From Raillietiella orientalis (Eukaryota), in NCBI GenBank assembly GCA_036172245.1, contig JAYWIR010000009.1:5022001-5086000 (forward strand): a stretch of DNA of 64,000 bases, in the 5' to 3' direction. Shown here in pieces: positions 1-64,000 of this stretch; positions within the stretch are counted from its first letter, which is position 1, and the number at the start of each line of letters is the position of its first letter. Below the pieces are notes generated by a model. The model did no database searches. It saw nothing but the letters and a program-made list of their open reading frames with translations, and had not been told where the DNA came from. The position numbers were made by a program, and so were the translations under genes.

Positions 1-870
1 TCCTCGACCGCCGAAGCCGGGGTGGACATAGGGAGCAGCAGCAGAAGATCGTCCGCGTACGCTGAAACGGCCGGCGTACCGGCACAGTCGTGCGGCGGGT
101 GCGCCAGAGTTTCCCTGTACGCTTTCAGTACCAACTCAAAGTAGGTACTGAAGAGTAAGGGGCTCAGACTGTCTCCCTGCCGTATCCCACGCCGCACTGG
201 CACGCCGTGGACGGTCTGCCCGCTGAAAGTAAGACTAATTAACGCGTCGCGCCAGCAGGAGCGCAGATAGGCCAATAATGAGGCCGAGAAGCCCAAGCGT
301 TCCAAAAGCTCCAGCAGGGGATTCTGGTCGGCGAAGCCCCGGAGGTGCTGGCGAAGATGCTCCGCCGCCTCCGTATGACTGAGCCAATCCGCCGGCATCC
401 TCCAAACATTGTTCGGAGGTCCCTTGCCCGGCAGGAGTAGCTCAAACTCCAGCATATCATGGTCCGATAACGTGGACGGCACCCTGCCTCTCCTTCCCAC
501 TCGTGAGAGTAGGTGTTCATCGAGGTAGACGTGATCCACGCTTCTTTCGAGTCCAGGCTCGGCGGCTTCCAAGTTACGCGCGTGCACCGACGCGCATGCC
601 TCTTCCACTCGCGACCGTTCCGCCAGGGACCTCGTCTCGTTGGAAAGCAGGTGGACGTTGAAGTCCCTTGCGACGAGATGTGCCACTCTGTCTCCGGAGT
701 TCCTGAGCCATTGGCTCTCCAGCACTTCGAAGAACTCGATTCTTTCGGCCCGCCGATGAAAGCCTCTCGGCGCGTAGACATTCGTCACGACGAGGTTGAT
801 TGAATCTGACCACTTGAGTACAAGTTGGCCCATTCGCCCTTCCTGGTGGAATCGAACGCTGCGCACCGCT
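1..870 (-). mobile_element. Internally deleted L1/Tx1-clade LINE ORF2 fragment (APE endonuclease pieces joined to RT core)
   Basis: The minus strand reads GTPAVSAYADDLLLLLPMSTP (RT YADD) at 1-100 and an LKWSDSINLVVTNVYAP-like endonuclease at ~760-870. Both match the intact ORF2 at 60540-63515. Confidence 0.85.
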
Positions 871-1844
871 CCCGCCATCCTACTACCCTTGGATGTATCT
901 ATGCACCTTTGTAGAGAGGACATTCTTATGACCCCACTTGAACAGTTTTCCAGCTGGGTCCACTACATCTCCAAGGGGATGTGTCTTGCTCTGTGCAGTA
1001 GTCGATATTGCACTGTTACTATAAACCTTATTCATCTCATAGATACCTGATTCAACATTTAGTTAATCCTTTTGCGTGCTCCAGGTGCGCTCGTAAAAGA
1101 AGTGGTTAGTTATTAATGGTTCTTGCTCCGTGAAGTTTAATTCACACTTGCAAATCTGGAAGCGGTCGCTAAGCATTGGAATATTGAACGAGACGGCTGT
1201 CGGTCTAAAAGTCTGCTCCGGAATGCGTCCATATTGCAGTAGTTCGCGTCTAGTGATGCGCTGTCACATAGTATGAAAACACGGTGATATCTTTCCTCGG
1301 AGTTTCGGATCTGCAACTCACGGCTCCGAGAAGATCGCATCTGTCAGGTCTGGTAGTGCTTGTGCCGTCGTGCAAATGTGAAGACCTCCATCTTGCATTA
1401 GTCGTTCATCTCCATCCACGGAGAAGGTGTGCAGCCAAGGTGGACCATTCCTATATTATAACGCTTTGACAGATGGATGTTGTTGGGTGGAGTAAGGCAA
1501 TATCGACTGTGAGCAGCTTAGGGAAGAGGCCTTTCGGTCTGCACGAGCACCTACTTCGGCGCCTGGCAAGCGTGATTTTTCCTCCTTTCCGCAGCTGGTG
1601 CGTCCACATCGTTCCTTCAAGGGTTTTCAGCTGTTGTGCTGATTGAGACGACTTCTACGACGTTTTTCACCTTTTACTGCTCTTCCCACAAAGTTTATCT
1701 GTTTACAAGGTATTTTTTCTTTGGGTGGTGGTGGTGACGATTATTCGCCGTCCCTCGGAAGACATTTTCTAGAATCCTACCCAGGGTTCAAGGTTCCCTA
1801 GTAGTCCCTACTAGGACCCAGAGTTCCAGGAAATGTGTTGTGAT

Positions 1845-2270
1845 GACTAATCCGCAGGAGGAAAAATGCTTGAATACATTCGATCTGTTAAATCATGAGA
1901 AGGTGGCGAAGAACTTGATACATCATTTGAACAAGAAGTGATCTATTTATTATAAATGTAAAGATCGAGATGTGTATTTTTATGTGAGGGCGTGTATGCA
2001 GAATGAAGTGGATCTGGTGACGTAGTTTTGTATAAGCGTCCTTACTGTCCGTAGATTTCTTCTGAGTTTGCAAATGGAATGAACATGAATCTATTAACTG
2101 GTCACCTCATTATCTGCAAGCATACTGTCAATTTTAAAGTTCCTGCTGACTAGGCTGCTGATTGAATTCCTGCTGGATCAAAGCAGTTGTTGATTGGAAA
2201 CTTTCTTTTGTTCCGTGTGTATAGAAATTTTTATGCAATGTTCAAAGGATTGGGACATGTAAATTATTAA
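1845..2270 (+). pseudogene. cap: CRESS-DNA virus capsid C-terminal fragment (EVE)
   Basis: The end reads IPAGSKQLLIGNFLLFRVYRNFYAMFKGLGHVNY*, which aligns with the capsid end at 34749 (FRVTRKFYVVFKHLRDVWLY*). It converges on a Rep C-terminus and has internal stops. Confidence 0.6.
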
Positions 2271-2329
2271 ACTGTGTCAATGGCTTTTATTTTCGAATTT
2301 TAATCTATTACATGATTGACTGGTTTGTT

Positions 2330-2606
2330 GTTTTGATCGTTTACGAAGCCGACTGTCCATCGGTCGCTGCTGATTTTTCCGTAGTTGGGGTCGGGGTTGC
2401 TGAAAGACGATGAAGTTGTGTGAGTTGAATACTTTTGTATGTCCTTGATACTTTGTGCAGCATATTATACCATTTTTAACGGTTTCTATGAATTCGTAAT
2501 TTATGATGTCTTTTTGGACGTCTTTTGTGGAGTCTATGATAACTATTTTCTCGCCTTGTACACGTAGGCGGCATCGGTTTTCCTGCAGTTGCTTAGGTAG
2601 ATGGCT
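2330..2606 (-). pseudogene. rep: CRESS-DNA virus Rep SF3 helicase C-terminal fragment (EVE)
   Basis: AIYLSNCRKTDAAY..GEKIVIIDSTKDVQKDIINYEFIETVKNGIICCTKYQG, homologous to the Rep at 30432-30689 (Walker B region and KNG motif). Confidence 0.75.
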
Positions 2607-3398
2607 TCATAATGACGTCATAGTAGTCTGAAAAAACGGCACTGTTAGTCGGTGTGAATATATAGAAGAGTGGTGTTCTCCCCGATGGTTATCGGTCCTT
2701 CTTTCCGAAGTTTTGGTGGTGATCATCATGGTGGACGGCTCCGAAAGCTTATGGTTCTTGATCCTGCTCGATGCAGCAGTCGCTGCTGTTTTCAGGGTTC
2801 CCTTTAGCACGCCCGAGGTGTGCCTTGTGGAATGGAGGTCGCCGTATTTGAGCAAGTGATCGAGGTTCATGAAGTTGTAGAGAGTCTTAAAGCTGTGGAA
2901 TGCCGCAGGATCCAGAATCCTGGGCGAGAATTGCGTAGCTGCTGTGTAGGTGGCACCACTGCTTAATGTTGTGTGGTTCCTCTTTTTCCCAGTGGTTAAC
3001 GGTGAAGCACCTCGAGAAATAAACTGCGTATGGCATTCCGTAAGACTTGTTTTAAGATTACTGAGTATATACAGGCAAGCAAAGGGGCCATCTGGTAATA
3101 GCATTTACCCAGATGACCGTTGATCTAGGCCTTTGAGAAAATGCACTCTATGCGGACATCGGCCTGCTTCAGCTGATAGACGGCTTCCTTATGGCGTAGG
3201 TAACCTAAAGACTTTATTAGATACAAACAAAACACTTCAGTTATTGAAAACACATATATTATTTTATTGCACTATTCCAATTTGGATCAGACAACTTAAG
3301 CAAGATCATAGGTCTGGATATCACATTTCAAGGAGGTGTCTTTTTCGTCTTCCTCTTACTACTCCAAAGTTCTGTTAGCTCCGATGGCTCAGAACTTG

Positions 3399-4570
3399 TT
3401 ACTTTCTTGGGCCCTCTGAAGCTGGGATGGGCATAATGATCGGAGTCTCAATCACCTGTAATTGTATTGCACTTAATTCTGCATCCGTTATAGCATCTAG
3501 TACTTCAGGTGGTGCAGACATCGCTTTCCTTTTATGGGCTTCTTTGCAAAATGCATCCCACACAGGATCATAATCGTCCTTTGATTTGACAGCTGCTTGT
3601 GAGAAATGTGGAAATTTGTCTAACGAACTTCTCGGGTATAAGCTTCTCATGTAAGATCCTAGCCGGCCTAGGCATGCATCAGCTTCATTGTCCATGAAGT
3701 TAATCCTACGTTCACCAGTTAGGTATTTAGCTTGTGTGTGGTAAACAGCTGGGTTCGCTAGTGCTTTCTCATAAGCTGGTTTAAGAACTAAGAGTTCCGA
3801 CACACGTGGACAATACTTTGCATAAACATTTGCCACTAATTTTCTGAACGCCTGAAAACCGACAGTATGCCGGTGAGTGCCTGCAGGCGTTGATCTGAAT
3901 CGCATTTTGGCATCCGTGCTGAAACGCCATTCTGCGTAGGGGAACACTGGGGCACTACCCTGGTATCAAGTATGCCTACTATGCCTGTCAGTTTTAAAAA
4001 GTGGCCTGTAGAAATGTAGTGCTCCATTTGGTGAGCTAGAGAGATTACCCTCTCTATGTTATATGATTCGAAATGCAGCCTTGCTACTTCAAGCGGATAG
4101 CCCGCGCCTTTGACGTCCTTCGTCCGCATACCAATATGGTGCTTACAGACCCACCAGGATGCTTTCGTTGCCAAAAGTAACTCGAAGCAGTTCTTCGTGA
4201 ATACTGGATCAATGTATCGTGCGATTTTGTCCTTGACTTTTTCAGATGGCCCATTGTATTTGGTAACGATATACCAGTGGCCATCTGGTATCCATTCTTC
4301 ATTAACCTTCCTCTAGCATATGGCACCGTAAGAAAAGCATGCATACAGTAAGTTCAGAGTGCAAGGTTGAAAGTCACTTAAAACGTTTTGTGTCGCCAAA
4401 AACCAGTTTGCAGCATTGCTAAACTGGACTCTGTATGATGTTTCTGTTTCTATATATGCTGGGAGCTTCTGAGTAGAGGGCAATGCGGCATCGCTCACAG
4501 TGATGCCCATTTCGACCCCTCCTTCTACCTGCGGGAGGTTCACTATGAAGGGGTCGTCTGGTTCATTCAT
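3399..4570 (-). pseudogene. Near full-length negative-strand RNA virus nucleoprotein EVE, qinvirus (Qinviridae)-like
   Basis: ORFs 4313-4570 and 3836-4174 share a frame separated by one TAG, then a frameshift near 3950 leads into 3399-3947 (~390 aa total). Motifs ATKASWWVCKHHIG, PAGTHRH, YHTQAKYLTG, LGRLG and PHF are recalled as qinvirus segment-2 protein features. A homologous second copy lies at 33665-34085. Confidence 0.6.
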
Positions 4571-5029
4571 TACTGCACAATCGCAGCCTAGGGCAAACTA
4601 GCAAGTGAAAACAATGCAGTCACATCATCATACTTGTAGGAATGTGCACTCATTGTAAACTGAGTCTTTAGCATATCTTTTCCTTACGGGATAAGCTCAA
4701 ACAAGACTAGTGTGCAATTGGATTTACCTAACCTATGGTGTTTCGACGCATCTTTTGGTGAGTTCGCTCCTCGATTCTCCGGACATGAACCCGGAAATAA
4801 ACGAAAATTATATCTTTGTTCGTCGATTTCACGATTGATCAGGCGAGGAGAAGGTCTTCTACATCAATAACCATTCTAGAACGGTGGATGAAGTACTCGA
4901 GTAGAAGTGGCACATACTTATATTTCTTCAGCACTCGTTGATTCCGGGAAAAGGATAAAGCATGAGAGTCTTCACCATGATCGAAAATTTCAGTTCCCGC
5001 GAAATGATGATGATGCTGTTTCAAATCAC

Positions 5030-5600
5030 CCCTTGTCGACATCGCCATATCTTACTCATTTCATACCTTCTGTCTGCTACCGTCAATTCCCAAATTCATC
5101 ATCGCAAATCCTATCAAGCTATTAGCAAAAACCATCAACAGTAACCTCCACCCTCAGTCTATCTCATCAATTGAAATCTTCATCACCCTACTAACCACTA
5201 TCACTCTCATCAATTTCTCAAGACTTACCCCCTACACATTTCCTTTATCCGCCTATCTCTTCCTATCCCTATCCCTAGCCATTCCACTCTGAACCTCTAG
5301 ACAACTTTTTTCCATCTTCAGCAACTCCTCCCACTTCCTAGCTCACCTTACCCCCAAAGGAACCCCAACATCCCTCTCTCTATTCATCTCACTACTAAAA
5401 ACAATAAGACTAATAATCCAACCTATATCCCTGTCATTACGACTAACAGCCAACATTACTACCGGACACATCCTCATCATTATACTTTCAAACAATATCA
5501 CAAACCTTATCTCATCCAACCCCATCATAACCCTAAAAATTACCATGGCCTTCATCCAAGCTTACATTTTTACCACACTACATCACTTTACACGAACAAA
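5030..5600 (+). pseudogene. atp6: NUMT: mitochondrial ATP synthase subunit 6
   Basis: In the invertebrate mt code: NFSSLTPYTF...HFLAHLTPKGTP...LSLRLTANITTGHIL...AFIQAYIFTTL. Confidence 0.9.
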
Positions 5601-5607
5601 TAACCAC

Positions 5608-6068
5608 AATAACAAATCACCAACCCTTCTTCCTCCACCTCCACAGACCCTGACCCATCCTCACCTCTCTCAGTCTTATCCATAACCCTTTCCCTAACAT
5701 GCCCCATACACAACATCTACTCAACCCTTACCCGCAGCATTACAACCACAATCTTAAATAGATTCCTCTGGGGAAAAGACATAAAGCGAGAATCCTCATT
5801 TATTGGTATTCTTCCAATAAAAATAATAAAAACATTTAAATTTGCAATAATCATATTTATTACCTCAGAAATTTTTTTATTCCTTTCCTTTTTTTGGTCA
5901 TTCTTCCACGCTAGATTGAGAGTCAACCCACAATTCAGATTTTTCTGACCTTCGCCCAATCTTGCCCTACGCTACCTCACAGAAGTGCTTCTATTTAATA
6001 CCATTCTCCTATTAAGATCAGGTATCTCACTAACATGAACACATCACTCTCTTTTTTAAAAAAAATCA
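5608..6068 (+). pseudogene. cox3: NUMT: 5' half of cytochrome c oxidase subunit 3 (copy 1)
   Basis: FITSEIFLFLSFFWSFFH...WP...NTILLLSSGISLTWTHHSL, directly downstream of atp6. Confidence 0.9.
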
Positions 6069-6069
6069 T

Positions 6070-6509
6070 TGATCAGAAAAAGTTTCCGTAAGTGGTTCCA
6101 AATTTATCCTCTCCCCGTACAACTTTACATACTCAGACAGACTCGACATTCCACTCAGATTCCTTAATCCAAGCAACGTACTCGTGGTGCGCTTATGGAA
6201 ATCGGTATGATACACAAAACAACCGACATAATAACCTTCACTACCAACAAGCCTCAACTCTTGACGAACAGTAGAAGCACGCTTCGTAAAATGACAATCC
6301 CTAAACCGAATGCGCGCACCAGAACGCAACACCTTCCCAATCCAGGAGAAAGCACGTCCAAAATTGCCACGATCCTTAACACGCCTGCTCATAGAATTCC
6401 GCTCACGATGATTACCACGAGAATGCAATGCACGACGTCTACGACGCTGTTTACGTAAAGAAACATTCCTAAGATCGGCACGATGACGTGTACGTGTTGC
6501 AACAGGCAT
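6070..6509 (-). pseudogene. cap: CRESS-DNA virus capsid N-terminal part (Arg-rich)
   Basis: Basic N-terminus MPVATRTRHRADLRNVSLRKQRRRRRALHSRGNHRERNSMSRRVK, divergent from rep across a stem-loop. Confidence 0.65.
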
Positions 6510-6627
6510 CCTCACACCGCAACCTCTTGTATCCTCATGCATTCCAAAATGAAGGGAACGAAGAGAATACGAACCCCCTGACCCTCACATTCCGCCAATT
6601 TGACACCGACTACGCAAAAACCACTTG

Positions 6628-6663
6628 GAAAGTGCAGAGGGTGACCCTGACCTCGGCACTTTC
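6628..6663. promoter_or_regulatory. Putative degenerate rolling-circle origin stem-loop of the CRESS virus
   Basis: GAAAGTGCaGAGG-gtgaccctga-CCTCgGCACTTTC lies between divergent cap and rep. The minus-strand loop CAGGGTCAC matches CAGTATTAC at 6 of 9 positions. Confidence 0.55.
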
Positions 6664-6707
6664 AAAACCGTATCAAACCAAAAACACCCACACCAAAGAG
6701 TTGCAAC

Positions 6708-8715
6708 ATGCCGTACGCAAAGTGCACGCGGCGGTGCTTCACCCCAATCAACTGGACAACCGCAGAAGAAACACAGGAAAGGTCACTTCGAAAAGGAAAG
6801 CACGCAATGCTCGGAAAAGAAGCAAGCTCAACAGCAACCCCGCATCTCCAGGGATGCTTTCAACAGCAATACCCTCGACGATACCTCAGCTAAAACGGAT
6901 CCGAGGTTTCGCAAGAGTTCGCTCGTCGGAACCGCCGAAGGAAATCCTCAACACAGAAAGACCAACAACCATGCGAAAGAGGCACACCGACAAACGACAA
7001 ACCTCCTACTACACAAGATCAAATAGATCGATTGCAAGCACGAGTGAACACGGTTCATTTCAGATCATCGCATGCGGAGAAGAGGGAAAAAACAGAAAAA
7101 TCGTTCTGCGGAAACGAAGCACAACCATTCGAAAAACAGAAAGCCTTCCACATCGACGGCATAAGACTCCGAAATACGTACTCTCCAAACAATCCAACCA
7201 TCCTGAAAACATTACAACCATGGCAAACTTCTCCCCCTTGAAACCTCTCTACCGGCTCCTGGCAGCCCACGCATGGATCTCCTGCCGCCCAACGAACTTT
7301 GAGTCCTGGCGGCAGGAACCGTTGCATGCCTGCGCAAATCAACAAATGTTTCGCTCTTGGAACTCCGTTGCGCCAACCTCTCCCCGTACCGCAAGGTGGA
7401 TGAGGTCTGGAACAGCCAGGAGAAGTGGACTCGCCTGGCCGTCACGCCCCTCGCCGACGCGCTGTGAGCCCTCAGGGCAAGAGATGACAGCTGCCGACCG
7501 GCGAGGTTCGAGGTCACCTGCACCATCGCAGGAGCAACCCGACCCATAGGCGGCTGGAGGACCTGCGAGCAGGCAGACGCTGCCACGCCTCGCAACATCC
7601 CGAAGGGACTCCTACGGTGGAGCGAACATTTGAGTGTGCCCCCCGAAGAACTTGTGGTCCACTTCTGTGTTCCCCCTTTCTTGGAAGCAGGACGACATCA
7701 TGCTGGTGCGTTGGGGTTTTCACTCCAACCAGCGGACGAACCGTGTTTCCGGGGGAGTGGTCTCCCCGAACTGTAAACGGTGTGGGGACGTGGAAACGCT
7801 CCCGCACCTGCTCTTGGACTGCGGTGCCCTCGAAGGACTGTGGCGGAGGCTGGCCTCAGCTCTTCTGCACCGGAGGGACACCGCAAGGGACTTGATGAGC
7901 CGCTTCTTCACGCCAGGCGGCCTGTCCTTAGGTGCTGTCATCGCAACGGTCTGTTGCACCCGCGCCATCGACAAGGCCCACCGAGAGCTGGAGAAGCTGG
8001 CGATTCGTCGTCAGGACACCGGAATAGCCAGAGTGAACATGGCGGCCGAGTGGGCCCATCTTCCAGAGGACGTTAGGAGCGAGATCACCGGCAACCATAG
8101 CAGGTTCTGAAAGAAAGGAACGGCCAAACCAAAGACCCCTGTCCCCTACACTCCCCATATCTTTATTTCTATTTTTTATACGTGTATTTGTGGTCCCCTC
8201 GTTCCGGACTGTCGGTTTGCCGACCTGCGTGTCGGGGTTCCCCCCCCCTTCGTGTCTTCTGTGTCCTTTGTCCGGGAACTCTGTTCCTGGATAGTTCAGA
8301 AATAAACGCCCCGGAGCACCCGGGTGAGAAACAACCATGGCAAAAAACCCTACATAGATCCCATGCAAAGAGAACCCAGCGAACGAGATATACAGTGGTA
8401 CAACGATTACCAAGGTAACTGGGCAAAAACCACAGTAGCCGAAACTATCAAAAGCCACGCACCGTACTTAACCAATCGCAAAAAGAGAGGCGCCGGCTAC
8501 ACGCGGAAGGGAGAGACACTCATCATGCTGGACCTCCTCACACGCACACCACATCAACTACGGAATTATAGAAAGCCGAAAAAACGGAATGCCGCGATCC
8601 ACTAAACTATCAAGGTCACGTTGAATTGGACCATCCGCCTCGCTTCATCATCTTCCTCAACGTGGACCCCAACCACGAGAAAATGTCAAGAGACCGCTGC
8701 ATCATCCCTCAATCC
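6708..8715 (+). pseudogene. rep: Full-length but degenerate CRESS Rep, split by a LINE insertion (Rep parts 6708-7227 and 8345-8715)
   Basis: Motif I CFTPINW, motif II GKEASSTATPHLQG, then LQPWQ | insertion | RDIQWYNDYQGNWAKTT (Walker A), LIMLD (Walker B), KNG and PPRFIIFLN..MSRDR. Confidence 0.8.
7228..8330 (+). mobile_element. 5'-truncated L1/Tx1-clade LINE with 14-bp target-site duplication
   Basis: C-terminal CCHC finger CKRCGDVETLPHLLLDC, stop at 8110, 3' UTR with AATAAA plus hairpin. ACAACCATGGCAAA is repeated at 7214-7227 and 8331-8344. Confidence 0.9.
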
Positions 8716-9219
8716 ACTCAAGGTCTGTTGGAACCAATGCCACCTAAGGATGGCATTTCACGTACCACTGCGCTAAGCATTTACGCGTTGAAGCAAAACC
8801 ACGCTGCCGAATTCTTGGCTACCTTGAGCATGAAAATCTCGAACCAATTTTTTCCATTCCGTCTTTCTAAACAAGACGCCGGTGAGGATTCTGTTGCACC
8901 TTCTGACTTTAAAACAGCACAATTGTTTCAACATGTTCCTGTCATCCACATCACCCAATTCATCCTTAGCTTTTGCAACATGGAAAAAAGGACAGATTCC
9001 AGTCATGCCCAGGACACATCGCAAACACACGCCTGAACTGCTTTCTGCTTTTGCAAGACACATGGATGCTAAAGGCACCACGAAAAAAAGCAGTTTGTCA
9101 TCAATTTGGGACTGTGGTAAGGGAGTTTCTCAACACAAAAACGCTACTCCTGCAAAACCATGTAGTCAACTATTATGGAGACTTTAGGACGAGTAGGTTG
9201 TGAGCAGCAAGCATACTGA

Positions 9220-9745
9220 TGTTTCCCATCCCATTCACCTTTCACCGCACTCTGCATAAAGGGCAGCCACGCTCCCTACTATCCAGTGCGAGAGTGGTGC
9301 TCTGCATAGAATTCTCCCATGCAGGAATAGAAACGCCGCCTCTTGCCACTCCATTGGAAGAGTGCTACTGTGCCAATATGCTGGGGGCCACTCAGCTTCT
9401 CCAGTTGCATTCCGTGCAGCTCGCCTCAGCGCATGAGTTCTTTCCGCAGCGTCCACTGCCTGCCGAGTTGTCCACACTTTCTTTAGTTTTTTCCTGCCTC
9501 CAATGAGGCAGGACATTTCCCACGATGCTCGTTCGTTTCTGTCTCTGGTGTGTCTGAGGTACATCAGCAAGGGAGCAAGGAGGATGGAGGAAGGCACAGC
9601 AATTTGCGTGGGTTTTTTCCCATACGCTGCAAGGGCTGTCGAGTGCAAGGGCCTCGTCGGAGGCGAAACGAAGCATTTGGGAGAGGCGACAGGCGTCATC
9701 ACGTCCTGCAACCCACCGACGTTCCCGATCGGGCTGCTTCGGAGA
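9220..9745 (-). mobile_element. Degenerate L1/Tx1 ORF2 C-terminal fragment
   Basis: ASWEMSCLIGGRKKLKKVWTTR...WPPAYWHSSTLPMEWQEAAFLFLH matches ORF 53256-54719. Confidence 0.8.
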
Positions 9746-12397
9746 ACATTCCGTTCAGCGCCTCTTAGCGAGTAAAGTGCCTTTCGACCCATCTTGGAAA
9801 TCGTTTCAATGCTCGGTGGTCGTGTTCCTGAATGCTGCGTTTAGTTCTTTCCTCTATCCTCCTTTTGAGATGCACTTTCCCTGCTACCTGCTCTGCGATC
9901 CGAGTGGCTAGCATCCATCGTCCCACCTTCCGAAGACACTGAACGCAGAACGTGCTTGGGATGGTGGCGTATTGCGCCTCGTTCGAGGCGAAGAATTGCG
10001 CTCTTTGGCTCATGCGTTTTCCTCAGTGCGGTCAGATGGTGGGCGACCTTCAAAGCATTCCGTGTTTGCCTGGCCGCTCGCTGGAAACCGTCGCGTTTCC
10101 CCAGGCGCTTCCTTTGCCAGAAATCGGGAAACCGGCTTCCGGATGCCGTCGACCGGACGATCGCGCCACGGAAGCCAGAACGAGCCGTCGCAGCTGCCAA
10201 TGACGTCCGCCTGCCTGCGATTCAAACGAAACTGTGCGATTCCTTGGTTGCTGTGCAACGCACTCAATCCTGCCACCGTGTCCTGGAATGGCACGATTCG
10301 CATTCGAAGGGTTAGCGCGCAGGGGTTTTTCTAGCATGTGTTGATGACAGGGGTATCAGCTGCAAGCTGCTGATGCCTCTGTCGTTTCTTCTGCTGTTCG
10401 ACGACGAAGAAAACGCTCACCTCCGCGGCTCCCGCGTAATTGGAAGTGTGGAACCTCTGATCGGGAGAGGGTACTTGTTCCCGAAGTGAGCGCACGTGGA
10501 CCCCCGTGCCCCAGACTTGCGGATTTGTGTGCTCTCCTTGCATTCGGGTGATCGCCGCGTTTCTGGCGTACACGCAAGTTTAACGCTCCATCCGTGGCTA
10601 CGGATGAGAGGCAGAGGCCCCATCGGAAAAAGAACCCTTGCTTTGGGATCATGAGAACGTCCCAACTCTGCTGCTCACCACTTAGAAAGTAGCGGTGGGA
10701 GTCGTGGGGCGTGTGCCGTGCCTGCAGGTTACCCAAAGGATTTGTTGGCTTCCTGCGAACGTGGCTACAGTAGCGGAATGCTCATCCTGGAATGGTCGGA
10801 TGGGAGGTGGAAATTGCGATGATGCGCGGCCAGGAATGGGCGATGGCGACTTGAAGAAGGCTGCAGAGACGCACGCCGTTTGCTTTCCATCCGTACCTGT
10901 TTCGAATCCGGAAGTATCCTTCGTGTCGTACTTCTTGCTCGTTCAGGGCACATGGTGAGGTGAACGAAGAGGCACGTTTGTTTGTGGTGGCAGTGATCGC
11001 ATGGTGGTGAGCAGGCTGGTGAGCGTTATTTTCCGATGCAATCCTTTCTTCTTGTTTCGTGATTGCTTGCGTTGCGAGTGAGGGCTGTGTACTGCGGGAC
11101 AGTCGTGTTGATGTTTCGATCGCGCTGACGGGTGCTGCGTGGTCGGTTGGAAAGGGTTCCCGGATTCCATGTTGATGCTGCTGGGCAGCTGCACTGTCGC
11201 CGTTGACGAGGAGTACGAGGTCGTGGCATCACAAGTTCCTCACTGCTGGAAGGGATGGCGGCGCATGTGCCACTGTGGGTTGCGGTTGTCCGGAGAACTG
11301 TGCTAAAGCAGGGAGGGCGTGGGATGCTGCGTCTCAAGGACTTGTCCAGCGAGGGTGGCAATCACGGTGTACTTGGTGTCGCTCGTGTCCTCGCAGGAAC
11401 GTTCCATGTTCCGCAGTGGGGTATGCAATTGGGGGAATTTGCCTGAGAAATGATGTAGATGGGTTGCGTCCTACTCTGCAGCAACGAAATGATTGGCATC
11501 GATGTCGTGCTGGCGATTTCCGATCGTTGGGTGTGGTGGGAAGCAGGACTTACGTGAGGGAGGATATCGGTTTTTGATGGTGCTTCCCTTTGTACGGTTG
11601 GTGGGGTTCCTCCATGGGCGCGTGGGGATGGTACGTATTGCGTGTGCCGAATGTTGGTGTGGTGCTGTCGGAAAAGGTTTGGATAGGAATGGTGGCTGGT
11701 TATCGCACTGTGTTGCTGATTTTGGACTTTTTCGTGATTGCGGACTCGGCCTGGTTGTGTACGAGGTCCAATGTTGCACGATGTCCTTTGCGGAGAGGCG
11801 CATGATGGTGGCGAATAGGATTCTTGGTCGATTCGAGTGATGGTGTTGATGAAGAAGTCTTGAGACGTAGTCATGGTTTGGGCAGGTTTTCGGTGTTCAG
11901 CGGAATTTATCATTATCATTATTATTATTAATGGCACGTAACTAGTATTTAATGGCGGAAAACTAATTTCCATTTCGAAAAGGCAAGTCTTCTGCATCAT
12001 CCTCATGGAAGAAATGGTGCTGCGATTGAGAGGTACTCGGAGTTTGGTTTTCAGCTTGTCGATTTTTATTTTATTCTGTAGGCAGCCCAGGTCTCCACCT
12101 TCCTTGGAGTTTCTGATGGTAATGGTAATCCTTGCGACATTCTTCAACGCGATATGGTGACAAATGCATGAAGCAATTCCGTTCCGATCCGGTTTCCTAG
12201 TTTTGGTACTTTACGTTGCCTTTCAGCCAAGAGATCAGTCGAGCATCAGACATCAATGATTACTAGGATCTCGTATTGGTTCAAATTATCATCATGTTGT
12301 TAGCCCAAAGGATTCGGCTTTACTTCACCTGGTTGTTACATGAAATGAAAATGGAAGTCAGTTTCGAATTGACTCATTTTGCAAACAGTTTTTCCAC

Positions 12398-12736
12398 GTG
12401 GCAACGGAGCTCCTTATGAATTACGTGGTTAAGCATGAAAATGCTACAAACAGTGCTTCGAAGCGTTTGAAGTGCGTAACTGATAAATGTTTACAAAATG
12501 GAGTGAGGGTGAATTCAAAAAATGAATGTCATTTTGATATGAATGCCCACGATTTGATTCAGGAATTACAAGAGAATATTTACGCTTATTTAGGTTATAA
12601 AATGAAAACGTTTGCAGTCAGAGCACGCCGCACACCACGCAATGGAGAAGCTGGAAGAATAAACCGTGCAATACGAAGAAGGAAGATGTTTGTCCAGGGC
12701 AAAATCTACGGCATCTTAGATCACTCCCCATATTAG
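12398..12736 (+). mobile_element. Possible degenerate LTR-retrotransposon integrase core fragment
   Basis: RTPRNGEAGRINRAI resembles the rve motif PxxNGxAERxNRxI. No other support. Confidence 0.3.
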
Positions 12737-13518
12737 AGATAAATGCATCACTGAATTCCGATTTCCTGATACCAAAACAAACACACCCGATGGCAAAATG
12801 TGCCACGACCCTCATGGTGCCTTGTTTTGTGGTTCTTATCCACAGCCTTTCAAAATGAGGACATGAAAACACAATTTGTTCATTTCTTTCCTTATATTTT
12901 AATGTAGTAATAAATAGAGTGAAGTGATGCCACGCTTAACCAAGCTACTACATCGAGAATTGAAATGATACATATCTAGATCGAGATAGTATGCATCATA
13001 ATTTTATTTTTTTTGAAAGAATGTTATTCCATAATTATGTAGAGAAGATTTGAAAAACTTCGTCAACGTATTTTCTATTACATTGTGATGAAAAATAATT
13101 TCATTTTTGCTTCGGTTTCGGCCGACAGCGAGTATCCGACTTTCGACTTTTTAACAGTTCTCCGCCTTCCTCGGCAGAGATTGCGTCCAGACAACTTGAA
13201 ATGGGACTGACTGTTCCTGTCTCTCGTGCTTCCTTCCACGCATCCATTTGTGATAGTTTTTGTGAAGGATTTGGCTCCCTACAACTTCGTCGTTCCGACA
13301 CCGGAACGCGTGACACTTAAAAGCCAGATTTTTCGGTCAGTGGATGAGCGACTCACGGCCTCTTCTTCTTTTGGGCTTCAGTTGGCTTGTTGCCATGAGC
13401 TGGCTCTCCCACGGGAAGGAGCTCTCACACCATTGCTGCTCCGGGAGACATTTACTATATCGTACCGTCTGGGTGAATGCCCGTCTGCTAATTTGCATCT
13501 GTTGGTGGTAATGATGCA

Positions 13519-13581
13519 TCAGTGCTGTCTGATGATACTTCTAAGGCGTCAGTGCTGTCTGATGATACTTCTAAGGCGTCA
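13519..13581. repeat. Perfect 30-bp tandem duplication
   Basis: TCAGTGCTGTCTGATGATACTTCTAAGGCG x2. Confidence 0.95.
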
Positions 13582-15749
13582 TCGCGCAAGAACTTTTCTG
13601 CAACTCAGCACTGATATGTCGTAGGCATCCGCAAGAAGCCCCTCTTCTGTATATGCTGTATGGAACCGTTTGCCCCTCGACTAATTCCTTGCTCTCCATT
13701 GTGCCTATGGCTTAATTCCGATTCTACGTCTTGATTGGACTGTGTCGTGGGCCAAGCATTTTTCCGCGCACTCGTGGATATGATCTACTACTACGTCCTT
13801 GGCACTCCCTGCAGTGCTCGTTACGTAGTGTTTCCCTCTTTATTTGAGAAGATTAGCGCGGTTCTCATCTTCGTACGAGGAAGGAAGCTCCTGAGCCTGG
13901 AAGAGCTCCCACCTGCCCAGAGAAGCGTGGGCCAGTACGCCTGCTCAGAGGATCTGCCCCGTGCTCCAGGGACACAGCTGCTGCAGCTGTGTTCCTGTCC
14001 TCAGCGGTAGCACCTGGGTGCTCGTCCTCCTCGGCAACCGGCGGCTGGTCGGAATTCCTGCCTTTTTCACGTTACGTGCAGTCGCCTGGAAAGCGGCGCT
14101 GGCGTCGACGATGGAGATGGGCGATGGTGGTGCTCCTCGCCAACGTCGCATGTCGGCGATCCCGTTCATGTTGCTCCCGTTCCGGATGATGCCTCCCACT
14201 CTGGAAAGTACGTGGACTCAGGTGTCTCAGCAGGACTGACACCCTTCCACTGAGCGAAGATATCCGTCTGGTCTGAACGGAGGCACATGTGGTCCCGGGC
14301 ACGTTCCGGAAATCGTTTGCCCCTTTCCCCTGCCGTGCCTGAGCCAGTAATGGGGGGCGCATTCTTGGACACCCTCTCGGAGGAACGGGGCGAGAGGTGA
14401 AGAAAGGAGGGTACGGAGCCAATCTCGAACGCTTCTAAACCATTTGGAGCTACTCTTCTGGCGACGAATAGGACCGCAGAGAAGCGCCACGTGCCAGTGG
14501 CGTCACGCATCCGAGGTTTCTTTTGTATTTTTTTTCTATGGAAATGCCAGCAAGCTGAATTCGGATTTCATGCTTGCAACCTTGCAACCTCGCTTGCAAC
14601 CTTGGCTGCAATTTATGCATGTCCACGTTCCAGAGTCCCTGTATGCTCTCGTAACGCTTCTGTCTCCGTTCGCGACTTTACCCGGAAACCCTTCTTTGTC
14701 CATCTTAGCATTACGTTGGGAATGAGGCCGAGGCCACTTCTCAAGTGGCGTTTGGAACGTGTTCGGTTGCCCCGGGCATTCATTCTCGTGCTCCTCTCTT
14801 CACTGTTGGAACATTGCAGGTTGCTATTGGCACCTGCCCACACACTTCTTCAGTCCGGCTACCGGACTTGGTAGCCCACTGCAAGTCGTCGGTCCATTCA
14901 CGGCCCTCTTCTCCTGACTGCACGAACATCACAGCTCGCGCCTTCGCACCCATCGACAGATGGGAAGAGGCTGGTCGCAACGCAGATGCTTAAGAGCGAA
15001 GCAGTCCGAGAATCCACTCGAGCACCGTAGCGGTCCCTGGACCCTTTGATGATGGCGACGATGTCGCTACCTTTATTCCTCTTCGGGAGAGATTGCAATC
15101 TGTTAATTTTTCTTTCTTATCCCGCCTGGCCGTGAGCAGTGTTTCCTCTCCGTGCGTCTTTGAGTCCACACCCAGGACTTGCTGGTTCTCTGAGACCTCA
15201 GCCTTCAGCCAGGTTTCCTTATTCTACCCCCAACTCCATTGTGCCGTTGTTGGTACATGAGAGAATGCCTCATGCAGTGGTTTACTATGTGAGGCAACAT
15301 ACGCCACGTTCTCTGCTTCCTTCTACCGCACGCGTGGAAGGCACCACTGGCGACTAGTGGAGTTGCCATGCAGCGGAGATCCCTTGATTATGTAGCCGAG
15401 GTTGACGATACTTTGGCGGCTTTTCGAGGTCTTTTTTTTTTTTCAAGGAGTTTACGAGCAGAGGAATTTCGAGGCGAGGGGCGGATTTTCCACAAAAGGG
15501 AAAACGTTTGAAGGGGTTCGTCCGAAATTGGGGGAACTCTTAGACGAACTCCCTTGCCGAACGCTTGCGAGGTTTCCCCAGAACTTTGCAAAGACCGGAA
15601 GCTTTTTTCTTTCCATTTGGGAAGAGGGCCACAAGCCCGGTTGGATTGGATGCTTGGATAAACGCAGTGCTGAAAGGATGGGAAAAGGGCTTGGAGCATT
15701 TCAGGAGCAAGCAGTTGCATTGCAATCGGAGGAAGCAATTGGATATACC

Positions 15750-16360
15750 TTGTGGAAACATAGAGCGAGAATCCTCATTTATAGGTATCCTCCCAATAAA
15801 AATAATAAAAACATTTGAATTTGCAACAATCACATTTATTATCTCTGAAATTTTCTTATTCATTTCCTTCTTCTGATCATTCTTCCATTCCAGACCAAGT
15901 GTCAATCCACAATTTCGATTTTCGTGACCTCCACCCAATCTTGCCCTACCCTACGCCATAGAAGTGCCTCTGCTTGACACCATTCTCCTGTATAGATCAG
16001 TTATCTCAGTTACACGAACACATCACTCTCTCTTAAAAAAAAACGATTCCCTCTCATTTTTATCCCTACTTCTTACTATCACAAGTGGATTCACATTCCT
16101 TACAACTCAAGCCATAGAATACTTCATACTCAGGTTTTCTATTACAGATTCAACTTTTGGTTCAACACTTTTTATCGCAACAGGATTCCACGGTTTTCAC
16201 GGATTTGCCGGAGTTATGTGCCTTACTTTATCCAAAACCCAAATTTTCACACTCTCCATCACTCACCTTCACCATCTATCATTCGAACTCCCCCTCTGAT
16301 ATTGACATTTTGTAGACGTTGCATGATTGTGCTTATTTCTATTCATATATTTATGAACAT
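15750..16360 (+). pseudogene. cox3: NUMT: cox3 (copy 2, 3' two thirds); start of a ~6.1 kb mitochondrial insertion
   Basis: SEIFLFISFFWSFFH...FSITDSTFGSTLFIATGFHG...WYWHFVDVAWLCLF. Confidence 0.92.
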
Positions 16361-16415
16361 ACTCTTTTATTAGACACAGTACAAATAACTTCCAATTATT
16401 AAGAAATAAAGAGTA
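16361..16415 (+). tRNA. trnG: NUMT mt tRNA-Gly(TCC), lacking T arm
   Basis: Acceptor stem ACTCTTT/AAAGAGT and anticodon arm AATAA-CT-TCC-AA-TTATT, immediately after cox3. Confidence 0.75.
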
Positions 16416-16467
16416 GTCTTTTAGTTTAATACAACACATTATGCCTTCAAGATTAAAATTTTAAGAA

Positions 16468-16522
16468 TTTGAGTTAAGCTTAAGCATATCACTGTTAATG
16501 ATAAAAATTTCCCCAACTCAAA
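16468..16522 (+). tRNA. trnN: NUMT mt tRNA-Asn(GTT), lacking T arm
   Basis: TTGAGTT/AACTCAA acceptor; TATCA-CT-GTT-AA-TGATA anticodon arm. Confidence 0.75.
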
Positions 16523-16604
16523 CTCTATCTGCTCCATCCATCAACTGTCCATTATTTCCTAAGTATTTTCAACGCTTTGCCCTACGTAAGCTAAAAAGAC
16601 AATC

Positions 16605-16658
16605 TAAAATTATAGTTAGAATAATATTTGTTTTACAAACAAAAATTTCTAATTTTAT
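16605..16658 (+). tRNA. trnV: NUMT mt tRNA-Val(TAC), lacking T arm
   Basis: TAAAATT/AATTTTA acceptor; TTTGT-TT-TAC-AA-ACAAA anticodon arm. Confidence 0.7.
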
Positions 16659-16707
16659 TAAAGTAACAAATAATTCTATACAATAGACTATAACTCGTGC
16701 ACTCAAT

Positions 16708-16761
16708 GAGACAACCTCAGAGGCTCCTAATCCCTAAATAGTGGCATACCATTTTGTCTCT
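16708..16761 (+). tRNA. trnS1: NUMT mt tRNA-Ser(AGN), D-armless
   Basis: GAGACAA/TTGTCTC acceptor, no D arm, T-arm-like AATAGTGGCATACCATTT. Confidence 0.55.
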
Positions 16762-16769
16762 TCTACTAA

Positions 16770-17113
16770 AAAAATATTACTTTTACCCTCCCTTTTTATT
16801 ATCACTTTCATTATTTCTTTCGCAATAATCATTAAACCTAAACTCCAATTTAATTACAATACCTCGTCTCCCTTCGGATGAGGATTTGAGGCAAAAAAGG
16901 ATGCACATTTCCCATTCTCTATCCAATTTTTCCTAATTACAATTATGTTCTTGATTTTCGAATTGAATGGAATTAGCCATTATCTTCCCCGCACCCCTTT
17001 TCCCACTATCCCTCACACTTTCTACAACCATTTCATTAACATCATTAATTCTTTTTTTAATCTCAAGATTCAAATATGAATTTTACACTGGCTTCATCTC
17101 ATGAATATTCTAA
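16770..17113 (+). pseudogene. nad3: NUMT: NADH dehydrogenase subunit 3
   Basis: SSPFGWGFE..AHFPFSIQFFLITIMFLIFE, corresponding to SPFECGFD..FSxQFFL. Confidence 0.85.
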
Positions 17114-17149
17114 GATAAAAGTGAAAACAGGTAGTTACAATGTAACCTT

Positions 17150-18600
17150 AAATTCGTATTTCCATCCCGTTAACACTCGTAACACTTTCCCAGAGATATT
17201 ACTCAACATAAAATTAAAAATTTAATTCCACTAGGATTCTGAGATATCCACATCCAACCTCAATCATAAAATCGTCCGTAAAAAACTCATTCATCTCAAA
17301 TAACACACAACAAAATACACCATAAAATATTTACTTTCTATAACATTATAAACAATACTCTTCTGAACAACATTAACCACTCCCACATACCACACACACC
17401 CTCACTCCATCCACCCCTTATCAATTATCTCCCTAATTATGCTGACACGCATTAACCAATTTCTTAATATAAGCCCTCTCATCAACTTCAAACCCATAAT
17501 TACCATCATGACATTTCCTCAACTCTTCACCATAAACTTTACTATACTATAGTGACTCCCCAAAAAGGAGACAACATAATTCTGACATAAATTACTCTTA
17601 AAACTAAATTAACCATTCCTACATTTCCCATAATCCGCAAATCCCGCCCCCATCATACCCATGAATAACCAATCCTGCACACAAAAACATCAACGACTTA
17701 AACACGGCATGAATCAATAAATGATAATACACTAACATCCCCATACCTAACCCGAACCCTATAAACATTATACCCAACTGCCTCAGCGTTGAGTATGCAA
17801 TAGTCTTTTTCACATCAACCTCCATCCTCCCCATTACTCATGAACACACCATCGTCAAAAGACCACCATATAACTTACCATCCCAATTTCATTAAATCGA
17901 ATCATTAAATACACCCCGCAGTCACCAATCTTGACAAATGAACCAAAGCTGAAACTCGCGTAGGTGCTCCCATAGCCTCTGGTAGCCACACAATAAATGG
18001 TAGCTGTGCACTCTTAGTCATTCTCATTAACATTATTACCCAGAAATATCAACTATTAACACATAATCTCTCATAAACCCAAGTACCTCCCATCAACAAC
18101 CATCCATCAGCAAAATCCTATCCCTGAAACGATTACTCATAAACGTAATTATACCCCCATAATCAGAACCACGGATCATATAAAAAATCACCAAACAATA
18201 AGAAATAATGCCCAATCCATCTCAACTCAAAATAATCGCGACTAAACTAACACTCATAATTAACAATAACATTCTCACCACAAACCAAAATACTATAACA
18301 AAATACAATAACATCAAAAAACAGTTTTCTTGCTATGTACTCCCAACTATACATCATAACCAAAAAGAAACAACCATTACATACCCTATAAATAATAAAC
18401 ACTTATCATCGAAAACAAACGATACACTCCACTTCATTCCTCCCAACCTCATCAATGATCATTCCATCAACACTACCCCACTCCAACAAACAATTCACAA
18501 GCCCACACTCACAACTATCATCCTAACCAACCCCACTAATGACATATGTAATGACATGACAATGACCCCACTATTGACATGACATATGTAAAAAACACAA
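17150..18600 (-). pseudogene. nad5: NUMT: NADH dehydrogenase subunit 5 (with deletions and frameshifts)
   Basis: EVDVKKTIAYSTLSQLG...[37 protein letters not shown]. Confidence 0.9.
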
Positions 18601-18639
18601 AATCATAATCAACCCCCCTAATCCACCATACCCCAATTT

Positions 18640-19550
18640 CATCCCACCTCTCAGATACATTGATCGTCTCCCTAACAACTCAAACATTTAGCCCCTAAAA
18701 AAAAATAAGCCGGAAGATACATAACCATGTGCCACCATTGTCAAAACACATCCCATCACCCCCATCTCACTCCCCATCAATCTCCCCCCTACAATAACCC
18801 TTATATGACAAATCGATGAATGAGCTATAATTACCTGTCGAAAACACATCATTAACCACCTACCATAATTAAGCCAATTAAACATAACCTTATAACCCCA
18901 TAACTATATTTTATAAATAACCGCACCATCCCATACCTCCCTAACTTCAACATAACCCCAACAAGAATTATAGAACCAGAAGAAACAGATTCCACATGAG
19001 CCTTTGGAAGCCACAAATGAACACCTTAAACTGGTAACTTTACAAAAAACACCCCTACCAATATTAAACCTTCCATTCCCAACCCCTCATCTCTTCCAAT
19101 TGCTCATCTCCTATTCTAATGATCAAACTATCTCCCACAAAATCAATAAGACCAATTAAAAACCACAAAGACCTAAAAACCGTATAAATAAATATGTAAA
19201 CCCAAGCTCTAAATCACTCCCTCTGGTACCCTCACCATACTACAATCAACACCATAGGAACCATCCTACTCTCAAAAAACACATTAAATATAAAAAAATC
19301 GACTCTTATAAATCCATACATTACCATTACACCCAAAACCACTCTTACTACTCCTAACATAACCACCCCACTAACTCCCATTCTGTCCATTACCACTTAC
19401 ACTCATCTCCACCAAAAAAAAATAATCCAAACTACCCAACATCATCATCTCCAACCTCAATAATCCTCTTAAAATATGCCCCTTATTCATACAAAATATT
19501 CATAAACCTAATCAAAACACAAATCATCCCCATCTCTATTACTATTCCAG
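18640..19550 (-). pseudogene. nad4: NUMT: NADH dehydrogenase subunit 4 (partial)
   Basis: [28 protein letters not shown]...MVAHGYVSSGLFF. Confidence 0.9.
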
Positions 19551-19604
19551 GATATGCCTACATACAAATCTCCAGATCTCACTACCATCCACATAAACCC
19601 CTTG

Positions 19605-20025
19605 CATAATCATAATTACAACCATATCTCTCCTCTATTGCTCATACACCAATCCGATAATTATAGCTTTCTTCCTAGCTACAATTTCACTGACCACTGC
19701 CATTATCATTAACCTCCTTTCCATAACATCATGATATGCTATCATTCTATTTCTCATCTACATCAGAGGAATTCCAATCATCAATCTAACATACAATGAA
19801 TTATCTACATTCAGTACAAAACCCTTAATTATTACCCCATTCCTACTTCTTATTCCCGCCCCAAACTAACCTACTTCCCCATCCTCATCTTACTCATCAA
19901 GAATTCTACTGTCATTACCATACATCTCAATAACCTGATTCCTAATGTCCTACTGAATATTAACACTAATCATTATCCCACAAATAATCATACAAAAAAA
20001 GACACCCCTCCGCTCTCTCCTTTAA
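19605..20025 (+). pseudogene. nad6: NUMT: NADH dehydrogenase subunit 6
   Basis: TSWYAIILFLIYISGI motif; lies upstream of cob. Confidence 0.7.
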
Positions 20026-21115
20026 TAACAAAACTAAACAAAAAAATTAACAATATCGTTAACATACCCATACCATCAAACATCTCCTACTCTTGGAATC
20101 TAGGCTTCGTAATAGGAATCTTCCTAATCACCTAACTAATAACTGGCATTATCATCTTCATACATTACACCCCCCATACTACAGAAGCCTTTTCATCAAT
20201 CATCAATATAATACACAATACCAATGACGGATGACTTATACGATACATTCACGCCATTGTGTCGTCCTGTTATATTGCCTCCCTATTTTTCATAGCAATC
20301 TATCTGCACACCTTCCGTGCATTAAACTTCTTCTCTTATAAAAACATTACAACCTGAATAACAGGATTACTTCTCCTTGTCTTACTAATAATGACATCAT
20401 TCCTAGGGTACGTCCTTCCTTGAGGACAAATATCTTTTTGAGCCGCCACAGTCATCACTAACCTGTTTTCCACTGTTCCCTTCATTGGTCAACACATCAT
20501 CTCCTTTTTATGAGGAAATTTTTTCATCTCCAACCCTACCCTTAATCGATTTTTTCCCCTACACTTCATCTTACCCTTTGTTATAGTAATCATCTCCCCA
20601 TCACAGCTATTTTTTCTCCATAAAAACTTCTCTTCGAACCCTCCAGGAACTAAAAGAAACCTTGACATGCTCCCCTTCCGAACATTCTTCATCATTAAAG
20701 ACCTAACAAGCCTTCTACCACTCGCCACACTCCTCCTCCTTACATCCACCTTTCTCCCTTACATATTCATATCTGAAGAAAAACTCATACTCTCCAACAC
20801 CCTGGTAACTCCTACACACATTCAACCTGAATGATACTTCCTATTCACCTACACTATTCTACGATCAATCCTTAGACAACAAGCTAGGAGGAGTAATTGC
20901 CCTAATCTCCAGTATTCTTATCCTAACCACCTTACCAATATACAAACTTCTGTCCCTTCCATCCTCTCACTACTACCCTACAAAAAAAATTCTCTACTCA
21001 TTGTTAATTTCATCATTTTCAATTCTTACATGATGAACCATCACTTCATCAATATTCCCTCTCACATAAGTTTCATCACTCATCTATTTTACATTCTTCA
21101 AATCTGCAATATAAC
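20025..21115 (+). pseudogene. cob: NUMT: cytochrome b
   Basis: [60 protein letters not shown]. Confidence 0.95.
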
Positions 21116-21129
21116 AAAATGCATGAACA

Positions 21130-21868
21130 CATATACATTAACCTATCATAACGGTAACGTGGCAATACCCTTCGCCATCACATAATTACATACATTACAT
21201 ACAAACTCTTCACTCCCACCACATAACCCCCCATACATTCATCTTGTAATCAATCTTCAATACACAATAAATCCATATTCAGATAAAAACCACAAAACAA
21301 ATATTCTACCACCATACTCCACATTATAACCAGACACCAACTCAGACTCCCCATCCCGAAAATCACACGGCAAACGATTCACTTCCACCAAACACACAAC
21401 AACTGACATAACTAACCTACCCAAGCCACAAAACATTAACCGTCCCCCCATTTCCAATCCCAACTTATACCCTCCCATAAACACAACCACACTTATTAAC
21501 ACAACGATCATACATACTTCATAAGAATCATTTGAGCTACCAAATGCACCACACCAATATACCTATATTTATTGTTACTAACCCAACCACTTATTAACAT
21601 CCCATACATCCTTCCAGTCAAATAACATACAAACAACATTGAACCCATTACCCCCCCCATCAACCCCCAACCTCTAGGATAAACCACCCATATCCCCACC
21701 ATCACTCCTATCCTAATTAATGGACCCATTTTATAACCTACCTTATTACAATCTTTCACTTCATAATACCCTTTACCCAACGATTTCAAACCATCAATAA
21801 CTGGCTGCAAAACTCCCACTCCCATTTTATTCGGCCCTTCACGCCATTGCACCCCTCCTAAAATCTTA
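21130..21868 (-). pseudogene. nad1: NUMT: NADH dehydrogenase subunit 1 (partial)
   Basis: QWREGPNKMG..LQPVIDGLK; EVNRLPCDF.DGESELVSGYNVEYGG. Confidence 0.92.
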
Positions 21869-23564
21869 CAGTCGAAAAATGGTCGAAAGCACGGGCTGTA
21901 ATGAAATACGAAGCGTTCCGAAAAGGAAAGTGCATTTCAACACAAGACAAGCCGATGACTGTGTTATCCGATGATCATCTCATCATGTGATACAGCAGCT
22001 GCAAACGTGGAGAAAGCAAAGCGAACGCGCCCCCCTCTATCGATGACTCCGCGTTGCGTCACGAGACATTCGGTGAGCATCTCTCCATCTGTCCATCGTG
22101 GTCCACTGGAGGCACGCAAGGAGAATCTTTGCTCAGTTTACTGAATGAAGACTATTTTGGGAAGGGAACTTCATTCGTGGAACTTCATTTTCTAGGAATG
22201 TAAATGTGGATAAAGACGTATTTCTATCCGAACGTCGCCAAAACCCATTTGTGAGTAAGCTCGGCTTCCCTTCGTTTTCTCATTTCCCCTTTAGAAAGGT
22301 CTTTGAAGGAAGAAAAAACTGCAAAAGGTGAATGCTGAAGAAACGGCATCCCCGAGCAGAGTGAGGGAGAGACGGGCTTGGGATTCACTAAGCGGTTGGT
22401 TGGTGAGCCGGATGGCGATGCCGCTTTCACAGTTCTGGATGTCATGTTTGGCAGCAACGGGTCAGCTGTCCCCGAATCCGTGTCATTGCCAAACATTTGG
22501 CTGTGGCTTCCGTTTTGCTGTCCAGGGGAGGGAATCAATGCCGTGGGGGAAACAAACTCATCGCCAGTGTAACATGCACAGGAGGTTCGAAGTGCCCTTC
22601 CTTCTGTCGGAAAGTTTCTTCCCACAGCAGCGTGCGGGCAATGTTCTCCTTGAAGACCGCACTTTCCACTATTTCTAATAGTTCCCAAGCACAGCAGACA
22701 CGATCAAAGCTTCCAAGAATATCGAAGCGTGAATTTTCGAAAAAAAAAAAAAAAAAAATACGACCTGGTCAAAGAAATAGGGAATGTTTATTTGATGCCC
22801 TTAGGTTACCCTGAATTTTCTGAAGCCCACTTGAGCCACTTCTACAAAGAAGCGATTTCTCCTTGTAGAAGAAATTCAAACGAGAATGGGTACGGTTTTC
22901 TCGAGCACATGAGAACGACATGGAAATGCTGATTCGTGCAAGAAGCGGTTGCTCGGTAGCGGAATCCCTGTAGATAATCGCTTTATCTTTGCCATTTGAA
23001 TCACAGATTGCTTCCTTTGATTTGTTAGGGGAGAACTTATCTACTCAACCTTTCCAGAAACTCTGAAGGAAGAAAAGAAAGGCTCTCAAATGCTTCAACT
23101 GCAGCAGAAGCTCTAACCTCAGTAAGTTTACCAAGTTGAAGTTGAACGTCCTGTTATATTTTACCGCATTGTGACTACTGAAACAAAATAAATTGCATTC
23201 ATAGTGATGCTAACCCGATTATGTTTCGGGTAATCATACAGCAAATGTTTTACTTTTTATTTGTGTACATAGCTGAGTTGTAAAGTTACACAGCTATACA
23301 GTAAATTATATGGTTAGTTCTGTCTGCTGGCAGAGGCTGTCCTTACACTCTGGAGAGGCAAAGCTGGTCTTCCTCGTTTGATGCCGCTCTGTCTCTCTCA
23401 GACTTCTCAGTGGTAATTCCGCACACTAAAGATGGGAGCTTGTCGGATTCTTCAGGTGGGGACTACGAAAAGGGGTGCAACACCGTGCTTTGTAGACTCA
23501 GTGCTGCAGGAGGAAATGGCATGCTCGACAAACTGGATCCTGAATGAAGCTTGCTCGCTCTCAA

Positions 23565-24233
23565 TTGAAACCCGGTTGCGCCGGGACGTTTATTCTTTGG
23601 AATAAACCTCTATAATCTGTGACTGCATCAGTAGTCCAGCCACGCCCTAGAAACTTCCAGCCTGCAGGGCTACCTGTGCGCAGACCGGTGCGGTCGACCA
23701 CGGCAGCAGAGGGGAAGGGGAATGAAACAAAAGAAAACCAAAAAATAAACAAAACTGGGAGGAAACAGGAAGGGATCACAGTCTGCTGGGAGGCTCCGTC
23801 ATCCTCTGGAGGATGCCGGCAAGCTGTTGCTGCATGGTGGATTTCCGATGGGGCCATCGCGTCGTCATCCTCAGTAAGCGTGTACACCACCCGGGCGGTG
23901 TACACGGTGGCATCCCTGTAGCTGGATCCTCCCGTCGCTTTGATCCATGCCACGACGATCCTGCGTAGGCAGCACACGGCTGCAAGCGAGGACGCTGGAG
24001 GCAGGGCGTCTCGGACGAAGAGGGGGCGCAAAGCGTCTCTGGGATTGCCTCCGGGGATACCCAGGCAGCGGCAAAGCGTTCCCACAAGGGACGGAGGGCA
24101 ACACAATCCGCTAACAGGTTGGGGGGGTATTCCCTCTCCCAGCACCTGACACAATTGGGGTTGACATCCCCCCGCGTTCAGTGGTGTAGGTGGGCGTTGC
24201 AAGGGAGACCCCAATGCAACACCAAAAGTGCCG
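23565..24233 (-). mobile_element. 5'-truncated L1/Tx1 LINE with 13-bp TSD
   Basis: ORF2 end (LRPLFVRDALPPASSLAAVCCLR), 3' UTR and terminal hairpin. TGCTCGCTCTCAA is repeated at 23552-23564 and 24234-24246. Confidence 0.88.
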
Positions 24234-24889
24234 TGCTCGCTCTCAAGGACAGTCGAGGAATTCGAGCTTGCGTAGCTCTTGACATGACAACACAGCAAGA
24301 CAGAAAGCGTTGGAAAAATCGGAAAATCCCCAGTTTAAGAGGTACTGCACAGGAGATAGTTAGGATGGAGTATCTGATATCAACACGATTTCTTCCTTGG
24401 TTGAAGCCCCTTCCCAGAACCCAGTCAGAGAGAGAGGGAGTCCTCTATTGAACGGATTCTCAAGATTCACTCGATGGATGATCACAACTGGTGTTTTGGG
24501 ACTATTACGGTTGATGTAGAATCCACAGATAAACAGTACGCAACGCGTTCCAACTGCTGAAACGGAAGAACAAGAATTGTTTCTTCCTGGTTAGGTAGTA
24601 AATATGCGAAAGTGAACGTGCAAGTTTTTGTAGCGTGTAGGTGAGCAGTGTGCAGAAGGCAGAGCGGAAGAAAACGAGCAAGAAATAATTTGTAGGAACG
24701 TGGAAGAGGCCTTGTCCCGCACTTTCAGCCTGGCAAGCCGGAAGTCTGGCTATCCATGACACACCAGATCAAAAGGGCTGATGAGCTCTAGAAGGCGTAA
24801 CCTGATGGGTTGGCCTGCTAACGATATCCTTCGATGACTTTTCAGTCTCCCAATTGTGCATGAACTCGACGGCGCCCCTCAGACTCATT

Positions 24890-25015
24890 TTACGACTTTC
24901 ATTACTTCACTGGGGTCTCCGGAACAATGCAAAGAGATGTGCTTCTGATGACGCGGTTTTCCCATCATGCAGCCGCTGCGACGGACGGGAAACCGTCCTG
25001 CATGAGGTTCCCCGG
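24890..25015 (+). mobile_element. Short L1/Tx1 zinc-finger fragment
   Basis: LLHWGLRNNA...PSCSRCDGRETVLH. Confidence 0.6.
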
Positions 25016-25049
25016 CCCACAAAGTGCTTTCTAGTGCTTTCTTCCACCC

Positions 25050-26300
25050 GGAAGAAGTCCCTACAAAGTACTTAAAATGATGAATGATGATGGAAATCCT
25101 TTCTTTTGTGTCTTCGCAGCTCTTCGACACGGTTCCACGCCACCCGAGGGTGGGTAATTCTTCAAGATAGGGGGTACCCTGGGAGGAGTACACACTATGA
25201 ATCCAGGAAGGATTCGGAGCCTGTTCCTCTCACGCTTGGGGAGGAATCTCCAAAAATAGAGATCACCTTCATCCTGGTTGTCTCCGAAGGGGAATCCAGA
25301 GGGAATCCTCCTTCCTTATTCTCTCCCGAGGGACCCCCGGGGAGGTCCGCTCTATTCTTCCTACTCTGAAGGGAACCCAGAAACGATCCGCGCCTGGAAT
25401 TTCTTCTGCGGAGTCATCCTCCGCAAGGGACCGCCCTGCTTTTACTCCTCTGAAGTAAACCCAGAAGGGACGCTTCCGAAATTCAGAAGGACGCAGCTTC
25501 CCCGAAGGGATCGGCTCGCTTCTCTGCACTCTCTGGAGAGGTGGTGGCGACACACCTACCCCATCAGTACGACGCGGAGGGTCCTCCCTGAATATGGGGT
25601 CCGCTCCTTCACAGCCATAGGGAACTCCCACTCCTTGATTCCTGGGAGTACCCGGAGGCCGACTGCCATTTGTGCCGGCCCTCATCGGGGGCATCCGGTT
25701 TGAACTGCTCCCAGTGCCGCACCCGGATGAATGTAGGCCAACCAGCGTCATCATCATCTGGAGTGAACTCGGAACCCACGACTCACTGCGTCGATTCACT
25801 TCGAAGTTTCCGAACCTCGCGAAGCATGGTGGTGCCACGCGCGGAGACCAACGTAACCAAACGGCCTCTGAGGCGGTCTTCCAGGCAAATGACTTCTATC
25901 TTGCTGCCGTGGTCAAAATTCTGTTTCATCCTGAGGATCAGATCCTTTTAGACCTGGAACTTCGTGCAAGGAGCATGCACGAATCTTGCAATTCCTCAGT
26001 TCTGGCAGCAGCAACCCTCCCAGTACTGGCAGACAAGGAAATCTGCTGCCAGGATGTTGCGCAACATAAGGGCGAGGGTCTCTGGAGATCAGTAACACCT
26101 TCTCAATTTGCGCACCCTCCACATAGAACTTCATTTCATTCTTCGTACTCCTCACCTTCTCACTGTACACCTTTCGAACTTTTCTTCCTGGTTCTGCTGC
26201 GGCGAACTCCGCGCTTTCTCTACACATGGCTTGTCCATGTTTACTTGCTTTCAAATAAACGCTCCAGATTCCCTCCTGGCTGACAACATGAAGCGACATC
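25050..26300 (-). pseudogene. Possible narna-like RNA virus RdRp C-terminal region (EVE)
   Basis: RFPCLPVLGGLLLP resembles the narnavirus PxxLGGLG motif. The sequence is GC-rich and hairpin-prone (e.g. minus-strand TCCC-TTCG-GGGA near 25500). Confidence 0.3.
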
Positions 26301-26733
26301 AAGACCAACGGGAAGGAACACGTACCAAAGTGGCAGGGGTGCCATCAGTCCACAAATGCAGGTTTTGCAAAAACGCTTGATCGTTCGGGAGGGAATCTTT
26401 GAAGAGAATTCGTTTGAAGATGATATTTCCAATCATCAAATTTGGATGGTGAAGCACGAATAGTGTCTGTTTAATCATATATAGCATCCCATCTTTTTTT
26501 ATCTCTGCGAAATCCTCAATTAATTCCGATACATCGATTTCGTGTCCCACTGAAGTAACAGATAATGTCCAATCCGTCGTTCTTGAGTCATTGACGAGGG
26601 CGTCTTTCTCTGGATAAGCTTCAGTGCAGGGATACACTTCCCCAGGAAGAGGGAGTAAGTTTCCCCGAGAAGGAGCAAGTTTTGTTCTCAGCGCCGTATA
26701 AACGTCGAGTGCCACGTGTTTTTGCATATCCAT
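26299..26733 (-). other. Unidentified protein-like open fragment (144 aa), probably viral
   Basis: Uninterrupted frame with globular composition, on the same strand as neighbouring EVEs; no motif recognised. Confidence 0.3.
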
Positions 26734-29717
26734 TGCAAGATTGCAGTGATCCGTGTGCTGCTGCTCCCTACCACTCGCCGCACCCCGTGGGTGCCTTCGG
26801 AAGGCCTAGGAAGAAAAAGTTCCCAAGCAACGTGTACAGATTGTCTGATCTGTCCACTCGAGTGGCGTTTCTCGGAAGGCTTCCCACTTTTGGCAGCCAT
26901 TACACTTGGCGGTTACGTGGACTGCGCAGAACCGACGTTGCGTGCTTCACGTGTTGAAGTGCTTTTGCCAGAGCAGGAGAATTTGCGGTCCCGTGGTCTT
27001 CATGGGAAGACGTGACGTCACACGCGCAAAATGAGGCATCTCTATGGTGTTGGCATGGCTTCCTTCTGGCAAGGAGACGGTTTCCCGCTTGAATGCCATG
27101 GATCCTTTGGCAGGAGGCCGCGAAGGTGCGGAGATGAGAAACAGACGAAGCGGCAGCATCCGTCCTTGGTTTTGTGCGCAGCTTCCCCAAGAGAATGAGG
27201 CACACGCTGACGGAGAACCGAAGTGGTCCAATCAGCATCCTCAGAGGCATCAGGAGGCGACGCGTTTGCGGCGCAGCATGTGAGAGGGTGTGGGTGGGGC
27301 AGTGTTGGTGGCGGTGCGGTGGTGGAGCGAAGTGCTTCTCTGCTGGAGGTGCACCATCGTTCTTGTGCCTGGAAAATTGAGTTAGAGAGAGAGAGACAGA
27401 GATGAGGTTCAACTGCCACTACGTAATCTCATCATGTTCCTCATTTTGAAACGAATCGGTAGGATCAGCAAGTGCGCTCTTACGCCATACTTGTTAATCC
27501 AACAATGCATATGCATTGTTTAGTTGGTTACCAAGGGGATCACTCGATTCGGTGCCTTTGATTCGTATCGCTGGAAAGACTGTGCTCCCAGGATAGGGTG
27601 TTTCAGTCTAGGAGTTTCATGCCACGGATTCGGTCACTTCTAACACATTTCTGGATGAGATGCGAGGTACAGGTAATCTTTTCCTCCGATCCTGCAATAA
27701 CCTTATCATGTATCTGAACATCATCGTCTTATTGTGATAGCTGCCCGAAAATACCAAAGCTTATGGGGTGTTCTGCAAGGTGCTTCAGAGTTTATCGTCC
27801 TTCGTGAAGTGCATAGATAATGGGATTCTAATAATTTCTAGCAGACTTTTTTTTTCTTCAGATTGTAGAGTTCATTTCATTTTTTTGCCACGTGGCAGGT
27901 TTTAGCCTTAGTTTGTAAAGGAATCATGCGTTACTACATTATATTTGAAATATGTATCTGTAAAATTATGAAGGCTGTGGTCACAAAAAATCCATGCAAA
28001 ATTCAGTGCAACGCAGAATTTTTGTGTGTTTTCATGAGACGGTAGTGAATGGTTGTTAATATTTTGAGGTCAGTAAAATAGTTTTTTTGCTGGTTTTCCG
28101 TTTTGTGGCTTCCAGATTGTTTCAGTGCATTTTGATAAAATCAAATATAGAAAAGAAATAAAATACCAAAACAATTAAGATTGCATTACCCGAAGATTTG
28201 GGAAAGCGAGAAATTCTCTTGATGTGGAGACTTTGTTCTTTCTTGAATAGAAAGGCCTTGCAGAGTTGGAAGTAGGGTTATACATAGTATTTAAACAGCA
28301 AATACAAATAGACAAGAGCAAAAAAAATAAGGTTAACATAATGGGAAAGTGAATTGCTTAGTTAACTCTATACAGACTGGGCACTAATGTGTTCTGTGAA
28401 ATTCTAATATGGAATTGGTGATATCGAGACTGCATTTTCAGTTTGAAAATTAAATATTCCTTATTGAAATTGATAACACTCAAGTTTTTCTATAAGTTAT
28501 GATTTTGATGATTTCTTTGATAATTGCATTGTTCTGATTCTGCTGTTTCCGCTTCTCTCTTGATAGTTTGAAAACAAGAGAGTAGTAGTAGAGTTTTCCA
28601 GGATTGCATCTTTCAGTCTGAGCATTTTTGCTGTGCTGTTAGTTTGGATTGGAGTGTGATGCACTGAAGTGTACTGTGACATTATTGCATGAAAAAAATT
28701 CCAAAATGCAACTGTGTTATTTATAAAAAATCTTGAAAATAGATTTAAAATATTCTTCGATTTATATTAAATCCCAAATATTTTTTATAACTTTTTATTC
28801 ATTTTTATTCATTCCTGATACTTGTTTAAATTATTCTCATGACTGCAGTTATTGAATGTTTGGAGCTAAATCAAAGTCTTTTGGTCTTAAAGTGGATTCT
28901 CTTTAATGTGATGTGTTATCCATCTTGATTTATAATTTTTCCTTTTTTGAGGTTTGTGACATATATTGCACTGAAAGTTGACTGTACATAAATTTCCATA
29001 CAGCAAAGCCAAAATTTTTCTTTTTTTCCTTTTTCTCTTTTTTTTTTCATTTTTGGAAATATGTTACCTACCAAACTCACTGAACTACAAATTCTTTTCT
29101 TTGTTAGTATCCTGTTTGTAGGGAATAATACAAGCCTTACAGGTGAGTGAGACAATTACAAGACTCCTGTGAGGCAGTATGGGATTACAAAAGAAAAGCA
29201 AATTTGATACGGTAGTGCAAAATAAAGCAAAAATTTCCTGGGATTTATTCTTTGGAGGATATCTGGTTCCATGGCTATTTCATGTGTGTGAAGGAACTTG
29301 CAACAGTGTTAGAGTCTACTACGAGTTGTTATTTTCCCTTTTTAAATGGCATTTGCACATGATTATTATATGTTAACTTGCTAGTGCTTACATCATCAAA
29401 TCTTGTCACTCTCAATCTTCTTAGCAACTCCGTGATGCACTTACATTGTGGAGCATCTGGTGACCACACTAAATTAAGTGGACATTCACGTTTGTGTGTG
29501 TGTGTGTTTTTCATACTCGTGATTTCTTTTATGGCCTGGTGATGTAGTTCTGTATAGTTGTCTTTACTTTCGTTGGATCAGTACTGAGCAGACTACTGAA
29601 ATGAGTATGTACTGCCTGACCGGGCATCTTATGTATTTTTTAGGCTTTCATTGATAGTTTTTTATCACACAAGACTTAGGAGACGAAGGAATGAAAGCCA
29701 AAGTCAGGAATCTTAAA

Positions 29718-30235
29718 ATGAGAACTTATTTTGAAGTGCTGAGGCAGCCTTCATGACATCTGATGAAAGAGTCCAATTTTTATCAAATATCCCCCATTTG
29801 CTAATGTAACTTATTCAATTGGGTATATAATTATTTGCTTGGCCAGCATCAGAATGGACACGGATCTTTGAAACTAGTTCTCTGTTAGGAGGAATTCTAT
29901 TAGGGCTTCCAGAACTGTTTGAGGTGGAACTGTTTGAGACAGGATATATGGACACATCTCACAAGTAAGCCAGGGAAAAGATAAAGACACTCTGGACAAG
30001 GTTATTGCATCTTTGCCTTTACCTGGATTACTCACTAACTTGTACACCCTAATCAACTTTTCTGTTTTCTTGAGTCCATTCTCACTTATTTTTTCTTTAA
30101 TATTATTCAAATTATTTCTTCTTTCAAGTGCTAACATAATCATTGTTAGTACATCTTCCCTCATGTTTTCGAGGGCAGATTCTGAAATTAAATGCCATAT
30201 TTTAATGGCCATCCTTTTGGTCTCGTTAGTTTATT
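29718..30235 (-). pseudogene. Phenuiviridae (phlebovirus-like) nucleocapsid EVE
   Basis: DVLTMIMLALERRNN...ISENG...LIRVYKLVSNPGKGKDAITLSRVSLSFPWLTC, matching phlebovirus N (MIVLALTRGN...YKL..GNP...TLSRV). Confidence 0.8.
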
Positions 30236-30239
30236 GGTC

Positions 30240-30925
30240 AACTTCGTCAAAAAAGGGGGACAATGTGCTGGTGGAGGAGGAGGCAGGAGATTGTGAATCT
30301 GGCTCTGGTCTTGGGCTTGAAGAGACAGTCCACGGGAGAATGTCTCCTTTTTTCCAGTCGGTTTTTTTGCTTAGGGAGGCGATGTTGTGGACGATCCATC
30401 TGTCGTTGGATAGTTTGGAGTAGTCGGGTTTTCATTTGACGAAGACTATTATGTGTGGTGGTTGGAAATATTTGATCGATCCTTGGTATTTTGAGTCGAA
30501 GATTATGCCATTTTTTAAGCTTTCTATAAAGCCGTACTGGACGTGCTCCTGGTTATCCTTGGTGAAGTCTACGACGATGATTCTTTCTCCATTGTAGATG
30601 TGTGCTGCATCGGCTTTTTTGCAGCTATGCATGTAAATGGCTGTCTTTTTTAAGAAATTTCGCCTTCGTTGTTTTCCCTGTGTTGCCAATGGTGTCGTAG
30701 TACCAGTGTATTTTCCTGTGGTTTGGTTGATGTCGGATGAGATCTAGAATGCGTAGTTGCCATTCTCTTAGCTGAAGGTTGGCGAGAGGATTGGGATGTG
30801 TTCTTGCTCTTGATAAGCGAAAGCATTCTTTAATAAAATTTATATTTTTGGCGTAGAAGTGGGTATGGTTTTTAAGTATGTAGAGTTCATCGGCTCCGTT
30901 TTCTATTAATTGTAGTATCTGAAAG
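30240..30925 (-). pseudogene. rep: CRESS Rep helicase half (EVE)
   Basis: LREWQ...RKIHWYYDTIGNTGKT (Walker A), IIVVD (Walker B), ESLKNGIIFDSKY, PPHIIVF, LSNDRW. Confidence 0.9.
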
Positions 30926-30929
30926 GAAA

Positions 30930-31143
30930 TGATGTAGAGATTAATAAAGTGTTTAGTAAGCTAACTTGTTCTTCGTATGATTTGGCTTCTTCTGCTTGTT
31001 CGGAGTTTGGGTTCAAATCCTTCATAGACAAAGTCATTAATATTTTGTCTAATGAAGTGTTATATTTTGTCGTCATTAAACACTTGAGTGAACTGGATTT
31101 CTCTAGTTATACGGTCTACATCTTCAATGCTTAGCTTTTCCAT
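30930..31143 (-). pseudogene. Phenuivirus-like nucleocapsid N-terminus (EVE)
   Basis: ATG at 31143 gives MEKLSIEDVDRITREIQF...NINDFVYEGFEP, resembling EFAYQGFD. Confidence 0.55.
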
Positions 31144-31249
31144 GGTGTAAATTTTTCTAAAATTCAGTTATATTAACTGAGAGGTTTTTGTGCTGCGAAA
31201 GAGAGGGGAGATCCTTTTGCATGTTCGAGTTCCGATCTTGTGAATGAGA

Positions 31250-31530
31250 GTCTTGGGAGTCTTGGCAACGTATTGGAGTGGGTGTCGAGGTCGACGATGA
31301 TCCATCGGTCATAGCCGAGTTCGGACAAATGAGGCTCCCAGTTTGCGAGTACGATGACATGGGGAGTGACGTAGTACTTAATGGAACCTTGGAATTTTGG
31401 GTCAAAGGGTATTCCGTTTTCAAGGGACTCGATGAACCCGTGAACGAGTTATTTAGCGTCCCTCGTGAAGTCGATGATGGTAGGTTCGCCGTTGTACAAG
31501 TGAGCGGCATCTGCTTTTTTCAGCACTGCA
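31250..31530 (-). pseudogene. rep: CRESS Rep C-terminal fragment (EVE)
   Basis: KKADAAHLYNGEPTIIDFTRD..GFIESLENGIPFDPKFQGSIKYYVTPHVIVLANWEP..DRWII. Confidence 0.85.
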
Positions 31531-31699
31531 TTCAGCCTTGATTAGATCTGGAAGCCTTCAAGGCTTCCAGACCTAATCGCTGGTGTAATGCGACCTCGTG
31601 GGGGAATTAGATAAGTCGGATGGACGACGCCCACCAGCTGTGTAGTCTGAAGGGGTGAGGGGATATGGAAAAAATGGCAGTAGGCTGTCAACCAGCCGA

Positions 31700-31864
31700 A
31701 TGGCAGCTCCTACGCGAGTTCGCTTTCTCAAGCGGAAGTCTGGAGGTGTTTTGTATGCAGCAAAGAGACGTCGGTTAGGTTTGCGAGGTTATAGTACGTT
31801 TAAGAGAAGGCGAAGGTATAATGTAAAGCGTCGTAGTTTGAGGATCTACCGAAATCCGTGGTGA
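31700..31864 (+). pseudogene. cap: CRESS capsid Arg-rich N-terminus (EVE)
   Basis: MAAPTRVRFLKRK...KRRRLGLRGYSTFKRRRRYNVKRRSLRIYRNP. Confidence 0.6.
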
Positions 31865-31876
31865 AGTATGGAAAAG

Positions 31877-32696
31877 TCAAAAGGACTCACTCTGTATTGA
31901 ACTTCCAAATAGCTGCCCTGACTGTTGATTCACCATCATCGCGCTTAAGAAAGCGTCAATGGAAGCAAAGTCTGGGTGGAAGGAGACCACTGTACTTGAA
32001 CTAACGCTGATGATCGCGTTAACCGTCTTCTCCATAGATTGCCGAGCACTCACTAGCCATGAGGGCGTACCGTTCACGAGAGAACTCTGAGTCCCAGTTC
32101 GTATAACGTCCCGCAATTCTAGGACCTTTACAAACCTAGCAAAGTTTCGCAGGTCCTGGCTTTTCGGATGTCGGGCGTCTTCCTGATCCTTATCTGTCAA
32201 AGGATCTTCGGGTCGAGGAAAGACTGTGCTACGGCCTTGATTCATTGTCACCACGCCGTAGATGTTTATGATAGTAGCTACACACATGGGCATCGTGTAT
32301 TCGGTAAAGAAGGGGATGCGGCTTGGTACTCTTATACCAGTGTATTTCTGATACACCGTCTGCAGCCTGCAAATATAAAGCTCTCTGCATACAAGCAGAA
32401 ACTTTTCACGGCTTATTAGTTCGCTGTATATTGAGCCACCTTCGTACATAACACTGACAAGAGTGTCATAAACGATTGAAAAGAATGGTTGAGCATTCGA
32501 CCACAATGGGACAATCTCTTCTGAGATTCCAATCGGGTTCGGGCCAATCAATTGCTTGGCGGCCTTTTCAATATAATCACTCTCGTGCTTTAGGCACTGA
32601 ATATGAGGTCACTCTAGAGGTGGTGCGTAAGGCGTGGGTCCTGATGCTTCTGCGTCTGGCTCCTCGCTTGTTCGCTGCTATTGCAGTCTGTTCCAT
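31877..32696 (-). pseudogene. Partiti-like dsRNA virus capsid protein EVE
   Basis: 224-aa open frame (CRELYICRLQTVY..YTGIRVPSRI...MPMCVATIINIYG) that resembles arthropod partiti-like capsids as I recall them. Upstream ATG at 32696. Confidence 0.5.
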
Positions 32697-32832
32697 CTCC
32701 ATCAGGGATTATCACTATGGATAATAATTATTAAACCGTTAACCTTTATATTCGGTCATATTAATAAGAATCTTAAGTTGGGCCGTGCTAATATCGCATA
32801 TAAGCTCGCACAATTGGCACCTTACTACCTAA

Positions 32833-33660
32833 CTAGGGAGCATTCGCTCCTAAGTTTCTGGTCTTAAATTCTTTGGAATATAGAGGAACGCAGGATGCGC
32901 TCCTTTTATTCTCCAGATCAGCCAACAAATGGAACGCAGCCTTAACCTCATCTTCGGAGAAATCCTCCCCCATTCTCTTCCGTTGGAGGTCATCCGTCTT
33001 TTTTCCTAAGTGTCTCATGAAGACATTCTGATTTGAAAGGCACAATTGTTGACCTTGGAAGTGTCCCGTGTAAATGCCTTTGAAAGGCATCCACGATGTC
33101 TTCTTCCGTTGTTTGTCGACGATAGCCGCCATATTGGATGCAGAAGATATCCGTTGCTAGATTCTTCTTTTCCAGTACACCGACTTCCCCTTGAACATTT
33201 CGGAAGACGTACCGACTCTCGTACTGTTCGTAGTACCTTGAGAGTGAGTGATCTTGGGTGTTTAGCTCTCGGTACGCCTCCTGCCTCAACCTCTTATCCC
33301 CGAATTGCATATTGCAGAATGAATGGACCCTATACTTCACGATATGCCAGTCGGCAACTCAGCGGATAGTGACATCTCGAAGAATCGCCTCGATGACTTC
33401 CTGGTGGCATGGAAGCGTCTCGAACCAGGCGGGCATGCAGACCTGGTAGCCTTATTTCGCCGAGAATTCTCCGCTCGGAGGGAGAACCACACCAACGGGT
33501 GATCGGACAGGAAATTTCTCATGTCAGGAAATACTTGTATGAGGTTCTCGATTTCCGAACTGTGCAGGACATGGTCGATCAGCTTGCGGCTAGCTGTTCT
33601 CCACTGAAGTCCGAAATCATCGGACAGCTGCCGATACGCCGTCCTACCTCTAGGGTTCTG
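32833..33660 (-). pseudogene. Orthomyxovirus-like nucleoprotein fragment (EVE)
   Basis: Across frameshifts it reads VCMPAWF...EAYRELNTQDHSL...VQGEVGVLE, in the order of NP motifs (SCLPA / FRLLQNSQVYSL / EDLRVL). The match is weak. Confidence 0.35.
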
Positions 33661-33664
33661 GGAT

Positions 33665-34085
33665 TTGGCCCGTGATATATCGAGCGCCGATACGGTGATG
33701 TATCGAGATTAGCATGATATTAGCATAAGCCTCTCCAAGGAATGCCATGTTCTCGATTGATGGGCAATTTGCGGTCTGTGTCCAGTCAAGTAGTCTCTTA
33801 AAAGCTTGGTAAGCTACTTGGTAAGGTCCCCAATTTAGGAGTCTTTTGAAGGCCTGATACGCCACAGCATGGCGATGTGTACGTAGTGCAATCTCAATAA
33901 GTGCATCTTGTGACACAGTGATGGGCTTGGGAGGATCACCTATTGTTCCTAGACCAACTGATCTCATTATGGCAAGAAACCCAGCAAGTTCCAGGACACG
34001 CAGTGTACTGCAAAAGTGCCCCAGGGTGTGCGCAATGTCTATACCCTTTTCCTCGGGTACTGCAACTTGCGACGCATTTTGCGTC
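33665..34085 (-). pseudogene. Second qinvirus-like nucleoprotein EVE, chimeric between two strains
   Basis: IAHTLGHFCST..THRHAVAYQAFKRLL..CP..IGARYITG aligns with 3399-4570 (LAHQMEHYIST..THRHTVGFQAFRKL..CP..QAKYLTG). Confidence 0.7.
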
Positions 34086-34089
34086 TCAG

Positions 34090-34749
34090 CGTACGGTTGA
34101 TGGGGATTATGTAAATTGTTCGTTCATGTTTTCGTATGTGGAACATGTGGATAGTTTGGCGAATTTATCGAAATCTTTGAATTTGGAGCAATACGCGAGA
34201 TATGATCTTTATGTGAAGTCGAAGGGCTGCGCAACAAAGGTGGAGCCATTGTCTCTTGGTTTGACTATTGGAAACATGACTGAAGAGTTCGGAATGAAAG
34301 TGTCGTATAGGAATATGTTGTTGTATCAGCCTGCGGCGCAGGGAGAGCATTTTGGTTCAATGCGGGGTTATGCCTATGAACATATACTGAGTAGAATAGC
34401 GGGACTTGAGGAAACTTCAGGATGTTTGTGTCGTTATTTTATAGTGCGTGGTATAAGGTTGTATTCGAAAGGATACGTGTTGAAGAAAGTTAGTGTCGAT
34501 GGTGTAATATTGGATCGATGTGCAAAATGTCCGTGGGTGGATTGTGGGGAGGCTGGTGGACTAGATCCGCCTCGGATAGGTTTTGGTCGTATGCATGTTG
34601 TAAAGCATATTCCGGGTGATCTGAAAAATGGTTGTTCGAGTGGTGTGTTACCAAAGCAAGGGACAATGATGAAAGGTTATCCTATATTTAGAGTAACGAG
34701 AAAGTTTTATGTGGTATTTAAACATCTGAGAGATGTCTGGTTGTACTAA
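34090..34749 (+). pseudogene. cap: CRESS capsid C-terminal ~220 aa (EVE, frame open)
   Basis: PWVD...FRVTRKFYVVFKHL end, followed by AATAAA, converging on the Rep stop at 34830. Confidence 0.65.
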
Positions 34750-34829
34750 TGAAAATAAATATGATATAAAAAATGCTTTTATCGATTGACTTTATCATAT
34801 GAGGTGGAGGGTGGTGATAGGGTGGATAT

Positions 34830-35385
34830 TCAAGAGGAAGAAGGCGAGTCAGGGGCTTCTGTTCTAGAGCTTGAAGAAGAAGGCCATGGGAGAATGGTTC
34901 CTTCTTTAGAAAGTTGCCAACTTGTCTTCTTGCTAAGTGTGGACGAACCAATGTTGTGTACAATCCATCTGTCTGTTGAAAGTTTGTAGAAATCTGGTTC
35001 CCAATTAGCGAAAACGATTATATGTGGAGGCTGAAAATATTTTAAGCTTCCTTGATACTTGGAATCGAATATGATTCCGTTTTTTAAACTTTCTATGAAG
35101 CCGTATTGTACGTGTTCCATGTTTGTCGTAAAATCAACTGCGATGATGCGCTCTCCATTATATAGGTGTGCGGCATCTGCTTTCTTGCAGGAATGCATAT
35201 AGATTGCTTTTTTTTTCAGGAATGGAAGAGGAATTTTGCCATTGTAGTTTTGCCAGTGTATCGTAGTACCAATGGATTTTTCGGTTGCTGGGTTTGTGGC
35301 GGATGATATCCAAGATGTCCATTTGCCATTGTTTGAGTCGAGGTCCTGCGATTGGGTTGGGGTGTTGACGCGTGCGTGACAAGTG
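34830..35385 (-). pseudogene. rep: CRESS Rep helicase half (EVE)
   Basis: LKQWQ..RKIHWYYD..IIAVD..ESLKNGIIFDSKYQGSLKYFQPPHIIVFANWEPDFYKLSTDRW. Confidence 0.9.
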
Positions 35386-35797
35386 GAAGTCTTTTTAATA
35401 TCCTCAGAATTAAGTTCTATGAAATTTGGCTGAACCCCAGAATTTCTAAATGCTTCAGTAAAGTTTCGATTCTTGTGACAGTAAGATTGTCCTAAAATAT
35501 TAGCAATTATATTCCAATAAGCTCCTAACTATATGACTTTATTCGAGTGAATTGGGTCATCCGGGTAAAATCTAGATAATGTTTTAGCCAACCCTGCTCC
35601 TCTCCCTTTAACAGAGGTAACTTCATTAGAAACTAAATAAATATCTATAACTGGTCTATCTAATTCTAATAATGGTGTAGATGTTCCTACATGAGATCAT
35701 GAACCAGTAGTCTTGCTAATCCCTTTAAATGACCAGTAGTTTGAGGGATATTTAGTCCTTCTATTTGCATTTTCTAGAAAGATTACTCATTTTAACT

Positions 35798-36501
35798 TTA
35801 TAGGGATACAATGCCCAAATCAGATAAATGTACCATAGGATTGTTAAATCCATAAGAATGTAATTCACATATCTTAGCAGGATATACAGCTATTATCCTA
35901 GGTAAAGTGATGGTAGATCCTTTTATGGCTGCGCCGGGCTTCCTAATGGCTATGTCAATATTGCATTTTTGACATAGCCAACCCAATACTGTCTGTATTT
36001 CTAGTGAACTTTTGTCACTAATCTTTACAATTGATGAGCCACGGGTTGCAAATAGAGATAGAAGTTCAATATCGGTAATAATATCTTCCTTATTACTATA
36101 TACAATTTCCATCTCTTCTCCATTAATCATAGTTTTCCAACTGACTGATCCAGTTGTCCATGAGTTTTATAATCTTGTTCATTCTTAATCATTAAAGCCC
36201 CAATTCTAATAGGGTCAAATCCTTGATACCTCATCATATCTGTGAGGATCTGCAGCCTACCATTGTCTAGGATTTTCTTTCTATCAATAACATCTTGAGG
36301 AAAATCCTGAATGTAGGCCTCATTCTTGTTCTTAAGAAATCCAATAAATCTATCCCAATAATGGTACACATTGGGATCAGGAATATGGTTCACTCTCTGA
36401 ATGTGTCCAACTGGACGACTAGGTCCAGGCTTGGGATCCTCAATATCCTCATTAGGTGTGCCTGTGCGACTTCTCTTCCCACCTTGTGCACCACCTGCCA
36501 T
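35798..36501 (-). pseudogene. Bunyavirus (Tenui_N/phenuivirus-like) nucleocapsid EVE, N-terminal two thirds
   Basis: MRYQGFDP...LFATRGSSIVKISDKS...ITLPRIIAVYP, with one frameshift near 36128. Confidence 0.7.
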
Positions 36502-36559
36502 TCCTGATATACTAAGAATAAAAGGTTATATAGAATATTAAAGTTAAAACATTTTCTTC

Positions 36560-36790
36560 TTAATGTAAGAGCCATTTGAAGGTCAGGGGAACAGTGGGAT
36601 TTTCTTCGAACAGCATCCATCAGGGTTTGAAGGGCGAGGGAGGAGATAGTACCATCGGAACAACAAGGAAGTTTGAAAGCCGACTCAATTAACATGATAC
36701 GAGCTTCTTCAGAAAGGGCCATAACTCCAAGACAGCCATACAGATATTCGGTGGACGAGGCTTGGGTAAGGGGAAAAATGTGTTGCGAAA
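36560..36790 (-). mobile_element. Utopia/NeSL-like RLE non-LTR retrotransposon fragment (post-RT region)
   Basis: LPQASSTEYLYGCLGVMALSEEARIMLIESAFKL. Confidence 0.6.
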
Positions 36791-36804
36791 ATCATTTTTT
36801 CTAA

Positions 36805-37350
36805 TTTCGACCTTTCGGGCATCTACGGAAGAGATGTCCGGATGCAACGTGCTTAACCTGCGGCGAAAAGGGCCACACTAGCGTTGTGTGCCCTAAGAAC
36901 GTCGCTACACCGCCAGAGAACCCGGAAAATAAAAAGGGGGAGAAGGCGGAAGAAAAAAATAAAAATAAACAAGCAGAGGACCAACTACCAGCTAAAAAGG
37001 CAGTCGTACAGCCTAGCACGGAATCGCAAGAAACGATTCCTCAATAGGCAGTCGACGAGGGTGGATGGAAGCTGGTTCCAATCAAAATCAAAACCCCCAA
37101 AAAGAAAACTCGAAAATTCCGAATAGATCCACGAAGCCGAAGGTGAAATCTTCGCCGCGCGATGCTAAGAAGGAATAACGCGTTACGATGGAGCGCGTGC
37201 CGTCTATGGAACTTCAAGCAGCCGCTCAAGGCTGTCAAGAAGGCTGTGAGGCGGCCGGCGGAAGCCAAAGGCCCGGAAACATCCGACTCCGAAGCGGAAG
37301 TCGGAAGCGCTCCCTCCATCGCCCTCCCGAAAAGGAAGCCGGGACGGAAT
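36805..37350 (+). mobile_element. L1/Tx1 ORF1 fragment with zinc knuckle
   Basis: GHLRKRC..CLTCGEKGHTSVVC. KKAVRRPAEAKGPETSDSEAE matches the ORF1 ends at 59221-59661 and 63524-63898. Confidence 0.8.
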
Positions 37351-37359
37351 AATAAGCCA

Positions 37360-38040
37360 CTGAGTGGACAACCTTGCTTAAAACCAGCGTTGATTTGGAC
37401 AGGATCGGAAAGTCATGTTGCAGTGCACATGCGGGTGGTAGATCCATCGTACATATTGATTATGGAGAGGAATTCATCGCCAATCCCAAAGTGTCCTAGT
37501 GAGGAAAGGATAAGGGCGTGAGGGACAGAAGAGAAGGCGTCTTTGAAATCAAGGCAACAGATGCAAAGGTTCTGGTGATGCACCCTAGCGCGTTGCAGTA
37601 GAGAAGAAAGTTCTGTTCTAAAGCACCGTCATAGGGTAAAAAATCTTTTTTGATAGGGATCAAGGAGAATCCAAGAGCGCAGTCTTCTGGCGAGAATTTT
37701 AGAATACATTCTCCAGGGGAGGAATGGGAAGACTTGCCAATGGAGGAGTGGGATTTTGAGGAAGAGATCCCTTTTGGGGTATCGGATTCAGCGGAATGGG
37801 ATTAACAGTGGAGGGGGGTCTACTAATTGCTGGAGGAGACACACTGGAAGGATTGAAGGTTGGAGAAGGATGATGAAACTGATTGGGAACAGTCACCCTT
37901 AGGGACTGGGATACTTAATTTTGCCGTAGAGGCTTCTGGACATTTGAGGTGCTTGGAGAGGACATTTCGTATATCTTTCTTATACTGTCTAGGAGTCAAA
38001 ATAGATATGTACCTTTGCAAATCACAAACCTATTTCGAGA
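37360..38040 (-). mobile_element. Utopia/NeSL-like RT N-terminal fragment
   Basis: YSKILARRL..QK.FLPYDG..LDFKDAFSSVPH..INAGFKQG. Confidence 0.75.
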
Positions 38041-38048
38041 GAAGAGAC

Positions 38049-39539
38049 TTATATTCTTCCCACGAGCTCGCGTGCTTGCTCTGACAACTGACCACACGGA
38101 ATCATTTCTTTCAGGCTTCCGTAACTAATTGGCCGCACTTCACCTGAAAACCTGAAACAGTTTCCAGCTTCCAGGTCTTTGGCAACACTCGCGGATAACG
38201 TGGACTCCTTCTGGAGTGCACTGCCCCCGTTTCCCTGGTTGTGAACAACCGTGGGCGCATTGTCAACAAAGACCTCGCCTTTAAACTCTCTCACCGCAGC
38301 ATTCGCTGCCTTAGCTATCCGATAATAATCTTTAGGAGGGGGGGCCTGTGATGCTATCAATCGCAGCTGCATAAACGTCTGCGTATAAGCATTACGCAAA
38401 ATCTCTGCAGGTCTTCCAGGTCCTCCAACAATCCGATAACTGCCACAAGAACCGGACCCATCATAGCAGATTTCAGCGGGAAGCACCCAAGCTGCGACAG
38501 GCGGCTTAATAGACACTGGAGCAGCTTCCAGGGCCACTTCAGTAGCATACTTAACACGACTACGCAACTCTTCAGCAACCAGATTTCCCCTTCTCGATTC
38601 ATATGCGTCCTTATCAGGTGCATACCAACCCCGACTGCTCAGATTAGAAGACAAACGACTATAACTCTCTTCAACCTCTTGGTCCAAGATCTTGTCAAAT
38701 TCATCCTACTCCCGACGTTGCTTCTGCACCTTCTTTCGAAGATCCTCCTTTCCATGGAGACCTGCCAAAACAAAATTTTCCTTCTTTACCTGGCGCAATT
38801 TAAGTCCTTTGACACGAAAAGAACGAGGGAGCTGGACGAGTTCCATCACATCTTCCATGTGATAATCGGTCTCGACCAGCTCATGAAGTTCTAAGGGTTT
38901 CATCTCTGAATCCTCAAACCAAACTTCGTTTTCCACCGATGCCTGAACCAAAGTGGCGGAAACTCCGTAATTTTTCTCGGCTGACATAGAAGCTAAGTGC
39001 ATCCCAACTATCAACCTGTCTCGGAGGTAATAAACCGCTCCGGAAAACCCAGGTTGGGTTGAACCGCAGTAACCAAGATAGCCAAGGTCATTCTACCCAA
39101 CTATCTTAGCTGAAGAAGCCATGCCACGAACACTAATCATGGCATGAGTCGAATCTCCTGTGACTTTCTCTGACTTAACAGGAAAATCATTAATTTGACC
39201 AGGCATAGCGAAAATAGCAACATCATCTGCAATAATCCTAATGTCCGTAGGTGTAAACCCCTTCCCGGACTCGGTCGCTCTGGTTGCCAATTTGCCTGCA
39301 AATTGGGAACCAGGAATCATTATAACATGTCTTGGAGCGACTAACCACTTCCCAAGCCAAAAACCACAACCAAGGAACCTATTACCAGAATAAAAATAAA
39401 ACTGGCAACTAGGATCCCGTGGAGATCGGACAAAAGCAGAGCCTGGAATAGCACACTCAGGAATAACTAACTGAGCATCCTCAAACCCTGCCACCTCAAT
39501 TTTGTCTCTCTGTTCACGAAATTCTCTAAAATCTCGCAA
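38049..39539 (-). pseudogene. Sobemo-like (Solemoviridae/Sobelivirales) polyprotein EVE: serine protease, VPg and downstream region
   Basis: One frame of ~497 codons broken only by TAGs at 39093 and 38706. Protease motifs: LGCGF..APRHV, DDVAI, GSTQPGFSGAVY, IVGMH. Confidence 0.75.
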
Positions 39540-39639
39540 TCAATTCCAAAGAGTCAAGAATTTCCGGTGACACCGAAGTACTATCGTAGCAACAAACATC
39601 AACGTTGATCCGATAGAACATCCTAAGCCCGCCCACATA

Positions 39640-40095
39640 CCGCCCGTATGTCGGATGTCTCAAAACCAAAGAGGCGTTTCGTAAAGTAGGAAAATTCGTT
39701 AAACGAAGGCGGAAAGTATACATGAGGCTCATTAAGTATAAGCGAAGGCGTGTTAAATATCGAGACGTTGAGCTGGAAGTTAAGTTATTTGAGAAGAACT
39801 GTAGAGCTTACTATGACGTGCAAACACTATTCGAGCATAAGGATGGCGAATTCGGGATTAGTCAACACGTCTCGGATGTTTGGTTACAAGGAGTTTCGTG
39901 GTTCCATTTGGGACGTCATGCAAAGCGCAAATGTGGTGCAATATTGGTCCTTATTTCCAATATGTGAAAGTAAGGTGTGGCCATTGGAGGAAGTATTTCG
40001 GCGTGAAAGCAGTTCGATTCTTCTCGCGAAGTTATGTGAGATATCAGATACGACTTAGGGAGAATGCGACGAGGTACGAGGTTTGGATGTTGGAC
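39640..40095 (+). pseudogene. cap: CRESS capsid N-terminal fragment (EVE)
   Basis: Basic tract RKVGKFVKRRRKVYMRLIKYKRRRVKYR, then SYLRRTV..SIWDV..QYWSLF; abuts a Rep tail. Confidence 0.5.
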
Positions 40096-40100
40096 CAAGT

Positions 40101-40245
40101 CTACTTGACAAGGCTTCTTCGATTCTCCCTTGGATCAGTGGTCCAAGGGAGAATTGACCCATCTTCATCCATGGTCCACTGTGTTTTCTTACGAAATCGT
40201 GGGTTGTCGAGGTCTATAATAACCCAGCGATCTTGTGAGGACAAT
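40101..40245 (-). pseudogene. rep: CRESS Rep extreme C-terminus (EVE)
   Basis: SQDRWVIID..KKTQWTMDEDGSILPW matches STDRWIVH..KKTSWQLSKEGTILPW at 34830-35198. Confidence 0.7.
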
Positions 40246-40674
40246 GGCTGGCTAAGAGCAGCTTGATCTCTTAAAAGATCTGCCTGTGCTGCAGCATGCC
40301 TGTGTGTGCCTGAAGTGAAGAGTGCGTACACTCTGTTGATCATGAAGATTAGCGCAGCATCCTTCCAGGCCTTAGTGTGGTAAATCCACCCTACTGCTGA
40401 TGCTGTTACATTCTTAATCGTGATCCTTGCGTCAGTTGGCTAATACAGCGATAATTTCCTGTCTTCTGAAAGTGCAATATCGGTTCCGGTCGTAAGTCCG
40501 ACTTTTCTATTGCCATCCAGATTTGGCAACATGCAGAAAATCTGTCATAGCTGGTTTCTGCCTCTTGTTCAGCCTGGTCTGCCATAACACTGCTAACTTT
40601 ATACAGCCAATATACTTAGCTTTCAAACTAGGTGTTGTATTTTTCACAATGCGTGTTAACTGTAGGTTTAAGGG

Positions 40675-41445
40675 ATCCCAAGTACCAAGCGTCCCCACAA
40701 CAATTGCATCATTAAGGACCTGAAGGCCTTGGGATTCAAGAAACTTTTGTAATGGACGATATTTATCTTGTTTACTTTCCCTGGCCGATTTGAAAGATTG
40801 AATGCGATTTTCGTGCGGTTAGTCGAGAATTAAGGCATGAGAGGAATCTCGAAGGAAAACATCAGGGCGTAAGGCGGAGTGAGTATCAGGGATGCAACGA
40901 TTGCTGGAGGAGATCGGCCAGAGAGGGAGCAAAGAATCTTTAAATAACTCTAAGATGGCGTTATGCCTAGAGTATATCAAGGTGCCAAGATGAGTAGGAC
41001 AATGAGAAAGAACGTGTGCTAAGGTCTCTTTGGGGTAAGGACATTTCTGGCATTGTTCATTGAATCCTGGTCTTTTTCGGTTGCCATTTAGAATTGACTG
41101 GTTGAGCCGGGCATGATGGATGAATCGCCAATCGGCAAATCGAAGAAAAGCGGCATCGTAAAGAAAACTCATGGATGCTGGGTGACGCATAATGCAATCC
41201 AACGATCGACCTTGGTCGGGTTCCAGAAGTAAGGAAGAGATTTCTTGATCTCTAAGGAGAGAACGAATCGATTTTGCTATTTGTCTTCTCGAAGAGGAGA
41301 ATAAGATTTTAAAGTTTTCCGAGTTATTGCTCGTGAGCCTAAGAACGATTTGATCTTCCACAAAATCCCACGAAACAGGTAAAAATTTAGCAAGAGAGCG
41401 ACAGCGGGACCAAAATATTTTCGGATCGCCACTGTTTATCAAGGG
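40675..41445 (-). mobile_element. Utopia/NeSL-like CCHC finger and restriction-like endonuclease fragment
   Basis: RFADWRFIHHARLN, CQKC..ETLAHVLSHC, RHN, LRPD, ENR, K..KY, VGTLGTWDP. Confidence 0.85.
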
Positions 41446-41714
41446 GAGGGAGGGTGGAACCGTTTGTTAGTCATGTGTGTGCATATAGCTGGAGGGCAAC
41501 CCACCCTTCCTTGCATTTTTATCGCGTTCCGTACTGGGGTTCAGTGGTCAATCGGTTCAGTTTCCATTGTTGAAGTATTTTGCATTGCATAGAATCTGTT
41601 GTTATCAATGTCTTGGATTCTACGCAAGGTAATCCAGGACCGCTGGTAGATTTACCTCCATGTGTCGGGAGGCACTGGGAGCCTCCACGGGATCACCAGC
41701 TTAGGTCGACAAGC

Positions 41715-41965
41715 ACCCATCTGTCTTGGTGGTTTTCCCGGCATTCCCTCTGCTGTCCTTGTGCCAGTAAATGTTTCTATCGTGTGGATCTTTTCGAAGC
41801 AGTTCAAGCAGATCCATTTGCCAGCTGCGTAGGATCGTCATCTTGTCAAAGAGGGTACTCTTTGTGGATATCCTACCACTTTCATTTAACCGCGCTTGCA
41901 GGTGCTCGTCGAGGAAGGCATGGTCTGTTGACTTCAAGTCGCCTTCTGCTTGATCTAAGATGTTG
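41715..41965 (-). pseudogene. rep: CRESS Rep central fragment (Walker A)
   Basis: LRSWQMDLLELLRKDPHDRNIYWHKDSRGNAGKTT. Confidence 0.8.
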
Positions 41966-41969
41966 ACCG

Positions 41970-42438
41970 CGTGTATCACGCCATTGTGCGCATAATGCGT
42001 CCCCACTGTGTTTGCTTCGCGCGAGTTGCACATGAAAGTCCCTCGCGACCAGGTGGGCTGTATCTGCATTTGGTCGTTCCCACCTGTTCTCCTTCAGGTC
42101 TCGGAGAAATGCAGTCGTTCCGGTGACTGGCATGTTTGTGGTAGGGGCGTAGATATTGGTAACCCTGAGGTCGATGTTGTCTGACCATTTTAATTTTGAT
42201 TGCTTAATTCTGCCCTTATCATCAAATCTCGTCAAATCTCAAGCCCAGGGTACGCAACATCTTGGGCTTCAGCAGCAATTCCACTCTTGTGTGGAGAGCC
42301 CCATTCCTCCAAAACATTTCCGACCCAGTAATCCTTTCGATTTCGCGCGCCATCTCTTGGGATACCAGGTGTAACTCCTGGAGGAGCACTACGTCAAAGG
42401 ATTGCAGGGCGGTCGCGATAGCAGGTCTTGCGGCTCTC
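41970..42438 (-). mobile_element. L1/Tx1 APE endonuclease fragment
   Basis: FDVVLLQE..LKWSDNIDLRVTNIYAP..HLVARDF. Confidence 0.8.
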
Positions 42439-42732
42439 GGATAGAGAGCCGCAAGACCTGCTTCACAGTCCAGACGGCTATCTCGAGTTTCTTCATAGAG
42501 CGTTCCATGCTCGTTTCTGTTGAACGTTCTGTCAATTGCGCTACTTGTTGGGCACTGGCCCGGACCTGATCTCCATCTCCTCGCAGTTAATTGCCGTTGA
42601 TGGCTGCCTCGGGTTGTACTTCAGCTCGTTTTCGCGCCTTCGAGTGCCTCCCACTTACTATGAAAGATTCCTATGTCGAGCAGCGGGTTCTGCATGGCTT
42701 CCCTGCACAGGTTCGTTATTTCGAACTTGGGA

Positions 42733-42805
42733 GAGCCAATCAGAGGCGTTTCTGAACGCGCAGACCAATCAGTGCGCTTGAAAGGGGCGCCGAGTTTCCC
42801 GCGCG
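42733..42805 (+). promoter_or_regulatory. Promoter-like cluster: two CCAAT boxes and an E2F-like site
   Basis: AGCCAATCAG (CCAAT at 42736) and GACCAATCAG (42765), 29 bp apart; TTTCCCGC at 42795. Confidence 0.35.
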
Positions 42806-43214
42806 TGAAGTAAAAAAACAAAGAATTTTTTTTTTTCCAGTCTTTTGAGGCACTGAGGCCATCTGTTGCACCTGCAACCGATTGTGGTTTGTTGCCACAG
42901 TTGTGCATATTTGCGACACAAGATTTTTCCACCGGTTCCTCTTACCTTCCCTTCATGTCTACTTTCTGGCTGCCGCCATGGCAGCAAATATGCAGGAGAC
43001 AATTCTCGCCCACAGCAACCAAAGTTGTGTTGGCACACGGTCCATACATGGTGAGGATGTCCACGAGGTCATGGGATCGAAACTACTCGAAAAACCACAA
43101 GCTGTCACAACACACAAAAAAGAGAATTTCGCCTGCTAGCGGTAACTTTTCGAGAGCTCACGGAGGCACGACCGCACTGAAGATCATGAGTCAGACGGAA
43201 GGAAAAACATTTTC

Positions 43215-43420
43215 AGGGATTACATTTTCAACACCCCTCTGCCAAGGGAAAAGTTGGAAGTCTGTAATGGCTTTCAGTTTATCCATGAAGCTTGGAAATT
43301 CTGAGCGGTAGGACAGTGGGTCAAAACCTACAGGTTTCCCTAAATATCTGTACGTTTTGTTGGTTTGTAACGAGTGGACGGTTTCGCCGTACATTAAGTG
43401 CGAAGAGCTTGGGGAGGGAA
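43215..43420 (-). mobile_element. Utopia/NeSL-like RT fragment
   Basis: YRYLGKPVGF...LFPWQR. Confidence 0.65.
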
Positions 43421-43789
43421 GGCGACGTAGTGGAAGGAATCACAAATCACAATATTACATGTTCGTATATATTTTTCATTAGTGGCCCCACTAATGAAGA
43501 ATATGATCCAACACAGCTAGACAGCAATTTCTGACAGACATGTTCCCAGGGAACCCTCAACTCCTGCTTTGAAACACCAAAGATTGCTCGATTGCTGCCA
43601 CTGGGTTCCTCCTATGCAGCTGAAAATTGCAGACAATCCCCATTTTCCAATTCCTTGTAGTGGGAGACACCATAATCTGGCAGTACACTAGGCAAGCAAT
43701 CAACCGAGCGCACCCAAGAGCACTTCCCCATTGCAAACATTGCAGCTGCCTGGAATTTGGAATAGTGGACAGTAAATACAACTGTTTCA

Positions 43790-45439
43790 TTTAGGACAGG
43801 TCATCACCATACTCATGACAGCAAAGACGTTAATTCTCAGTGGATTCGAAAAATAAAAGGCAAGTTGGTTGGCGTCGGAGAAAAGCATTCTGCCAAAATA
43901 GCAATCAAATGGTAATACTCTCTCATATAATATGTTACAAATTCGCATTGTAAGCCTGGCCTTCAGCACACATCGAATGGTCCCACTTGCTGGCATCACC
44001 AGTCAAAATCAAACCTTTATCTTTGCGACAGCAGGCGTCATATAAAATCTCTCCCACGTCAAAAATCGGAGTACCCGCTGTACTATTTGGGAATAATTTT
44101 TGTTGAAAATGCGTATCAACAAAAGTGCCAAGAACCATCCAATCAACGATCAACTGAAATAAGATATCAAAGTGGATCTGGGATATTTCTCTTCATCCGG
44201 ATCATTGGTTATTCTACCTTTTGCGCTGTCACATAGTACTCTTCCACACTTTGTCAATAACCTCTGAAACATACTTTGGGGTGTCAGGATCAGCAATGCA
44301 AGTCTCCATGTCTGGCCATTTATCAAACAGCCCTGAAACCCCTTTCATATTTATTTTTGTGAGAACCTCATCCCAACTATAAGGTCTCAGTGTCTTCCGA
44401 AATTGCATTTTTTTTAGATAAGGTAACAACTTTCTCAATTCTTAAAGTGTTCCTCTCCTAATACTTACACAAGGCTCATCAACTCTTGTGAAGATAGCCT
44501 CTAAAAGACTTTCATTCGATTTCCCAGTCCTTTTAACTACCGAATTAGTGTAATTTCAATCATACATTCCTCTAATGTACTCCTGCAAACGTTAATTTCT
44601 AAGATCTCGATCGCCCCAGTATGCATCTTCCGATGGAAGAAAAATAAAAATTTCTGATACATAAAGGCGACAGTTTTTTTACAACTAATATTCCTAATGT
44701 TATATCTTTCAATAATCTTTTTAACTCTATCTAGTGTTTCAAATTCATATTGATTCCTAATGATTCACCATAATTCGCTTGATTAGTGAATTCATCAACG
44801 CTTGATCAATAATTTGCGTCATTTGTAATCTATGTATCATAACATACTGCAAGGTTTTTTTGACCTTTCGCCGATTGTGCAGGAAATTGCTTTTACTCAT
44901 TTCTGTGTAGTGGAAGTCATCGTGATAACCAACTATAAATTTATAATCTCCATTGGTACACGCGGAAGGTACAACACAGATCACATCTTTACATTTCAAA
45001 TTAACTTCCCTTTCTTTACAGACGTAGACATTAAGACACGCTTGACTCTTACTATAATTGTCATGTACCACAATGTCTACCTGCTCATTTGGGTGTCCCA
45101 CAATAACCCGGTAACTGCGTAAAGAGTACCACGACAAACTCCAACTAAAGGAGTAAATATTCTCTTGATCTCATGTCAAAGTCGCATAACTCCATTATCG
45201 TTTTCACCAGCTTTATCGTAGTCATAAACGCACATGCCTCCAACAAAACTACCTAATAATTTAATGATGTTGGGAATACTTGGTACTGCATTAAATACAT
45301 CGTCTCGATTACGCCAATATAACCCACAAGCATCCACCAAAATGCTAGAGGAGGCCAACCAAACTGGCATACCTGCTGAAACAAAAAAATCCTCCTCGAT
45401 ACATGCCGCATCATATGTATCTTCATATACCATTTGTAA
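43790..45439 (-). pseudogene. Flavi-like (pesti-like/large-genome flavivirus) polyprotein EVE including RdRp motifs
   Basis: AIFTRVDEP, PYSWDEVLTKINMKGVSGLFD, GTPIFDVG and LTGDASKWDHSM (motif A). Disrupted by stops and frameshifts and cut at 45440 by a LINE. Confidence 0.6.
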
Positions 45440-48400
45440 TTTCCACCCGGGTAATCCCGGGGCGTTTATTAAAAAAACATTCCACAAACGTGGTACCAGG
45501 CCCCACTAACGGCCACACAACACCGGACCTGCCGGGACGCCGGGACGCAGCCCGACGTGGCTCTCCTCGGCAGTGGAAGGGATGGGGGAGAAAACAAAAA
45601 GAAAAATAAAAAGTAAGGAAAAGAAAAAGAAGTTGGAGGGCTGGGAAGGAAACACTCCGCACTGGGAGGAGGGGCCATCCTTCGAAGGAAGCCCTTTAAG
45701 TCCATGCGAATTGTACCCAGCCAGAACGTGGGCCATCCAGAAGCTCTCGACAGGAAGCGAACAGCATACGGGATGACGTCCCTCTCTTTGTGGTCCACAT
45801 CTTCGTCGCGTGTATCACTCCACGCCCCCACGATGCCACGGATGCAGCATAATGCTGCCACGGCTGCAGCTGGCTGAAGGGCGTCCCGCACGAAGAGGAG
45901 GCGGAAAACGTCTCTGGGCGCGCTGCCCGTAGGGAGCCCTAGGGTCGTCCCCAACCGTTCCCACAGGGGTCGGAGGGCAGCACAGTCAACAAGAAGGTGG
46001 GGGAGCGATTCCCTCTCCCCACACCGGGCACACTCAGGATTTACTCTCCCCCGGGTCCAGTGGAAGCAGCGCGCGTTGCAGGGCAGGCCCCAATGTAATG
46101 TCAGCAGCGCCGAATCTTGCCACTTGAGGGGGAGAATCCTGGCTTCAATTAAAACCGGGGGCCACTTCAGGTCATCCTGCTGGATGCCGAGTAGCTCACC
46201 CCATCTTGCAAGTCCTCGCGGGACGGCACTCGGGGTCGTGGCATCCGCCAGTTCTCCTTTGGTCCAACCGTTTAACAATTTCTCTCGTCCTGAGATCCGG
46301 CAGGAGACTTGCCACTTCGGCGTGCGGCCGCTGGTAAGAGCCCTATACAGAAAGGGCAGCGTCGTAGCTAAAGGGGTGGTCTCCGCCCACGTGCTTCTGG
46401 CGGGACACAGCAAAGTGGACCGCAGAGTGCAGCAGGCGTTACTGCCGAATCGCAAGCGGTTCCAGTTTTCCTCTCTGGTATTGTTCAACTTTGTTCCAAC
46501 AGTTCCACGTTCCAACGGTTTTCTCCAACCAGGCGGAGGAGTTGGCGGGGCTGCATACTATCCAACCGTTCTCTCTAACCTTCCGGCCGCGGCACAGAAG
46601 ATAGGACGCGAGCCCTTGCGTCCCGGAAACACGGCTGGCAAGGAGGCGGGCCGGAACGCACCAAGGGGTGTTCCACAACTTCGCTGCGATGGCCAAAGTG
46701 CGCCATTGCAGCTGGATCTCCAAGCGCTTCAGCGTCAGGAGGCCGAGACCGCCGTCCCGACGAGGAGCGCTTATGTCTTTCAAGTTCACTCGGGGCCTTC
46801 CGCTGCCCCAAAGGGCAATACGGAGGAGGTCCTTGGTCCGTTTTTTCGACAGGGTAGGGACCGGGCAAACAAAAAGTAGGGGGCGTAGGATGGGGGCCGC
46901 GAATGCGTTCCAAACCGCTACCCGTTCCGGCAGAAGGAATTTGCCTTCCAGGAACGGGCCGATCGCCAGCTCTACCCTTTGGAGACGACCTGACCAGGCT
47001 TCTGCTAAGCAGAAGTCCCCCGACGGGACACCCAGGTACTTCAGGCATCTGGCCGTGGGGATCCCCAAGCGGATCCAGTCAGGTCGTCCGACCCACGTCG
47101 CAACAACCGCTACCATCGACGACTTCGCCTTGTTAACACGCAGTCCAGTCCCGCGGCTTAGCAGATCGAAGAAATCCCCGACTGCGGCTGCCGGGGTGGA
47201 CATGGGCAACATCAGCTGAAGATCGTCGGCGTATGCTGCAACAGCGGGCGTGCCGGGGCACGAGCTAGGCAAGGCAGCCAAAGTCACCTTGTACGCTCTC
47301 AGCACCAACTCAAAGTAGGTGCTAAAGAGCAGGGGACTAAGGCTATCGCCCTGCCGTATGCCCCGCCGCACCGGCACGCCGTACGCTGTGATTCCACTGT
47401 AATGAATATTAATCAGCGCGCAGGTAGGAGAGAAGGGAGGGTGGGAAGCCCATGCGACCCAGGAGCTCAAGCAGGAGATCCTGGTCTAAGCAGTCAACCG
47501 CCTTATGGGAATCGACCACGATCGCTAGGGCCTCCTTCCCCGCCTGGGTGTCCATTCCCAGCCCAGCTGGCGCCTCCAAGGTGGGGTTGTTAATCATTCG
47601 CAAATTCAGGTTTCAATACCGTTGCACATGAAACCATGTGCTCGCGAAGAAGAGGTTGGCATCCATACTTCGCCCGGGAACAGCGTATGTCTGCTCCGGG
47701 CTAATTATGGAATTTGCCACCTGCCCCAAACGCGAAGCCCACAGCCCGGCAACCAACTTGGCGTCCGTGTTCACAATCGTGATCGGACGCCAATTGTTCA
47801 GTGTTCTCAGGTCTCCTCCCTTAAGGAGGAGCCTCATTCTGGCTGACCGAAACGAGGCGGGAACTTCGCCTTGGTCTCGGACCAGCCTTGTCAACTCGAG
47901 CACCAGGGGTGCCAACTCTGCCGCGAAGCATTGAAACAACTCCGCAGGCAGGCCGTCCTCCCCTGGTGCTTTCCGCCTCTTGAGCCTTTTGATACTGGCG
48001 AGAATTTCGCCGGTGGTAAAAGGCTCGTCGAGGTTTTCCTTCTCCTCCTCCCCTATTGCCGGGGCACCGTCCGGAAGCAAGCGCCGAGAGGCATCTTGGT
48101 CCGAGGGCGCCCTGGCGTAAAGGGAGGAATAATAACGCCGCACGAGGTGCCGTATTCTAGCCGGAGCCGAGTGCTCCCGGCCCTGGTCGTCCAGCAAGCT
48201 GGCCGATCCGGATTGCCAGGCTTGACGTTCGGCCCCGGCTCGGTACTCTGCCAGGCGACGGACATTGGGGGTCCTCTCGTACCGGCGAGCCTGTAAATAG
48301 GCCCTATGGTTCCGAGCCCCCTCCCCAAATCCGGGGGGCAGGCGGTGCATGGGGAACTCCTCGCAGAACTCGCCGACCGAGGCCTTGAAGAGGTCCCAAT

Positions 48401-50160
48401 CTTTGAGAGTGCGGAGGGTGACGCCTCTCAGGAATTCGCGAAGGTGTTCCTTCGCACCTGAGATGCGCGTCCAGTCCCCAGGCAACCGCCACGCCCTGGA
48501 CGGGGTCCCTTGTCGCGCGGGCACACCTCGAATATCAATCTGGAATGGTCAGATAGTTCCGACGCAACTTTCCCCCGTTTGCCGACCCGCGAGCACAGGT
48601 CGACATCCAGGAAGACGTGGTCGATGCTGCTGACCATTTCCGGGAGTTCCCTTAACAAGTTGCGCGTGCGCATGGCAGCGCATAACTCGTTAGCCGTCCG
48701 TTCCTGTGTGCGTGGCTCACCTGATAGCAGGCGGAGATTGAAGTCTCCCGCTATCAGGTGAGTCACGCGCACGTTCGCTTCCACCAGCCAGTCGCGCTTC
48801 AGGGTTTCCAGGAACGCCTTACGTTCCTGGTACCTGGTAGGATCGCTCGGAGCGTACACATTTGTTACGACGAGGTCGATCGTGTCGGACCACCTGAGAA
48901 TCAGCTGGCCGACACGACCGGCTTCGTCGAAGCGCACGCCCTTCACGGCTGCGGCGACTGCCGGCTTCATAAAAAACGCGACGCCACAGGTGTATCGGGT
49001 GCCGCATTGCCACATCAACCGTCCCCCTGCGATCCTTTCGATCTCCTGGGCGTTCTCCCCGGTGATCACGTGGATCTCCTGCAGGAGTGCCAGGTCGAAG
49101 TCACGCAGGGTGGCTGCCGTTTCCCGTCTGTTGCTGTCGTCGCGCAGCCCGTGGACGTTCCAACATGCCACACGCAATCGACGGCGACAGGCGAGCCCAG
49201 GTGTTATTCCCGGGAAAGTGGCAATGGGGCTCCCGCCACCTGGTCGGGCGGGACGGATGGAGGAACGGGATCACCGCGCACCAGTTCTCCCTCCTCCATG
49301 GGGGCCGATTCCTCGGCGGACCGCAACGGTTGAAGGGGGCGGGTTTCACGCACCTGCTCCCCCTCTTCCATGGGGGCCGATTCGTCGGCTGCGTTGGACG
49401 GCAGGGGGGAGCGGTTCTCAGCTGTCTGCTCCCCCTCTTCCATGACCATCTTCTCCGCAGGCTCCACCGGTCGAAGGGGGAGGCAATGCCCTACCTGCTC
49501 CCCTCCTCCATGGGGGTGGCCGGCTGCTCGGTGGCGGAGGGTGGGAAAATTCCTCCCTCCGTTCCCACGCTGCCGGCTTCCCCCTCGGCTGCCGGTGCGT
49601 CCCCCTCGCTCTTCGTCGGGATGCGCCTCTTGGGATTCTTGGACTTCCGTCCAGTCTTCTTCGGAGGCGCCTCCGTGGAAGAGGACGCACTTCCGGCATC
49701 CGGGTCGTGGTCACCTGTCGGAGGTGCCCTGGTCGCGGCCGGCCTTCGCAAGGCCTTTCGCGCGCCGTTCTCACGGTCGGCGAGTTCGGCCGCGAGCTCT
49801 TCCGCCGCCTGCTGGAAGGCGGCCTCGTCGATCGCGGCGAGCGCGTCGCGCGGTTTCCCCTCTGTTTGCACAGAGGGTTCGCCTTCCGTGATCGCGTTAT
49901 CTTCGGCGTCGACGCGGGGGATATCTCCCCCGGTGGCGGTCTCGGGTACCTCCACACGCTCCAAAGCGACCGAACATTCGCGGATCAACGCGCGGCGTTG
50001 TCTAATATTTAAAGGAGACGTCGCGGGTTCCGCCGTCGACCCTTCGGTTTTCTTAATTTTCTTGGATTTAGGCTTCGCCTTCTGCCAGCCTTCGCTCTGT
50101 TCAGCGTCGTCGGTAGATTGCACGACCGGCGTTTGCTGCACGGGCTCGGGCTCCGGCTGT
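45440..50160 (-). mobile_element. L1/Tx1 LINE A: ORF1 3' part, frameshifted full ORF2, 3' UTR
   Basis: ORFs 49491-50141, 48428-49177 (APE), 47613-48524, 46439-47470 (YADD) and 45469-46515 (CCHC); terminal hairpin at 45444-45470. Confidence 0.95.
49280..49520 (-). repeat. Four degenerate ~70-bp coding repeats (PMEEGE) at the end of LINE A ORF1
   Basis: CTCCCCCTCTTCCATGGGGGC-like unit recurs near 49285, 49358, 49429 and 49498. Confidence 0.75.
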
Positions 50161-50164
50161 GGGT

Positions 50165-52612
50165 GACGCGCGCCTCTCCTGCGGACTTGCGACGGCGCGC
50201 GTCACCATGGACGACCGGAGGCTCATGCCTTCGCAGATCCTCCTCGGTGACGTCGTCGTCTATCTCCGGTTTGCCGGGCAAACCCCCGCTTGCGGTAACT
50301 GCGGGAAGGAGGGCCACCGTCCGCGGAAGTGCCCAACACGCAGTTGCCGATACTGTAAGCTGCTCGGCCACTCGATTAACGAGTGCGCCGAGCTAAAACG
50401 AAAGAGGAGGGCGAGAAACCTCCCCGCAACATCGCCGTCCGCGCCGACTCCATCCGCCCCGTCGTCGGGGAAGAAATCAGGCGCGAACGAGGATTCTCAG
50501 CGGAGAAGTGAAAAGTCCGCTTGCGCGGGCGATTCTCGGAGCAATGCTCCCAAAAAACCCGCGCGAAAGGACAAGAAGCTTCTCCAGGCTGCTTCAGTGA
50601 AGCCCCGAGCGACCCAGCCCGCCGATAACATCGGGCAGGCTGCAAAACCACCGCCGCTTCCGTCCACTCTCGCTCCGGAGCGAAATAGCGGTGGCACGCC
50701 CGGGAAGACCACCGGAGCGTCGAAAAAGGGGTCGCGCGCACCTTTGCCAGGGACAGGCAAGCCGGCCACGGCGGGCCGAACGCCAGCAAAGGCTGAAAAG
50801 CCTCGCGCGACACCCGAGAATCCCGCCACTGTGCCCGCACCTCCCGGTAAGGAGGTGCAGAAGGCAGACGTGGCGAAGGAGACACTGGCCTCCATCGCCG
50901 TATCCGAGGCCTTGGAAAGGATGCGAAGGACCCTGGAAGCCCTCGCGCCCAACCGGGGCAAACAGGAAGGCGGCGAGAATGGCTGGACCTTCGTCGGGGG
51001 AAAGAAGGAGCGCAAACCGCGCGATCCTTCCCACTTCCCGATCAAAAAGGTAGGCGGGGTGAAGAGGCAACCCCGCGCGCCCAGAAAGGCGCCAGGAAAA
51101 GCCTCTGCTGCCGCCGCGCGCGCCGCCGCAAACACCCGCGGCGAGAGGGGAGCTGCCGAAGCCGTGACCCCGAAAGGGGGATCGGCGACGAAGGCACCCT
51201 CTAAGAATGCTGGACCAGCTCCGGGCTGCCAGCAAACAAAGAGGCAGGCGAAACACCCGCCGCCGCGTGCGCGCAATTCGGACTGCGAGGTGGAGTCCGA
51301 GGGCAGCGCTAAGGCTCGCCAAGCCCCGGTCAAGGCCAGGGCTGCGCGCAAGCCAAAACTTGCCAGGCAAGAGCCTGATGCCGGGAACGGTTCCCGATGC
51401 TCCTCGGAGCCCGAGGCAATGGTCCTCGACTCCACCGAGCCGGCCGCGAGCGGCGCGGCGGGGACAGGAAGCGCTTGCGCTACCTCATCCGCCGTGCTCC
51501 CGGCTGATGCCTCGCCGGACGGGGCGAGGAACGCACCTCCATGTCCGTAGCAGCAATGCGCGGTCTCGCTTCTTCCTGTCGCGTCCGAGTGGCCTGTTGG
51601 AACGTCAACGGGCTGCAGGACAGCGAGAAGAGGCGATTGGTTGCCAACGTCTTGCGCGACTTCGATCTGGCCCTGCTGCAGGAGATTCACGCACTCTCCG
51701 AGCAGCAATCGGCCGATCTGCAAGTTCGCGCAGGCGGGACGCTCCATTGGAGGTCAGGCTCCCAGAATACCTGCGGAGTCGCATTCCTTGTCCGGGGCAG
51801 GGTGGCGGGAGCGGTGCGGAGCGTTTGTTTCGACGAGGAAGGTCGTGTGGGCCAACTTGTTCTCAAGTGGTCCGAATAGATCAACCTTGTCGTCACGAAC
51901 GTGTACGCGCCGAGCGACTCCGCACGTCACACCGAGAAACTGGAGTTTTTCGAGAGACTGCGCGACCGCTGGCTCAGCAACTCCGGCCCCGACGTGGCTC
52001 ACCTCGTAGCCGGGGACTTCAACGTCCACGCGCTATCGGAGGAGTCTCACCGTCGCCAGGAGAAACGGCTGGTGAACGAGGTGTGCGCGTCGCTGCACAC
52101 CTCGAATTTGCTGGCCGACGATCCCGGAATGCGTGCTTTGCCGGACCATGTGTTCCTCGACGATCACCTTCATTGTCGGGTGGGTCGAGAGGTCCCGTGC
52201 CGTCCGAGCTTTCCGACCACTACAGGCTGGAGTTTGAGCTACTCCTGTCTGGCAAGGGCCCTCCGACGCACGTCTGGAGGTTGCCGGCCGACTGGTTGAG
52301 AAATCCGGTGGCTGCGGAGCACTTCCGCCAGCATCTCCGGACCTTTGCCGTTCGAGAGCTCGTGGACTGGGACGATCTGAAAAGATCGGTCCGCGAGTTC
52401 TGCAGCCGGTTCCCCTTGCGCCTGCTTCCCCGTGACTTCGGGGAAGGCGTGGCCAACAGCAGAGAGTTTCTGCAGGCCCGCCAATTCTTTCGATGCCCGG
52501 ACGTCCGGTACCTTGCGGAGTACAAGGCCAAGGCCGAGCGCCAGGTCTGGCAGTCAGGAGCAGCTTGTCTGCTCGACGACCAGGGCCTGGAGTGCTCGGG
52601 CGCGGCCGAAGC
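50165..52612 (+). mobile_element. L1/Tx1 LINE B: ORF1 (two zinc knuckles) and start of ORF2, interrupted at 52612
   Basis: CGNCGKEGHRPRKC..CRYCKLLGHSINEC in ORF 50159-51550; APE domain from ~51557. Confidence 0.92.
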
Positions 52613-55600
52613 TTGCCACCCGGATATGCTGGGGCATTTATTATTCTAATTTTTTACAAAAATTAGATAATAAAGTCTTTCAAAAGTTAATTGTGGGAAA
52701 CACTTGGTTTTCCCACCTTGGTTGACGTGTCTGTTGCCGGTGCATAGACCGGTTAGGTCCATTCCCGAGGCGCATGGGAAGGGAAAACTAGAACAAAAAC
52801 AAACAAAAAGAGAGATAACGGGGAGGGAAACAGTTGTATGGGGAGAGGGGGGGGGCAGGGAAGGGATCACTGAGCGCCTGGGTCGGTCCTCCGCATCCTG
52901 TTCAGGATGCAGTCAACTTCTGTTTTAACCCTGAAAGGTAGACGCCACCTTGTCGCCGTCTCTAAAGAGATCGTCGTCCAGTGGATGGCGTCCCTGCATC
53001 TTGGGCCTCTTCTTCTGGCGTGCCACCTTTGCACAATGCCGCGCACGCAGCAGAGGACTGCTAGAGACGCGGCGGGGCGCAGGCCGTCACGCAGAAAGAG
53101 GCGACGGTAAATTTCCTTAGGGTCGCCTACTGGAAGATGGAGGATTGGGGCGATTCTACTCCAGAGTCCATCCAGGGCGACACACTCGAGGGTGAGATGC
53201 GGGAAGGTTTCTCTTTCTCCGCACTCGACACAGCGGGCATCCACATTCCCCAGTGTCAGTGAGACAGGCGTGCTCTGCTTAACAGTCCCCAGTGCAGAAA
53301 TAGCAACGCCGTCTCCTGCCACTTCAACGGAAGTGTGCCGCAATCCCAACACGCTGGGGGCCACTTCACCTCCTCCGGAGGTATTGCGAGCAGCTGTCCC
53401 CAGCGCGCAAGTCCGTGAGGCGGGACGCTCGGGGTGGCAGCGTCCGTGAGCTCCCGAGTCGTCCACGCCTTTAAAGGTTTTTTTCTGCCTCGGATGAAGC
53501 AGGACATTTCCCACGATGCCAGCTCGTTGCTGCTCCTAGTGTTTTTCAGGGAGGACAGAACGGGGGCAAGGGGACTGAAAGAAGCCCACAGAAACTTCCG
53601 GGGCGTGTTGATAATCTCCTGCAGCGGCTGTCGAGCGTACGGTCCTCGTCGTAGGCAGTTGTATTCCGCCTCGCTCGTGTCGTTGATCTTAGCCCACGCG
53701 GAAGCTGACTCCTGAAGCCAGGCAGTGCAGTTCGCGGGAAGGCAGGAGATCCAGGTATTCTCCCTCATCAGGGCGAACTCCTGGCGCAAATCGGGACCAC
53801 AGTTGGAGAGGCTGCGCTGGTAGGCCACGAGGATCGAGGACAATCCTTCGCAGCCGGTTGCTCTTCTGGCGAGGAGCCGTGCCGGATCGCACAATGGCAT
53901 CATCCATAAGCTAGCCGCAAGGGCTAACTTTCGAATTCTTGTTTGAAGTTGGATGCGCTCCAACGTAAGGAGGCCCGAGCCACCATCCCTGCGTGGAGCG
54001 CACAAGTCTTTCAATCGGACTCGCGACTTCGCTGTGCCCCAAAGGGCCGTCCTCAAGAGGGCTTTGCTCCGTCTCTGTATGATGGGAGGGGCGGGGCAAA
54101 CAAAAAGTAAGGGGCGAAGGAGGGGGGCCGCGAACGCGTTCCACACCGCGGCCCGCTCCTGCAAGTAAAACATGCCGTTCCGGAACGGGCCGATCGCCAA
54201 CTCCACCTTTTGGAGACGGTCGGACCAGGCTTCTGCAACGCAGAAGTCCCCCAACGGAACGCCAAGGTACTTGAAGCACCTGCCCGTGGGGATCCCCAAG
54301 CGGATCCAGTCCTGCCGTCCGGCCCACGCCGTATTGTTTGAAAGTAGTGGTGATGTAGGAACGATTGTGGATTTCTCTCTGTTCACCTCGAGGCCCGTCC
54401 CGCGGCGCAGCAACTCAAAGAAATCTTCGAGCGCCGACGCCGGGGTGGACCCGGGGAGCAGGAGCAGAAGGTCGTCGGCGTAGGCCGACACGGCAGGCCT
54501 GCCGGGACACAAGCTTGGCAGGGTTGCCAGAGTCTCCCTGTATGCCCTCAGCACCAGCTCGAAGTAGATGCTGAAGAGCATGGGGCTCAGACTGTCACCC
54601 TGCCTTATGCCACGCCGAACCGGCACGCCGTACACGTGCCGGCCGCTAAAAGATATGTTTATTAGAGCGAAGCGCCAGCAGGAGCGCAGGTAAGCCCGGA
54701 AGACGGCCGGGAATCCCAAGCGTTCCAGGAGCTCCAGAAGCAGTTCCTGGTCGACGCAATCGAACGCTTTACGCAGATCGACTGCGACCGCAAGGGCACC
54801 GGCGCGGCTCTTCCATGAAGGGCGTCCCCTCCCTGGTCAGAGGAGAATCCAGGATTCTCTTGACCTCCCTGGTCTTCGCTTTGTTGCAACTGCCACCATG
54901 TACTGGCGAGGAACAGGTTGGCCTCCATGCTTCGTCCGGGAACAGCGTATGTCTGCTCCGGACTCACCACGGATTCCGCCACCCGTCCCAGTCGCTCAGC
55001 CCAAAGCTTGGCAAGCAACTTCGCATCCGCATTCACTACTGTGATGGGACGCCAGTTGCCTACATTGCGATTGTCTCCTCCTTTCGGCAGGAGACGTACT
55101 CTAGCTGACCGGAACGATTTGGGGACGTCCCCTTGTTCTCGGATCAGCATGCATAGCCGATGCACCAGGGGGGCCAGCTCCGCCACGAAGCCTTGGTAGA
55201 ACTCCGCGGGCAGACCGTCTTCCCCTGGTGCTTTCTTCTTTCGGAGCTTTCCGATGGCGGAGACGATCTCCGCCATCGAGAAGGCTCCTCGAGTTGATGT
55301 GCCTGCTCCTCCTGCAGGGCGGGGCGCCTTGCGGCAGCAAGCGCTGCGCCACGGCGCGCTCTGTTGTTCTACGCGCGTACAAGGAGTAATAGTCCCGCAG
55401 GATGCGGTTTATTCTCGCTGGTGCTGAGCATTCTTGGCCTTGGGCGTCCAGCAAGCTGGCCGACCCGGATTGCCAGGTCTGTCGCTCAGCCCCAGCTTTA
55501 TACTCCGCCAGGCGTCGAACGTCGGGAGTCCTAGAGTAAAGACGGGCGTGGTGGTATGCCCGGTCGTTCCTCAGCCCAGCGTCCGCCGTACACCGCGTAG

Positions 55601-58600
55601 TCAGGAGCTACTTCTCCTCGTTGTACGCGGAGGAGCCCACGGAACGCAGACTCCCCGAGCTGCTTCTTCCGACGGGCAACCCTGCTATCGACGAGGAGGA
55701 ACGCGCCAGATTGGATTGGCCCTTCACGACGAAAGAAGTATCTTCCGCCATATGCGGCCCTGAAGAGGCGTAAGGCGCCAGGTGAGGATAGTCTGCCTGC
55801 TGAGTTCTTCCAGTGCTTCGCGGCGGAACTCATCACCCTTGTGCTGAGGCTTTGTGCGCTGATGCGAGAAACGGGCAATATCCCGACCTCGTTTCGCTCA
55901 GCAAGGGTGCGTCTGTTGCCGAAAGGCGGAGACATGCGCCATTTAAGCAACTGGCGTCCCATCACCTTGGTGAATGCGGACGTCAAGTTGTTCTCCAGGC
56001 TGTAGGTCGCGCGCCTGGGCAGGATCGCTGGATCCGTGGTAAGTCCGGAGCAGTCTTACGCTGTTCCCGGGCGGTGCATGGAGACGAACCTGTTTTTCGC
56101 GCGCACGTGGCTCGAGCTGCAACGCTGCGTGGCGCACGACAGCCAGGCAACCGCGTCTGCGGCTGCCGAGGCTAGGCGTCGCTGCATTCGGCCTGGGGAA
56201 GCGCCGGGTGCCTTGACGGTCGCGGTCGATCTCCGCAAGGCGTTCGATTGCGTAAATCAGGATCTCCTGCTGGAGCTCCTGGAACGCCTCGGTCTCCCGG
56301 TGCACCTCGTGGCGTATTTGCGCGCTTGCTGGCGCCACGCGCTCATTTCCATCTCTTTTAGCGGCTGCCACGTGTACGGCGTGCCGGTGCGGCGGGGCAT
56401 AAGGCAGGGAGATAGCCTCAACCCCCTGCTCTTGAGCACCTACTTTGAGTTGGTGCTGAGAGCGTACAGGGTGACTTTGACCCCATTGCCGAGCTCGTGC
56501 CCCGGCACGCCCGCCGTAGCAGCGTACGCCGACGATCTTCTGCTCTTGTTGCCAATGTCCACCCCGGCAAAGGCGGTCAGAGACTTCTTCAATCTGCTCA
56601 GCCTCGTGACCGGACTGCAGGCTAACAGAGCGAAGTCGTCGGTTGTGCCAATAGGTGCGGAGAGGGCAGGGCAGCAGGACTGGGTCCGTCTGGGGATCCC
56701 CACGGCGAGGTGCTTCAAGTAACTTGGTGTGCCGTTGGGGGACTACTCCCCTGCGGAAGCGTGGTCGAGCTGCCTCCAAAAAGTCGAGACGGCGATCGGC
56801 CCGTTCCTGGAAGGCAAGTTTCACTTGCCGGAACGGGCCGCGGTTTGACACGCCATCCTCCGCCCCTTGCTTTTTGTTTGCCCCCCCACCGTGGAATCCA
56901 AGAAGGGGACAAAGGACCTCCTCCGTATCGCCCTTTGGGGCAAGGGGAGGCTCCGAGTCCCTCTGAAGGACTTGTGCGCTCTGCGTCGGGACGGCGGTCT
57001 TGGCCTCCTGACGCTGGAGCGCGTGGAGAAGCAGCTGCGGTGGCGAATCCTCGCCATCGCAGCGAAGATGTGGAGCACCCCTTGGTGCACTCCGGCCCGC
57101 CTCCTGGCCAGCCGTGTGTCCCGGTGCGATGGACTCACGTCTTTACTTCTGAGCCGTAGCCTGAAGATGCGAAGATGCGGCCTCCTGCTCAGGCGCATGG
57201 CAACATTGGCCAAGGAGAACAGCTGGATGGTTTGCTGCCTCGCCAACTCCCCCGCCTGGCTGGAGGAGAATATTGGAACGTGGGCAGCGGTGAACCAGAG
57301 GAGCCACGAAACGTGGAATCGTCTCCGATGCAGCCCCTACGCCCGCTGCACGCTACGGAATCTCCTGGAGAGTCCAGCAAGATGCACGTGGGCAGAGACG
57401 ACCTGCCTAGCTACGGCGCTGCCCTTCCTAAGGAGGGCACTTCACAGCACCCGGACGCCAAGGTGGCAAGTCTCCTGCTGCATCGAGGGACGCGAGAAGT
57501 AGATCAGCGGCTGGACAACAGGAGAACTGGCCGACACCACGACACCGAGCGTCCAGCCGCGAGGATTATTAAGATGCGGCGAGCTGCTCGCCATCCCCAG
57601 GGATGAGCTGAAGTGGCCCTCGGTGATTAAAGAATCCAGGATCCTGCCCCTCAAGTGGCAAGAGTCGGCGTTGCTTTTGTTGCACTGGGGTTTACCCTGC
57701 AACGCGCGCCGCTTCCACTGGACGAGGGGAGCTGTGGATCCTGCGTGTGCCAGGTGCGGGGAGCGGGAATCTCTCCCCCACCTTATTGTGCATTGTGCTG
57801 CCCTCCGACCCCTTTGGGAACCGTTCGGGACGACCCTCGGGCTTCCTACGGGCAGAATCCCCAGAGACGTTCTTCGGCCCCTCTTCGTGAAGGACGCACT
57901 GCAGCCAGCCGCAGCCATCGCAGCCTTGTGCTGCGTCCGTGGCATCGTGGCGGCATGGAGCGACGCCAACAACGAAGGAGTGGGTCCACAGGCGAGGGAT
58001 GTCATCCCGTATGCCCAACGCTTCTTGCGAAGAGCTGCCGGATGTCCCCAACTGGGGAATATGCAGACAGACCTCGAGGGCTTCGTTCGACGGATGGGCC
58101 CTCCCCACAGCGACCAGTGATCCCTTCCCTGCCCTCCAACCTCATTTGTTTGTTTCCGTTTTAGTTTTTATTTTTGTTTTTCCCCATCCCCTTTCGTTGC
58201 CGGGGAGTGCCACGCCGGGCTGCGTCCCGGTGTCCCGGTAGGTCCCGTGCATAAGGCCGTGAACGGGGCCTGGTACCGCGATTGTAGAGTTTTTTATAAA
58301 TAAATGCCCCGGGCGTACCCGGGTGGCAACAACGAAACCTGGAGGGAGACGGTTCAGGGGAAACTGGTTGCAGAACTCGCAAACTGAGCTCTTCAAGTCG
58401 TCCCAGTCCGCGAGCGACTGCAGATGGAAGCTTTGCAAGAACGAGCGAAGATGTTGCGCTGCTCCTGCGATGCGCAACCAGTCCCCTGGCAAACGGCACG
58501 CTGTGGATGGTGGATCTCTACCGCGCGGGTGTATTTCTACCACGAGCCGGGGATGGTCGGAAAGTTCGGATGGCACTGCCCCTCGATTTCCCACCCGCGA

Positions 58601-59712
58601 ACACAGGTGGTTGTCGAGGAACATGTGGTCGATCCTCGTCTCCGTCCCGGCGTCACCGGCCAACAAGTTGCGCGCGTGCATGGCAGCGCACATCTCGTTG
58701 ACCAGCTGTGCGCGAATGTCGGGCGCACCTGCCAGCAGGCGGACGTTAAAGTCCCCGGCAATGAGGTGCGCCTTTCGCATGTCTGCTTCGGCCAGCCAAT
58801 CTCGCCGCAGGCCTTCGAAGAACGCAGTGCGTTCCCCGCGCCTGTGGCTCGTGCCGGGCGCGTACACGTTGGTCACGACGAGGTCGATCGCGTCGGACCA
58901 CTTGGAAACAAGCTGCCCGATTTGACCTTCCCCGTCGGAGTGCACGTCGCGCAGCGCATTAACGACGGCTGGCTTCAGCATGAAAGCCACACCGCGGGTG
59001 CGGTCGCTCCTGTTTTGGTATGCGAGCCGCCCGCCTGCGATCCGTTCGATTTCCTGGTCCTCCCCTGCGTGGAGCACGTGCGTCTCCTGCAGAAGCGCCA
59101 GGTCGAAGTCCCGCAGGCTGGCGGCCACTTCTCTCCTCTTGCCGTCGTCGCGCAACCCGTTGACGTTCCAACAGATTACGCGCAGTCGCCGGCAGGAGGA
59201 GAGTTTACGCGTTGGTGTGTTTATGGTGTTTGCTTACCGTCCTCCGCCTGCTGTTCAGCAGGCGGGAGTTGTGTATCCATTGCGACGGGCTGTTCCTCGC
59301 AAGGGGGCGGTCCGTCGGTGGTTGTGGTGGTCGTTGGAGGATCCTGCTTGGCCAGGGCCGCCTCCGGCGAGGAATCGCGAGACCTCGCGGACATCGCCTC
59401 CCCGTCGTCGTGGTCCGACCGCATTTCCTCCTCCGCCGGTGGAAGTGCGGAGCGCCGCAGGTTGCCAACCTTGCGGCCCGCTTTGCGCTTCAGGAGAGCG
59501 AAAGCCGGAGCGTTGCCGGCTTCCGCTTCGGACTCGGAAGTCTCCGGTCCTTTCGTCACAGCCGGACGCCTCAAGGCCTTCTTCTGGGCCTTGGGAGGTT
59601 GCTGGAGCATGGCTGCAAACTCTTCCGCCGCCTTATTGAAGTCCCGGTCGTCGCTGCTCACGCTGGGCTCGCGACTTTGTCGCGGCGTCGGCGTTCGAGC
59701 GGCGGCGGGTTG
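52613..59712 (-). mobile_element. L1/Tx1 LINE C: ORF1 end, ORF2 and 3' UTR, split by LINE E
   Basis: APE 58330-59210 ends RLPPGF and resumes GLRNDRAY at 55577. RT at 53256-54719; terminal hairpin at 52617-52642. Confidence 0.92.
55578..58329 (+). mobile_element. 5'-truncated L1/Tx1 LINE E nested in LINE C
   Basis: RT (AYADD) at 56036-56722, CCHC at 57623-58120, terminal hairpin at 58299-58325. Confidence 0.92.
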
Positions 59713-62700
59713 TTCACACCCGGATGTGCCGGGGCATTTATTTCATAGAAATAAAATTACAGAAAAATGTCGCGTGGCGAACCCAAAGGTTCACCACTCC
59801 AAAACAGCTTGCTGGTTGCCGGCTCTAGGCCGGAGAGGTCCTTCCGATGCGCGGGGATGGGAAATAAACAAAAAGAAACAAAGTTCAAATGTGGGGGGGG
59901 AACAAATGTTTTAGGGGTGGGAGGGCAGGGAAGGGATCACGTTGCACGTGGACAGGTCCTCTAGATCCTATTCAGGATCCGCACAAGCTGAGTCCTTTCA
60001 GCGCCTAAGTGGCGCCACTTGCAGACACTGCGCGCGAAAAGACGAGTCCAGTGTAAGGCGTTGCCGGTTGGCTGACGCCTTCTGGTGGCGTTCCAAGCCG
60101 CCACTATTCCTCTGATGCAGCAGAGGACTGCTACACTAGCGGGCGGGGACAAGACGTCACTACAAAAGAGGCGCTTTAAAACGTCCTTTGGGTCGCATCC
60201 GCGCAAGTCCAGGATCGCCGCGAGACGATCCCACAAAGGGCGGAGGGCGCTGCACTCAAGGAGAAGGTGGGGGAATGTTTCTTTTTCCCCACACCGGTCA
60301 CAATTAGGATCCACAGCTCCCCGGGTGGTGTGATGCAGGCGCGCTTTGAATGGTAATCCCCAGAGTACCACAAGCAACGCCACATCCTGCCATTTCAGAT
60401 GAAGGGATGCACTGTTCTAGGACGCTGGGGGCCACTTCATCTCCTCCGGAGATAGTCCGAGTAGCTCGCCCCAGCGTCGAATTCCGTCGGGCGGGACACT
60501 CGGCGTCGCAGCGTCAGCTAGCTGCCGAGATGTCCATGCCTATATCAATTGTGCCCTGCCGCCTATGATGCAGGACACGGTCCATTTCCCCTGCTCGCTA
60601 CTGTCCCTGGCATTCACAAGGAAGGGCAGCACTGGGGCGAGGGGGGTTATCAAGGCCCACAGAAGCTTGTCGTGGGACTGCACGATCTCCTGCAGCGTCC
60701 AGCGGGCGTGCCTTTTCATACAAGTGTTCCTTGTGCCCGCCGGAACGTGGATCTTTACCCAGGTGGAGACTGACTCGTGCAACCAGGCGGAGTAGTTCCC
60801 TGGGAGGCAGGAGATCCAGGCGTTCTCCCGAACCGCAACAAAGATGCGTCGCAGCATAGAGCCACAGTATGGTCTTCTGCAGACGCGCGCAGACAGAAAC
60901 GAAAAAAGTCCGCCGATTCCGCAGGCTCGTTGGGCCAGGAGGCGTGCTGGAACGCACCAAGGCGTGTCCCACAATTCTGCCGCAAGGGCGAGAGTCCTGA
61001 ATCGAAGTTGTAGTTCCATGCGCTCCAGCGTAAGTACGCCAAGTCCACCGTCCTTGCGTGGAGCGCACAAGTCTTTGAGCCTCACACGGGACCTCCCTTT
61101 GCCCCAAAGGACTGTCCTCAGGAGGCCCGCTGCTCGTTTCCGAATAAAATAAGGGACGGGGCAAACAAAAAGTAGGGGGCGAAGGAGGGGAGCCGCAAAC
61201 GCGTTCCACACCGCGGCCCGTTCCTGCAAGTAGAACTTGCCTTCTTGGAACGGACCGATCGCCAACGCTGCCTTTTGGAGACGGTCGGACCAGGCTTCTG
61301 CTGCGCAGAAGTCCCCCAATGGTACGCCGAGGTACTTGAAGCACCTGCCCGTGGGGATCCCCAAGCGGATCCAGTTCGACCGTCCAGCCCACGCCGAACC
61401 GACGAAGACCATGGACGACTTCGCCCTGTTCACCTCCAGGCCCGTCCCGCGGCGCAGCAACTCGAAGAAGTCCTCGAGTGCACTCGCCGGGGTGGACCCG
61501 GGATGCAGCAGCAGAAGATCGTCTGCATAGGCCGACACGGCAGGCGTGCCGGCACACGAGCTCGGCAGGGTTGCCAGAGTTACCCTGTATGCCCTCAGCA
61601 CCAACTCGAAGTAGATGCTGAAGAGCAAGGGGCTCAGGCTGTCACCCTGCCGGATGCCGCGGCGTACGGGCACGCCGTACACGTGCCGGCCGCTGAAACC
61701 GATATTGATTGACGCGTTGCGCCAGCTGGAGCGCAGGTAAGATTGAAGCACGGCAGGGAAACCCATGCGTTCCAGGAGCTCCAGAAGGAGATCCTGGTCG
61801 ACGCAGTCGAATGCTTTGTGCAAATCGACCGCGACGGCAAAGGCTCCCGCCGAGTCCATCCCACACTCTGCCCGATCTTCTTGGTCAGAGGGGGGCGCGA
61901 GGCTCCCTTGACCGTCCTGTGCAACGCGTTGTCGCAACTGCCACCATGAGCTGGCGAGGAGCAGGTTGGCCTCCATGGTTCGTCCGGGAACAGCATAGGT
62001 CTGCTCGGGACTCACCACGGAAGCGGCCACCCGCCCAAAACGCTCAGCCCACAACTTGGCATACAACTTTGCGTCCGCATTCACTACTGTGATGGGACGC
62101 CAGTTGCCAATGTTGCGTAAGTCTCCTGACTTCGGCAGGAGACGTACTTTTGCTGACCGGAACGAGGCGGGAACTTCGCCGTGTTCGCGGATCAGCGCAC
62201 TTACCCTGAGCACCAGGGGGGCCAGCTCTGGCGCGAAGCGATGGTAAAACTCCGCGGGCAGGCCGTCCTCCCCTGGTGCCTTCCTTCTCTTTAGCCTGTT
62301 GATGGCGGAGATGATCTCCGCCATCGTGAACGGTTCCGCCAATCTGGAACGGTCCTCCTCCTTGAGCGCGGGAGCGCCATCCGGCAGCAGGCGCTGCGCG
62401 AAATGGCGCTCAGGTGGTAGTGGCGCGTACAAGGAGGAATAAAACTCCCGCACGATGCGGCTTACCTGGGCTGGGCTGGAGCGTTCTTGGCCCTGATGAT
62501 CCAGCAGGCAGGCCGAGCCTGACTGCCAGGCCTGCCTCTCCGCCTCAGCCTTGAATTCAGCCAGGCGACGGACGTCGGGACGCCGGGAATAACGGCGCGC
62601 CTGGAGGTACGCCCGCTCGTTCCTGACACCCTCACCGAAGCCCGGCGGAAGACGTTCCAGCGGAAACTGGTCGCAAAACTCACGGACTGAGCACTTCATT

Positions 62701-64000
62701 TCGTCCCAGTCCGCGAGCGTCTGAAGCTGGAATCCTCGCAGGAAACAGCGTAGATGTTCCGCCGCTCCTGCGAGGCGCAACCAATCCCCTGGCAGGCGCC
62801 ATGTTTTCAGGGGAGGGCCCTTAGTGCGCGGATGTAACTCGAGCACGAGCCGTGGATGGTCGGACAGCTCTGCCGGGAGCGTTCCTCGAGTTCCCACCCG
62901 CGTGCACAGGTGGTTGTCGAGGAACATGTGGTCGATGTTCCGATCTCTCCCGGCATCGCCGGCCAACAAGTTGCGCGCATGCATGGCTGCGCACAACTCG
63001 TTGACCAGCTGTGCTCGTCCGCTGGGCGCACCTGCCAGCAGGCGGAGATTGAAATCGCCCGCAATGAGGTGCCCCCTTCGCACGCCTGCTTCGGCCAACC
63101 AGTCTCGCCGCAAGGTTTCGAAGAACGCAGTGCGTTCCTCGGCCCTGTGGCTGCTCACCGGAGCGTACAGGTTCGTGACTACGAGGTCGATCGAGTCGGA
63201 CCACTTGAACACAAGCTGCCCAACTCGACCATCCCCGTCGAACCGTGCACTGCGCAGTGAGTTGTCGACGGTTGGCTTTAGCAGAAAGGCCACTCCGCAG
63301 GAGTTGTCCGTTCCGTTCCTCCACAGTAGCCGCCCTCCCGCGATTCTTTCGATTTGCTGGACATCTCCCGGTCGGAGAACGTGCGTCTCTTGCAGGAGCA
63401 CCAGGTCGAAGTCTCGCAGTATGGCGGCTACATCTCGCCTCTTTCCGTCGTCGCGCAACCCGTTGACATTCCAACAGGTGATGCGCAAGCGGCGACAGAA
63501 GGCGAGCCCACGCACTGATGCGTTTATTGTGGGGTGGAGGCGGCCTCCTCCCTTGCGGGAGGCGGCTTGTTGGCGGCCGTGACGACGGTCGGCTGCTCAC
63601 ACGGGAGCACGTCGTCCACAGCGACTTCCATGGGGCTGGCATCCGAGACACGGATCGGAGAGGGGTCGCGTGGCGCGACGCACATTGCCTCCTCCTCCGT
63701 GCCCGAGGACATGGCCTCCTCCACCTGCGGAGGGGCGACCCGTCTCGGGCAACCGGTCTTCTTGCCAGCCTTCCTCTTCGGCACGGCTGCGGAAGTAGAA
63801 CAACCGGCTTCGGTTTCGGACTCGGAATTTTCCGGGCCCTTCACCGTTGCCGGTCGTCTCAAGGCCTTCTTCTCGGCCTTGGCAGGCTGCCGTAACATGG
63901 CTGCCAGCTCTTCCGCGGCCTGCGCGAAGGTCGCGTCCGTTATGCGCGCCGCCTCCTCGCTTTCCGCACCGACGCTTTGCGCAGGCGCGACAGGGGCGGC
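59713..64000 (-). mobile_element. L1/Tx1 LINE D, the best-preserved copy; runs off the window end
   Basis: ORF1 tail 63524-64000, ORF2 63515 down to 59961, terminal hairpin at 59717-59742. Confidence 0.95.
60540..63515 (-). CDS. LINE ORF2 (APE endonuclease + reverse transcriptase), 991 aa open; C-terminus frameshifted
   Basis: WNVNGL, LQET, GDFN, SDH, PGEDG, WRPI, DLHKAFD, GIRQGDSLSP, YADD, YLG. Confidence 0.9.
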   Translation of the reverse strand: MRGLAFCRRLRITCWNVNGLRDDGKRRDVAAILRDFDLVLLQETHVLRPGDVQQIERIAGGRLLWRNGTDNSCGVAFLLKPTVDNSLRSARFDGDGRVGQLVFKWSDSIDLVVTNLYAPVSSHRAEERTAFFETLRRDWLAEAGVRRGHLIAGDFNLRLLAGAPSGRAQLVNELCAAMHARNLLAGDAGRDRNIDHMFLDNHLCTRVGTRGTLPAELSDHPRLVLELHPRTKGPPLKTWRLPGDWLRLAGAAEHLRCFLRGFQLQTLADWDEMKCSVREFCDQFPLERLPPGFGEGVRNERAYLQARRYSRRPDVRRLAEFKAEAERQAWQSGSACLLDHQGQERSSPAQVSRIVREFYSSLYAPLPPERHFAQRLLPDGAPALKEEDRSRLAEPFTMAEIISAINRLKRRKAPGEDGLPAEFYHRFAPELAPLVLRVSALIREHGEVPASFRSAKVRLLPKSGDLRNIGNWRPITVVNADAKLYAKLWAERFGRVAASVVSPEQTYAVPGRTMEANLLLASSWWQLRQRVAQDGQGSLAPPSDQEDRAECGMDSAGAFAVAVDLHKAFDCVDQDLLLELLERMGFPAVLQSYLRSSWRNASINIGFSGRHVYGVPVRRGIRQGDSLSPLLFSIYFELVLRAYRVTLATLPSSCAGTPAVSAYADDLLLLHPGSTPASALEDFFELLRRGTGLEVNRAKSSMVFVGSAWAGRSNWIRLGIPTGRCFKYLGVPLGDFCAAEAWSDRLQKAALAIGPFQEGKFYLQERAAVWNAFAAPLLRPLLFVCPVPYFIRKRAAGLLRTVLWGKGRSRVRLKDLCAPRKDGGLGVLTLERMELQLRFRTLALAAELWDTPWCVPARLLAQRACGIGGLFSFLSARVCRRPYCGSMLRRIFVAVRENAWISCLPGNYSAWLHESVSTWVKIHVPAGTRNTCMKRHARWTLQEIVQSHDKLLWALITPLAPVLPFLVNARDSSEQGKWTVSCIIGGRAQLI

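Follow-up and report, generated by a model that had tools for sequence, protein, structure and literature searches.

The accumulation of decayed virus and transposon fragments, mostly on one strand of a single locus, is an architecture that, judged by analogy of layout, is already known from mosquito piRNA clusters. The flamenco-like locus of Aedes aegypti was described by Aguiar et al. (2020, PMC7161354) as EVE cluster 38, with a length of about 143 kb, and in the account given there it produces a single antisense transcript and phased primary piRNAs that are loaded onto PIWI5/6, with a putative promoter site. The same account presents the flamenco locus of Drosophila as being without non-retroviral EVEs (PMC7161354). 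Qinvirus EVEs are among the subjects treated in PMC6540820 and PMC6955108.

The window analysed here (the whole stretch of DNA, 64,000 nucleotides) contains a 45-kb mosaic of short, broken pieces of viruses, jumping genes and mitochondrial DNA, mostly on the same strand, in host DNA that looks like an arthropod nuclear genome. The edges placed by the original prediction at positions 880 and 45439 hold, each coinciding with a copy of a high-GC APE+RT LINE, as seen from nucleotide matches at 329–881 and 45440–47984 and from Pfam domains. The claim that unrelated pieces abut with little spacer is likewise confirmed, several junctions having gaps of 3, 12, 40 or 57 nt or overlapping ORFs. The eight virus groups that had been claimed are reduced to four with support, and no polymerase piece of any virus was recognised with Pfam. 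Pieces are packed into two dense blocks, at 2.3–4.6 kb and 29.9–45.5 kb; the central 6–29.8 kb, which makes up half of the span that had been claimed, consists largely of NUMT, LINE and sequence without assignment. GC content shifts sharply along the window.

Ten RNA-virus fragments had been proposed, all on the minus strand; five are supported, belonging to three groups, and all five do lie on that strand, whereas the count of ten does not stand. A nearly full-length gene for a qinvirus-like nucleoprotein or putative capsid (3402–4597, minus) is broken into three ORFs in two frames, which match an HMM built from 47 relatives with E=3e-50, 1.9e-19 and 3.9e-8 and jointly span profile positions 3–338 of 366. 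The relatives, 30–43% identical to it, include the “Putative capsid [Linepithema humile qinvirus-like virus 1]” and a protein of Wuhan insect virus 15, as well as proteins predicted from chromosome-scale contigs of ants and of Bemisia tabaci. Two further pieces of this nucleoprotein type are an internal fragment at 33653–34123 (minus; profile positions 159–272, E=8.3e-22), matched in two overlapping stretches and containing a short internal duplication, and an N-terminal piece at 40296–40544 (minus; profile positions 3–34, E=1.4e-5). The former matches protein P0084 with E=1.6e-4 in a HMMER search of 1.84 billion proteins, with 35% blastx identity, and the latter gives a blastx match to P0094 with E=4.5e-6 over 78 aa.

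The second group is represented by a nucleoprotein fragment of the phlebovirus/tenuivirus type at 29877–30230 (minus), which covers positions 34–127 of the 224 in the Pfam Tenui_N profile (E=2.1e-17) and matches 12 nucleoprotein chains in the PDB, with 4j4w_A as the best (8.8e-10) and 4csf and 3lyf among the others. The third is a partitivirus-like capsid fragment at 31880–32608 (minus), on which 86 of the 87 matches of the 1.84-billion-protein HMMER search fall; the best, P0002, is 72% identical (E=1.3e-108), occurs on contigs of 1.1–1.2 kb, and gave an AF2 model with a pLDDT of 87.6 from a 50-row alignment. Its BFVD matches are partitivirus capsids, with E-values down to 2.8e-9, and its top PDB match is 7ncr_A of Pepper cryptic virus 1 (E=1e-4). 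Decay is uneven, the capsid piece being an open ORF of 243 aa and other pieces having several frameshifts, which suggests many events over time.

A family of Rep-like SF3 helicases, recovered by tblastn among the pieces, accounts for the fourth kind of cargo. The original prediction of seven CRESS Rep fragments, six of them on the minus strand, proves right in the number and the strands, while the CRESS identity is weakly supported. Fragment 1 (2283–2608, minus) extends from Walker B into the C-terminal part and matches other members with E-values of 7e-13 to 8e-12. Fragment 2 (8354–8772), with several frameshifts and matches of 3e-5 to 4e-9, is the sole plus-strand member; it sits 147 nt from a LINE piece that is also plus-oriented, so that virus and neighbouring transposon share their orientation. 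Fragment 3 (30234–30960, minus) runs from Walker A (GNTGKTT) to the C-terminus, is 78% identical in amino acids to fragment 5, matches PF00910 with E=0.084, and has its stop codon 3 nt from the internal phlebovirus/tenuivirus-type nucleoprotein fragment. Fragment 4 (31260–31523, minus; E=3.5e-27) and fragment 6 (40137–40238, minus; C-terminal tail only, E=6e-6) both match fragment 5, which is listed as the longest (34833–35528, minus), was placed by its alignments and Atlas neighbours, and is frameshifted across its Walker A region. Fragment 7 (41725–41832, minus), from the Walker A region, matches fragment 3 with E=3.7e-10 and adjoins a LINE APE piece with a gap of 12 nt. With mutual amino acid identities of 32–78%, these pieces are too diverged to be recent copies of a single insertion.

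The Rep-like family resembles the Reps of CRESS-DNA viruses of the nanovirus/circovirus type in its Walker A (GNTGKTT), its hydrophobic-D Walker B, its hhhhAN motif C and its DRW tail, and the order and spacing of these motifs are, we assume, those of nanovirus-type Reps. It differs from them in that the searches yielded no known Rep with significant sequence similarity, nor were convincing HUH endonuclease motifs seen. No match was obtained in the PDB, IMG/VR or a word search of 5.8 billion proteins, and the nearest named Atlas clusters to fragment 5, Parvo_NS1 (0.89) and PF00910/Cressdnaviricota (0.87), both score under the Atlas line of 0.9. Since the top cluster is the parvovirus NS1, it is possible that the family comes from another small-DNA-virus SF3 helicase.

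Besides these fragments there are four minus-strand ORF chains for which a viral label is a guess. The chain at 32836–33708 consists of three ORFs in two frames, the middle one of which is open in 0.035% of shuffles and drew no matches in the 1.84-billion-protein HMMER search; Pfam returned nothing for it. The chain at 35801–36791, spread over three frames, is possibly a second phenuivirus-like nucleoprotein, as suggested by a pairwise BLASTP match (E=0.008) to the motif region of 29877–30230 and by what we take to be a resemblance to phlebovirus N motifs; Pfam and PDB searches of it gave nothing. At 38052–39539, a frame of 496 codons with two in-frame stops shows, by eye, a serine-protease-like H/D/GxSG pattern, with Peptidase_S39 reaching only E=0.17, an unusable AF2 model (pLDDT 33), and no match in the 5.8-billion word search, PDB, IMG/VR or JGI metagenomes. 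The last is a C-poor pair of ORFs of 137 and 109 aa (44760–45505), open in 0 and 0.05% of shuffles and unmatched in Pfam, PDB and IMG/VR. An exception to the minus bias is a plus-strand ORF of 275 aa at 33922–34746, which is not due to chance, as it is open in 0 of 20000 shuffles; the remaining two frames are interrupted by 22 and 12 stops, and no match was found in PDB, Pfam, Atlas (best 0.79) or IMG/VR.

The retrotransposon pieces are of two types. A 3' tail with zinc finger and restriction-like endonuclease, from a non-LTR element of the R2 superfamily, lies at 40510–41466 (minus) and matches three PDB proteins of R2 retrotransposons over their C-terminal 140 residues (E 2.1e-5 to 9.3e-5), along with zf-RVT at E=0.008. 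A reverse-transcriptase fragment of a non-LTR element at 37350–37628 (minus) matches Pfam RVT_1 over 37416–37628 with E=4.8e-5, which is below the curated cut-off. Four minus-strand Utopia fragments had been proposed; this tail and this RT piece, both minus, are what was recovered, the number four was not borne out, and Rfam detected no U2 snRNA flank near the tail. The high-GC APE-type LINE family occurs in both orientations, as had been stated. On the plus strand are a 3' part at 7489–8206 (tblastn to the C-terminal ORFs of the LINE copies at 45–60 kb, E to 1.7e-23) and a small 5'-region piece of 136 nt at 37214–37349 (73.5% nucleotide match to 59606–59471), inverted relative to the minus-oriented copy that it matches. 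On the minus strand are a fragment at 9238–9840 (E 2e-27 to the copy at 53259–53639; nucleotide match of 9239–9664 to 53213–53656), a 3' fragment at 23564–24334 (E to 2e-21; nucleotide match of 23944–24219 to 45819–46098) and an APE endonuclease part at 41845–42620 (E=8e-25 to a 1018-aa LINE ORF). Diverged copies of this family are present both inside and outside the block.

Two NUMTs, together ~7 kb and absent from the original prediction, were identified with Pfam using translation table 5. NUMT-1 (5110–6056, plus) contains ATP6 and the N-terminal part of COX3 (ATP-synt_A 5e-22, COX3 1.2e-28). NUMT-2 (15760–21963, plus) contains COX3, ND3 (+), ND5, ND4 (-), cytb (+) and ND1 (-), with matches to COX3 (8.5e-55), Oxidored_q4 (2.6e-7), Proton_antipo_M (4 ORFs), Cytochrome_B (5e-51) and NADHdh (3 ORFs); its frames are broken and its plus strand is strongly C-rich, with the GC skew falling to -0.71. 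The two overlap by 286 nt and are only 83.6% identical there (5779–6064 versus 15758–16043), which again speaks for events spread over time.

The binomial test of the orientation bias gives a result that depends on how the pieces are counted. Of the 12 viral pieces with support, 11 lie on the minus strand (p = 0.006 if the pieces are independent); counted as ~7 co-oriented blocks, the bias is ~5 minus to 2 plus and not significant. Of the ORFs with 100 aa or more, 27 are minus and 11 plus at 29.8–45.4 kb, and 4 are minus and 0 plus at 0.9–5.1 kb, while no ORF strand asymmetry at this length was seen at 6–29.8 kb (23 plus versus 20 minus in one part, 9 versus 9 in the other). Most transposon pieces in the two dense blocks also code on the minus strand; plus-oriented inside the dense block are the 136-nt LINE piece and the 275-aa ORF. 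The adjoining array of high-GC APE-type LINEs is 4 minus to 2 plus, so that a mild minus excess is not special to viruses.

These features could be accounted for by a long-lived zone that would gather short pieces of abundant viral messages, i.e. nucleoprotein, capsid and Rep. The most likely route would be that the reverse transcriptase of a retrotransposon switched templates, giving TE–virus hybrid cDNAs that then integrate, with many viral pieces joining each other or retrotransposon pieces directly; mitochondrial DNA would have arrived twice, and the pieces would decay without selection for coding. Plus-strand transcription of such a locus may then yield piRNAs that are antisense to the viruses and elements represented in it. 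As the whole explanation, this combination of accumulation zone, template-switch origin and flamenco-like uni-strand layout is given a probability of about one half. The piRNA-cluster reading taken by itself is plausible by analogy: the layout of dense, decayed and often fused transposon and virus pieces, mostly on one strand, is as in Aedes, but the strand bias alone is no proof of a piRNA cluster, because directly fused fragments partly arrived together and share their orientation. If transcribed from the plus strand, the locus would be a source of antisense piRNAs against its viruses and elements. For the Aedes locus itself, Aguiar et al. argue that the EVE-derived piRNAs might have no direct function and arise as a by-product (PMC7161354).

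The main competitor, held to be somewhat less probable, is that the mosaic is ordinary repeat-rich heterochromatin without a small-RNA role, in which a few chimeric cDNAs or concatemers, made from sense messages by the reverse transcriptase of a retrotransposon, each brought in several co-linear fragments that were then locally rearranged. The junctions of 3–57 nt or overlapping ORFs between unrelated fragments would fit this, as would the co-orientation of viral and adjacent transposon pieces (including the plus-strand Rep beside the plus-strand LINE), the restriction to abundant messages, the 5 to 2 bias by blocks and the symmetry of the central part. The wide variation in decay, together with the presence of three distinct qin-like pieces and of seven Rep-like ones that have diverged, indicates many events, however, which weakens an account from few, and EVE-dense loci of other arthropods are described as usually being piRNA sources (10.1101/396382).

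A dual-strand or other non-flamenco source, giving small RNAs from both strands or siRNAs, would make the orientation of fragments irrelevant to the output; it could accommodate Rep-like fragment 2, the two plus-oriented LINE pieces, the 275-aa ORF and the LINE copies of both orientations that flank the block, and is considered unlikely given how strongly one-sided the dense blocks are. Least probable by far is a misjoining of viral, mitochondrial and repeat reads that never formed one molecule. The sharp GC changes would agree with such an artefact, but the window is without any N, internal gene fragments are fused at single-base resolution, the same LINE family has diverged copies within and beyond the block, and the in-frame stops and frameshifts of the qin-like nucleoprotein, the Rep-like pieces, NUMT-2 and the 496-codon frame are unlike reads from live viruses or organelles.

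Taking the flamenco-like zone as the preferred reading, the locus resembles the Aedes flamenco-like locus in being repeat-rich and non-functional, with TE–virus hybrids on one coding strand and several virus families, and differs in that a transcript and piRNAs are reported there (PMC7161354), whereas the present locus is known from its sequence. Further differences are that non-LTR elements of the APE and RLE types make up the neighbouring transposon pieces, that two NUMTs are embedded, and that the cargo is qin-like, phenui-like and partiti-like together with a repeated Rep-like helicase of the ssDNA-virus type. With the Drosophila flamenco uni-strand piRNA cluster, which differs in having demonstrated transcription and piRNA output, it shares transposon fragments that are nested, decayed and for the most part co-oriented. 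The scattered EVEs of arthropods, such as the qinvirus-like ones of ants and basal hexapods and those of partitivirus capsids, are derived from the same gene classes; unlike them, the present locus brings together at least 12 viral pieces of 4 kinds, co-oriented within about 18 kb.

The boundaries of the stretch first singled out, positions 880 and 45439 of the window, proved to be the exact inner edges of flanking LINE copies. Outside these limits (1-880 and 45440-64000) the GC content is 59-64%, and the DNA is made of diverged copies of a single non-LTR retrotransposon family, which lie in both orientations and are 65-77% identical in nucleotides, while the interval between these limits varies in GC content from 34 to 55%. 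The 45.4-64 kb region holds at least six copies or parts of this family (four minus, two plus), and the copy at 60543-63596 (-) retains an uninterrupted 1018-aa frame with both the Exo_endo_phos (APE) and the RVT_1 domains, so that this high-GC family may have been active recently. Within the span, 26 annotated pieces were placed in 45 kb with no intact gene among them, a dense collection of decayed transposon and endogenous viral element (EVE) fragments of the kind found in a uni-strand piRNA cluster. APE-type LINE pieces with similarity to the flanking family are found there at 7489-8206 (+), 9238-9840 (-), 23564-24334 (-) and 41845-42620 (-), the last being a part of the LINE endonuclease, and a nucleotide match to the same family accounts for a further 136 nt at 37214-37349 (+).

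One of the viral pieces is located at 29877-30230 (-), which matches the Pfam family Tenui_N with E = 2.1e-17 and 63.9 bits (curated cut-off 25) as well as 12 solved phlebovirus-type nucleoproteins in the PDB (best E = 8.8e-10), and is assigned by this homology to the Phenuiviridae/tenuivirus nucleoproteins as an EVE. A full HMMER protein search with a single minus-strand frame at 31880-34123, comprising three ORFs with the stops read as X, returned 87 matching proteins, 86 of which fall on 31880-32608 (-), the best being 72% identical over 237 residues. The relatives are approximately 300 aa in length, those looked up sit alone on contigs of 1.1-1.4 kb, and another is the product of a Bemisia tabaci chromosome; no Pfam family was found for them (proteins P0002-P0083). 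An AlphaFold (AF2) model of the best relative, built with a 50-row alignment, reached a pLDDT of 87.6, and its comparison with BFVD gave 26 matches with E<=0.001, down to 2.8e-9, all the named ones being coat or capsid proteins from partitiviruses or related dsRNA viruses. The only match under 0.001 to this model in the PDB is the capsid of Pepper cryptic virus 1 (7ncr_A, E = 1e-4), and the TM-scores of the capsid fold matches are modest (0.44-0.58). The 31880-32608 piece is thus, by the modeled fold of its best relative, which is shared with the partitiviruses, a Partitiviridae-like capsid EVE. Its database relatives P0002-P0083, at about 300 aa, fall below most of the matched capsids in length (330-500 aa) and carry a confident partitivirus-capsid-like fold; they appear to be a small capsid that has not been described or a satellite-like segment of arthropod partiti-like viruses.

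The one remaining HMMER match, an ant protein, falls on 33653-34123 (-), and among the relatives of that protein are "Putative capsid [Linepithema humile qinvirus-like virus 1]" and a protein of Wuhan insect virus 15. A profile built from 47 such relatives (366 positions) matches the window in three places, each time on the minus strand: 3402-4597, where nearly the whole gene is present in three ORFs (positions 3-338 of 366; E = 3e-50, 1.9e-19 and 3.9e-8), the 33653-34123 piece itself (E = 8.3e-22) and 40296-40544 (E = 1.4e-5). No match to a qin-like piece was returned by the PDB when searched by sequence. By profile similarity, the three are Qinviridae-like nucleoprotein (putative capsid) EVEs belonging to the segment-2 protein family. 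The piece at 33653-34123 also contains a short internal duplication, seen as two profile stretches overlapping at positions 221-231, with the repeated peptide visible.

Comparison of the window with all its ORFs of 50 aa or more, followed by a looser search using five of them, uncovered a family of seven Rep-like pieces, located at 2283-2608 (-), 8354-8772 (+), 30234-30960 (-), 31260-31523 (-), 34833-35528 (-), 40137-40238 (-) and 41725-41832 (-). Their residue identity to one another is 32-78%, which argues against their being recent copies of a single insertion. The alignments display a Walker A loop, a Walker B formed by hydrophobic residues and D, an hhhhAN motif (motif C) and a DRW tail, a layout that we take to be that of a nanovirus-type Rep. 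The match to PF00910 is weak (E = 0.084), and the nearest named Atlas clusters, parvovirus NS1 (0.89) and PF00910/Cressdnaviricota (0.87), are all viral SF3 helicases, with every score below the acceptance line of 0.9. Known Reps were not matched in the PDB (by sequence and profile) or in IMG/VR (with a single sequence and with the alignment), and a word-indexed search of 5.8 billion proteins with the 34833-35528 fragment gave 162 candidates, none of which scored, all of these searches being of limited sensitivity for short, diverged pieces. The original prediction of seven CRESS Rep fragments, six of them on the minus strand, holds in number and orientation and falls short in a significant match to known Rep proteins; the family is labelled here a small-DNA-virus-type SF3 helicase, probably a CRESS Rep, and is not classed as a member. 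The frames upstream of the fragments at 30234-30960 and 34833-35528 contain YCHK and GHLKG strings that are separated by approximately 83 codons and do not share a frame. HUH motifs are usually spaced more closely, and an N-terminal HUH endonuclease motif was dropped for the latter fragment on account of this wrong spacing.

The Pfam scan of the span covered 262 stop-to-stop ORFs of at least 70 aa, together with 33 chosen ORFs at E<=5, with 216 ORFs of 38-69 aa lying outside it. Four minus-strand ORF chains, at 32836-33708, 35801-36791, 38052-39539 and 44760-45505, have frames that, by a shuffle test, would rarely stay open by chance, and gave no significant match. The middle ORF of the 32836-33708 chain lay in the 31880-34123 frame of the HMMER search and drew no match there. 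The 35801-36791 chain had no relative in the PDB by sequence (two ORFs) or in IMG/VR, and looks like a second phlebovirus-type nucleoprotein, its sole support from the tools being a pairwise E of 0.008 to the 29877-30230 piece. The chain at 38052-39539, 496 codons in one frame and interrupted by two stops, has a pattern resembling that of serine proteases, for which Peptidase_S39 (PF02122, the sobemo/polero-type viral serine protease) reached only E = 0.17; searches of the PDB, the word-indexed protein set, IMG/VR and the JGI metagenomes returned no match, and its AF2 model, made without an alignment, was unusable (pLDDT 33). The 44760-45505 chain had no match at all in the PDB by sequence or in IMG/VR.

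The one clear exception to the minus-strand bias within the dense block is a 275-aa frame at 33922-34746 (+), which stayed open in 0 of 20000 shuffles and whose two alternative frames are interrupted by 22 and 12 stops. No relative was found by Pfam, the PDB by sequence or IMG/VR, and its Atlas score of 0.79 is at noise level. The coding strands of both this frame and the 44760-45505 chain are unusually C-poor (12-15% C, 30-33% T), and the two might be derived from a common source in opposite orientations. Open frames are also present at 6473-7546 (+; 358 aa) and 10359-12210 (-; 282 aa), in A/C-rich low-complexity DNA and with no Pfam match. The former lies on a T-poor strand (16% T), where long open frames are to be expected more often; even there, only 0.005% of shuffles stayed open. 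It has no Pfam homolog and was dropped as a gene, and both frames were left unassigned. The sole tandem repeat in 1-46000 is a 63-nt array at 13519-13581, with 2.1 perfect copies of a 30-nt unit.

Two further pieces bear on the four fragments of the Utopia retrotransposon that had been claimed for this locus. The 40510-41466 (-) region matches the C-terminal zinc finger and restriction-like endonuclease (RLE) portion in three R2 protein structures of the PDB (best E = 2.1e-5), and a reverse transcriptase (RT) piece of about 280 nt was detected by Pfam at approximately 37350-37628 (-). In the study by Kojima and Jurka (2015, PMC4640811), the Utopia non-LTR retrotransposon is described as having a C-terminal zinc finger and restriction-like endonuclease, a domain order with which the layout at 40510-41466 agrees. 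Utopia takes its name from its U2 snRNA flanks. Rfam at gathering score gave no match over the whole window, and hence no U2 snRNA gene, nor was U2 found at E<=1 in 28000-45600; rRNA (Rfam) and tRNA (Rfam, ARAGORN) were likewise not found in the window. The claim of four fragments is accordingly reduced to one RLE tail and one RT piece, with no U2 flank by Rfam.

Stop-to-stop ORFs examined with Pfam also exposed mitochondrial genes, which were then read with the invertebrate mitochondrial code (table 5). Two nuclear mitochondrial insertions (NUMTs), absent from the first account of the locus, together take up about 7 kb of what had been claimed as the archive. The smaller, at approximately 5110-6056 (+), contains ATP6 and the start of COX3, and the larger, at approximately 15760-21963, contains COX3 and ND3 (+), ND5 and ND4 (-), cytochrome b (+) and ND1 (-), an order and strand distribution that is the ancestral arthropod arrangement and not the vertebrate one. 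The genes are in mitochondrial order, with LINE pieces, i.e. nuclear repeats, on either side, and ND5, ND4 and ND1 are each broken into 3-5 ORFs under table 5, which points to decayed nuclear DNA and not to a live organelle genome. The two NUMTs overlap in COX3 over 286 nt (5779-6064 and 15758-16043) at 83.6% identity, which makes them either separate insertions of unequal age or the product of an old duplication, and not a single insertion split by later DNA. The 15760-21963 insertion shows an extreme excess of C over G on the plus strand (GC skew -0.50 to -0.71) at a GC content of 34-39%.

Taken over the span, the minus strand carries the coding sense of 11 of the 12 viral pieces that are supported (two-sided binomial p = 0.006 if the pieces are independent) and of five of the seven LINE-type pieces (APE-family, RT and RLE). 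The mosaic of the original prediction is partly confirmed, with five of its ten RNA-virus fragments supported. Among ORFs of 100 aa or more, 27 are minus and 11 plus in 29.8-45.4 kb, with 4 versus 0 in 0.9-5.1 kb, against 20 versus 23 and 9 versus 9 in the two parts of the middle (6-29.8 kb), where there is no asymmetry, so that the archive really consists of two dense blocks (2.3-4.6 kb and 29.9-45.5 kb) and one plus-strand Rep-like piece. Several of the neighbours are directly fused: the stop codon of the Rep-like piece at 30234-30960 is followed by 3 nt and then by the internal part of the nucleoprotein, 12 nt separate the 41725-41832 piece from the LINE endonuclease piece, and further junctions have gaps of 40 and 57 nt or overlapping ORFs. 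The sole plus-strand Rep-like piece adjoins a plus-strand LINE piece, which indicates that virus and neighbouring element share orientation.

These observations are best read as the record of a trap that long persisted in an arthropod genome and took up cDNA carried by retrotransposons; in it, fragments of viral messages would probably have been joined to element fragments by template switching and the joined fragments would then have decayed. The main rival is that the same structure arose with no small-RNA role, the orientation being set by how the pieces arrived. The direct fusions, from which neighbours may have arrived together, speak for it, as does the count by co-oriented fused blocks, which at about 5 minus versus 2 plus is not significant. 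An origin in a few events is, however, at odds with the unequal decay, one ORF being open and 72% identical to its relative while other frames are heavily shifted, with the three separate qin-like and seven diverged Rep-like pieces, and with the divergence of the two NUMT copies from each other. That the mosaic is an artefact of assembly is unlikely, given that its pieces are decayed and its fusions lie at the base level.

The trap reading could be extended to an active recorder, in which a resident non-LTR RT would template-switch onto abundant viral messages (nucleoprotein, capsid, Rep) and deposit them sense-linked to its own 3' pieces in one uni-strand piRNA cluster, the host thereby keeping an antisense library, inherited and growing, directed at negative-strand, dsRNA and ssDNA viruses. 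We consider this improbable; if true, it would constitute a LINE-driven counterpart, in a different arthropod lineage, of the LTR-driven capture in mosquitoes. Provided that the source species can be sampled, the 45-kb stretch is a compact test case for whether EVE-rich, co-oriented loci beyond mosquitoes are sources of piRNAs, and also bears on whether non-LTR, rather than LTR, elements can carry viral sequence in. As a record, it tells of earlier infections by viruses of qin-like, phenui-like and partiti-like type and by a small-DNA-virus lineage, and the similarity of the capsid piece to a protein on short contigs from public runs (72% identity) hints at a relative that is still living.

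Loci of this kind have been described before, and by itself this one is a further example of a known architecture, with a putative piRNA function. Its layout, with transposon and EVE pieces mostly on one coding strand, is the same as that of the flamenco-like locus of Aedes aegypti, where, according to the published account (PMC7161354), TE-EVE hybrids on one coding strand give rise to a single antisense transcript and phased piRNAs. This shared layout tips the balance toward piRNA production at the Raillietiella orientalis locus and renders its interpretation as an antiviral piRNA memory plausible by analogy with the mosquito system.

Follow-up and report, generated by a model that had tools for sequence, protein, structure and literature searches.

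The 64,000-nt stretch of DNA analyzed here (the window), whose host is probably an arthropod, contains six old, diverged copies of L1-like LINEs that share a terminal module, AATAAA-YGY-CCCRG-loop-CCGGG-TK-NN-AA. Each of the six module-bearing sites is the true 3' terminus of a LINE coding for an APE endonuclease and a reverse transcriptase (RT), and these termini are exact and tail-less. The best reading of the termini, and one we consider reasonably probable, is that the 3' module is recognized by the element's protein, as in LINEs of the stringent type.

The six modules lie at 8301–8330 (+, copy A), 23565–23594 (–, copy B), 45440–45470 (–, copy C), 52613–52642 (–, copy D), 58299–58329 (+, copy E) and 59713–59742 (–, copy F), and the first-pass annotation had placed and oriented all of them correctly. 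Each was recovered by pattern, by a check of the stem and by a covariance model (R1, described below). The pattern AATAAAYGYCCCRG-N4-8-CCGGG matched six times, compared to an average of 0.00 over 100 dinucleotide-shuffled sequences. The stricter pattern CCCGG-N3-7-CCGGGT matched five times (0.11 expected) and missed copy D, which has CCCAG. As annotated, the stem is conserved and the loop is variable: the arms CCCGG/CCGGG are identical in five of the six copies, copy D has one A.C mismatch, and the loops (4–5 nt) all differ in sequence. The stem of copies C and E is 6 bp long, with loops ATTA and CGTA, respectively. Beyond the stem are six nucleotides (T-K-N-N-A-A) in every copy, TGAGAA in the case of copy A. 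AATAAA is invariant and lies 24–25 nt from the element end in all six, and three copies have CAA as their last bases. Overall identity between copies is ∼65–77%, with at least four lineages represented. Mean pairwise identity is 0.79 in the terminal 30 columns versus 0.36, 0.29 and 0.34 in the three preceding 30-column windows, which argues that the module is under constraint across at least four diverged lineages. The evidence on the 3' ends is all drawn from these six related copies, which lie in a single window.

The copies vary in completeness. Copy A (7228–8330, +) is a 5'-truncated LINE of 1103 nt, comprising the C-terminal part of ORF2 and a 220-nt 3' UTR; its segment 7489–8206 resembles the C-terminal ORF2 of copy C by tblastn. 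Copy B (23565–24233, –; 669 nt) is also 5'-truncated and resembles the C-terminus of copy C over 23785–24270. Copy C (45440–49250, –; 5' limit uncertain) has a near full-length ORF2 (aa 13 to the end), a stop codon mutated to TGT, and the 3' UTR. Copy G (50117–52612, +; 50117 is a nominal start) carries ORF1 (P0022, with two CCHC knuckles) and ORF2 aa 26–377, and is cut short where copy D has its 3' end. Copy D is itself split into a 3' part (52613–55577, –), with ORF2 from aa 323 to the end and a 254-nt UTR, and a 5' part (58330–59712, –), with the end of ORF1 and ORF2 aa 16–320. Between them lies copy E (55578–58329, +), 5'-truncated so that it starts at about ORF2 aa 375, with a 5' junction good to ∼5 nt. 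Copy D is contiguous in copy F coordinates across this block (62624/62633), showing that E is nested in D. Copy F (59713–64000, –) contains the APE- and RT-coding ORF2 P0001 (60540–63596), whose frame can be followed past further stops as far as a TGA that lies 224 nt from the element's end; its ORF1 extends beyond the window edge.

The protein encoded by ORF2 (∼1290 aa) consists of an APE endonuclease, the RT and a C-terminus rich in Cys, and ORF1 has CCHC knuckles. P0001 matched Exo_endo_phos at aa 42–247 (2.2e-15) and RVT_1 at aa 488–759 (2.9e-22). By sequence, the closest solved structure is human L1 ORF2p (5.7e-45), with R2 at only ∼1e-14 to 1e-15. The APE domain matched L1 endonucleases best (1.3e-6 to 1.9e-5), and no R1-clade endonuclease is named among the 48 chains listed for it at E ≤ 10; R1-clade endonuclease structures exist in the PDB. 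An RT tree of 115 rows (FastTree, without Repbase references; non-starred support 94, long branches, 1.48 for the query pair) placed the query in a 62-row half together with all 28 zf-RVT-labelled rows, including named plant and Mucorales rows, and with the named rows for snake, lizard and frog. The opposite half holds 9 of the 12 rows with Exo_endo_phos_2. Within the L1-like half the query sits in a polytomy, in a tree without named Tx1 sequences. Scores for zf-RVT itself were 21.2, 17.8 and 16.8 bits for lineages E, C and A, all under the 27.5-bit cut-off. P0022 has two C-x2-C-x4-H-x4-C motifs and scored 18.2 bits for Pfam zf-CCHC (cut-off, 20.8); the domain search of ORF1 found no RRM. Only one close relative, with 65–68% identity, was found among 5.8 billion protein clusters. 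These comparisons of protein sequence support a grouping of the element with L1-like RTs, in the L1 clade sensu lato, and uphold the L1 affinity proposed in the first-pass annotation on the evidence of human L1 ORF2p, the L1 endonucleases and the zf-RVT half of the tree.

Downstream of ORF2, which ends at a conserved TGA, the 3' UTR spans 209–254 nt and has about four hairpins in its last ∼130 nt, in the order HP-X (loop CUGCGU), HP-Y (variable sequence), HP1 and HP2. HP1 is an A/U hairpin whose 3' arm is formed by AAUAAA in four of the six copies, and HP2 is the GC hairpin CCCGG/CCGGG, followed by UKNNAA. In all six copies the terminal 145 nt fold more favorably than their shuffled versions (z from –1.18 to –3.94). 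Against the proposed structure, MFE folding of the longer UTR frequently puts the terminal CCGGGUG in other pairings. HP-X was found in copies A (8220–8235, +; CCGAC-cugcgu-GUCGG), B (23672–23689, –; one broken pair), C (45537–45558, –) and E (58212–58233, +), the latter two with an 8-bp stem and loop CUGCGU, and in D (52737–52752, –; CCGGU-cuaugc-ACCGG) and F (59819–59833, –; CCGGC-cuaga-GCCGG, with a 5-nt loop). In a test of these six sequences, with copy F one column out of register, 78.6% of cells were paired versus 28.6–47.6% when slid. Both sides had changed in three of seven pairs, and the covariation score was 0.40 versus 0.195, a level reached by 2 of 500 shuffles. The earlier description of the UTR outside the terminal stem as different between copies is correct only in part: the block around the stop codon and HP-X are conserved as well. 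Covariation was not seen in the terminal stem, where it had been suggested as a check: across the six copies none of the five pairs has a compensatory change, because the stem is invariant. The case for a terminal hairpin is its invariant arms with variable loops, a picture that two conserved sequence blocks would give as well.

Target-site duplications fix the ends of two copies. Copy A is flanked by a 14-bp duplication, ACAACCATGGCAAA, at 7214–7227 (+) and, directly 3' of the terminal AA, at 8331–8344 (+). Copy B has a 13-bp duplication, TTGAGAGCGAGCA, with the upstream member at 24234–24246 (–) and the downstream member, again directly 3' of the terminal AA, at 23552–23564 (–). Since the base before the left duplication differs from the last A of the element, both 3' ends are fixed to the nucleotide. 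The earlier claims that these duplications begin right after the AA and that the 3' end is precisely defined were thus confirmed. A homology check showed that copies D, E and F end abruptly against coding sequence of another LINE, and no duplication was seen at the junctions of copy E. None of the six copies has an A-tail, that is, more than three terminal A. The duplication lengths are inside the variable range of the L1 clade (∼7–20 bp). Three targets can be reconstructed, CATT/ACAACC, GTCC/TTGAGA and GCCC(T)/CAACGA; none is A-rich or A/T-rich, and an RNA ending in A could pair with them over 1 nt at most. The six insertions show no site specificity, their downstream flanks being unrelated; the flank starts with (A)CAAC in three of the six, indicative of at most a short preference. 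The traits of relaxed L1s, an A-rich 3' tail and a TT/AAAA-like target, are therefore absent (0/6 tails, 0/3 targets A/T-rich). Such a tail and target are typical of L1s rather than defining, since Table 1 of PMC3472496 includes L1 families without a 3' repeat.

Could the hairpin be part of a multicopy target beside which the element inserts? Beyond the recurrence of the motif nothing points this way, and the location of the motif within the duplication-bounded inserts of copies A and B contradicts it. The six downstream flanks are unrelated, and the LINE UTR and ORF2 always lie upstream of the motif, making this the least credible of the alternatives; the motif belongs to the element, as originally annotated. 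It is also highly improbable that the element is a typical relaxed L1, primed on poly(A), that has lost its tails through decay. The protein is L1-like, and most L1-clade elements carry A-tails. Yet the duplications of A and B follow directly after the AA with no A-rich remnant between, and the junctions of D, E and F are equally abrupt, which contradicts this reading.

Harder to dismiss, albeit still improbable, is the idea that the palindrome CCCGG(G)/(C)CCGGG does its work in DNA or cDNA, for example during synthesis of the second strand or as a palindrome to which a protein binds, and not in RNA as a hairpin that loads the RT. No pair of this invariant palindrome covaries, so sequence, rather than pairing, may be the conserved feature. 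But a loop that varies between 4 and 5 nt while the arms and the 6-nt tail stay fixed suits a hairpin at least equally, the neighboring UTR hairpins suggest RNA structure, and nothing specific favors a role in DNA. An explanation with a somewhat better claim, though we judge it unlikely, is that the conserved 30 nt serve only in forming the 3' end of the transcript (AAUAAA, spacing hairpin, cleavage site), with an RT that recognizes no specific sequence and begins at the first residues of the tail for another reason, for example because tails are very short. A plain polyadenylation module would likewise show a strict AATAAA at the right distance, and here AATAAA is present in all six copies, the end comes 24–25 nt later, the usual signal-to-cleavage distance in animals, and three of the six copies end in CAA. 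However, non-specific, tail-primed reverse transcription should give A-tails of varying length, which no copy has, and the target sites are not T/A-rich. Also left unexplained would be the invariant stem arms and HP-X, which lies ∼100 nt upstream and has compensatory changes.

We therefore return to the stringent reading, in which the protein of the element would bind the 3' module and target-primed reverse transcription would begin at a fixed point, 6 nt beyond the last hairpin. Such a start would require no poly(A) tract and no base pairing with nicked target DNA, as in the 'stringent' type of LINE. That the terminal stem folds in the RNA, that the RT recognizes it and what AAUAAA does are inferred from the sequence features described above. 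Given that cleavage would be expected at about the position of the element end, 24–25 nt downstream, AAUAAA probably doubles as a poly(A) signal. As for the terminal AA, it may come from the template or represent the start of a tail. A more specific version is possible but tentative, namely that this is a deep-branching animal L1-like lineage, stringent, with a template-recognition module fused to the poly(A) signal. In that case AAUAAA would be a hairpin arm and reverse transcription would start exactly at the cleavage site, leaving tail-less copies. The first-pass proposal of a stringent, hairpin-recognizing L1/Tx1 lineage stands as regards the L1-like protein, the exact tail-less end and the conserved module; recognition of the hairpin drew no support from covariation in the terminal stem (0/5 pairs), and Tx1 membership none from the six insertion sites, which show no site specificity.

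Several features recall known systems. The R2 protein binds a structured 3' UTR and gives precise 3' junctions that lack an A-tail and do not depend on primer–template pairing. R2 differs in its restriction-like endonuclease and rDNA specificity (PMC11194090), and the present RT matches it at ∼1e-14 to 1e-15 versus 5.7e-45 for L1. In the L2-clade elements UnaL2 and ZfL2, the ORF2 protein recognizes a 3' stem–loop and reverse transcription begins just downstream (PMC4176376, PMC3747384), as proposed for the present element. These belong to another clade and end in short tandem repeats such as TGTAA, which serve for slippage, whereas the stem of the present element is followed by a unique 6-nt tail. 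L1-clade LINEs of the stringent type that have 3' hairpins are already published (Ohshima 2012, PMC3472496); new here are the layout from ORF2 to TGA with a UTR of 209–254 nt, the approximately four hairpins and the compensatory changes in HP-X. The monocot '1a' lineage (LINE1-1_ZM) and Chlamydomonas L1-1_CR are described as stringent-type L1-clade LINEs (PMC3472496, PMC3747384). Like the present element, they have an L1-clade protein, a 3'-end hairpin with conserved flanking nucleotides and terminal tens of nucleotides that are far more conserved than the rest (divergence of 0.144 in the last 45 nt versus 0.570 overall in PMC3472496; identity of 0.79 versus ∼0.3 here). Yet L1-1_CR ends in poly(A) repeats (PMC3747384) and the present copies have no tail. 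LINE1-1_ZM and L1-1_CR have tail-sharing SINE partners, whereas all six modules in the window are joined to LINE bodies and none to a SINE. The monocot '1a' stem has compensatory changes, whereas the present terminal stem is invariant. Unlike in LINE1-1_ZM and L1-1_CR, AATAAA lies inside the module here, and the host is apparently an animal. Five of the 15 green-algal L1 families in Table 1 of PMC3472496 lack a 3' repeat and are likewise L1-clade elements without poly(A) or another terminal repeat; that table only counts them, and the excerpted text of the paper describes no terminal hairpin module for them. Tx1-group elements have an L1-clade ORF2, as here, and zf-CCHC variants of ORF1 have been called consistent with Tx1 (PMC5203782). 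The group is described as target-specific (PMC3747384, PMC5203782), whereas the six insertions here are in six unrelated sequences.

Template choice by L1-type RTs decides whether host mRNAs and SINEs are also copied, and relaxed, poly(A)-dependent choice is the source of mammalian L1 mutagenicity. An animal lineage of L1-like elements that end in a hairpin and lack a tail is relevant to the question of whether relaxed priming is a derived trait. If the module is indeed fused to the poly(A) signal, the ancestral stringent recognition that Ohshima proposed for green-plant L1s would extend to the whole L1 clade, and the element would represent a naturally occurring step between stringent priming and priming that depends on poly(A). 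The compact 36-nt module and the upstream hairpin are directly testable in retrotransposition and TPRT assays.

In annotation, the module also serves as a sharp marker of the precise 3' ends of these L1-like LINEs. Covariance model R1, built from the six terminal modules and run on the window, scored these training copies (n = 6) at 44–51 bits. One weak extra site, at 26248–26286 (+), with no LINE body or duplication around it, reached 21.3 bits (E 0.016), compared to 9.5 bits for the next match in the window, and may be a seventh, decayed terminal module.

A pattern search of the 64-kb window for AATAAAYGYCCCRG-N4-8-CCGGG returned six matches, compared with a mean of 0.00 in 100 dinucleotide-preserving shuffles. 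Coordinates and strands were exactly those given in the first-pass annotation: 8301–8330(+), 23565–23594(-), 45440–45470(-), 52613–52642(-), 58299–58329(+) and 59713–59742(-), belonging to LINE copies A, B, C, D, E and F, respectively. In the orientation of the element, every site shows the same order: AATAAA, Y-G-Y, stem, loop and T-K-N-N-A-A. The stem, CCCGG/CCGGG, has 5 bp (6 bp in C and E, one A·C mismatch in D), and its loop of 4–5 nt is unlike in each of the six copies. Exactly six bases, T-K-N-N-A-A, follow the stem in every copy, and this shared layout puts the end of the element 24–25 nt past AATAAA. The next base is a, t, t, g, c and c in the six copies, and none of them ends in more than three adenines. 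A covariance model trained on the six modules (R1), which score 44–51 bits, detected one extra weak site in the window, at 26248–26286(+) (21.3 bits, E 0.016; next match 9.5 bits). This site has CCAG/CTGG in place of CCCGG/CCGGG, a CpG-type transition pair that keeps the pairing. A LINE body or duplication was sought there, and none was found.

Pfam searches and a copy map built from tblastn and self-BLAST of the window place the modules within elements. An open frame of 1018 aa at 60540–63596(-), the ORF2 frame of copy F (P0001), carries APE endonuclease and reverse transcriptase (RT) domains, and RT or APE pieces lie upstream of the remaining motifs too. Copies A (7228–8330, +) and B (23565–24233, -) are 5'-truncated. 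Copy C runs from 45440 to about 49250 (-), D occupies 52613–55577 and 58330–59712 (-), split by E (55578–58329, +), and F extends from 59713 to past 64000 (-). A seventh copy, G (about 50117–52612, +), contains ORF1 with two CCHC knuckles and ORF2 aa 26–377, and is cut off by D; no RRM was found for ORF1 in six neighboring frames. Nucleotide identity among the copies is only 65–77%, with at least four lineages: A; B; C with E; and D with F. Three further pieces belong to the same LINE group, at 1–881(-) (RT and APE pieces with an abnormal joint at about 325), 9238–9664(-) (C-terminal piece) and 41860–42419(-) (APE piece); a 3' end is in view in none of these. At 52600–52613, G stops at about ORF2 aa 377, precisely at the 3' end of D, and E starts at about aa 375 (55578–55600). 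Because the break in G matches the start of E, the two could be halves of one element. The two parts of D are likewise contiguous over E (aa 320/323). Unless there was a rearrangement, simple nesting would give the order G5'-D3'-E-D5' only through one coincidence of roughly 0.5%.

Five of the six 3' ends can be defined from their junctions. Copy A is flanked by the duplication ACAACCATGGCAAA (7214–7227 and 8331–8344) and copy B by TTGAGAGCGAGCA (24234–24246 and 23552–23564). In both, as initially reported, the right-hand duplication starts directly past the final AA, with no A-tail; the base preceding the left-hand duplication is not A. The 3' ends of D, E and F abut LINE-coding sequence: that of D lies against ORF2 of G at about aa 377, that of E against ORF2 of D, and that of F against D-lineage sequence coding for ORF1. 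D is contiguous over the E block (62624/62633 in F coordinates), and the flank of E, CAACGAAACC, aligns to CACCGAAGCC of F. The duplications and LINE-coding flanks therefore place the motif inside the element, and these five junctions fix its 3' end within a nucleotide or two, with neither an A-tail nor an A-rich remnant. A search for target-site duplications of C, D, E and F, whose 5' ends are nested or undefined, found none. Target sites could be reconstructed in three cases (CATT|ACAACC, GTCC|TTGAGA and GCCC(T)|CAACGA); none of the three is rich in A/T, and the primer that each would supply could pair with an RNA ending in A through one base at most. Three of six flanks start with (A)CAAC, which may reflect a weak target preference, the six-copy sample being too small to say. 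In the sequencing runs, a 293-nt contig spans 59448–59740 with just 28 letters on the F side (bridging threshold, 31), and a joint 59742>59894 has 26 on one side (threshold, 30); both were left out as evidence.

When the final ~320 nt of the six copies are aligned, mean pairwise identity per 30-column window is 0.79 for the final 30 columns, versus 0.36, 0.29 and 0.34 in the preceding three windows. Thus, the terminal module is better conserved than the ORF, and its surroundings are nearly unalignable. The covariation proposed in the first-pass annotation as a check on the terminal stem is absent: none of the five pairs shows a compensatory change. The stem never varies, so covariation is unable to confirm it, and the argument for the predicted hairpin is that its complementary arms stay invariant while the loops between them change freely. 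In minimum free energy folds, the terminal CCGGGUG is often paired elsewhere. About 100–120 nt upstream of the end lies another hairpin, HP-X, with a CUGCGU loop in A, C and E and stems that vary (CCGAC/GUCGG, CCGGU/ACCGG, CGUCGGG/CCCGGCG, CGCCGGG/CCCGGUG and CCGGC/GCCGG). Its cells are paired in 78.6% of cases versus 28.6–47.6% in slid controls, and three of seven pairs are altered on both sides. The HP-X covariation score, 0.40 versus 0.195, was matched by 2 of 500 shuffles, in a sample of only six related sequences in which F is shifted by one column. Two more hairpins separate HP-X from the terminal stem. HP-Y (8–12 bp) differs in sequence from lineage to lineage and stands out best in A, D, E and F; HP1, an A/U hairpin, uses AAUAAA as its 3' arm in B, C, D and F, an arrangement that A and E show partly or not at all. 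In each of the six copies, the final 145 nt form a more stable predicted fold than their shuffled versions (z = -1.92, -1.69, -1.18, -3.94, -2.79 and -1.83).

Alignment of the copies indicates that ORF2 is longer, and the 3' UTR shorter, than at first sight. P0001 stops at 60540, and tblastn aligns the same frame to the C and E lineages beyond this point, down to 59805. Position 60542 is A in the window and T in all five covering X1 contigs (depth 42 of 42), which removes the stop codon; the stop at 60540–60542 is private to copy F. More in-frame stops occur downstream in F. A conserved block, GTGATCCCTTCC, holds TGA in B, D, E and F; in C a mutation has turned this stop codon into TGT, and the frame of A closes about 25 nt sooner. 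The 3' UTRs of A to F measure 220, 211, 212, 254, 209 and 224 nt. Matches to zf-RVT in the C-terminal part of three lineages are weak (16.8–21.2 bits, below the 27.5 cut-off).

The protein is L1-like, as first proposed, by several lines of evidence. Its best solved-structure match is human L1 ORF2p (5.7e-45), with R2 proteins at about 1e-14 to 1e-15. The APE domain alone best matches L1 endonucleases (1.3e-6 to 1.9e-5). R1-clade endonuclease structures exist in the PDB, and none appears by name among the 48 chains listed at E ≤ 10 for this domain. An RT-region search gave 138 proteins at E ≤ 1e-8; the closest, P0002 from a metagenome contig, is 68% identical, and all others are 32% or less. 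Top named matches are fish, frog, Mucorales and plant L1-type proteins and a snake 'L1-encoded reverse transcriptase-like protein'. A FastTree phylogeny built from 115 RT regions places the query together with P0002 on a long branch within a 62-row half (support 94) that holds all 28 zf-RVT-labeled rows, named plant and fungal ones included, along with named snake, lizard and frog rows. The opposite half holds 9 of 12 Exo_endo_phos_2 rows and named insect and scorpion rows. These results, with a tree that contains no Tx1 reference, support placement in L1 sensu lato. The protein atlas yielded generic APE+RT clusters only. The Tx1 group is described as site-specific in a passage of PMC3747384; the six unrelated insertion sites argue against Tx1-type specificity.

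The first-pass annotation read the six sites as ends of a stringent, hairpin-recognizing LINE; as an observation this holds and is extended here, and as an interpretation it is supported in part. The anatomy of the copies, their exact tail-less junctions, the selective conservation of the module and the L1-like protein are direct observations, and a stringent-type LINE is the best reading. We infer that the element's protein would recognize the structured 3' module, and that target-primed reverse transcription would begin at a fixed point, 6 nt past the last hairpin, without a poly(A) tract and without pairing to the nicked target. The invariant AAUAAA, lying 24–25 nt short of the end, is probably also the signal for cleavage and polyadenylation at exactly that point, in which case the terminal AA could be either templated or the first tail residues. 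The main competing explanation is a role of the module in 3'-end formation only, which leaves both the absent tails and the covarying HP-X unexplained. Two other candidates, A-tails that have since decayed and a hairpin contributed by the target, are contradicted by the duplications of A and B, which enclose the motif.

A conserved 3' end with a hairpin has been described before in the L1 clade: Ohshima 2012 (PMC3472496) presents a monocot '1a' lineage with LINE1-1_ZM and Chlamydomonas L1-1_CR, tabulates 5 of 15 green-algal L1 families as lacking any 3' repeat, and proposes stringent recognition as ancestral in green-plant L1s. The window copies resemble the monocot and Chlamydomonas lineages in being L1-like, with a conserved 3' end and a hairpin. 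They differ in being entirely tail-less, in their invariant terminal stem, in the AATAAA embedded in the module, in showing no SINE partner in the window, and in an apparently animal host. No paper listed by the literature searches reports an AATAAA-hairpin-NNAA end, and Repbase or Dfam may already catalogue the family.

Beyond the window, a metagenome scan with the ORF2 alignment kept 80 of 168 confirmed loci, the P0002 contig not included, all just 21–31% identical. Among these 80 loci (394,272 bases), neither the motif nor an R1 match at E ≤ 1 occurred. The motif scan gave 0 matches in viral contigs and 10 in prokaryote genomes, all in unrelated bacterial records and near chance by rough estimate. 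Among runs X1–X3, LINEs were found only in X1, where 514 contigs aligned: 46 at ≥99% identity, 97 at 95–99%, 162 at 90–95% and 209 below 90%; no RNA run was among the matches listed. None of the four LINE 3' ends is among the loose contig ends listed, which carries no information on tails in other copies. Contigs from X2 and X3 are almost confined to 45589–45638, a low-complexity A-rich stretch within the UTR of copy C; they are many and unrelated, with depths of hundreds to thousands, and this coverage is no evidence for the element in those runs.

No Rfam family reached its gathering score, and a tRNA scan gave 0 genes. Mitochondrial-like pseudogenes occupy 5293–6064 and 15544–21963, in the order ATP6(+), COX3(+), a 9.7-kb intervening block, COX3(+), ND3(+), an ND4/5-like piece(-), CYTB(+) and ND1(-), the last frameshifted and split over three frames. 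The stretch has a GC content of 0.35 and strong negative GC skew. This gene order is the arthropod ground pattern, so the host is probably an arthropod. The best match to a COX3 fragment is 48% identical and uninformative about the host. The pseudogenes look as though an arthropod-type mitochondrial genome had been copied into the nucleus and then split by insertions. A 286-bp direct repeat (5779–6064 and 15758–16043, 83.6% identical), covering part of COX3, flanks the 9.7-kb block, which contains copy A; it may stem from duplication of a mitochondrial-like segment, or may itself be a duplication of unusual length. An open frame at 29877–30230(-) matches the Tenuivirus/Phlebovirus nucleocapsid family (Tenui_N, 2.1e-17) and is probably an endogenous viral fragment. 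Finally, 13519–13581 is a perfect 30-bp tandem repeat of 2.1 copies.

Follow-up and report, generated by a model that had tools for sequence, protein, structure and literature searches.

How a stretch of a genome comes to consist almost entirely of fragments of viruses and retrotransposons, packed together with virtually no host sequence between them, is the question raised by a locus within the 64,000-nt window of Raillietiella orientalis DNA analysed here (the window being this whole stretch). The first-pass annotation had placed an ultra-dense core of about 25 foreign fragments at 29700..45439, and these boundaries are accurate. On the left, the stop codon of a phenui-like nucleocapsid (N) gene (29713-29715) is followed by a 3′ hairpin that extends to ~29640 and by an AT-rich tract (GC 0.305 at 28-29 kb), and, on the right, the flanking LINE ends (3′) at ~45438. 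The mosaic therefore occupies positions 29,640-45,438, almost without gaps, with unassigned sequence totalling ~2 kb in pieces of at most 340 nt. It contains 12-14 dead virus fragments interleaved with five non-LTR retrotransposon fragments, and at least four, probably at least six, virus groups are represented. The explanation we favour, with a probability of roughly 0.55, is that foreign nucleic acid has accumulated over at least 45 kb of a LINE-rich, arthropod-type genome, and that the core is the densest portion of this dump, a trap resembling a uni-strand piRNA cluster that would have grown by end joining of linear DNA.

The near-gapless mosaic is as first described, but a figure of ~25 is too high as a count of independent events, since some single elements have been split by insertions nested within them. 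The leftmost fragments, originally listed as phenui N, Rep and phenui N, are a single near full-length N gene on the minus strand (29640..31190; Pfam, PDB and DNA reading) that is split by a nested insert, CRESS fragment A (30232..31004, minus strand). The N gene begins with the ATG at 31143. Its middle part (29877-30230) matches Pfam Tenui_N (E 2e-17), and all 12 of its PDB matches are phlebovirus N proteins (best 9e-10); query residue 15 aligns with chain residue 40, and this part begins at about residue 32-40 of the solved proteins. Immediately 5′ of the insert there is an ATG-led piece of 46 codons (31005-31143) that, read by eye from the DNA alone, appears to be the N-terminal part of N; PDB and Pfam searches gave no match for it. 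CRESS fragment A, recognised by Rep similarity and sequence reading, corresponds to the 3′ two-thirds of a Rep gene, from the Walker-A helicase region through the stop codon and a following AATAAA, and is 78% identical over 126 aa (tblastn/blastp, E 8e-58) to the Rep in fragment C.

Internal tblastn searches identified five Rep pieces from CRESS-DNA viruses in the core, all on the minus strand and all lacking the Rep endonuclease domain. They have no Pfam or PDB match, and their assignment to Cressdnaviricota follows from an SF3 helicase with Walker A, from related copies accompanied by a convergent cap, and from the Atlas placement of Rep C in Cressdnaviricota Rep/helicase clusters (score 0.95, 210 of 256 features shared). 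Fragment B (31176..31880) has a Rep C-terminal part (31176-31541, E 3e-27), a foldback palindrome (31540-31578) and, on the plus strand at ~31700-31880, a cap-like Arg-rich N-terminus seen by eye only. In fragment C (34070..35528), a 5′-truncated cap (plus strand, to 34746) is convergent with the 5′-truncated Rep (34833-35528), and this cap has weak similarity (E 5e-4) to a second cap. Fragment E (39620..40260) combines a cap with an Arg-rich N-terminus (plus strand, ~39620-40100) with the last ~40 codons of Rep, truncated at a foldback (40119-40157) and recognised by similarity of its tail (E 7e-6) and by frame reading. Only the Walker-A region remains in fragment D (41710..41900; blastp/tblastn to Rep A, E 4e-10; frame reading), and it continues in frame into an L1 piece. 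The identity of the three cap pieces comes from their Arg-rich N-termini and their position convergent with Rep. Rep and cap sequences are frameshifted. In pairwise comparisons the Rep copies are 34-49% identical at third codon positions versus 57-84% at positions 1 and 2, and differences concentrated at third positions establish separate captures of related viruses. Self-BLAST found only one nucleotide-level repeat pair (69%) within the core.

The remaining virus-like pieces, all on the minus strand, differ widely in how far they can be named. A 1.5-kb piece (38052..39539), a single frame of 496 codons with 2 stops and a foldback at 39280-39313, is a sobemo-like protease-VPg region: HMMER gave 125 matches at E<=1e-3, the best at 1.4e-26, relatives with a name are annotated as sobemo/solemo/sobeli-like VP1 or serine proteases, and Trypsin_2, Trypsin or Peptidase_S39 is present in 4 of the 28 top matches. 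The 1.9-kb piece at 43560..45437, one frame of 537 codons with 22 stops, has RdRp-like motifs A and C by eye, and 8 of its 9 PDB matches are pestivirus NS5B at E ~0.6; further searches gave no match, and the sequence points, weakly, to a flavi-like RdRp. The fragment first labelled a partiti CP (31880..32608) is open for 243 codons and has a single homologue, P0002 (295 aa; 72% identity, E 1.4e-109), on contigs no longer than 1.2 kb; family searches of its product gave no family and its AF2 model was unusable. A candidate N/NP-like ORF series (32836..34123) includes two diverged copies joined at 33782-33865 with a 12-residue overlap, and 9 of the 10 duplicated residues are encoded by codons with different third bases. 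These ORFs have no Pfam or PDB match; a 20-nt tandem duplication is also present at ~33671-33708. The same searches gave no match for a two-frame ORF pair with a Met start (35801..36525), originally called a bunya N, that contains a foldback at 35947-35980.

The only reverse transcriptase (RT) fragment in the core (37332..37900, minus strand) is that of an R2-like, RLE-type non-LTR element and ends after motif B; five R2 chains in the PDB match it at E 1e-10 to 2.5e-10, as against 5e-6 for L1 ORF2p, and Pfam RVT_1 at E 5e-5. A C-terminal zinc-finger and restriction-like-endonuclease region (40510..41466, minus strand) has three PDB matches, all R2 proteins (E 0.005-0.047) aligned at their C-termini, and the two pieces may derive from more than one element. 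Both had been labelled Utopia, and the RT, C-terminal zinc finger and RLE are present as in that clade, with the match reaching the level of R2-like LINEs only. Utopia elements insert in U2 snRNA genes; no Rfam family, U2 snRNA included, reaches its gathering score in the entire window. A further Utopia label, at ~36.6-37.0 kb, reads instead as a LINE ORF1-like CCHC piece (36631..37350), which is the sole plus-strand fragment and is in one frame throughout; a CCHC knuckle region (zf-CCHC, E 7e-4) is followed by homology to the pre-APE region of flanking L1-like LINEs (blastp to 59224-59742, minus strand, E 4e-14). On the minus strand, an L1/Tx1-like APE endonuclease fragment (41860..42620; tblastn to the flanking L1 ORF2, E 8e-25) carries an internal, perfect 19-bp foldback (42420-42462), and the adjacent 42624..43439, one frame with 4 stops, no Pfam match and a foldback (43469-43504) on its 5′ side, is a candidate LINE post-RT ('thumb' or linker) piece by frame reading. 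No LTR-element family (rve, RVP, RNase H, gag, LTR-type RT) was matched at E<=0.01 by any of the 128 ORFs that reach 60 aa, nor was one matched by any of 54 six-frame read-throughs of the nine gaps, and self-BLAST revealed no LTR-sized direct repeats. The claim that no LTR element is recognisable in the core is thus borne out, including by the HMM search for LTR remnants that it called for. Among the 24 fragment labels of the first-pass annotation, 11 are confirmed by tools at class level (phenui N, Rep five times, sobemo, two Utopia and two L1). Those of flavi, three caps, the second N piece and the LINE at 42624-43439 stand on weak matches or reading by eye, and no tool assigned a family to the partiti CP, orthomyxo-like NP, qin N or bunya N.

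The minus strand carries 16 of the 17 mapped fragments (two-sided binomial p ~3e-4) and also the LINE adjoining the core. Uni-strand piRNA clusters share this one orientation and also a content of decayed, truncated and nested sequences of mixed origin, represented here by stop codons, frameshifts and the CRESS-split N gene. This decay also bears on whether the mosaic could be an assembly artefact, in which reads from contaminating viruses and repeats were falsely chained. Assemblers do err where density is high, spacers are absent and flanks are repeat-rich, but the 22 stops of the flavi-like piece and the frameshifts of Rep and cap mark the fragments as decayed, truncation and nesting are unlike the product of exogenous virus reads, and we consider an artefact very improbable.

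Foldbacks, defined as at least 14 paired bases with a loop of at most 6 nt, mark the core. There are six (31540-31578, 35947-35980, 39280-39313, 40119-40157, 42420-42462 and 43469-43504), whereas shuffled sequence had 0.05 on average and never more than 1 (60 shuffles), and six of the nine foldbacks of the window fall within the 24.6% of its length that the core represents (p ~0.009). Comparison with homologues shows that three (39280-39313, 40119-40157 and 42420-42462) are inverted templated duplications, the insert being an inverted copy of directly adjacent sequence; the other three lack a reference from which the copied arm could be told. At 42420-42462, protein and DNA alignments show that a 10-nt net insertion creates the palindrome, and the sobemo-like piece has a 9-residue insertion at its palindrome relative to P0003. 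Foldbacks do not identify the enzyme responsible, because replication template switching or RT snap-back also produce them. Outside the core, the window contains a 6.2-kb mitochondrial insert (NUMT; 15.7-22 kb) with cox3-nad3-nad5-nad4-cob-nad1; a second mitochondrial piece, atp6-cox3, is also present in the window outside the core. NUMTs insert at double-strand breaks via end joining, and here mitochondrial segments share the window with virus fragments but, as a difference, lie beyond the core itself. Taken together, the CRESS pieces with convergent cap and Rep, the nearby NUMT and the six foldbacks suggest that ends were joined at the DNA level, with accompanying snap-back synthesis, and so lend indirect support to the break repair first proposed. 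Short inverted copies of adjacent sequence that create or lengthen an inverted repeat at a break are likewise features of the snap-back synthesis-dependent microhomology-mediated end joining (SD-MMEJ) model (PMC5728401) and of polymerase-theta templated insertions (PMC4912351, PMC5068794). The arms in the core are, however, 16-19 nt, as compared with a 9-nt inverted primer repeat, often only partly used, in the available text of PMC5728401, whose authors suggest that a repeat as long as 9 nt may be disfavoured.

LINE reverse transcriptase was the other half of the original proposal. R2-like or L1-like RT could have used viral RNAs as templates, either at a chromosomal target that had been nicked or by jumping between LINE and virus templates, leaving the virus pieces as by-products of LINE integration, perhaps at LINE-targeted sites. 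Non-LTR elements are the only ones present, a Rep piece is in frame with an L1 APE piece, and the N gene, which corresponds to one transcript, is a near full-length copy that begins near its own 5′ end. No spacer separates the 3′ end of the adjoining LINE from the flavi-like piece, and this junction counts against the explanation we favour, as RT template jumping also fits it. Non-retroviral EVEs made by LINEs, of the processed-pseudogene type exemplified by the bornavirus-like N elements of mammals, are defined by a poly(A) tail and a target-site duplication. The core resembles them in its mRNA-like N copy and in having LINEs as the sole RT source in sight, but differs in that a search for the two hallmarks revealed no such tail and no duplication above chance level. 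None of the four A or T runs of at least 8 nt in 29-46 kb is at a fragment end and no LINE-type 3′ tail is present; the only candidate duplication, at the Rep insert in N, the sole insert examined for this feature, is a 9-nt repeat that agrees at 7 of its 9 positions, of which about one is expected by chance by estimate. The two-gene convergent CRESS fragments C and E, and the NUMT, could not have been made from one mRNA, and the window has no Rfam target gene, whether for U2 snRNA or another RNA. A role for LINE RT as direct integrator, by target-primed reverse transcription (TPRT), is not supported, and we view LINE-driven capture as an unlikely account of the locus, the strongest of the alternatives weighed here.

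Somewhat less probable still is a secondary condensation, in which separate insertions were spread over a wider region and deletions and ectopic recombination later removed the host spacer. Density would then record DNA loss rather than a capture hotspot, and the foldback and duplication scars would have been left by the deletions and recombination. The foldbacks found where CRESS fragments B and E have lost internal sequence, the two N-like copies joined with a 12-residue overlap and the 20-nt tandem duplication are all consistent with this, and the available text of PMC5497376 proposes that ectopic recombination acted in Aedes clusters. Rep A is, however, cleanly nested in a still complete N gene, which favours insertion into an earlier insertion, and spacer loss alone does not account for 16 of 17 fragments sharing one orientation.

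Known loci provide parallels for the cluster-like trap that we favour. Aedes aegypti EVE cluster 38 is described as a 'flamenco-like' uni-strand piRNA cluster with demonstrated piRNA output (Aguiar et al. 2020, PMC7161354), and co-oriented EVE clusters are reported there to produce antisense piRNAs. As far as that account goes, cluster 38 and the core are alike in being repeat-rich, with virus and TE fragments from several virus families, decayed and nearly all on one coding strand. They differ in density, with 17 EVEs and 73 TEs in ~143 kb (0.12 EVE per kb) in Aedes versus ~12-14 viral fragments in 15.8 kb (~0.8 per kb) here; in their retrotransposons, gypsy being 59% of the cluster TEs reported for Aedes, whereas the core has LINE pieces only and none of the Ty3/gypsy or Pao-Bel genes or LTRs that stand beside EVEs in Aedes LTR/EVE hybrids; and in the ssDNA (CRESS) virus pieces and neighbouring NUMT, which set the core apart from the cluster as described. 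The premise that LTR elements are the usual EVE partners, taken from mosquitoes, gained no support. For the NIRVS of Ixodes scapularis, the reported partners are non-LTR retrotransposons (L1, I, R1) rather than LTR elements (Russo et al. 2019, PMC6580184), and so the association documented here is not a newly discovered route. According to the available text of that study, Ixodes integrations are preferentially within piRNA clusters, and the hotspot DS826508 has several virus groups and 0% LTR. That hotspot covers ~75 kb and has RNA-virus integrations; the core is far denser and has CRESS-DNA pieces mixed in, and it has junction scars, of which the available text for Ixodes describes none.

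We suggest that the trap grew as short linear DNAs were repeatedly inserted into earlier insertions. These were likely cDNAs of viruses and of LINEs together with DNA of CRESS viruses, and mitochondrial DNA was captured nearby. Error-prone end joining would have pasted them in, with broken ends undergoing snap-back synthesis, and the RT for the RNA viruses probably came from resident LINEs. The locus most probably operates in the manner of a uni-strand piRNA cluster, a putative function in which transcription of the plus strand would generate RNA antisense to every captured gene. In its dense packing and nearly uniform orientation, the core is similar to loci that act as small-RNA 'memory' in mosquitoes and ticks, and it may serve R. 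orientalis in a similar way.

The core, a near-gapless mosaic in which 17 virus and LINE fragments were mapped (29,640-45,438), is bounded by an AT-rich tract (GC 0.305, 28-29 kb) and by a LINE 3′ end (~45438). The right 18 kb of the window (46-64 kb) has a GC content of 0.58-0.67 and is a nest of L1/Tx1-like LINEs that carry APE, RVT_1 and zf-RVT domains. The 3′ end of this flanking family (45438-45480, 58290-58330) lacks poly(A) and has a short GC hairpin followed by a few fixed bases, where two copies part exactly. The left part of the window contains LINE scraps, further Rep-like pieces and mitochondrial DNA. CRESS Rep-like pieces are located outside the core at 2280-2606 (minus strand) and 8306-9033 (plus strand), with a weak N-like match at 3711-3878 (minus strand), and the cluster thus extends across the greater part of the window's left half. 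Not everything in this extension is on the minus strand. The mitochondrial DNA forms a nuclear mitochondrial insert (NUMT) of ~6.2 kb (15700-21960) with cox3, nad3, nad5, nad4, cob and nad1, read in the invertebrate mitochondrial code, and a second, atp6-cox3 NUMT at 5293-5945. The open frames of the larger NUMT are long (349 codons for cob), its genes lie in the ancestral arthropod order, and ARAGORN, in bacterial mode, found no tRNA in it.

The phenui-like nucleoprotein (N) label is confirmed by a Pfam match to Tenui_N (29877-30230, E 2e-17) and by the PDB matches of the same piece, all 12 of which are phlebovirus nucleoproteins (best 9e-10). The first-pass annotation had listed N, Rep, N as successive fragments; the two N pieces are one N gene split by a CRESS Rep insert. 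An ATG-led N piece of 46 codons (31005-31143) precedes the insert, a Rep 3′ fragment of ~770 nt with its end just past the stop and AATAAA, and N then restarts at about residue 32-40 of the solved N proteins and continues to its stop and 3′ hairpin. No tool independently supports the N-terminal piece, and a PDB sequence search with the N-terminal 48 residues returned nothing useful. The N copy begins, ~47 nt upstream of the ATG (31180-31195, minus strand), with a short motif similar to the conserved terminus of phlebovirus segments, which suggests that the copy extends to the RNA 5′ end.

Five minus-strand Rep pieces belong to a single family in internal BLAST comparisons, and the Atlas placed the largest among Cressdnaviricota Rep/helicase clusters (0.95), confirming the Rep labels; Pfam and PDB searches with that piece gave no match. 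Third codon positions are 34-49% identical between Rep copies, versus 57-84% at first and second positions, which rules out duplication of one insertion and indicates separate captures of viruses that had already diverged. Parts of both convergent genes are present in CRESS fragment C (34070-35528) and again in fragment E (39620-40260), and the two therefore entered as DNA, like the NUMT. The labels of the three putative cap pieces rest on their Arg-rich N-termini and position opposite Rep; the AlphaFold model of a cap piece was too poor for a fold search (pLDDT 29).

The sobemo-like piece (38052-39539) keeps one frame for 496 codons, interrupted by two stops, and a full HMMER search matched it to 125 proteins at E≤1e-3 (best 1.4e-26). 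Trypsin, Trypsin_2 or Peptidase_S39 is present in four of the 28 best matches, and the named clusters, three of the nine looked up, are VP1 or serine proteases of sobemo-, solemo- or sobeli-like viruses; the HMMER matches and these clusters together bear out the label. The flavi-like piece (43560-45437) likewise keeps to one frame, and the 537 codons counted (43560-45170) include 22 stops. Its label is weakly supported, by RdRp-like motifs A and C recognized by eye, with database support only from eight pestivirus NS5B chains at E ~0.6. Neither read-through had a match in the word-indexed protein search, and Pfam recognized nothing in three frames each of 43.4-45.5 kb and 42.5-43.8 kb.

Four further labels, 'partiti CP', 'orthomyxo-like NP', 'qin N' and 'bunya N', were not confirmed by Pfam, PDB, protein or Atlas searches. 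Pfam, at E up to 10, assigned none of 20 ORFs to a viral family, and PDB sequence searches returned nothing useful for Rep C (the Rep part of fragment C), 35801-36166, 32993-33358, the N-terminal part of the sobemo-like protease or 44760-45170. The 243-codon ORF labelled 'partiti CP' (31880-32608, minus strand) has one homologue in the word-indexed protein search, P0002, which is 72% identical. This complete-looking protein of 295 residues is encoded on contigs of ≤1.2 kb in public read assemblies and carries no name or family. The ORF and P0002 may represent a protein of an undescribed virus. The Atlas did not recognize the ORF (best score 0.85, recognition 1246), and the AlphaFold model of P0002 was too poor for a fold search (pLDDT 38). 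Relatives of this ORF, of the sobemo-like piece, of cap and of the Rep alignment were absent from the viral and metagenome contigs scanned. Two copies of an N-like segment of 10-12 residues follow each other head to tail without a change of frame (33782-33865), with a 12-residue overlap in which nine of ten identical residues have different third bases, so that the halves derive from diverged virus strains. Close by, the N-like reading frame is shifted by a ~20-nt tandem duplication (33671-33708), which encodes a four-residue motif twice, in two frames.

Two of the pieces labelled 'Utopia' are R2-like RLE LINEs and can be placed no closer than that: the RT fragment (37332-37787) scores better against R2 enzymes (E 1e-10) than against L1 ORF2p (5e-6), and 40822-41466 aligns to the zinc-finger/RLE end of R2 proteins. 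Neither U2 snRNA nor any other Rfam family was found in the window. The L1-like pieces (41860-42620, 37044-37350) were verified by BLAST and alignment to the flanking L1s. The absence of LTR elements, reported from the sequence alone, also holds: none of 128 ORFs of ≥60 aa matches an LTR-type family, self-BLAST revealed no LTR-like direct repeats, and the nine core gaps (~2 kb in all, each ≤340 nt) gave no match in 54 read-through frames. A weak CCHC knuckle (36805-37044) shares its plus-strand frame with sequence homologous to the 5′ part of the L1s in the flank, and is read as LINE ORF1, not gag.

All but one of the 17 core fragments, and the adjoining LINE, are on the minus strand. LINE RT, which had been proposed to take part in capture, is not supported as the direct integrator, as signs of poly(A)-type retroposition are absent, with no A/T run of ≥8 at any fragment end. 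The single candidate target duplication, 9 nt at the Rep insert in N, was rejected; its 7/9 agreement is at chance level, about one such match being expected, and the PDB alignment leaves the N breakpoint uncertain by ~4-9 residues. The core contains six foldbacks, palindromes with ≥14 paired bases and a loop of ≤6 nt; in 60 dinucleotide shuffles the mean was 0.05 and no shuffle had more than 1. These are six of the nine foldbacks in the window, in a quarter of its length; the remaining three (13967-13997, 23877-23908, 55247-55283) include one within a LINE piece and another within the LINE nest. Comparison with homologues was informative at three sites. At 39280-39313, the sobemo-like piece has a 9-residue insertion whose codons are an inverted copy of those that follow; at 40119-40157, Rep breaks off at a conserved motif and gives way to an inverted copy of itself; and at 42420-42462, a perfect 19-bp palindrome has arisen from a weak inverted repeat in L1 APE through a 10-nt net insertion. 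When aligned with three L1 copies, this last palindrome proves to lie inside the L1 fragment and not at a fragment boundary. The other three core foldbacks are at or near fragment joins or within an unverified ORF.

The three homologue-checked foldbacks are what snap-back synthesis at a DNA break is expected to leave, as modelled in PMC5728401, and the earlier suggestion of break repair is indirectly supported. We tentatively propose, with a probability of roughly 0.3, that the core is a recurrently broken hotspot into which free DNA ends were pasted by polymerase-theta-type snap-back end joining, with no retrotransposon integrase or endonuclease. The ends captured would include viral cDNA, ssDNA-virus DNA, LINE cDNA and mitochondrial DNA.

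EVE clusters in Aedes, as described in PMC7161354 and PMC5497376, have one orientation, give rise to antisense piRNAs and are rich in gypsy and Pao elements. In Ixodes scapularis, integrations are associated with non-LTR elements and one hotspot is without LTR elements, according to PMC6580184, so that an LTR-free partnership was already known. What stands out in the core is its density (~0.8 viral fragments per kb, compared with 0.12 in Aedes cluster 38), the mixture of viruses with ssDNA and RNA genomes and a NUMT nearby, and the repair scars. For the entry of non-retroviral viruses into arthropod germlines, and their pile-up in small-RNA source loci, the debate still relies mostly on mosquito data, in which LTR retrotransposons are implicated. 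The core is a compact counter-example, with pieces of RNA viruses and of ssDNA viruses abutting LINE scraps along a single strand, mitochondrial DNA nearby, no LTR element, at least one clean nested insertion, and repair scars that can be scored. If such scars are specific to clusters of this kind, the capture mechanism becomes testable genome-wide and, if the proposed snap-back capture is correct, foldbacks of 16-19 nt would be a readable signature of the way in which virus fragments reach the small-RNA memory loci of arthropods with LINE-dominated genomes.

Follow-up and report, generated by a model that had tools for sequence, protein, structure and literature searches.

The closest described relatives of the locus considered here are endogenous elements and a small-segment protein of qinvirus-like viruses, which belong to the same protein family as its two constituent pieces (pieces A and B, HMM i-E 6e-13 and 1e-08, respectively). 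Qinviruses are described as having two segments, with a ~1.7 kb RNA segment that encodes this structural protein (PMC6955108). According to the part of an ant survey cited here, the qinvirus elements reported in it derive from the polymerase only (PMC6540820). The qinvirus-like members differ from the present locus in that they are only 24–40% (A) and 12–36% (B) identical to it, and none of the 49 members considered is a mosaic of two sources.

A second class of comparable systems consists of recombinant junctions at which sequence is doubled. The intertypic enterovirus recombinants (Lowry et al. 2014, PMC4055744; Bentley et al. 2021, PMC8409635) likewise have two parents with the homologous region doubled at the seam, and their duplications are described as clustered at protein boundaries and independent of local sequence identity. 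These recombinants are laboratory-made, replicating positive-strand viruses generated by a viral polymerase, whereas the seam described here is the chromosomal fossil of a negative-strand gene fragment. In the duplications made by HIV-1 reverse transcriptase, a mis-registered jump re-copies a short stretch, resulting in a tandem coding or regulatory repeat (PMC12115494, PMC13288777). There, both copies stem from one genome and are initially identical, in contrast to the 69% identity and the apparent two lineages at the present seam.

A third class comprises captured viral fragments. The vDNA and cvDNA chimeras of insect cells (Poirier et al. 2018, PMC5857290) are built from short non-contiguous pieces and mobile-element joins with recurring junctions, ascribed to copy-choice, and they match both the micro-mosaic found here at 40.3 kb and the sizes of the pieces (~45–230 bases). 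However, their junctions join distant parts of one virus, and the portions of that report cited here do not mention two different viruses joined at almost the same position of a gene. The clusters of mosquito and shrimp (Palatini 2017, PMC5497376; Whitfield 2017, bioRxiv 10.1101/127498; Taengchaiyaphum 2022, PMC9357335) combine many fragments of few virus families at one locus. They resemble the present locus in the strand bias among transposons and the presence of more than one viral type, and their presumed role is to supply the piRNA pathway. In these clusters, the viral types occupy separate fragments or clusters, and the cited parts of the three accounts report no in-frame overlap seam.

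A qinvirus-like nucleoprotein fossil

The window, that is, the whole stretch of DNA that was analysed, is 64 kb long; its features are collected in Table 1. The profile used for the assignment consists of 49 qinvirus-like "putative capsid" or nucleoprotein sequences, selected from 53 stored proteins after exclusion of P0002, its cluster-mate P0008 and P0003 (TPR repeat proteins) as well as P0005 (repetitive, 515 residues). Both pieces match this profile, which agrees with the qinvirus N family named in an earlier note on this DNA. In tblastn searches 44 of 51 queries match positions 33668–34054. A phmmer search of 1.84 billion representatives returned seven matches, four of them in the qinvirus-like family (best E 1.8e-06), and the closest protein among these representatives is 39% identical. 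Named members of the family are the 'putative capsid' of Linepithema humile qinvirus-like virus 1 and a protein of Wuhan insect virus 15; genomic copies are found in Formica, Temnothorax, Wasmannia, Lasius and Bemisia. No Pfam family was found for the ORF that spans both pieces. Queried with the same 157-residue ORF, the viral and the metagenome contigs gave one candidate each (L001 and L002); the matches cover 28 and 35 residues, on contigs 111 kb and 168 kb long, and were judged spurious.

Table 1. Features of the window, grouped by seam and surroundings (i-E, independent E-value).
Feature	Position	Strand	Basis or remark
Piece A, nucleoprotein profile positions 160–232	33836–34051	-	hmmsearch 36.6 bits, i-E 6.4e-13
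Piece B, nucleoprotein profile positions 222–273	33665–33820	-	hmmsearch 22.8 bits, i-E 1e-08
ORF, 157 aa, stop to stop	33650–34123	-	spans piece A, filler and piece B
Copy 1 of the 12-codon motif, VAYQAFKRLLNW	33865–33830	-	3' end of piece A
Filler GPYQ, 12 bases	33829–33818	-	between copy 1 and copy 2
Copy 2 of the motif, VAYQAFKRLLDW	33817–33782	-	5' end of piece B; profile positions 222 onward
Possible nucleoprotein scrap SMPPGSHR (family SMPAGTHR)	33390–33413	-	local HMM i-E 0.16, 6/8 identity
Upstream neighbour, 232-codon open frame	34830–35528	-	5 further partial copies in the window
Second mosaic, F40	40267–40541	-	HMM match 40278–40541, i-E 2.4e-09
Third motif version in F40, THRHAAA-QA..FKR	40310–40267	-	sequence reading
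Rep-like C-terminal piece after F40	40143–40238	-	Rep-like match E 7e-06
EVE3, near-full-length nucleoprotein-derived element	3516–4549	-	i-E 4.1e-31 and 3.6e-50

The mosaic formed by A and B is an incomplete copy of the viral gene: it spans profile positions 160–273 of 368 only and is bounded by stops, while its interior contains neither a stop nor a frameshift. No family similarity is found upstream or downstream of it in any frame. A relaxed three-frame search downstream of piece B gave no convincing continuation, and a continuation suggested by eye ('GRRIGS...') received no support from the profile search. The same 64 kb contain several LINE endonuclease and reverse-transcriptase ORFs and a mitochondrial DNA copy of ~6 kb (COX3, cytochrome b, ND1), which places the locus on a host chromosome, not in a viral genome. 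With family similarity, a chromosomal location and an incomplete copy all found, the sequence is a dead non-retroviral endogenous viral element from a qinvirus-like small-segment nucleoprotein gene, and not a working gene.

An AlphaFold2 model of the relative P0001 (pLDDT 90.1, pTM 0.85) was used for structural comparison. The top 31 rows of its alignment are all nucleoproteins of Mononegavirales, which have a two-lobed helical fold (Z 6.5–3.2 over 212–264 residues), values that, lying below 8, are middling for helical proteins; the best Foldseek match of the model has an E-value of 0.07. The 12 residues doubled at the seam correspond to residues 225–236 of P0001 and make up nearly all of helix 221–235. 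In the model this helix is located just after the invariant T220, where the partial structure matches begin, and is predicted to be the first helix of the C-terminal lobe of the protein, with which piece A ends and piece B begins.

The seam and its two copies

The minus strand at 33865–33782 reads VAYQAFKRLLNW-GPYQ-VAYQAFKRLLDW, with the codons quoted in the earlier note, and the reading frame is open across both pieces, confirming an in-frame join. The note had further described the pieces as joined at the homologous codon. This does not hold: A and B have 12 overlapping codons, with a filler of four codons in between, resulting in an offset of 16 codons. The profile alignment of piece A stops at position 232, where the following NW parallels the DW of copy 2, and the profile coordinates of the two pieces overlap at 222–232; 12 codons are doubled, with 11 base differences. 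The seam is thereby flanked by two distinguishable parents and retains the homologous stretch of both, as is characteristic of an imprecise recombinant junction.

The filler opens with four unassigned bases, after which a 9-base exact copy of the beginning of piece B sets in. This string, CTTACCAAG, is present twice, 12 bases apart, and is one base longer than the repeat of adjacent sequence originally noted. It is the sole 9-base exact direct repeat at offsets 9–20 in 1.1 kb (mean of 200 shuffles, 0.075). Compared with the first 12 bases of each copy, the filler is identical to copy 2 at 10 and to copy 1 at 6 of 12 positions. Against the four codons that follow copy 2 it agrees at only one of eight first and second codon positions and is therefore not homologous to them. 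Viewed as two 48-base units, the seam shows an identity at first and second positions of 23/24 for codons 1–12 and of 1/8 for codons 13–16; the abrupt end of homology after the 12th codon is expected of a junction, not of a clean 48-base duplication. The exact repeat in the filler is a signature of polymerase slippage, although DNA end joining leaves the same scar.

The divergence of the two copies is confined almost entirely to silent positions. As the earlier note had counted, nine of the 12 codon pairs differ only synonymously; two are identical (AGA and TGG), and the remaining pair, AAT/GAC (N/D), differs at codon positions 1 and 3. Altogether 11 of 36 bases differ (69% identity), comprising 8 transitions and 3 transversions, a mixture of kinds that rules out RNA editing as the origin of the differences. 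The longest run of bases common to both copies in register is 5. Third codon positions hold 10 of the 11 differences (P = 2.7e-6 for at least 10 of 11 under random placement), and among 400,000 simulations with 11 random substitutions (200,000 per starting copy) not a single one kept the peptide with at most one amino-acid change. The Nei-Gojobori counts are 10 synonymous differences at 7.67 sites and one non-synonymous difference at 28.33 sites (pS 1.30, pN 0.035). Neutral decay of a tandem duplication is thus excluded, as had been argued from the codons; the copies diverged under constraint at the protein level, so that their divergence preceded the joining.

Synonymous sites are saturated, with differences in 9 of the 10 codons capable of variation against 6.75 expected for unrelated codon choice, and the source viruses must therefore have been separated for long. 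They are nevertheless kin, since the copies are identical in 11 of 12 residues, including the F in QAF, which is found in none of the 49 relatives. We conclude that two separately evolved viral sequences are very probably joined at the seam, where they lie head to tail on the minus strand. Their sources are two related, long-diverged qinvirus-like negative-strand viruses; the two origins proposed in the earlier note are retained, but its term 'strains' is too weak a word in view of the saturation.

In separate phylogenies of the two pieces, as the earlier note had suggested, the sister of A is the other copy in the window (support 0.48) and that of B is P0038 (support 0.88), but the 49 relatives are distant and the branches of A and B are 1.4 and 2.2 long, so that the trees are uninformative. 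Identities of A and of B to the relatives do not correlate (Spearman 0.16, p = 0.27, n = 48). GC3 (0.39–0.41 for A, 0.44–0.45 for B) gives no separation, and the conserved family residues, retained in 11/18 aligned columns of A and 9/13 of B, give none with respect to age.

The whole window was also scanned in six frames for repeats with at least 8 of 10 identical residues at offsets of 4–199 residues. Among the resulting 10 rows, the seam alone has a low base identity (0.60); the other nine are ordinary tandem repeats with base identities of 0.77–0.93. A base-level repeat search of the window did not report the pair of copies.

The surrounding cluster

Two further nucleoprotein-derived regions carry the motif. 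F40 is a micro-mosaic in which nucleoprotein positions 3 to ~77 are fused to a motif piece (216–230), followed by a Rep-like piece. Its motif has an 11-base string in common with copy 2, and its differences from A and B are mostly synonymous. EVE3 covers profile positions 3–195 and 200–338 and is broken by one in-frame stop and, near 3940, by a change of frame. It contains a single copy of the motif in a fourth synonymous version. The scrap SMPPGSHR has about an even chance of being real; the same criterion of 6/8 identity gave four unrelated chance loci elsewhere in the window.

The upstream neighbour of the mosaic at 34830–35528 probably derives from the Rep/helicase of a CRESS-DNA virus. 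The open frame has no match in Pfam, in PDB sequences or in the homologue search, and its nearest clusters in a protein atlas (score 0.95) are 88–96% viral (Cressdnaviricota) with PF00910 on 14–15% of members, which is to be taken as a lead only. The Rep-like copies are 78%, 56%, 41% and 32–34% identical to the longest one. Also upstream, a 275-codon ORF reading on the plus strand (33922–34749) has no homologue, its best atlas score being low (0.81). The ORFs at 31877–32608 and 38049–38705 have no Pfam family and no credible match among PDB sequences; the sole PDB row for the latter is a phage gp49 chain (E 0.051).

The minus strand holds all four secure nucleoprotein regions (as well as the one uncertain scrap), five of the six Rep-like loci and most LINE ORFs. 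Virus and transposon fragments are accordingly packed in one orientation, as in clusters of the piRNA type. If the locus has any function at all, it would be as part of a putative long precursor transcript for small RNAs directed against both viruses.

Routes to the joined element

As the mechanism of joining we tentatively favour an alternative already raised in the earlier note, namely template switching by a reverse transcriptase between two viral RNAs, here in an imprecise form, to which we assign somewhat less than an even chance. A cell would hold both viruses, and the reverse transcriptase of a host retrotransposon would copy viral mRNA, stutter, and jump from the B template to the A template. 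The landing 16 codons off the matching position would correspond to imprecise copy-choice, and the single mosaic cDNA would then be integrated into a locus that gathers viral and transposon fragments in one orientation. Random ends would be joined near-colinearly, in the same orientation and in frame with a probability of ~0.015 (0.088 for the offset alone), which speaks for a process in which homologous templates are aligned at the outset. The micro-mosaic F40, the viral pieces on the same strand and the LINE reverse-transcriptase ORFs provide a context that points in the same direction. Viral DNA in infected insect cells contains non-contiguous viral pieces and retrotransposon chimeras that have been attributed to copy-choice (PMC5857290), capture by copy-choice has been suggested for the endogenous viral elements of mosquitoes (bioRxiv 10.1101/127498, PMC5497376), and HIV-1 reverse transcriptase is described as producing motif duplications via non-homologous strand transfer (PMC12115494, PMC13288777).

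Several observations count against template switching. The reverse transcriptases identified in the window are of LINE type only; work on mosquitoes implicates LTR elements, none of which was identified adjoining the seam. With a longest common run of 5 bases, pairing between the nascent strand and the second template would be poor, and two deeply diverged viruses would be required simultaneously in one germ-line cell. The in-frame join at the predicted lobe boundary would be better explained by selection on a replicating recombinant virus, and a templated copy such as the 9-base one is just as typical of DNA ends joined by polymerase theta (PMC7165422).

The foremost alternative, which we regard as unlikely but by no means negligible, is a sequence of two events at the DNA level: a resident A-type element would later be joined by B-type cDNA or by a B-type element from another part of the cluster. 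The two could have been brought together by insertion, by loss of the DNA between them, or by end joining that added a short templated stretch. The cluster does contain many separate captures, with at least three synonymous versions of the motif plus the fourth in EVE3 and with Rep-like copies of varied identity. The filler resembles the templated insertions of polymerase-theta end joining (PMC7165422, PMC5466332), such elements are proposed to undergo rearrangement and ectopic recombination in mosquitoes (PMC5497376), and the shrimp genome is described as having scrambled clusters that combine old with current virus types (PMC9357335). However, an unguided process would yield a near-colinear, same-strand, in-frame seam only ~1.5% of the time, and a chance landing no more than ~50 bases off the right spot would, in a cluster exceeding 60 kb, be rarer still. 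A guided form lacks its guide at 69% identity and a longest run of 5 bases, and the window holds just one such seam.

Alternatively, the seam could have been made in a virus, either as a recombinant of co-infecting qinviruses or as an old native duplication of the helix, and endogenized whole; we consider this rather improbable. A recombinant would be the imprecise product of a viral polymerase, kept because it was viable. The in-frame join without a stop in 157 codons spanning exactly A and B would fit such an origin, as would the position of the doubled helix at a predicted domain boundary, which might accommodate an additional helix. On the other hand, recombination is rare in encapsidated negative-strand RNA viruses. 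The 16-residue insertion is present in none of the 49 family proteins and not in the one near-full copy in the window, and the mosaic covers just a part of the profile (160–273 of 368). A native duplication in particular is contradicted by the last four codons of the 48-base units, which are unrelated (1/8), and would need a separate event for the 9-base stutter. Intertypic poliovirus recombinants are described with duplicated parental sequence of 3 to ~250 extra bases at protein boundaries, but these intermediates reportedly lose the duplication on serial passage (PMC4055744), which makes its survival as a fossil unlikely.

The earlier note had also raised homology-guided updating, reminiscent of primed acquisition. 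This is a special case of the DNA-level route, in which the resident element directs the landing of the newcomer, and we consider it very improbable that a resident A-type fragment steered the capture of B-type sequence. Small RNAs of the old element would target the matching stretch of a relative's nucleoprotein mRNA; cleavage would leave RNA ends in the homologous region, followed by reverse transcription and joining at the source locus, and the element would thereby be extended by the new virus's version, an animal analogue of primed spacer acquisition. Guided capture would explain why the end of A, the start of B and both ends of the 40.3 kb piece all lie in a 19-codon span of a single conserved helix. 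It would likewise account for the presence of at least three viral versions of this helix in one cluster. The breakpoints of the three pieces indeed fall at profile positions 216–234. A breakpoint hotspot is weakened, however, by the fact that this interval is among the three best-conserved 15-residue blocks, so that short pieces are preferentially found there. The base complementarity is inadequate for guided pairing (69% over 36 bases, at most 5 bases in a row in common), and new pieces beside a resident homologue amount to one seam in the window, with chance probabilities of 0.088 (offset) and 0.015 (with strand and frame). The proposal is therefore not upheld.

An assembly artefact, by which two alleles or paralogous elements were mis-stitched, is hardly credible even in this repeat-rich region, since assemblers need near-identical overlaps and the overlap at the seam is 36 bases long, 69% identical and without an exact match longer than 5 bases; moreover, the window is without N, and a blastn-short search of 33300–34830 against the window (E < 1) returned the self-match only and no other copy of the flanks. 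Tandem duplication after integration followed by neutral decay, common as such duplications are in repeat-rich DNA (nine of the ten scan rows), is refuted by the codon-position pattern and by base identities of 60–69% at the seam compared with 77–93% in ordinary repeats, while an 11/12 peptide match 16 residues away excludes chance resemblance, leaving both with a negligible probability.

An RNA-virus fossil in a chromosome is usually taken as one snapshot of one virus. The seam is a rare base-by-base record of two long-diverged relatives in one in-frame mosaic, near the matching position. It records one of three scenarios: template switching in a co-infected cell, several captures at the same spot, or a negative-strand virus that had recombined. 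All three are poorly documented for this virus group. The combination of a peptide-level tandem overlap with saturated synonymous sites, invisible to base-level repeat finders, provides a signature for further searches. Without a genome-wide excess of such seams, the present one would be a curiosity of a scrambled cluster; a genome-wide excess of near-colinear seams would be the first sequence evidence that resident fragments bias new additions.

The repeated motif and its protein family

The earlier note had described two in-frame copies of a 12-codon motif on the minus strand of 33782-33865, and our re-reading matched this exactly; the motif sits within a 157-codon stop-to-stop frame (33650-34123, minus strand). 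As claimed there, nine of the 12 codons differ only synonymously, while two are shared unchanged and the remaining one (N/D) differs at two of its positions. Over 36 bases the copies differ at 11, of which 10 are third codon positions (P = 2.7e-6 for at least 10 of 11 under random placement), corresponding to 10 synonymous differences on 7.67 sites and one non-synonymous difference on 28.33 sites (Nei-Gojobori). Among the synonymously variable codons 9 of 10 differ, compared with 6.75 expected for unrelated codon choice (P = 0.10 for at least 9), and synonymous sites are therefore saturated. The longest in-register shared run is 5 bases, which fits the failure of a base-level repeat finder to list the pair in the window. 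When the whole window was scanned in six frames for near-tandem repeats at the peptide level, 10 rows were listed, with low base identity only in the row of this pair. Neutral decay of a duplication and assembly error are both judged unlikely: the former, which kept the peptide in none of 400,000 simulations, is hardly credible as the source of the two copies, and the latter is very improbable as the source of the seam between the two halves of the frame.

Pfam gave no match in the 157-codon ORF or in nine neighbouring ORFs. An exhaustive phmmer search with this ORF against 1.84 billion representatives returned seven matches at E <= 0.001, four of which (318-397 residues) cover query residues ~20-154, their own aligned segment being about 15 residues shorter. 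The other three, two TPR proteins and one repetitive protein, were dropped and, together with a cluster-mate of a TPR protein, left out of the family set. The best full-length match, an ant genomic protein, in turn retrieved 47 proteins, among them the 'Putative capsid' of Linepithema humile qinvirus-like virus 1, a Wuhan insect virus 15 protein, copies in the genomes of ants and of a whitefly, and numerous contigs of 1.1-1.8 kb. These members fit the two-segment qinvirus genome described in PMC6955108, whose ~1.7 kb segment encodes this protein. The AlphaFold2 model of the ant-genome relative is confident (pLDDT 90.1), and the structures closest to it are without exception Mononegavirales nucleoproteins, though at middling scores (Foldseek E of at least 0.07, Z of at most 6.5 over 212-264 residues), so that 'nucleoprotein' is a reasonable but unproven name for the family.

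Anatomy of the seam and its two sources

A profile built from 49 family proteins (368 positions) matches the window on the minus strand only (Table). The two halves of the ORF, pieces A and B, are consecutive parts of the gene whose overlap is the repeated motif. When 51 sequences were aligned, only this ORF showed the 16 extra residues, which are lacking in all 49 relatives and in EVE3, a near-full nucleoprotein-derived element. The two 48-base units are no clean duplication, as codon positions 1 and 2 agree at 23 of 24 sites over codons 1-12 and at 1 of 8 in codons 13-16. The 12-base filler between the copies agrees with the opening 12 bases of copy 2 at 10 positions and contains a 9-base exact repeat, CTTACCAAG, the sole such repeat in 1.1 kb (0.075 in shuffles). 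From the overlap, the unclean units and the filler match, the order is therefore piece A through the W codon, ~4 unassigned bases, a stutter copy of the start of B, and piece B. On the AlphaFold2 model the repeated residues correspond to 225-236 of the relative, nearly all of helix 221-235, which directly follows the invariant threonine of a conserved PAGT loop; it is here that partial structural similarity to the second lobe starts.

Table. Features of the window
Feature	Position	Strand	Remarks
Copy 1	33865-33830	minus	encodes VAYQAFKRLLNW
Copy 2	33817-33782	minus	encodes VAYQAFKRLLDW
Piece A	33836-34051	minus	profile positions 160-232
Piece B	33665-33820	minus	profile positions 222-273
EVE3 (near-full, broken copy)	3947-4549 and 3516-3932	minus	profile positions 3-195 and 200-338
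F40 (second mosaic)	40278-40541	minus	profile positions 3-87
Possible nucleoprotein scrap SMPPGSHR	33390-33413		not secure; same criterion yields four chance loci elsewhere
Rep-like ORF, 232 codons	34830-35528	minus	just upstream of A; nearest atlas clusters CRESS-DNA-virus Rep/helicase-like (score 0.95)
Rep-like family, six loci	34830-35528, 30297-30656, 31260-31523, 2283-2555, 8373-8772, 40143-40238		one unnamed protein family (atlas clusters)
Mitochondrial DNA copy, ~6 kb	15900-21950		in chromosome
COX3	15928-16299	plus	Pfam E 1.4e-26
Cytochrome b	20514-20834	plus	within mitochondrial copy
ND1	21257-21936	minus	within mitochondrial copy
Long open frames, 243 and 218 codons	31877-32608 and 38049-38705	minus	same strand as viral fragments

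A and B have 11 of the 12 motif residues in common, including a phenylalanine found in none of the 49 relatives at that column, and on this sequence evidence they belong to the same sub-lineage. The earlier note had proposed two strains joined at the homologous codon. Two separate viral sources in the same orientation and frame are indeed present, whereas the join is offset by 16 codons and the synonymous saturation indicates sources too long separated to be called strains. Identity to every sampled relative is 24-40% for A and 12-36% for B; the separate phylogenies which the note had suggested gave trees without resolved placement. No close relative of the source viruses turned up when viral and metagenome contigs were scanned, and neither base composition nor loss of conserved residues distinguishes A from B.

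A cluster of foreign and mobile DNA

The window is a graveyard of mobile elements and foreign sequence. Its minus strand carries each of the four secure nucleoprotein regions, as well as five of the six Rep-like loci. EVE3 (3516-4549, profile positions 3-338) is interrupted by a single frame change near 3940 and by one in-frame stop. Its identity to A, B and the 40.3 kb fragment is just 25-32%, and it therefore has a separate, more distant source. The Rep-like ORF next to A, the longest copy, has five further partial copies that are 32-78% identical to it, a spread that suggests repeated captures from diverse sources. The family has no match in Pfam, PDB sequences or the homologue search, and we treat its CRESS-DNA-virus Rep/helicase likeness as a lead only.

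The region 40143-40541 (minus strand) is a micro-mosaic of nucleoprotein positions 3 to ~77, a 15-residue scrap of ~216-230 and a Rep-like C-terminus, an RNA-virus fragment and a probable DNA-virus fragment thus being joined within ~400 bases. The junction reads THRHAAA-QA, a frame change and FKR, about ten codons before the Rep-like C-terminus. The scrap is a third version of the motif, differing mostly synonymously from both A and B, and has an 11-base string in common with copy 2. The end of A, the start of B and both ends of this scrap all lie between profile positions 216 and 234, which is suggestive. This block, however, ranks among the family's three best-conserved 15-residue stretches, so that short pieces are recognised there by preference, and the clustering is not counted as evidence.

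Several LINE-type ORFs with endonuclease and reverse-transcriptase domains occur in the window. The regions 45000-64000 and 1-1000 carry GC-rich (59-64%) nested or tandem LINE copies with these domains, mostly on the minus strand, one ORF of 1018 codons (60540-63596) being open throughout. The mitochondrial insert accounts for the extremely G-poor plus strand in that stretch (GC skew -0.5 to -0.7). A 275-codon ORF (33922-34749, plus strand) lies partly antisense to piece A and occupies the interval between it and the Rep-like ORF; with no homologue among near-length proteins and low atlas scores, it may be open by chance or represent a viral gene that has escaped recognition. The two long minus-strand frames, with no Pfam match and no credible PDB-sequence match, may be further viral fossils.

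How the two pieces may have been joined

Two separately evolved viral coding sequences have been joined in the same orientation and in frame, with an offset of 16 codons and a stutter scar. If random fragment ends were joined without guidance, the offset would stay within 16 residues in 8.8% of cases, and in 1.5% when strand and frame must also agree, which favours a process starting from roughly aligned homologous templates. Our leading, still tentative reading is a single mosaic cDNA: in a germ-line cell infected by both viruses, a retrotransposon reverse transcriptase copying two viral mRNAs would have stuttered and jumped from one to the other. Capture of mosquito elements by copy-choice has already been put forward (10.1101/127498, PMC5497376), and mis-registered transfer by reverse transcriptases is reported to produce motif duplications (PMC12115494, PMC13288777).

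Somewhat doubtful is the joining of two separate insertions at the DNA level, which covers the 'updating' of the earlier note; the cluster holds many independent captures, and the filler resembles a templated insertion (PMC7165422). Updating guided by base pairing is ruled against, since a longest shared run of 5 bases could not have guided the join. It is less probable again that the seam arose in a replicating virus, a reading supported by the in-frame join at a lobe boundary and by its close analogy with imprecise poliovirus recombinants (PMC4055744). That a resident viral element guided the capture of new sequence, with one near-colinear seam as its sole positive support, is quite improbable.

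Fossils derived from qinviruses, scrambled clusters of several viral types and chimeras made by copy-choice are already on record; an in-frame overlap seam of two diverged viruses within one element was not found in the open-access texts searched, and may have been published elsewhere. For the favoured mosaic cDNA, an analogue is described in insect viral DNA, where non-contiguous viral pieces are assembled by copy-choice (PMC5857290).
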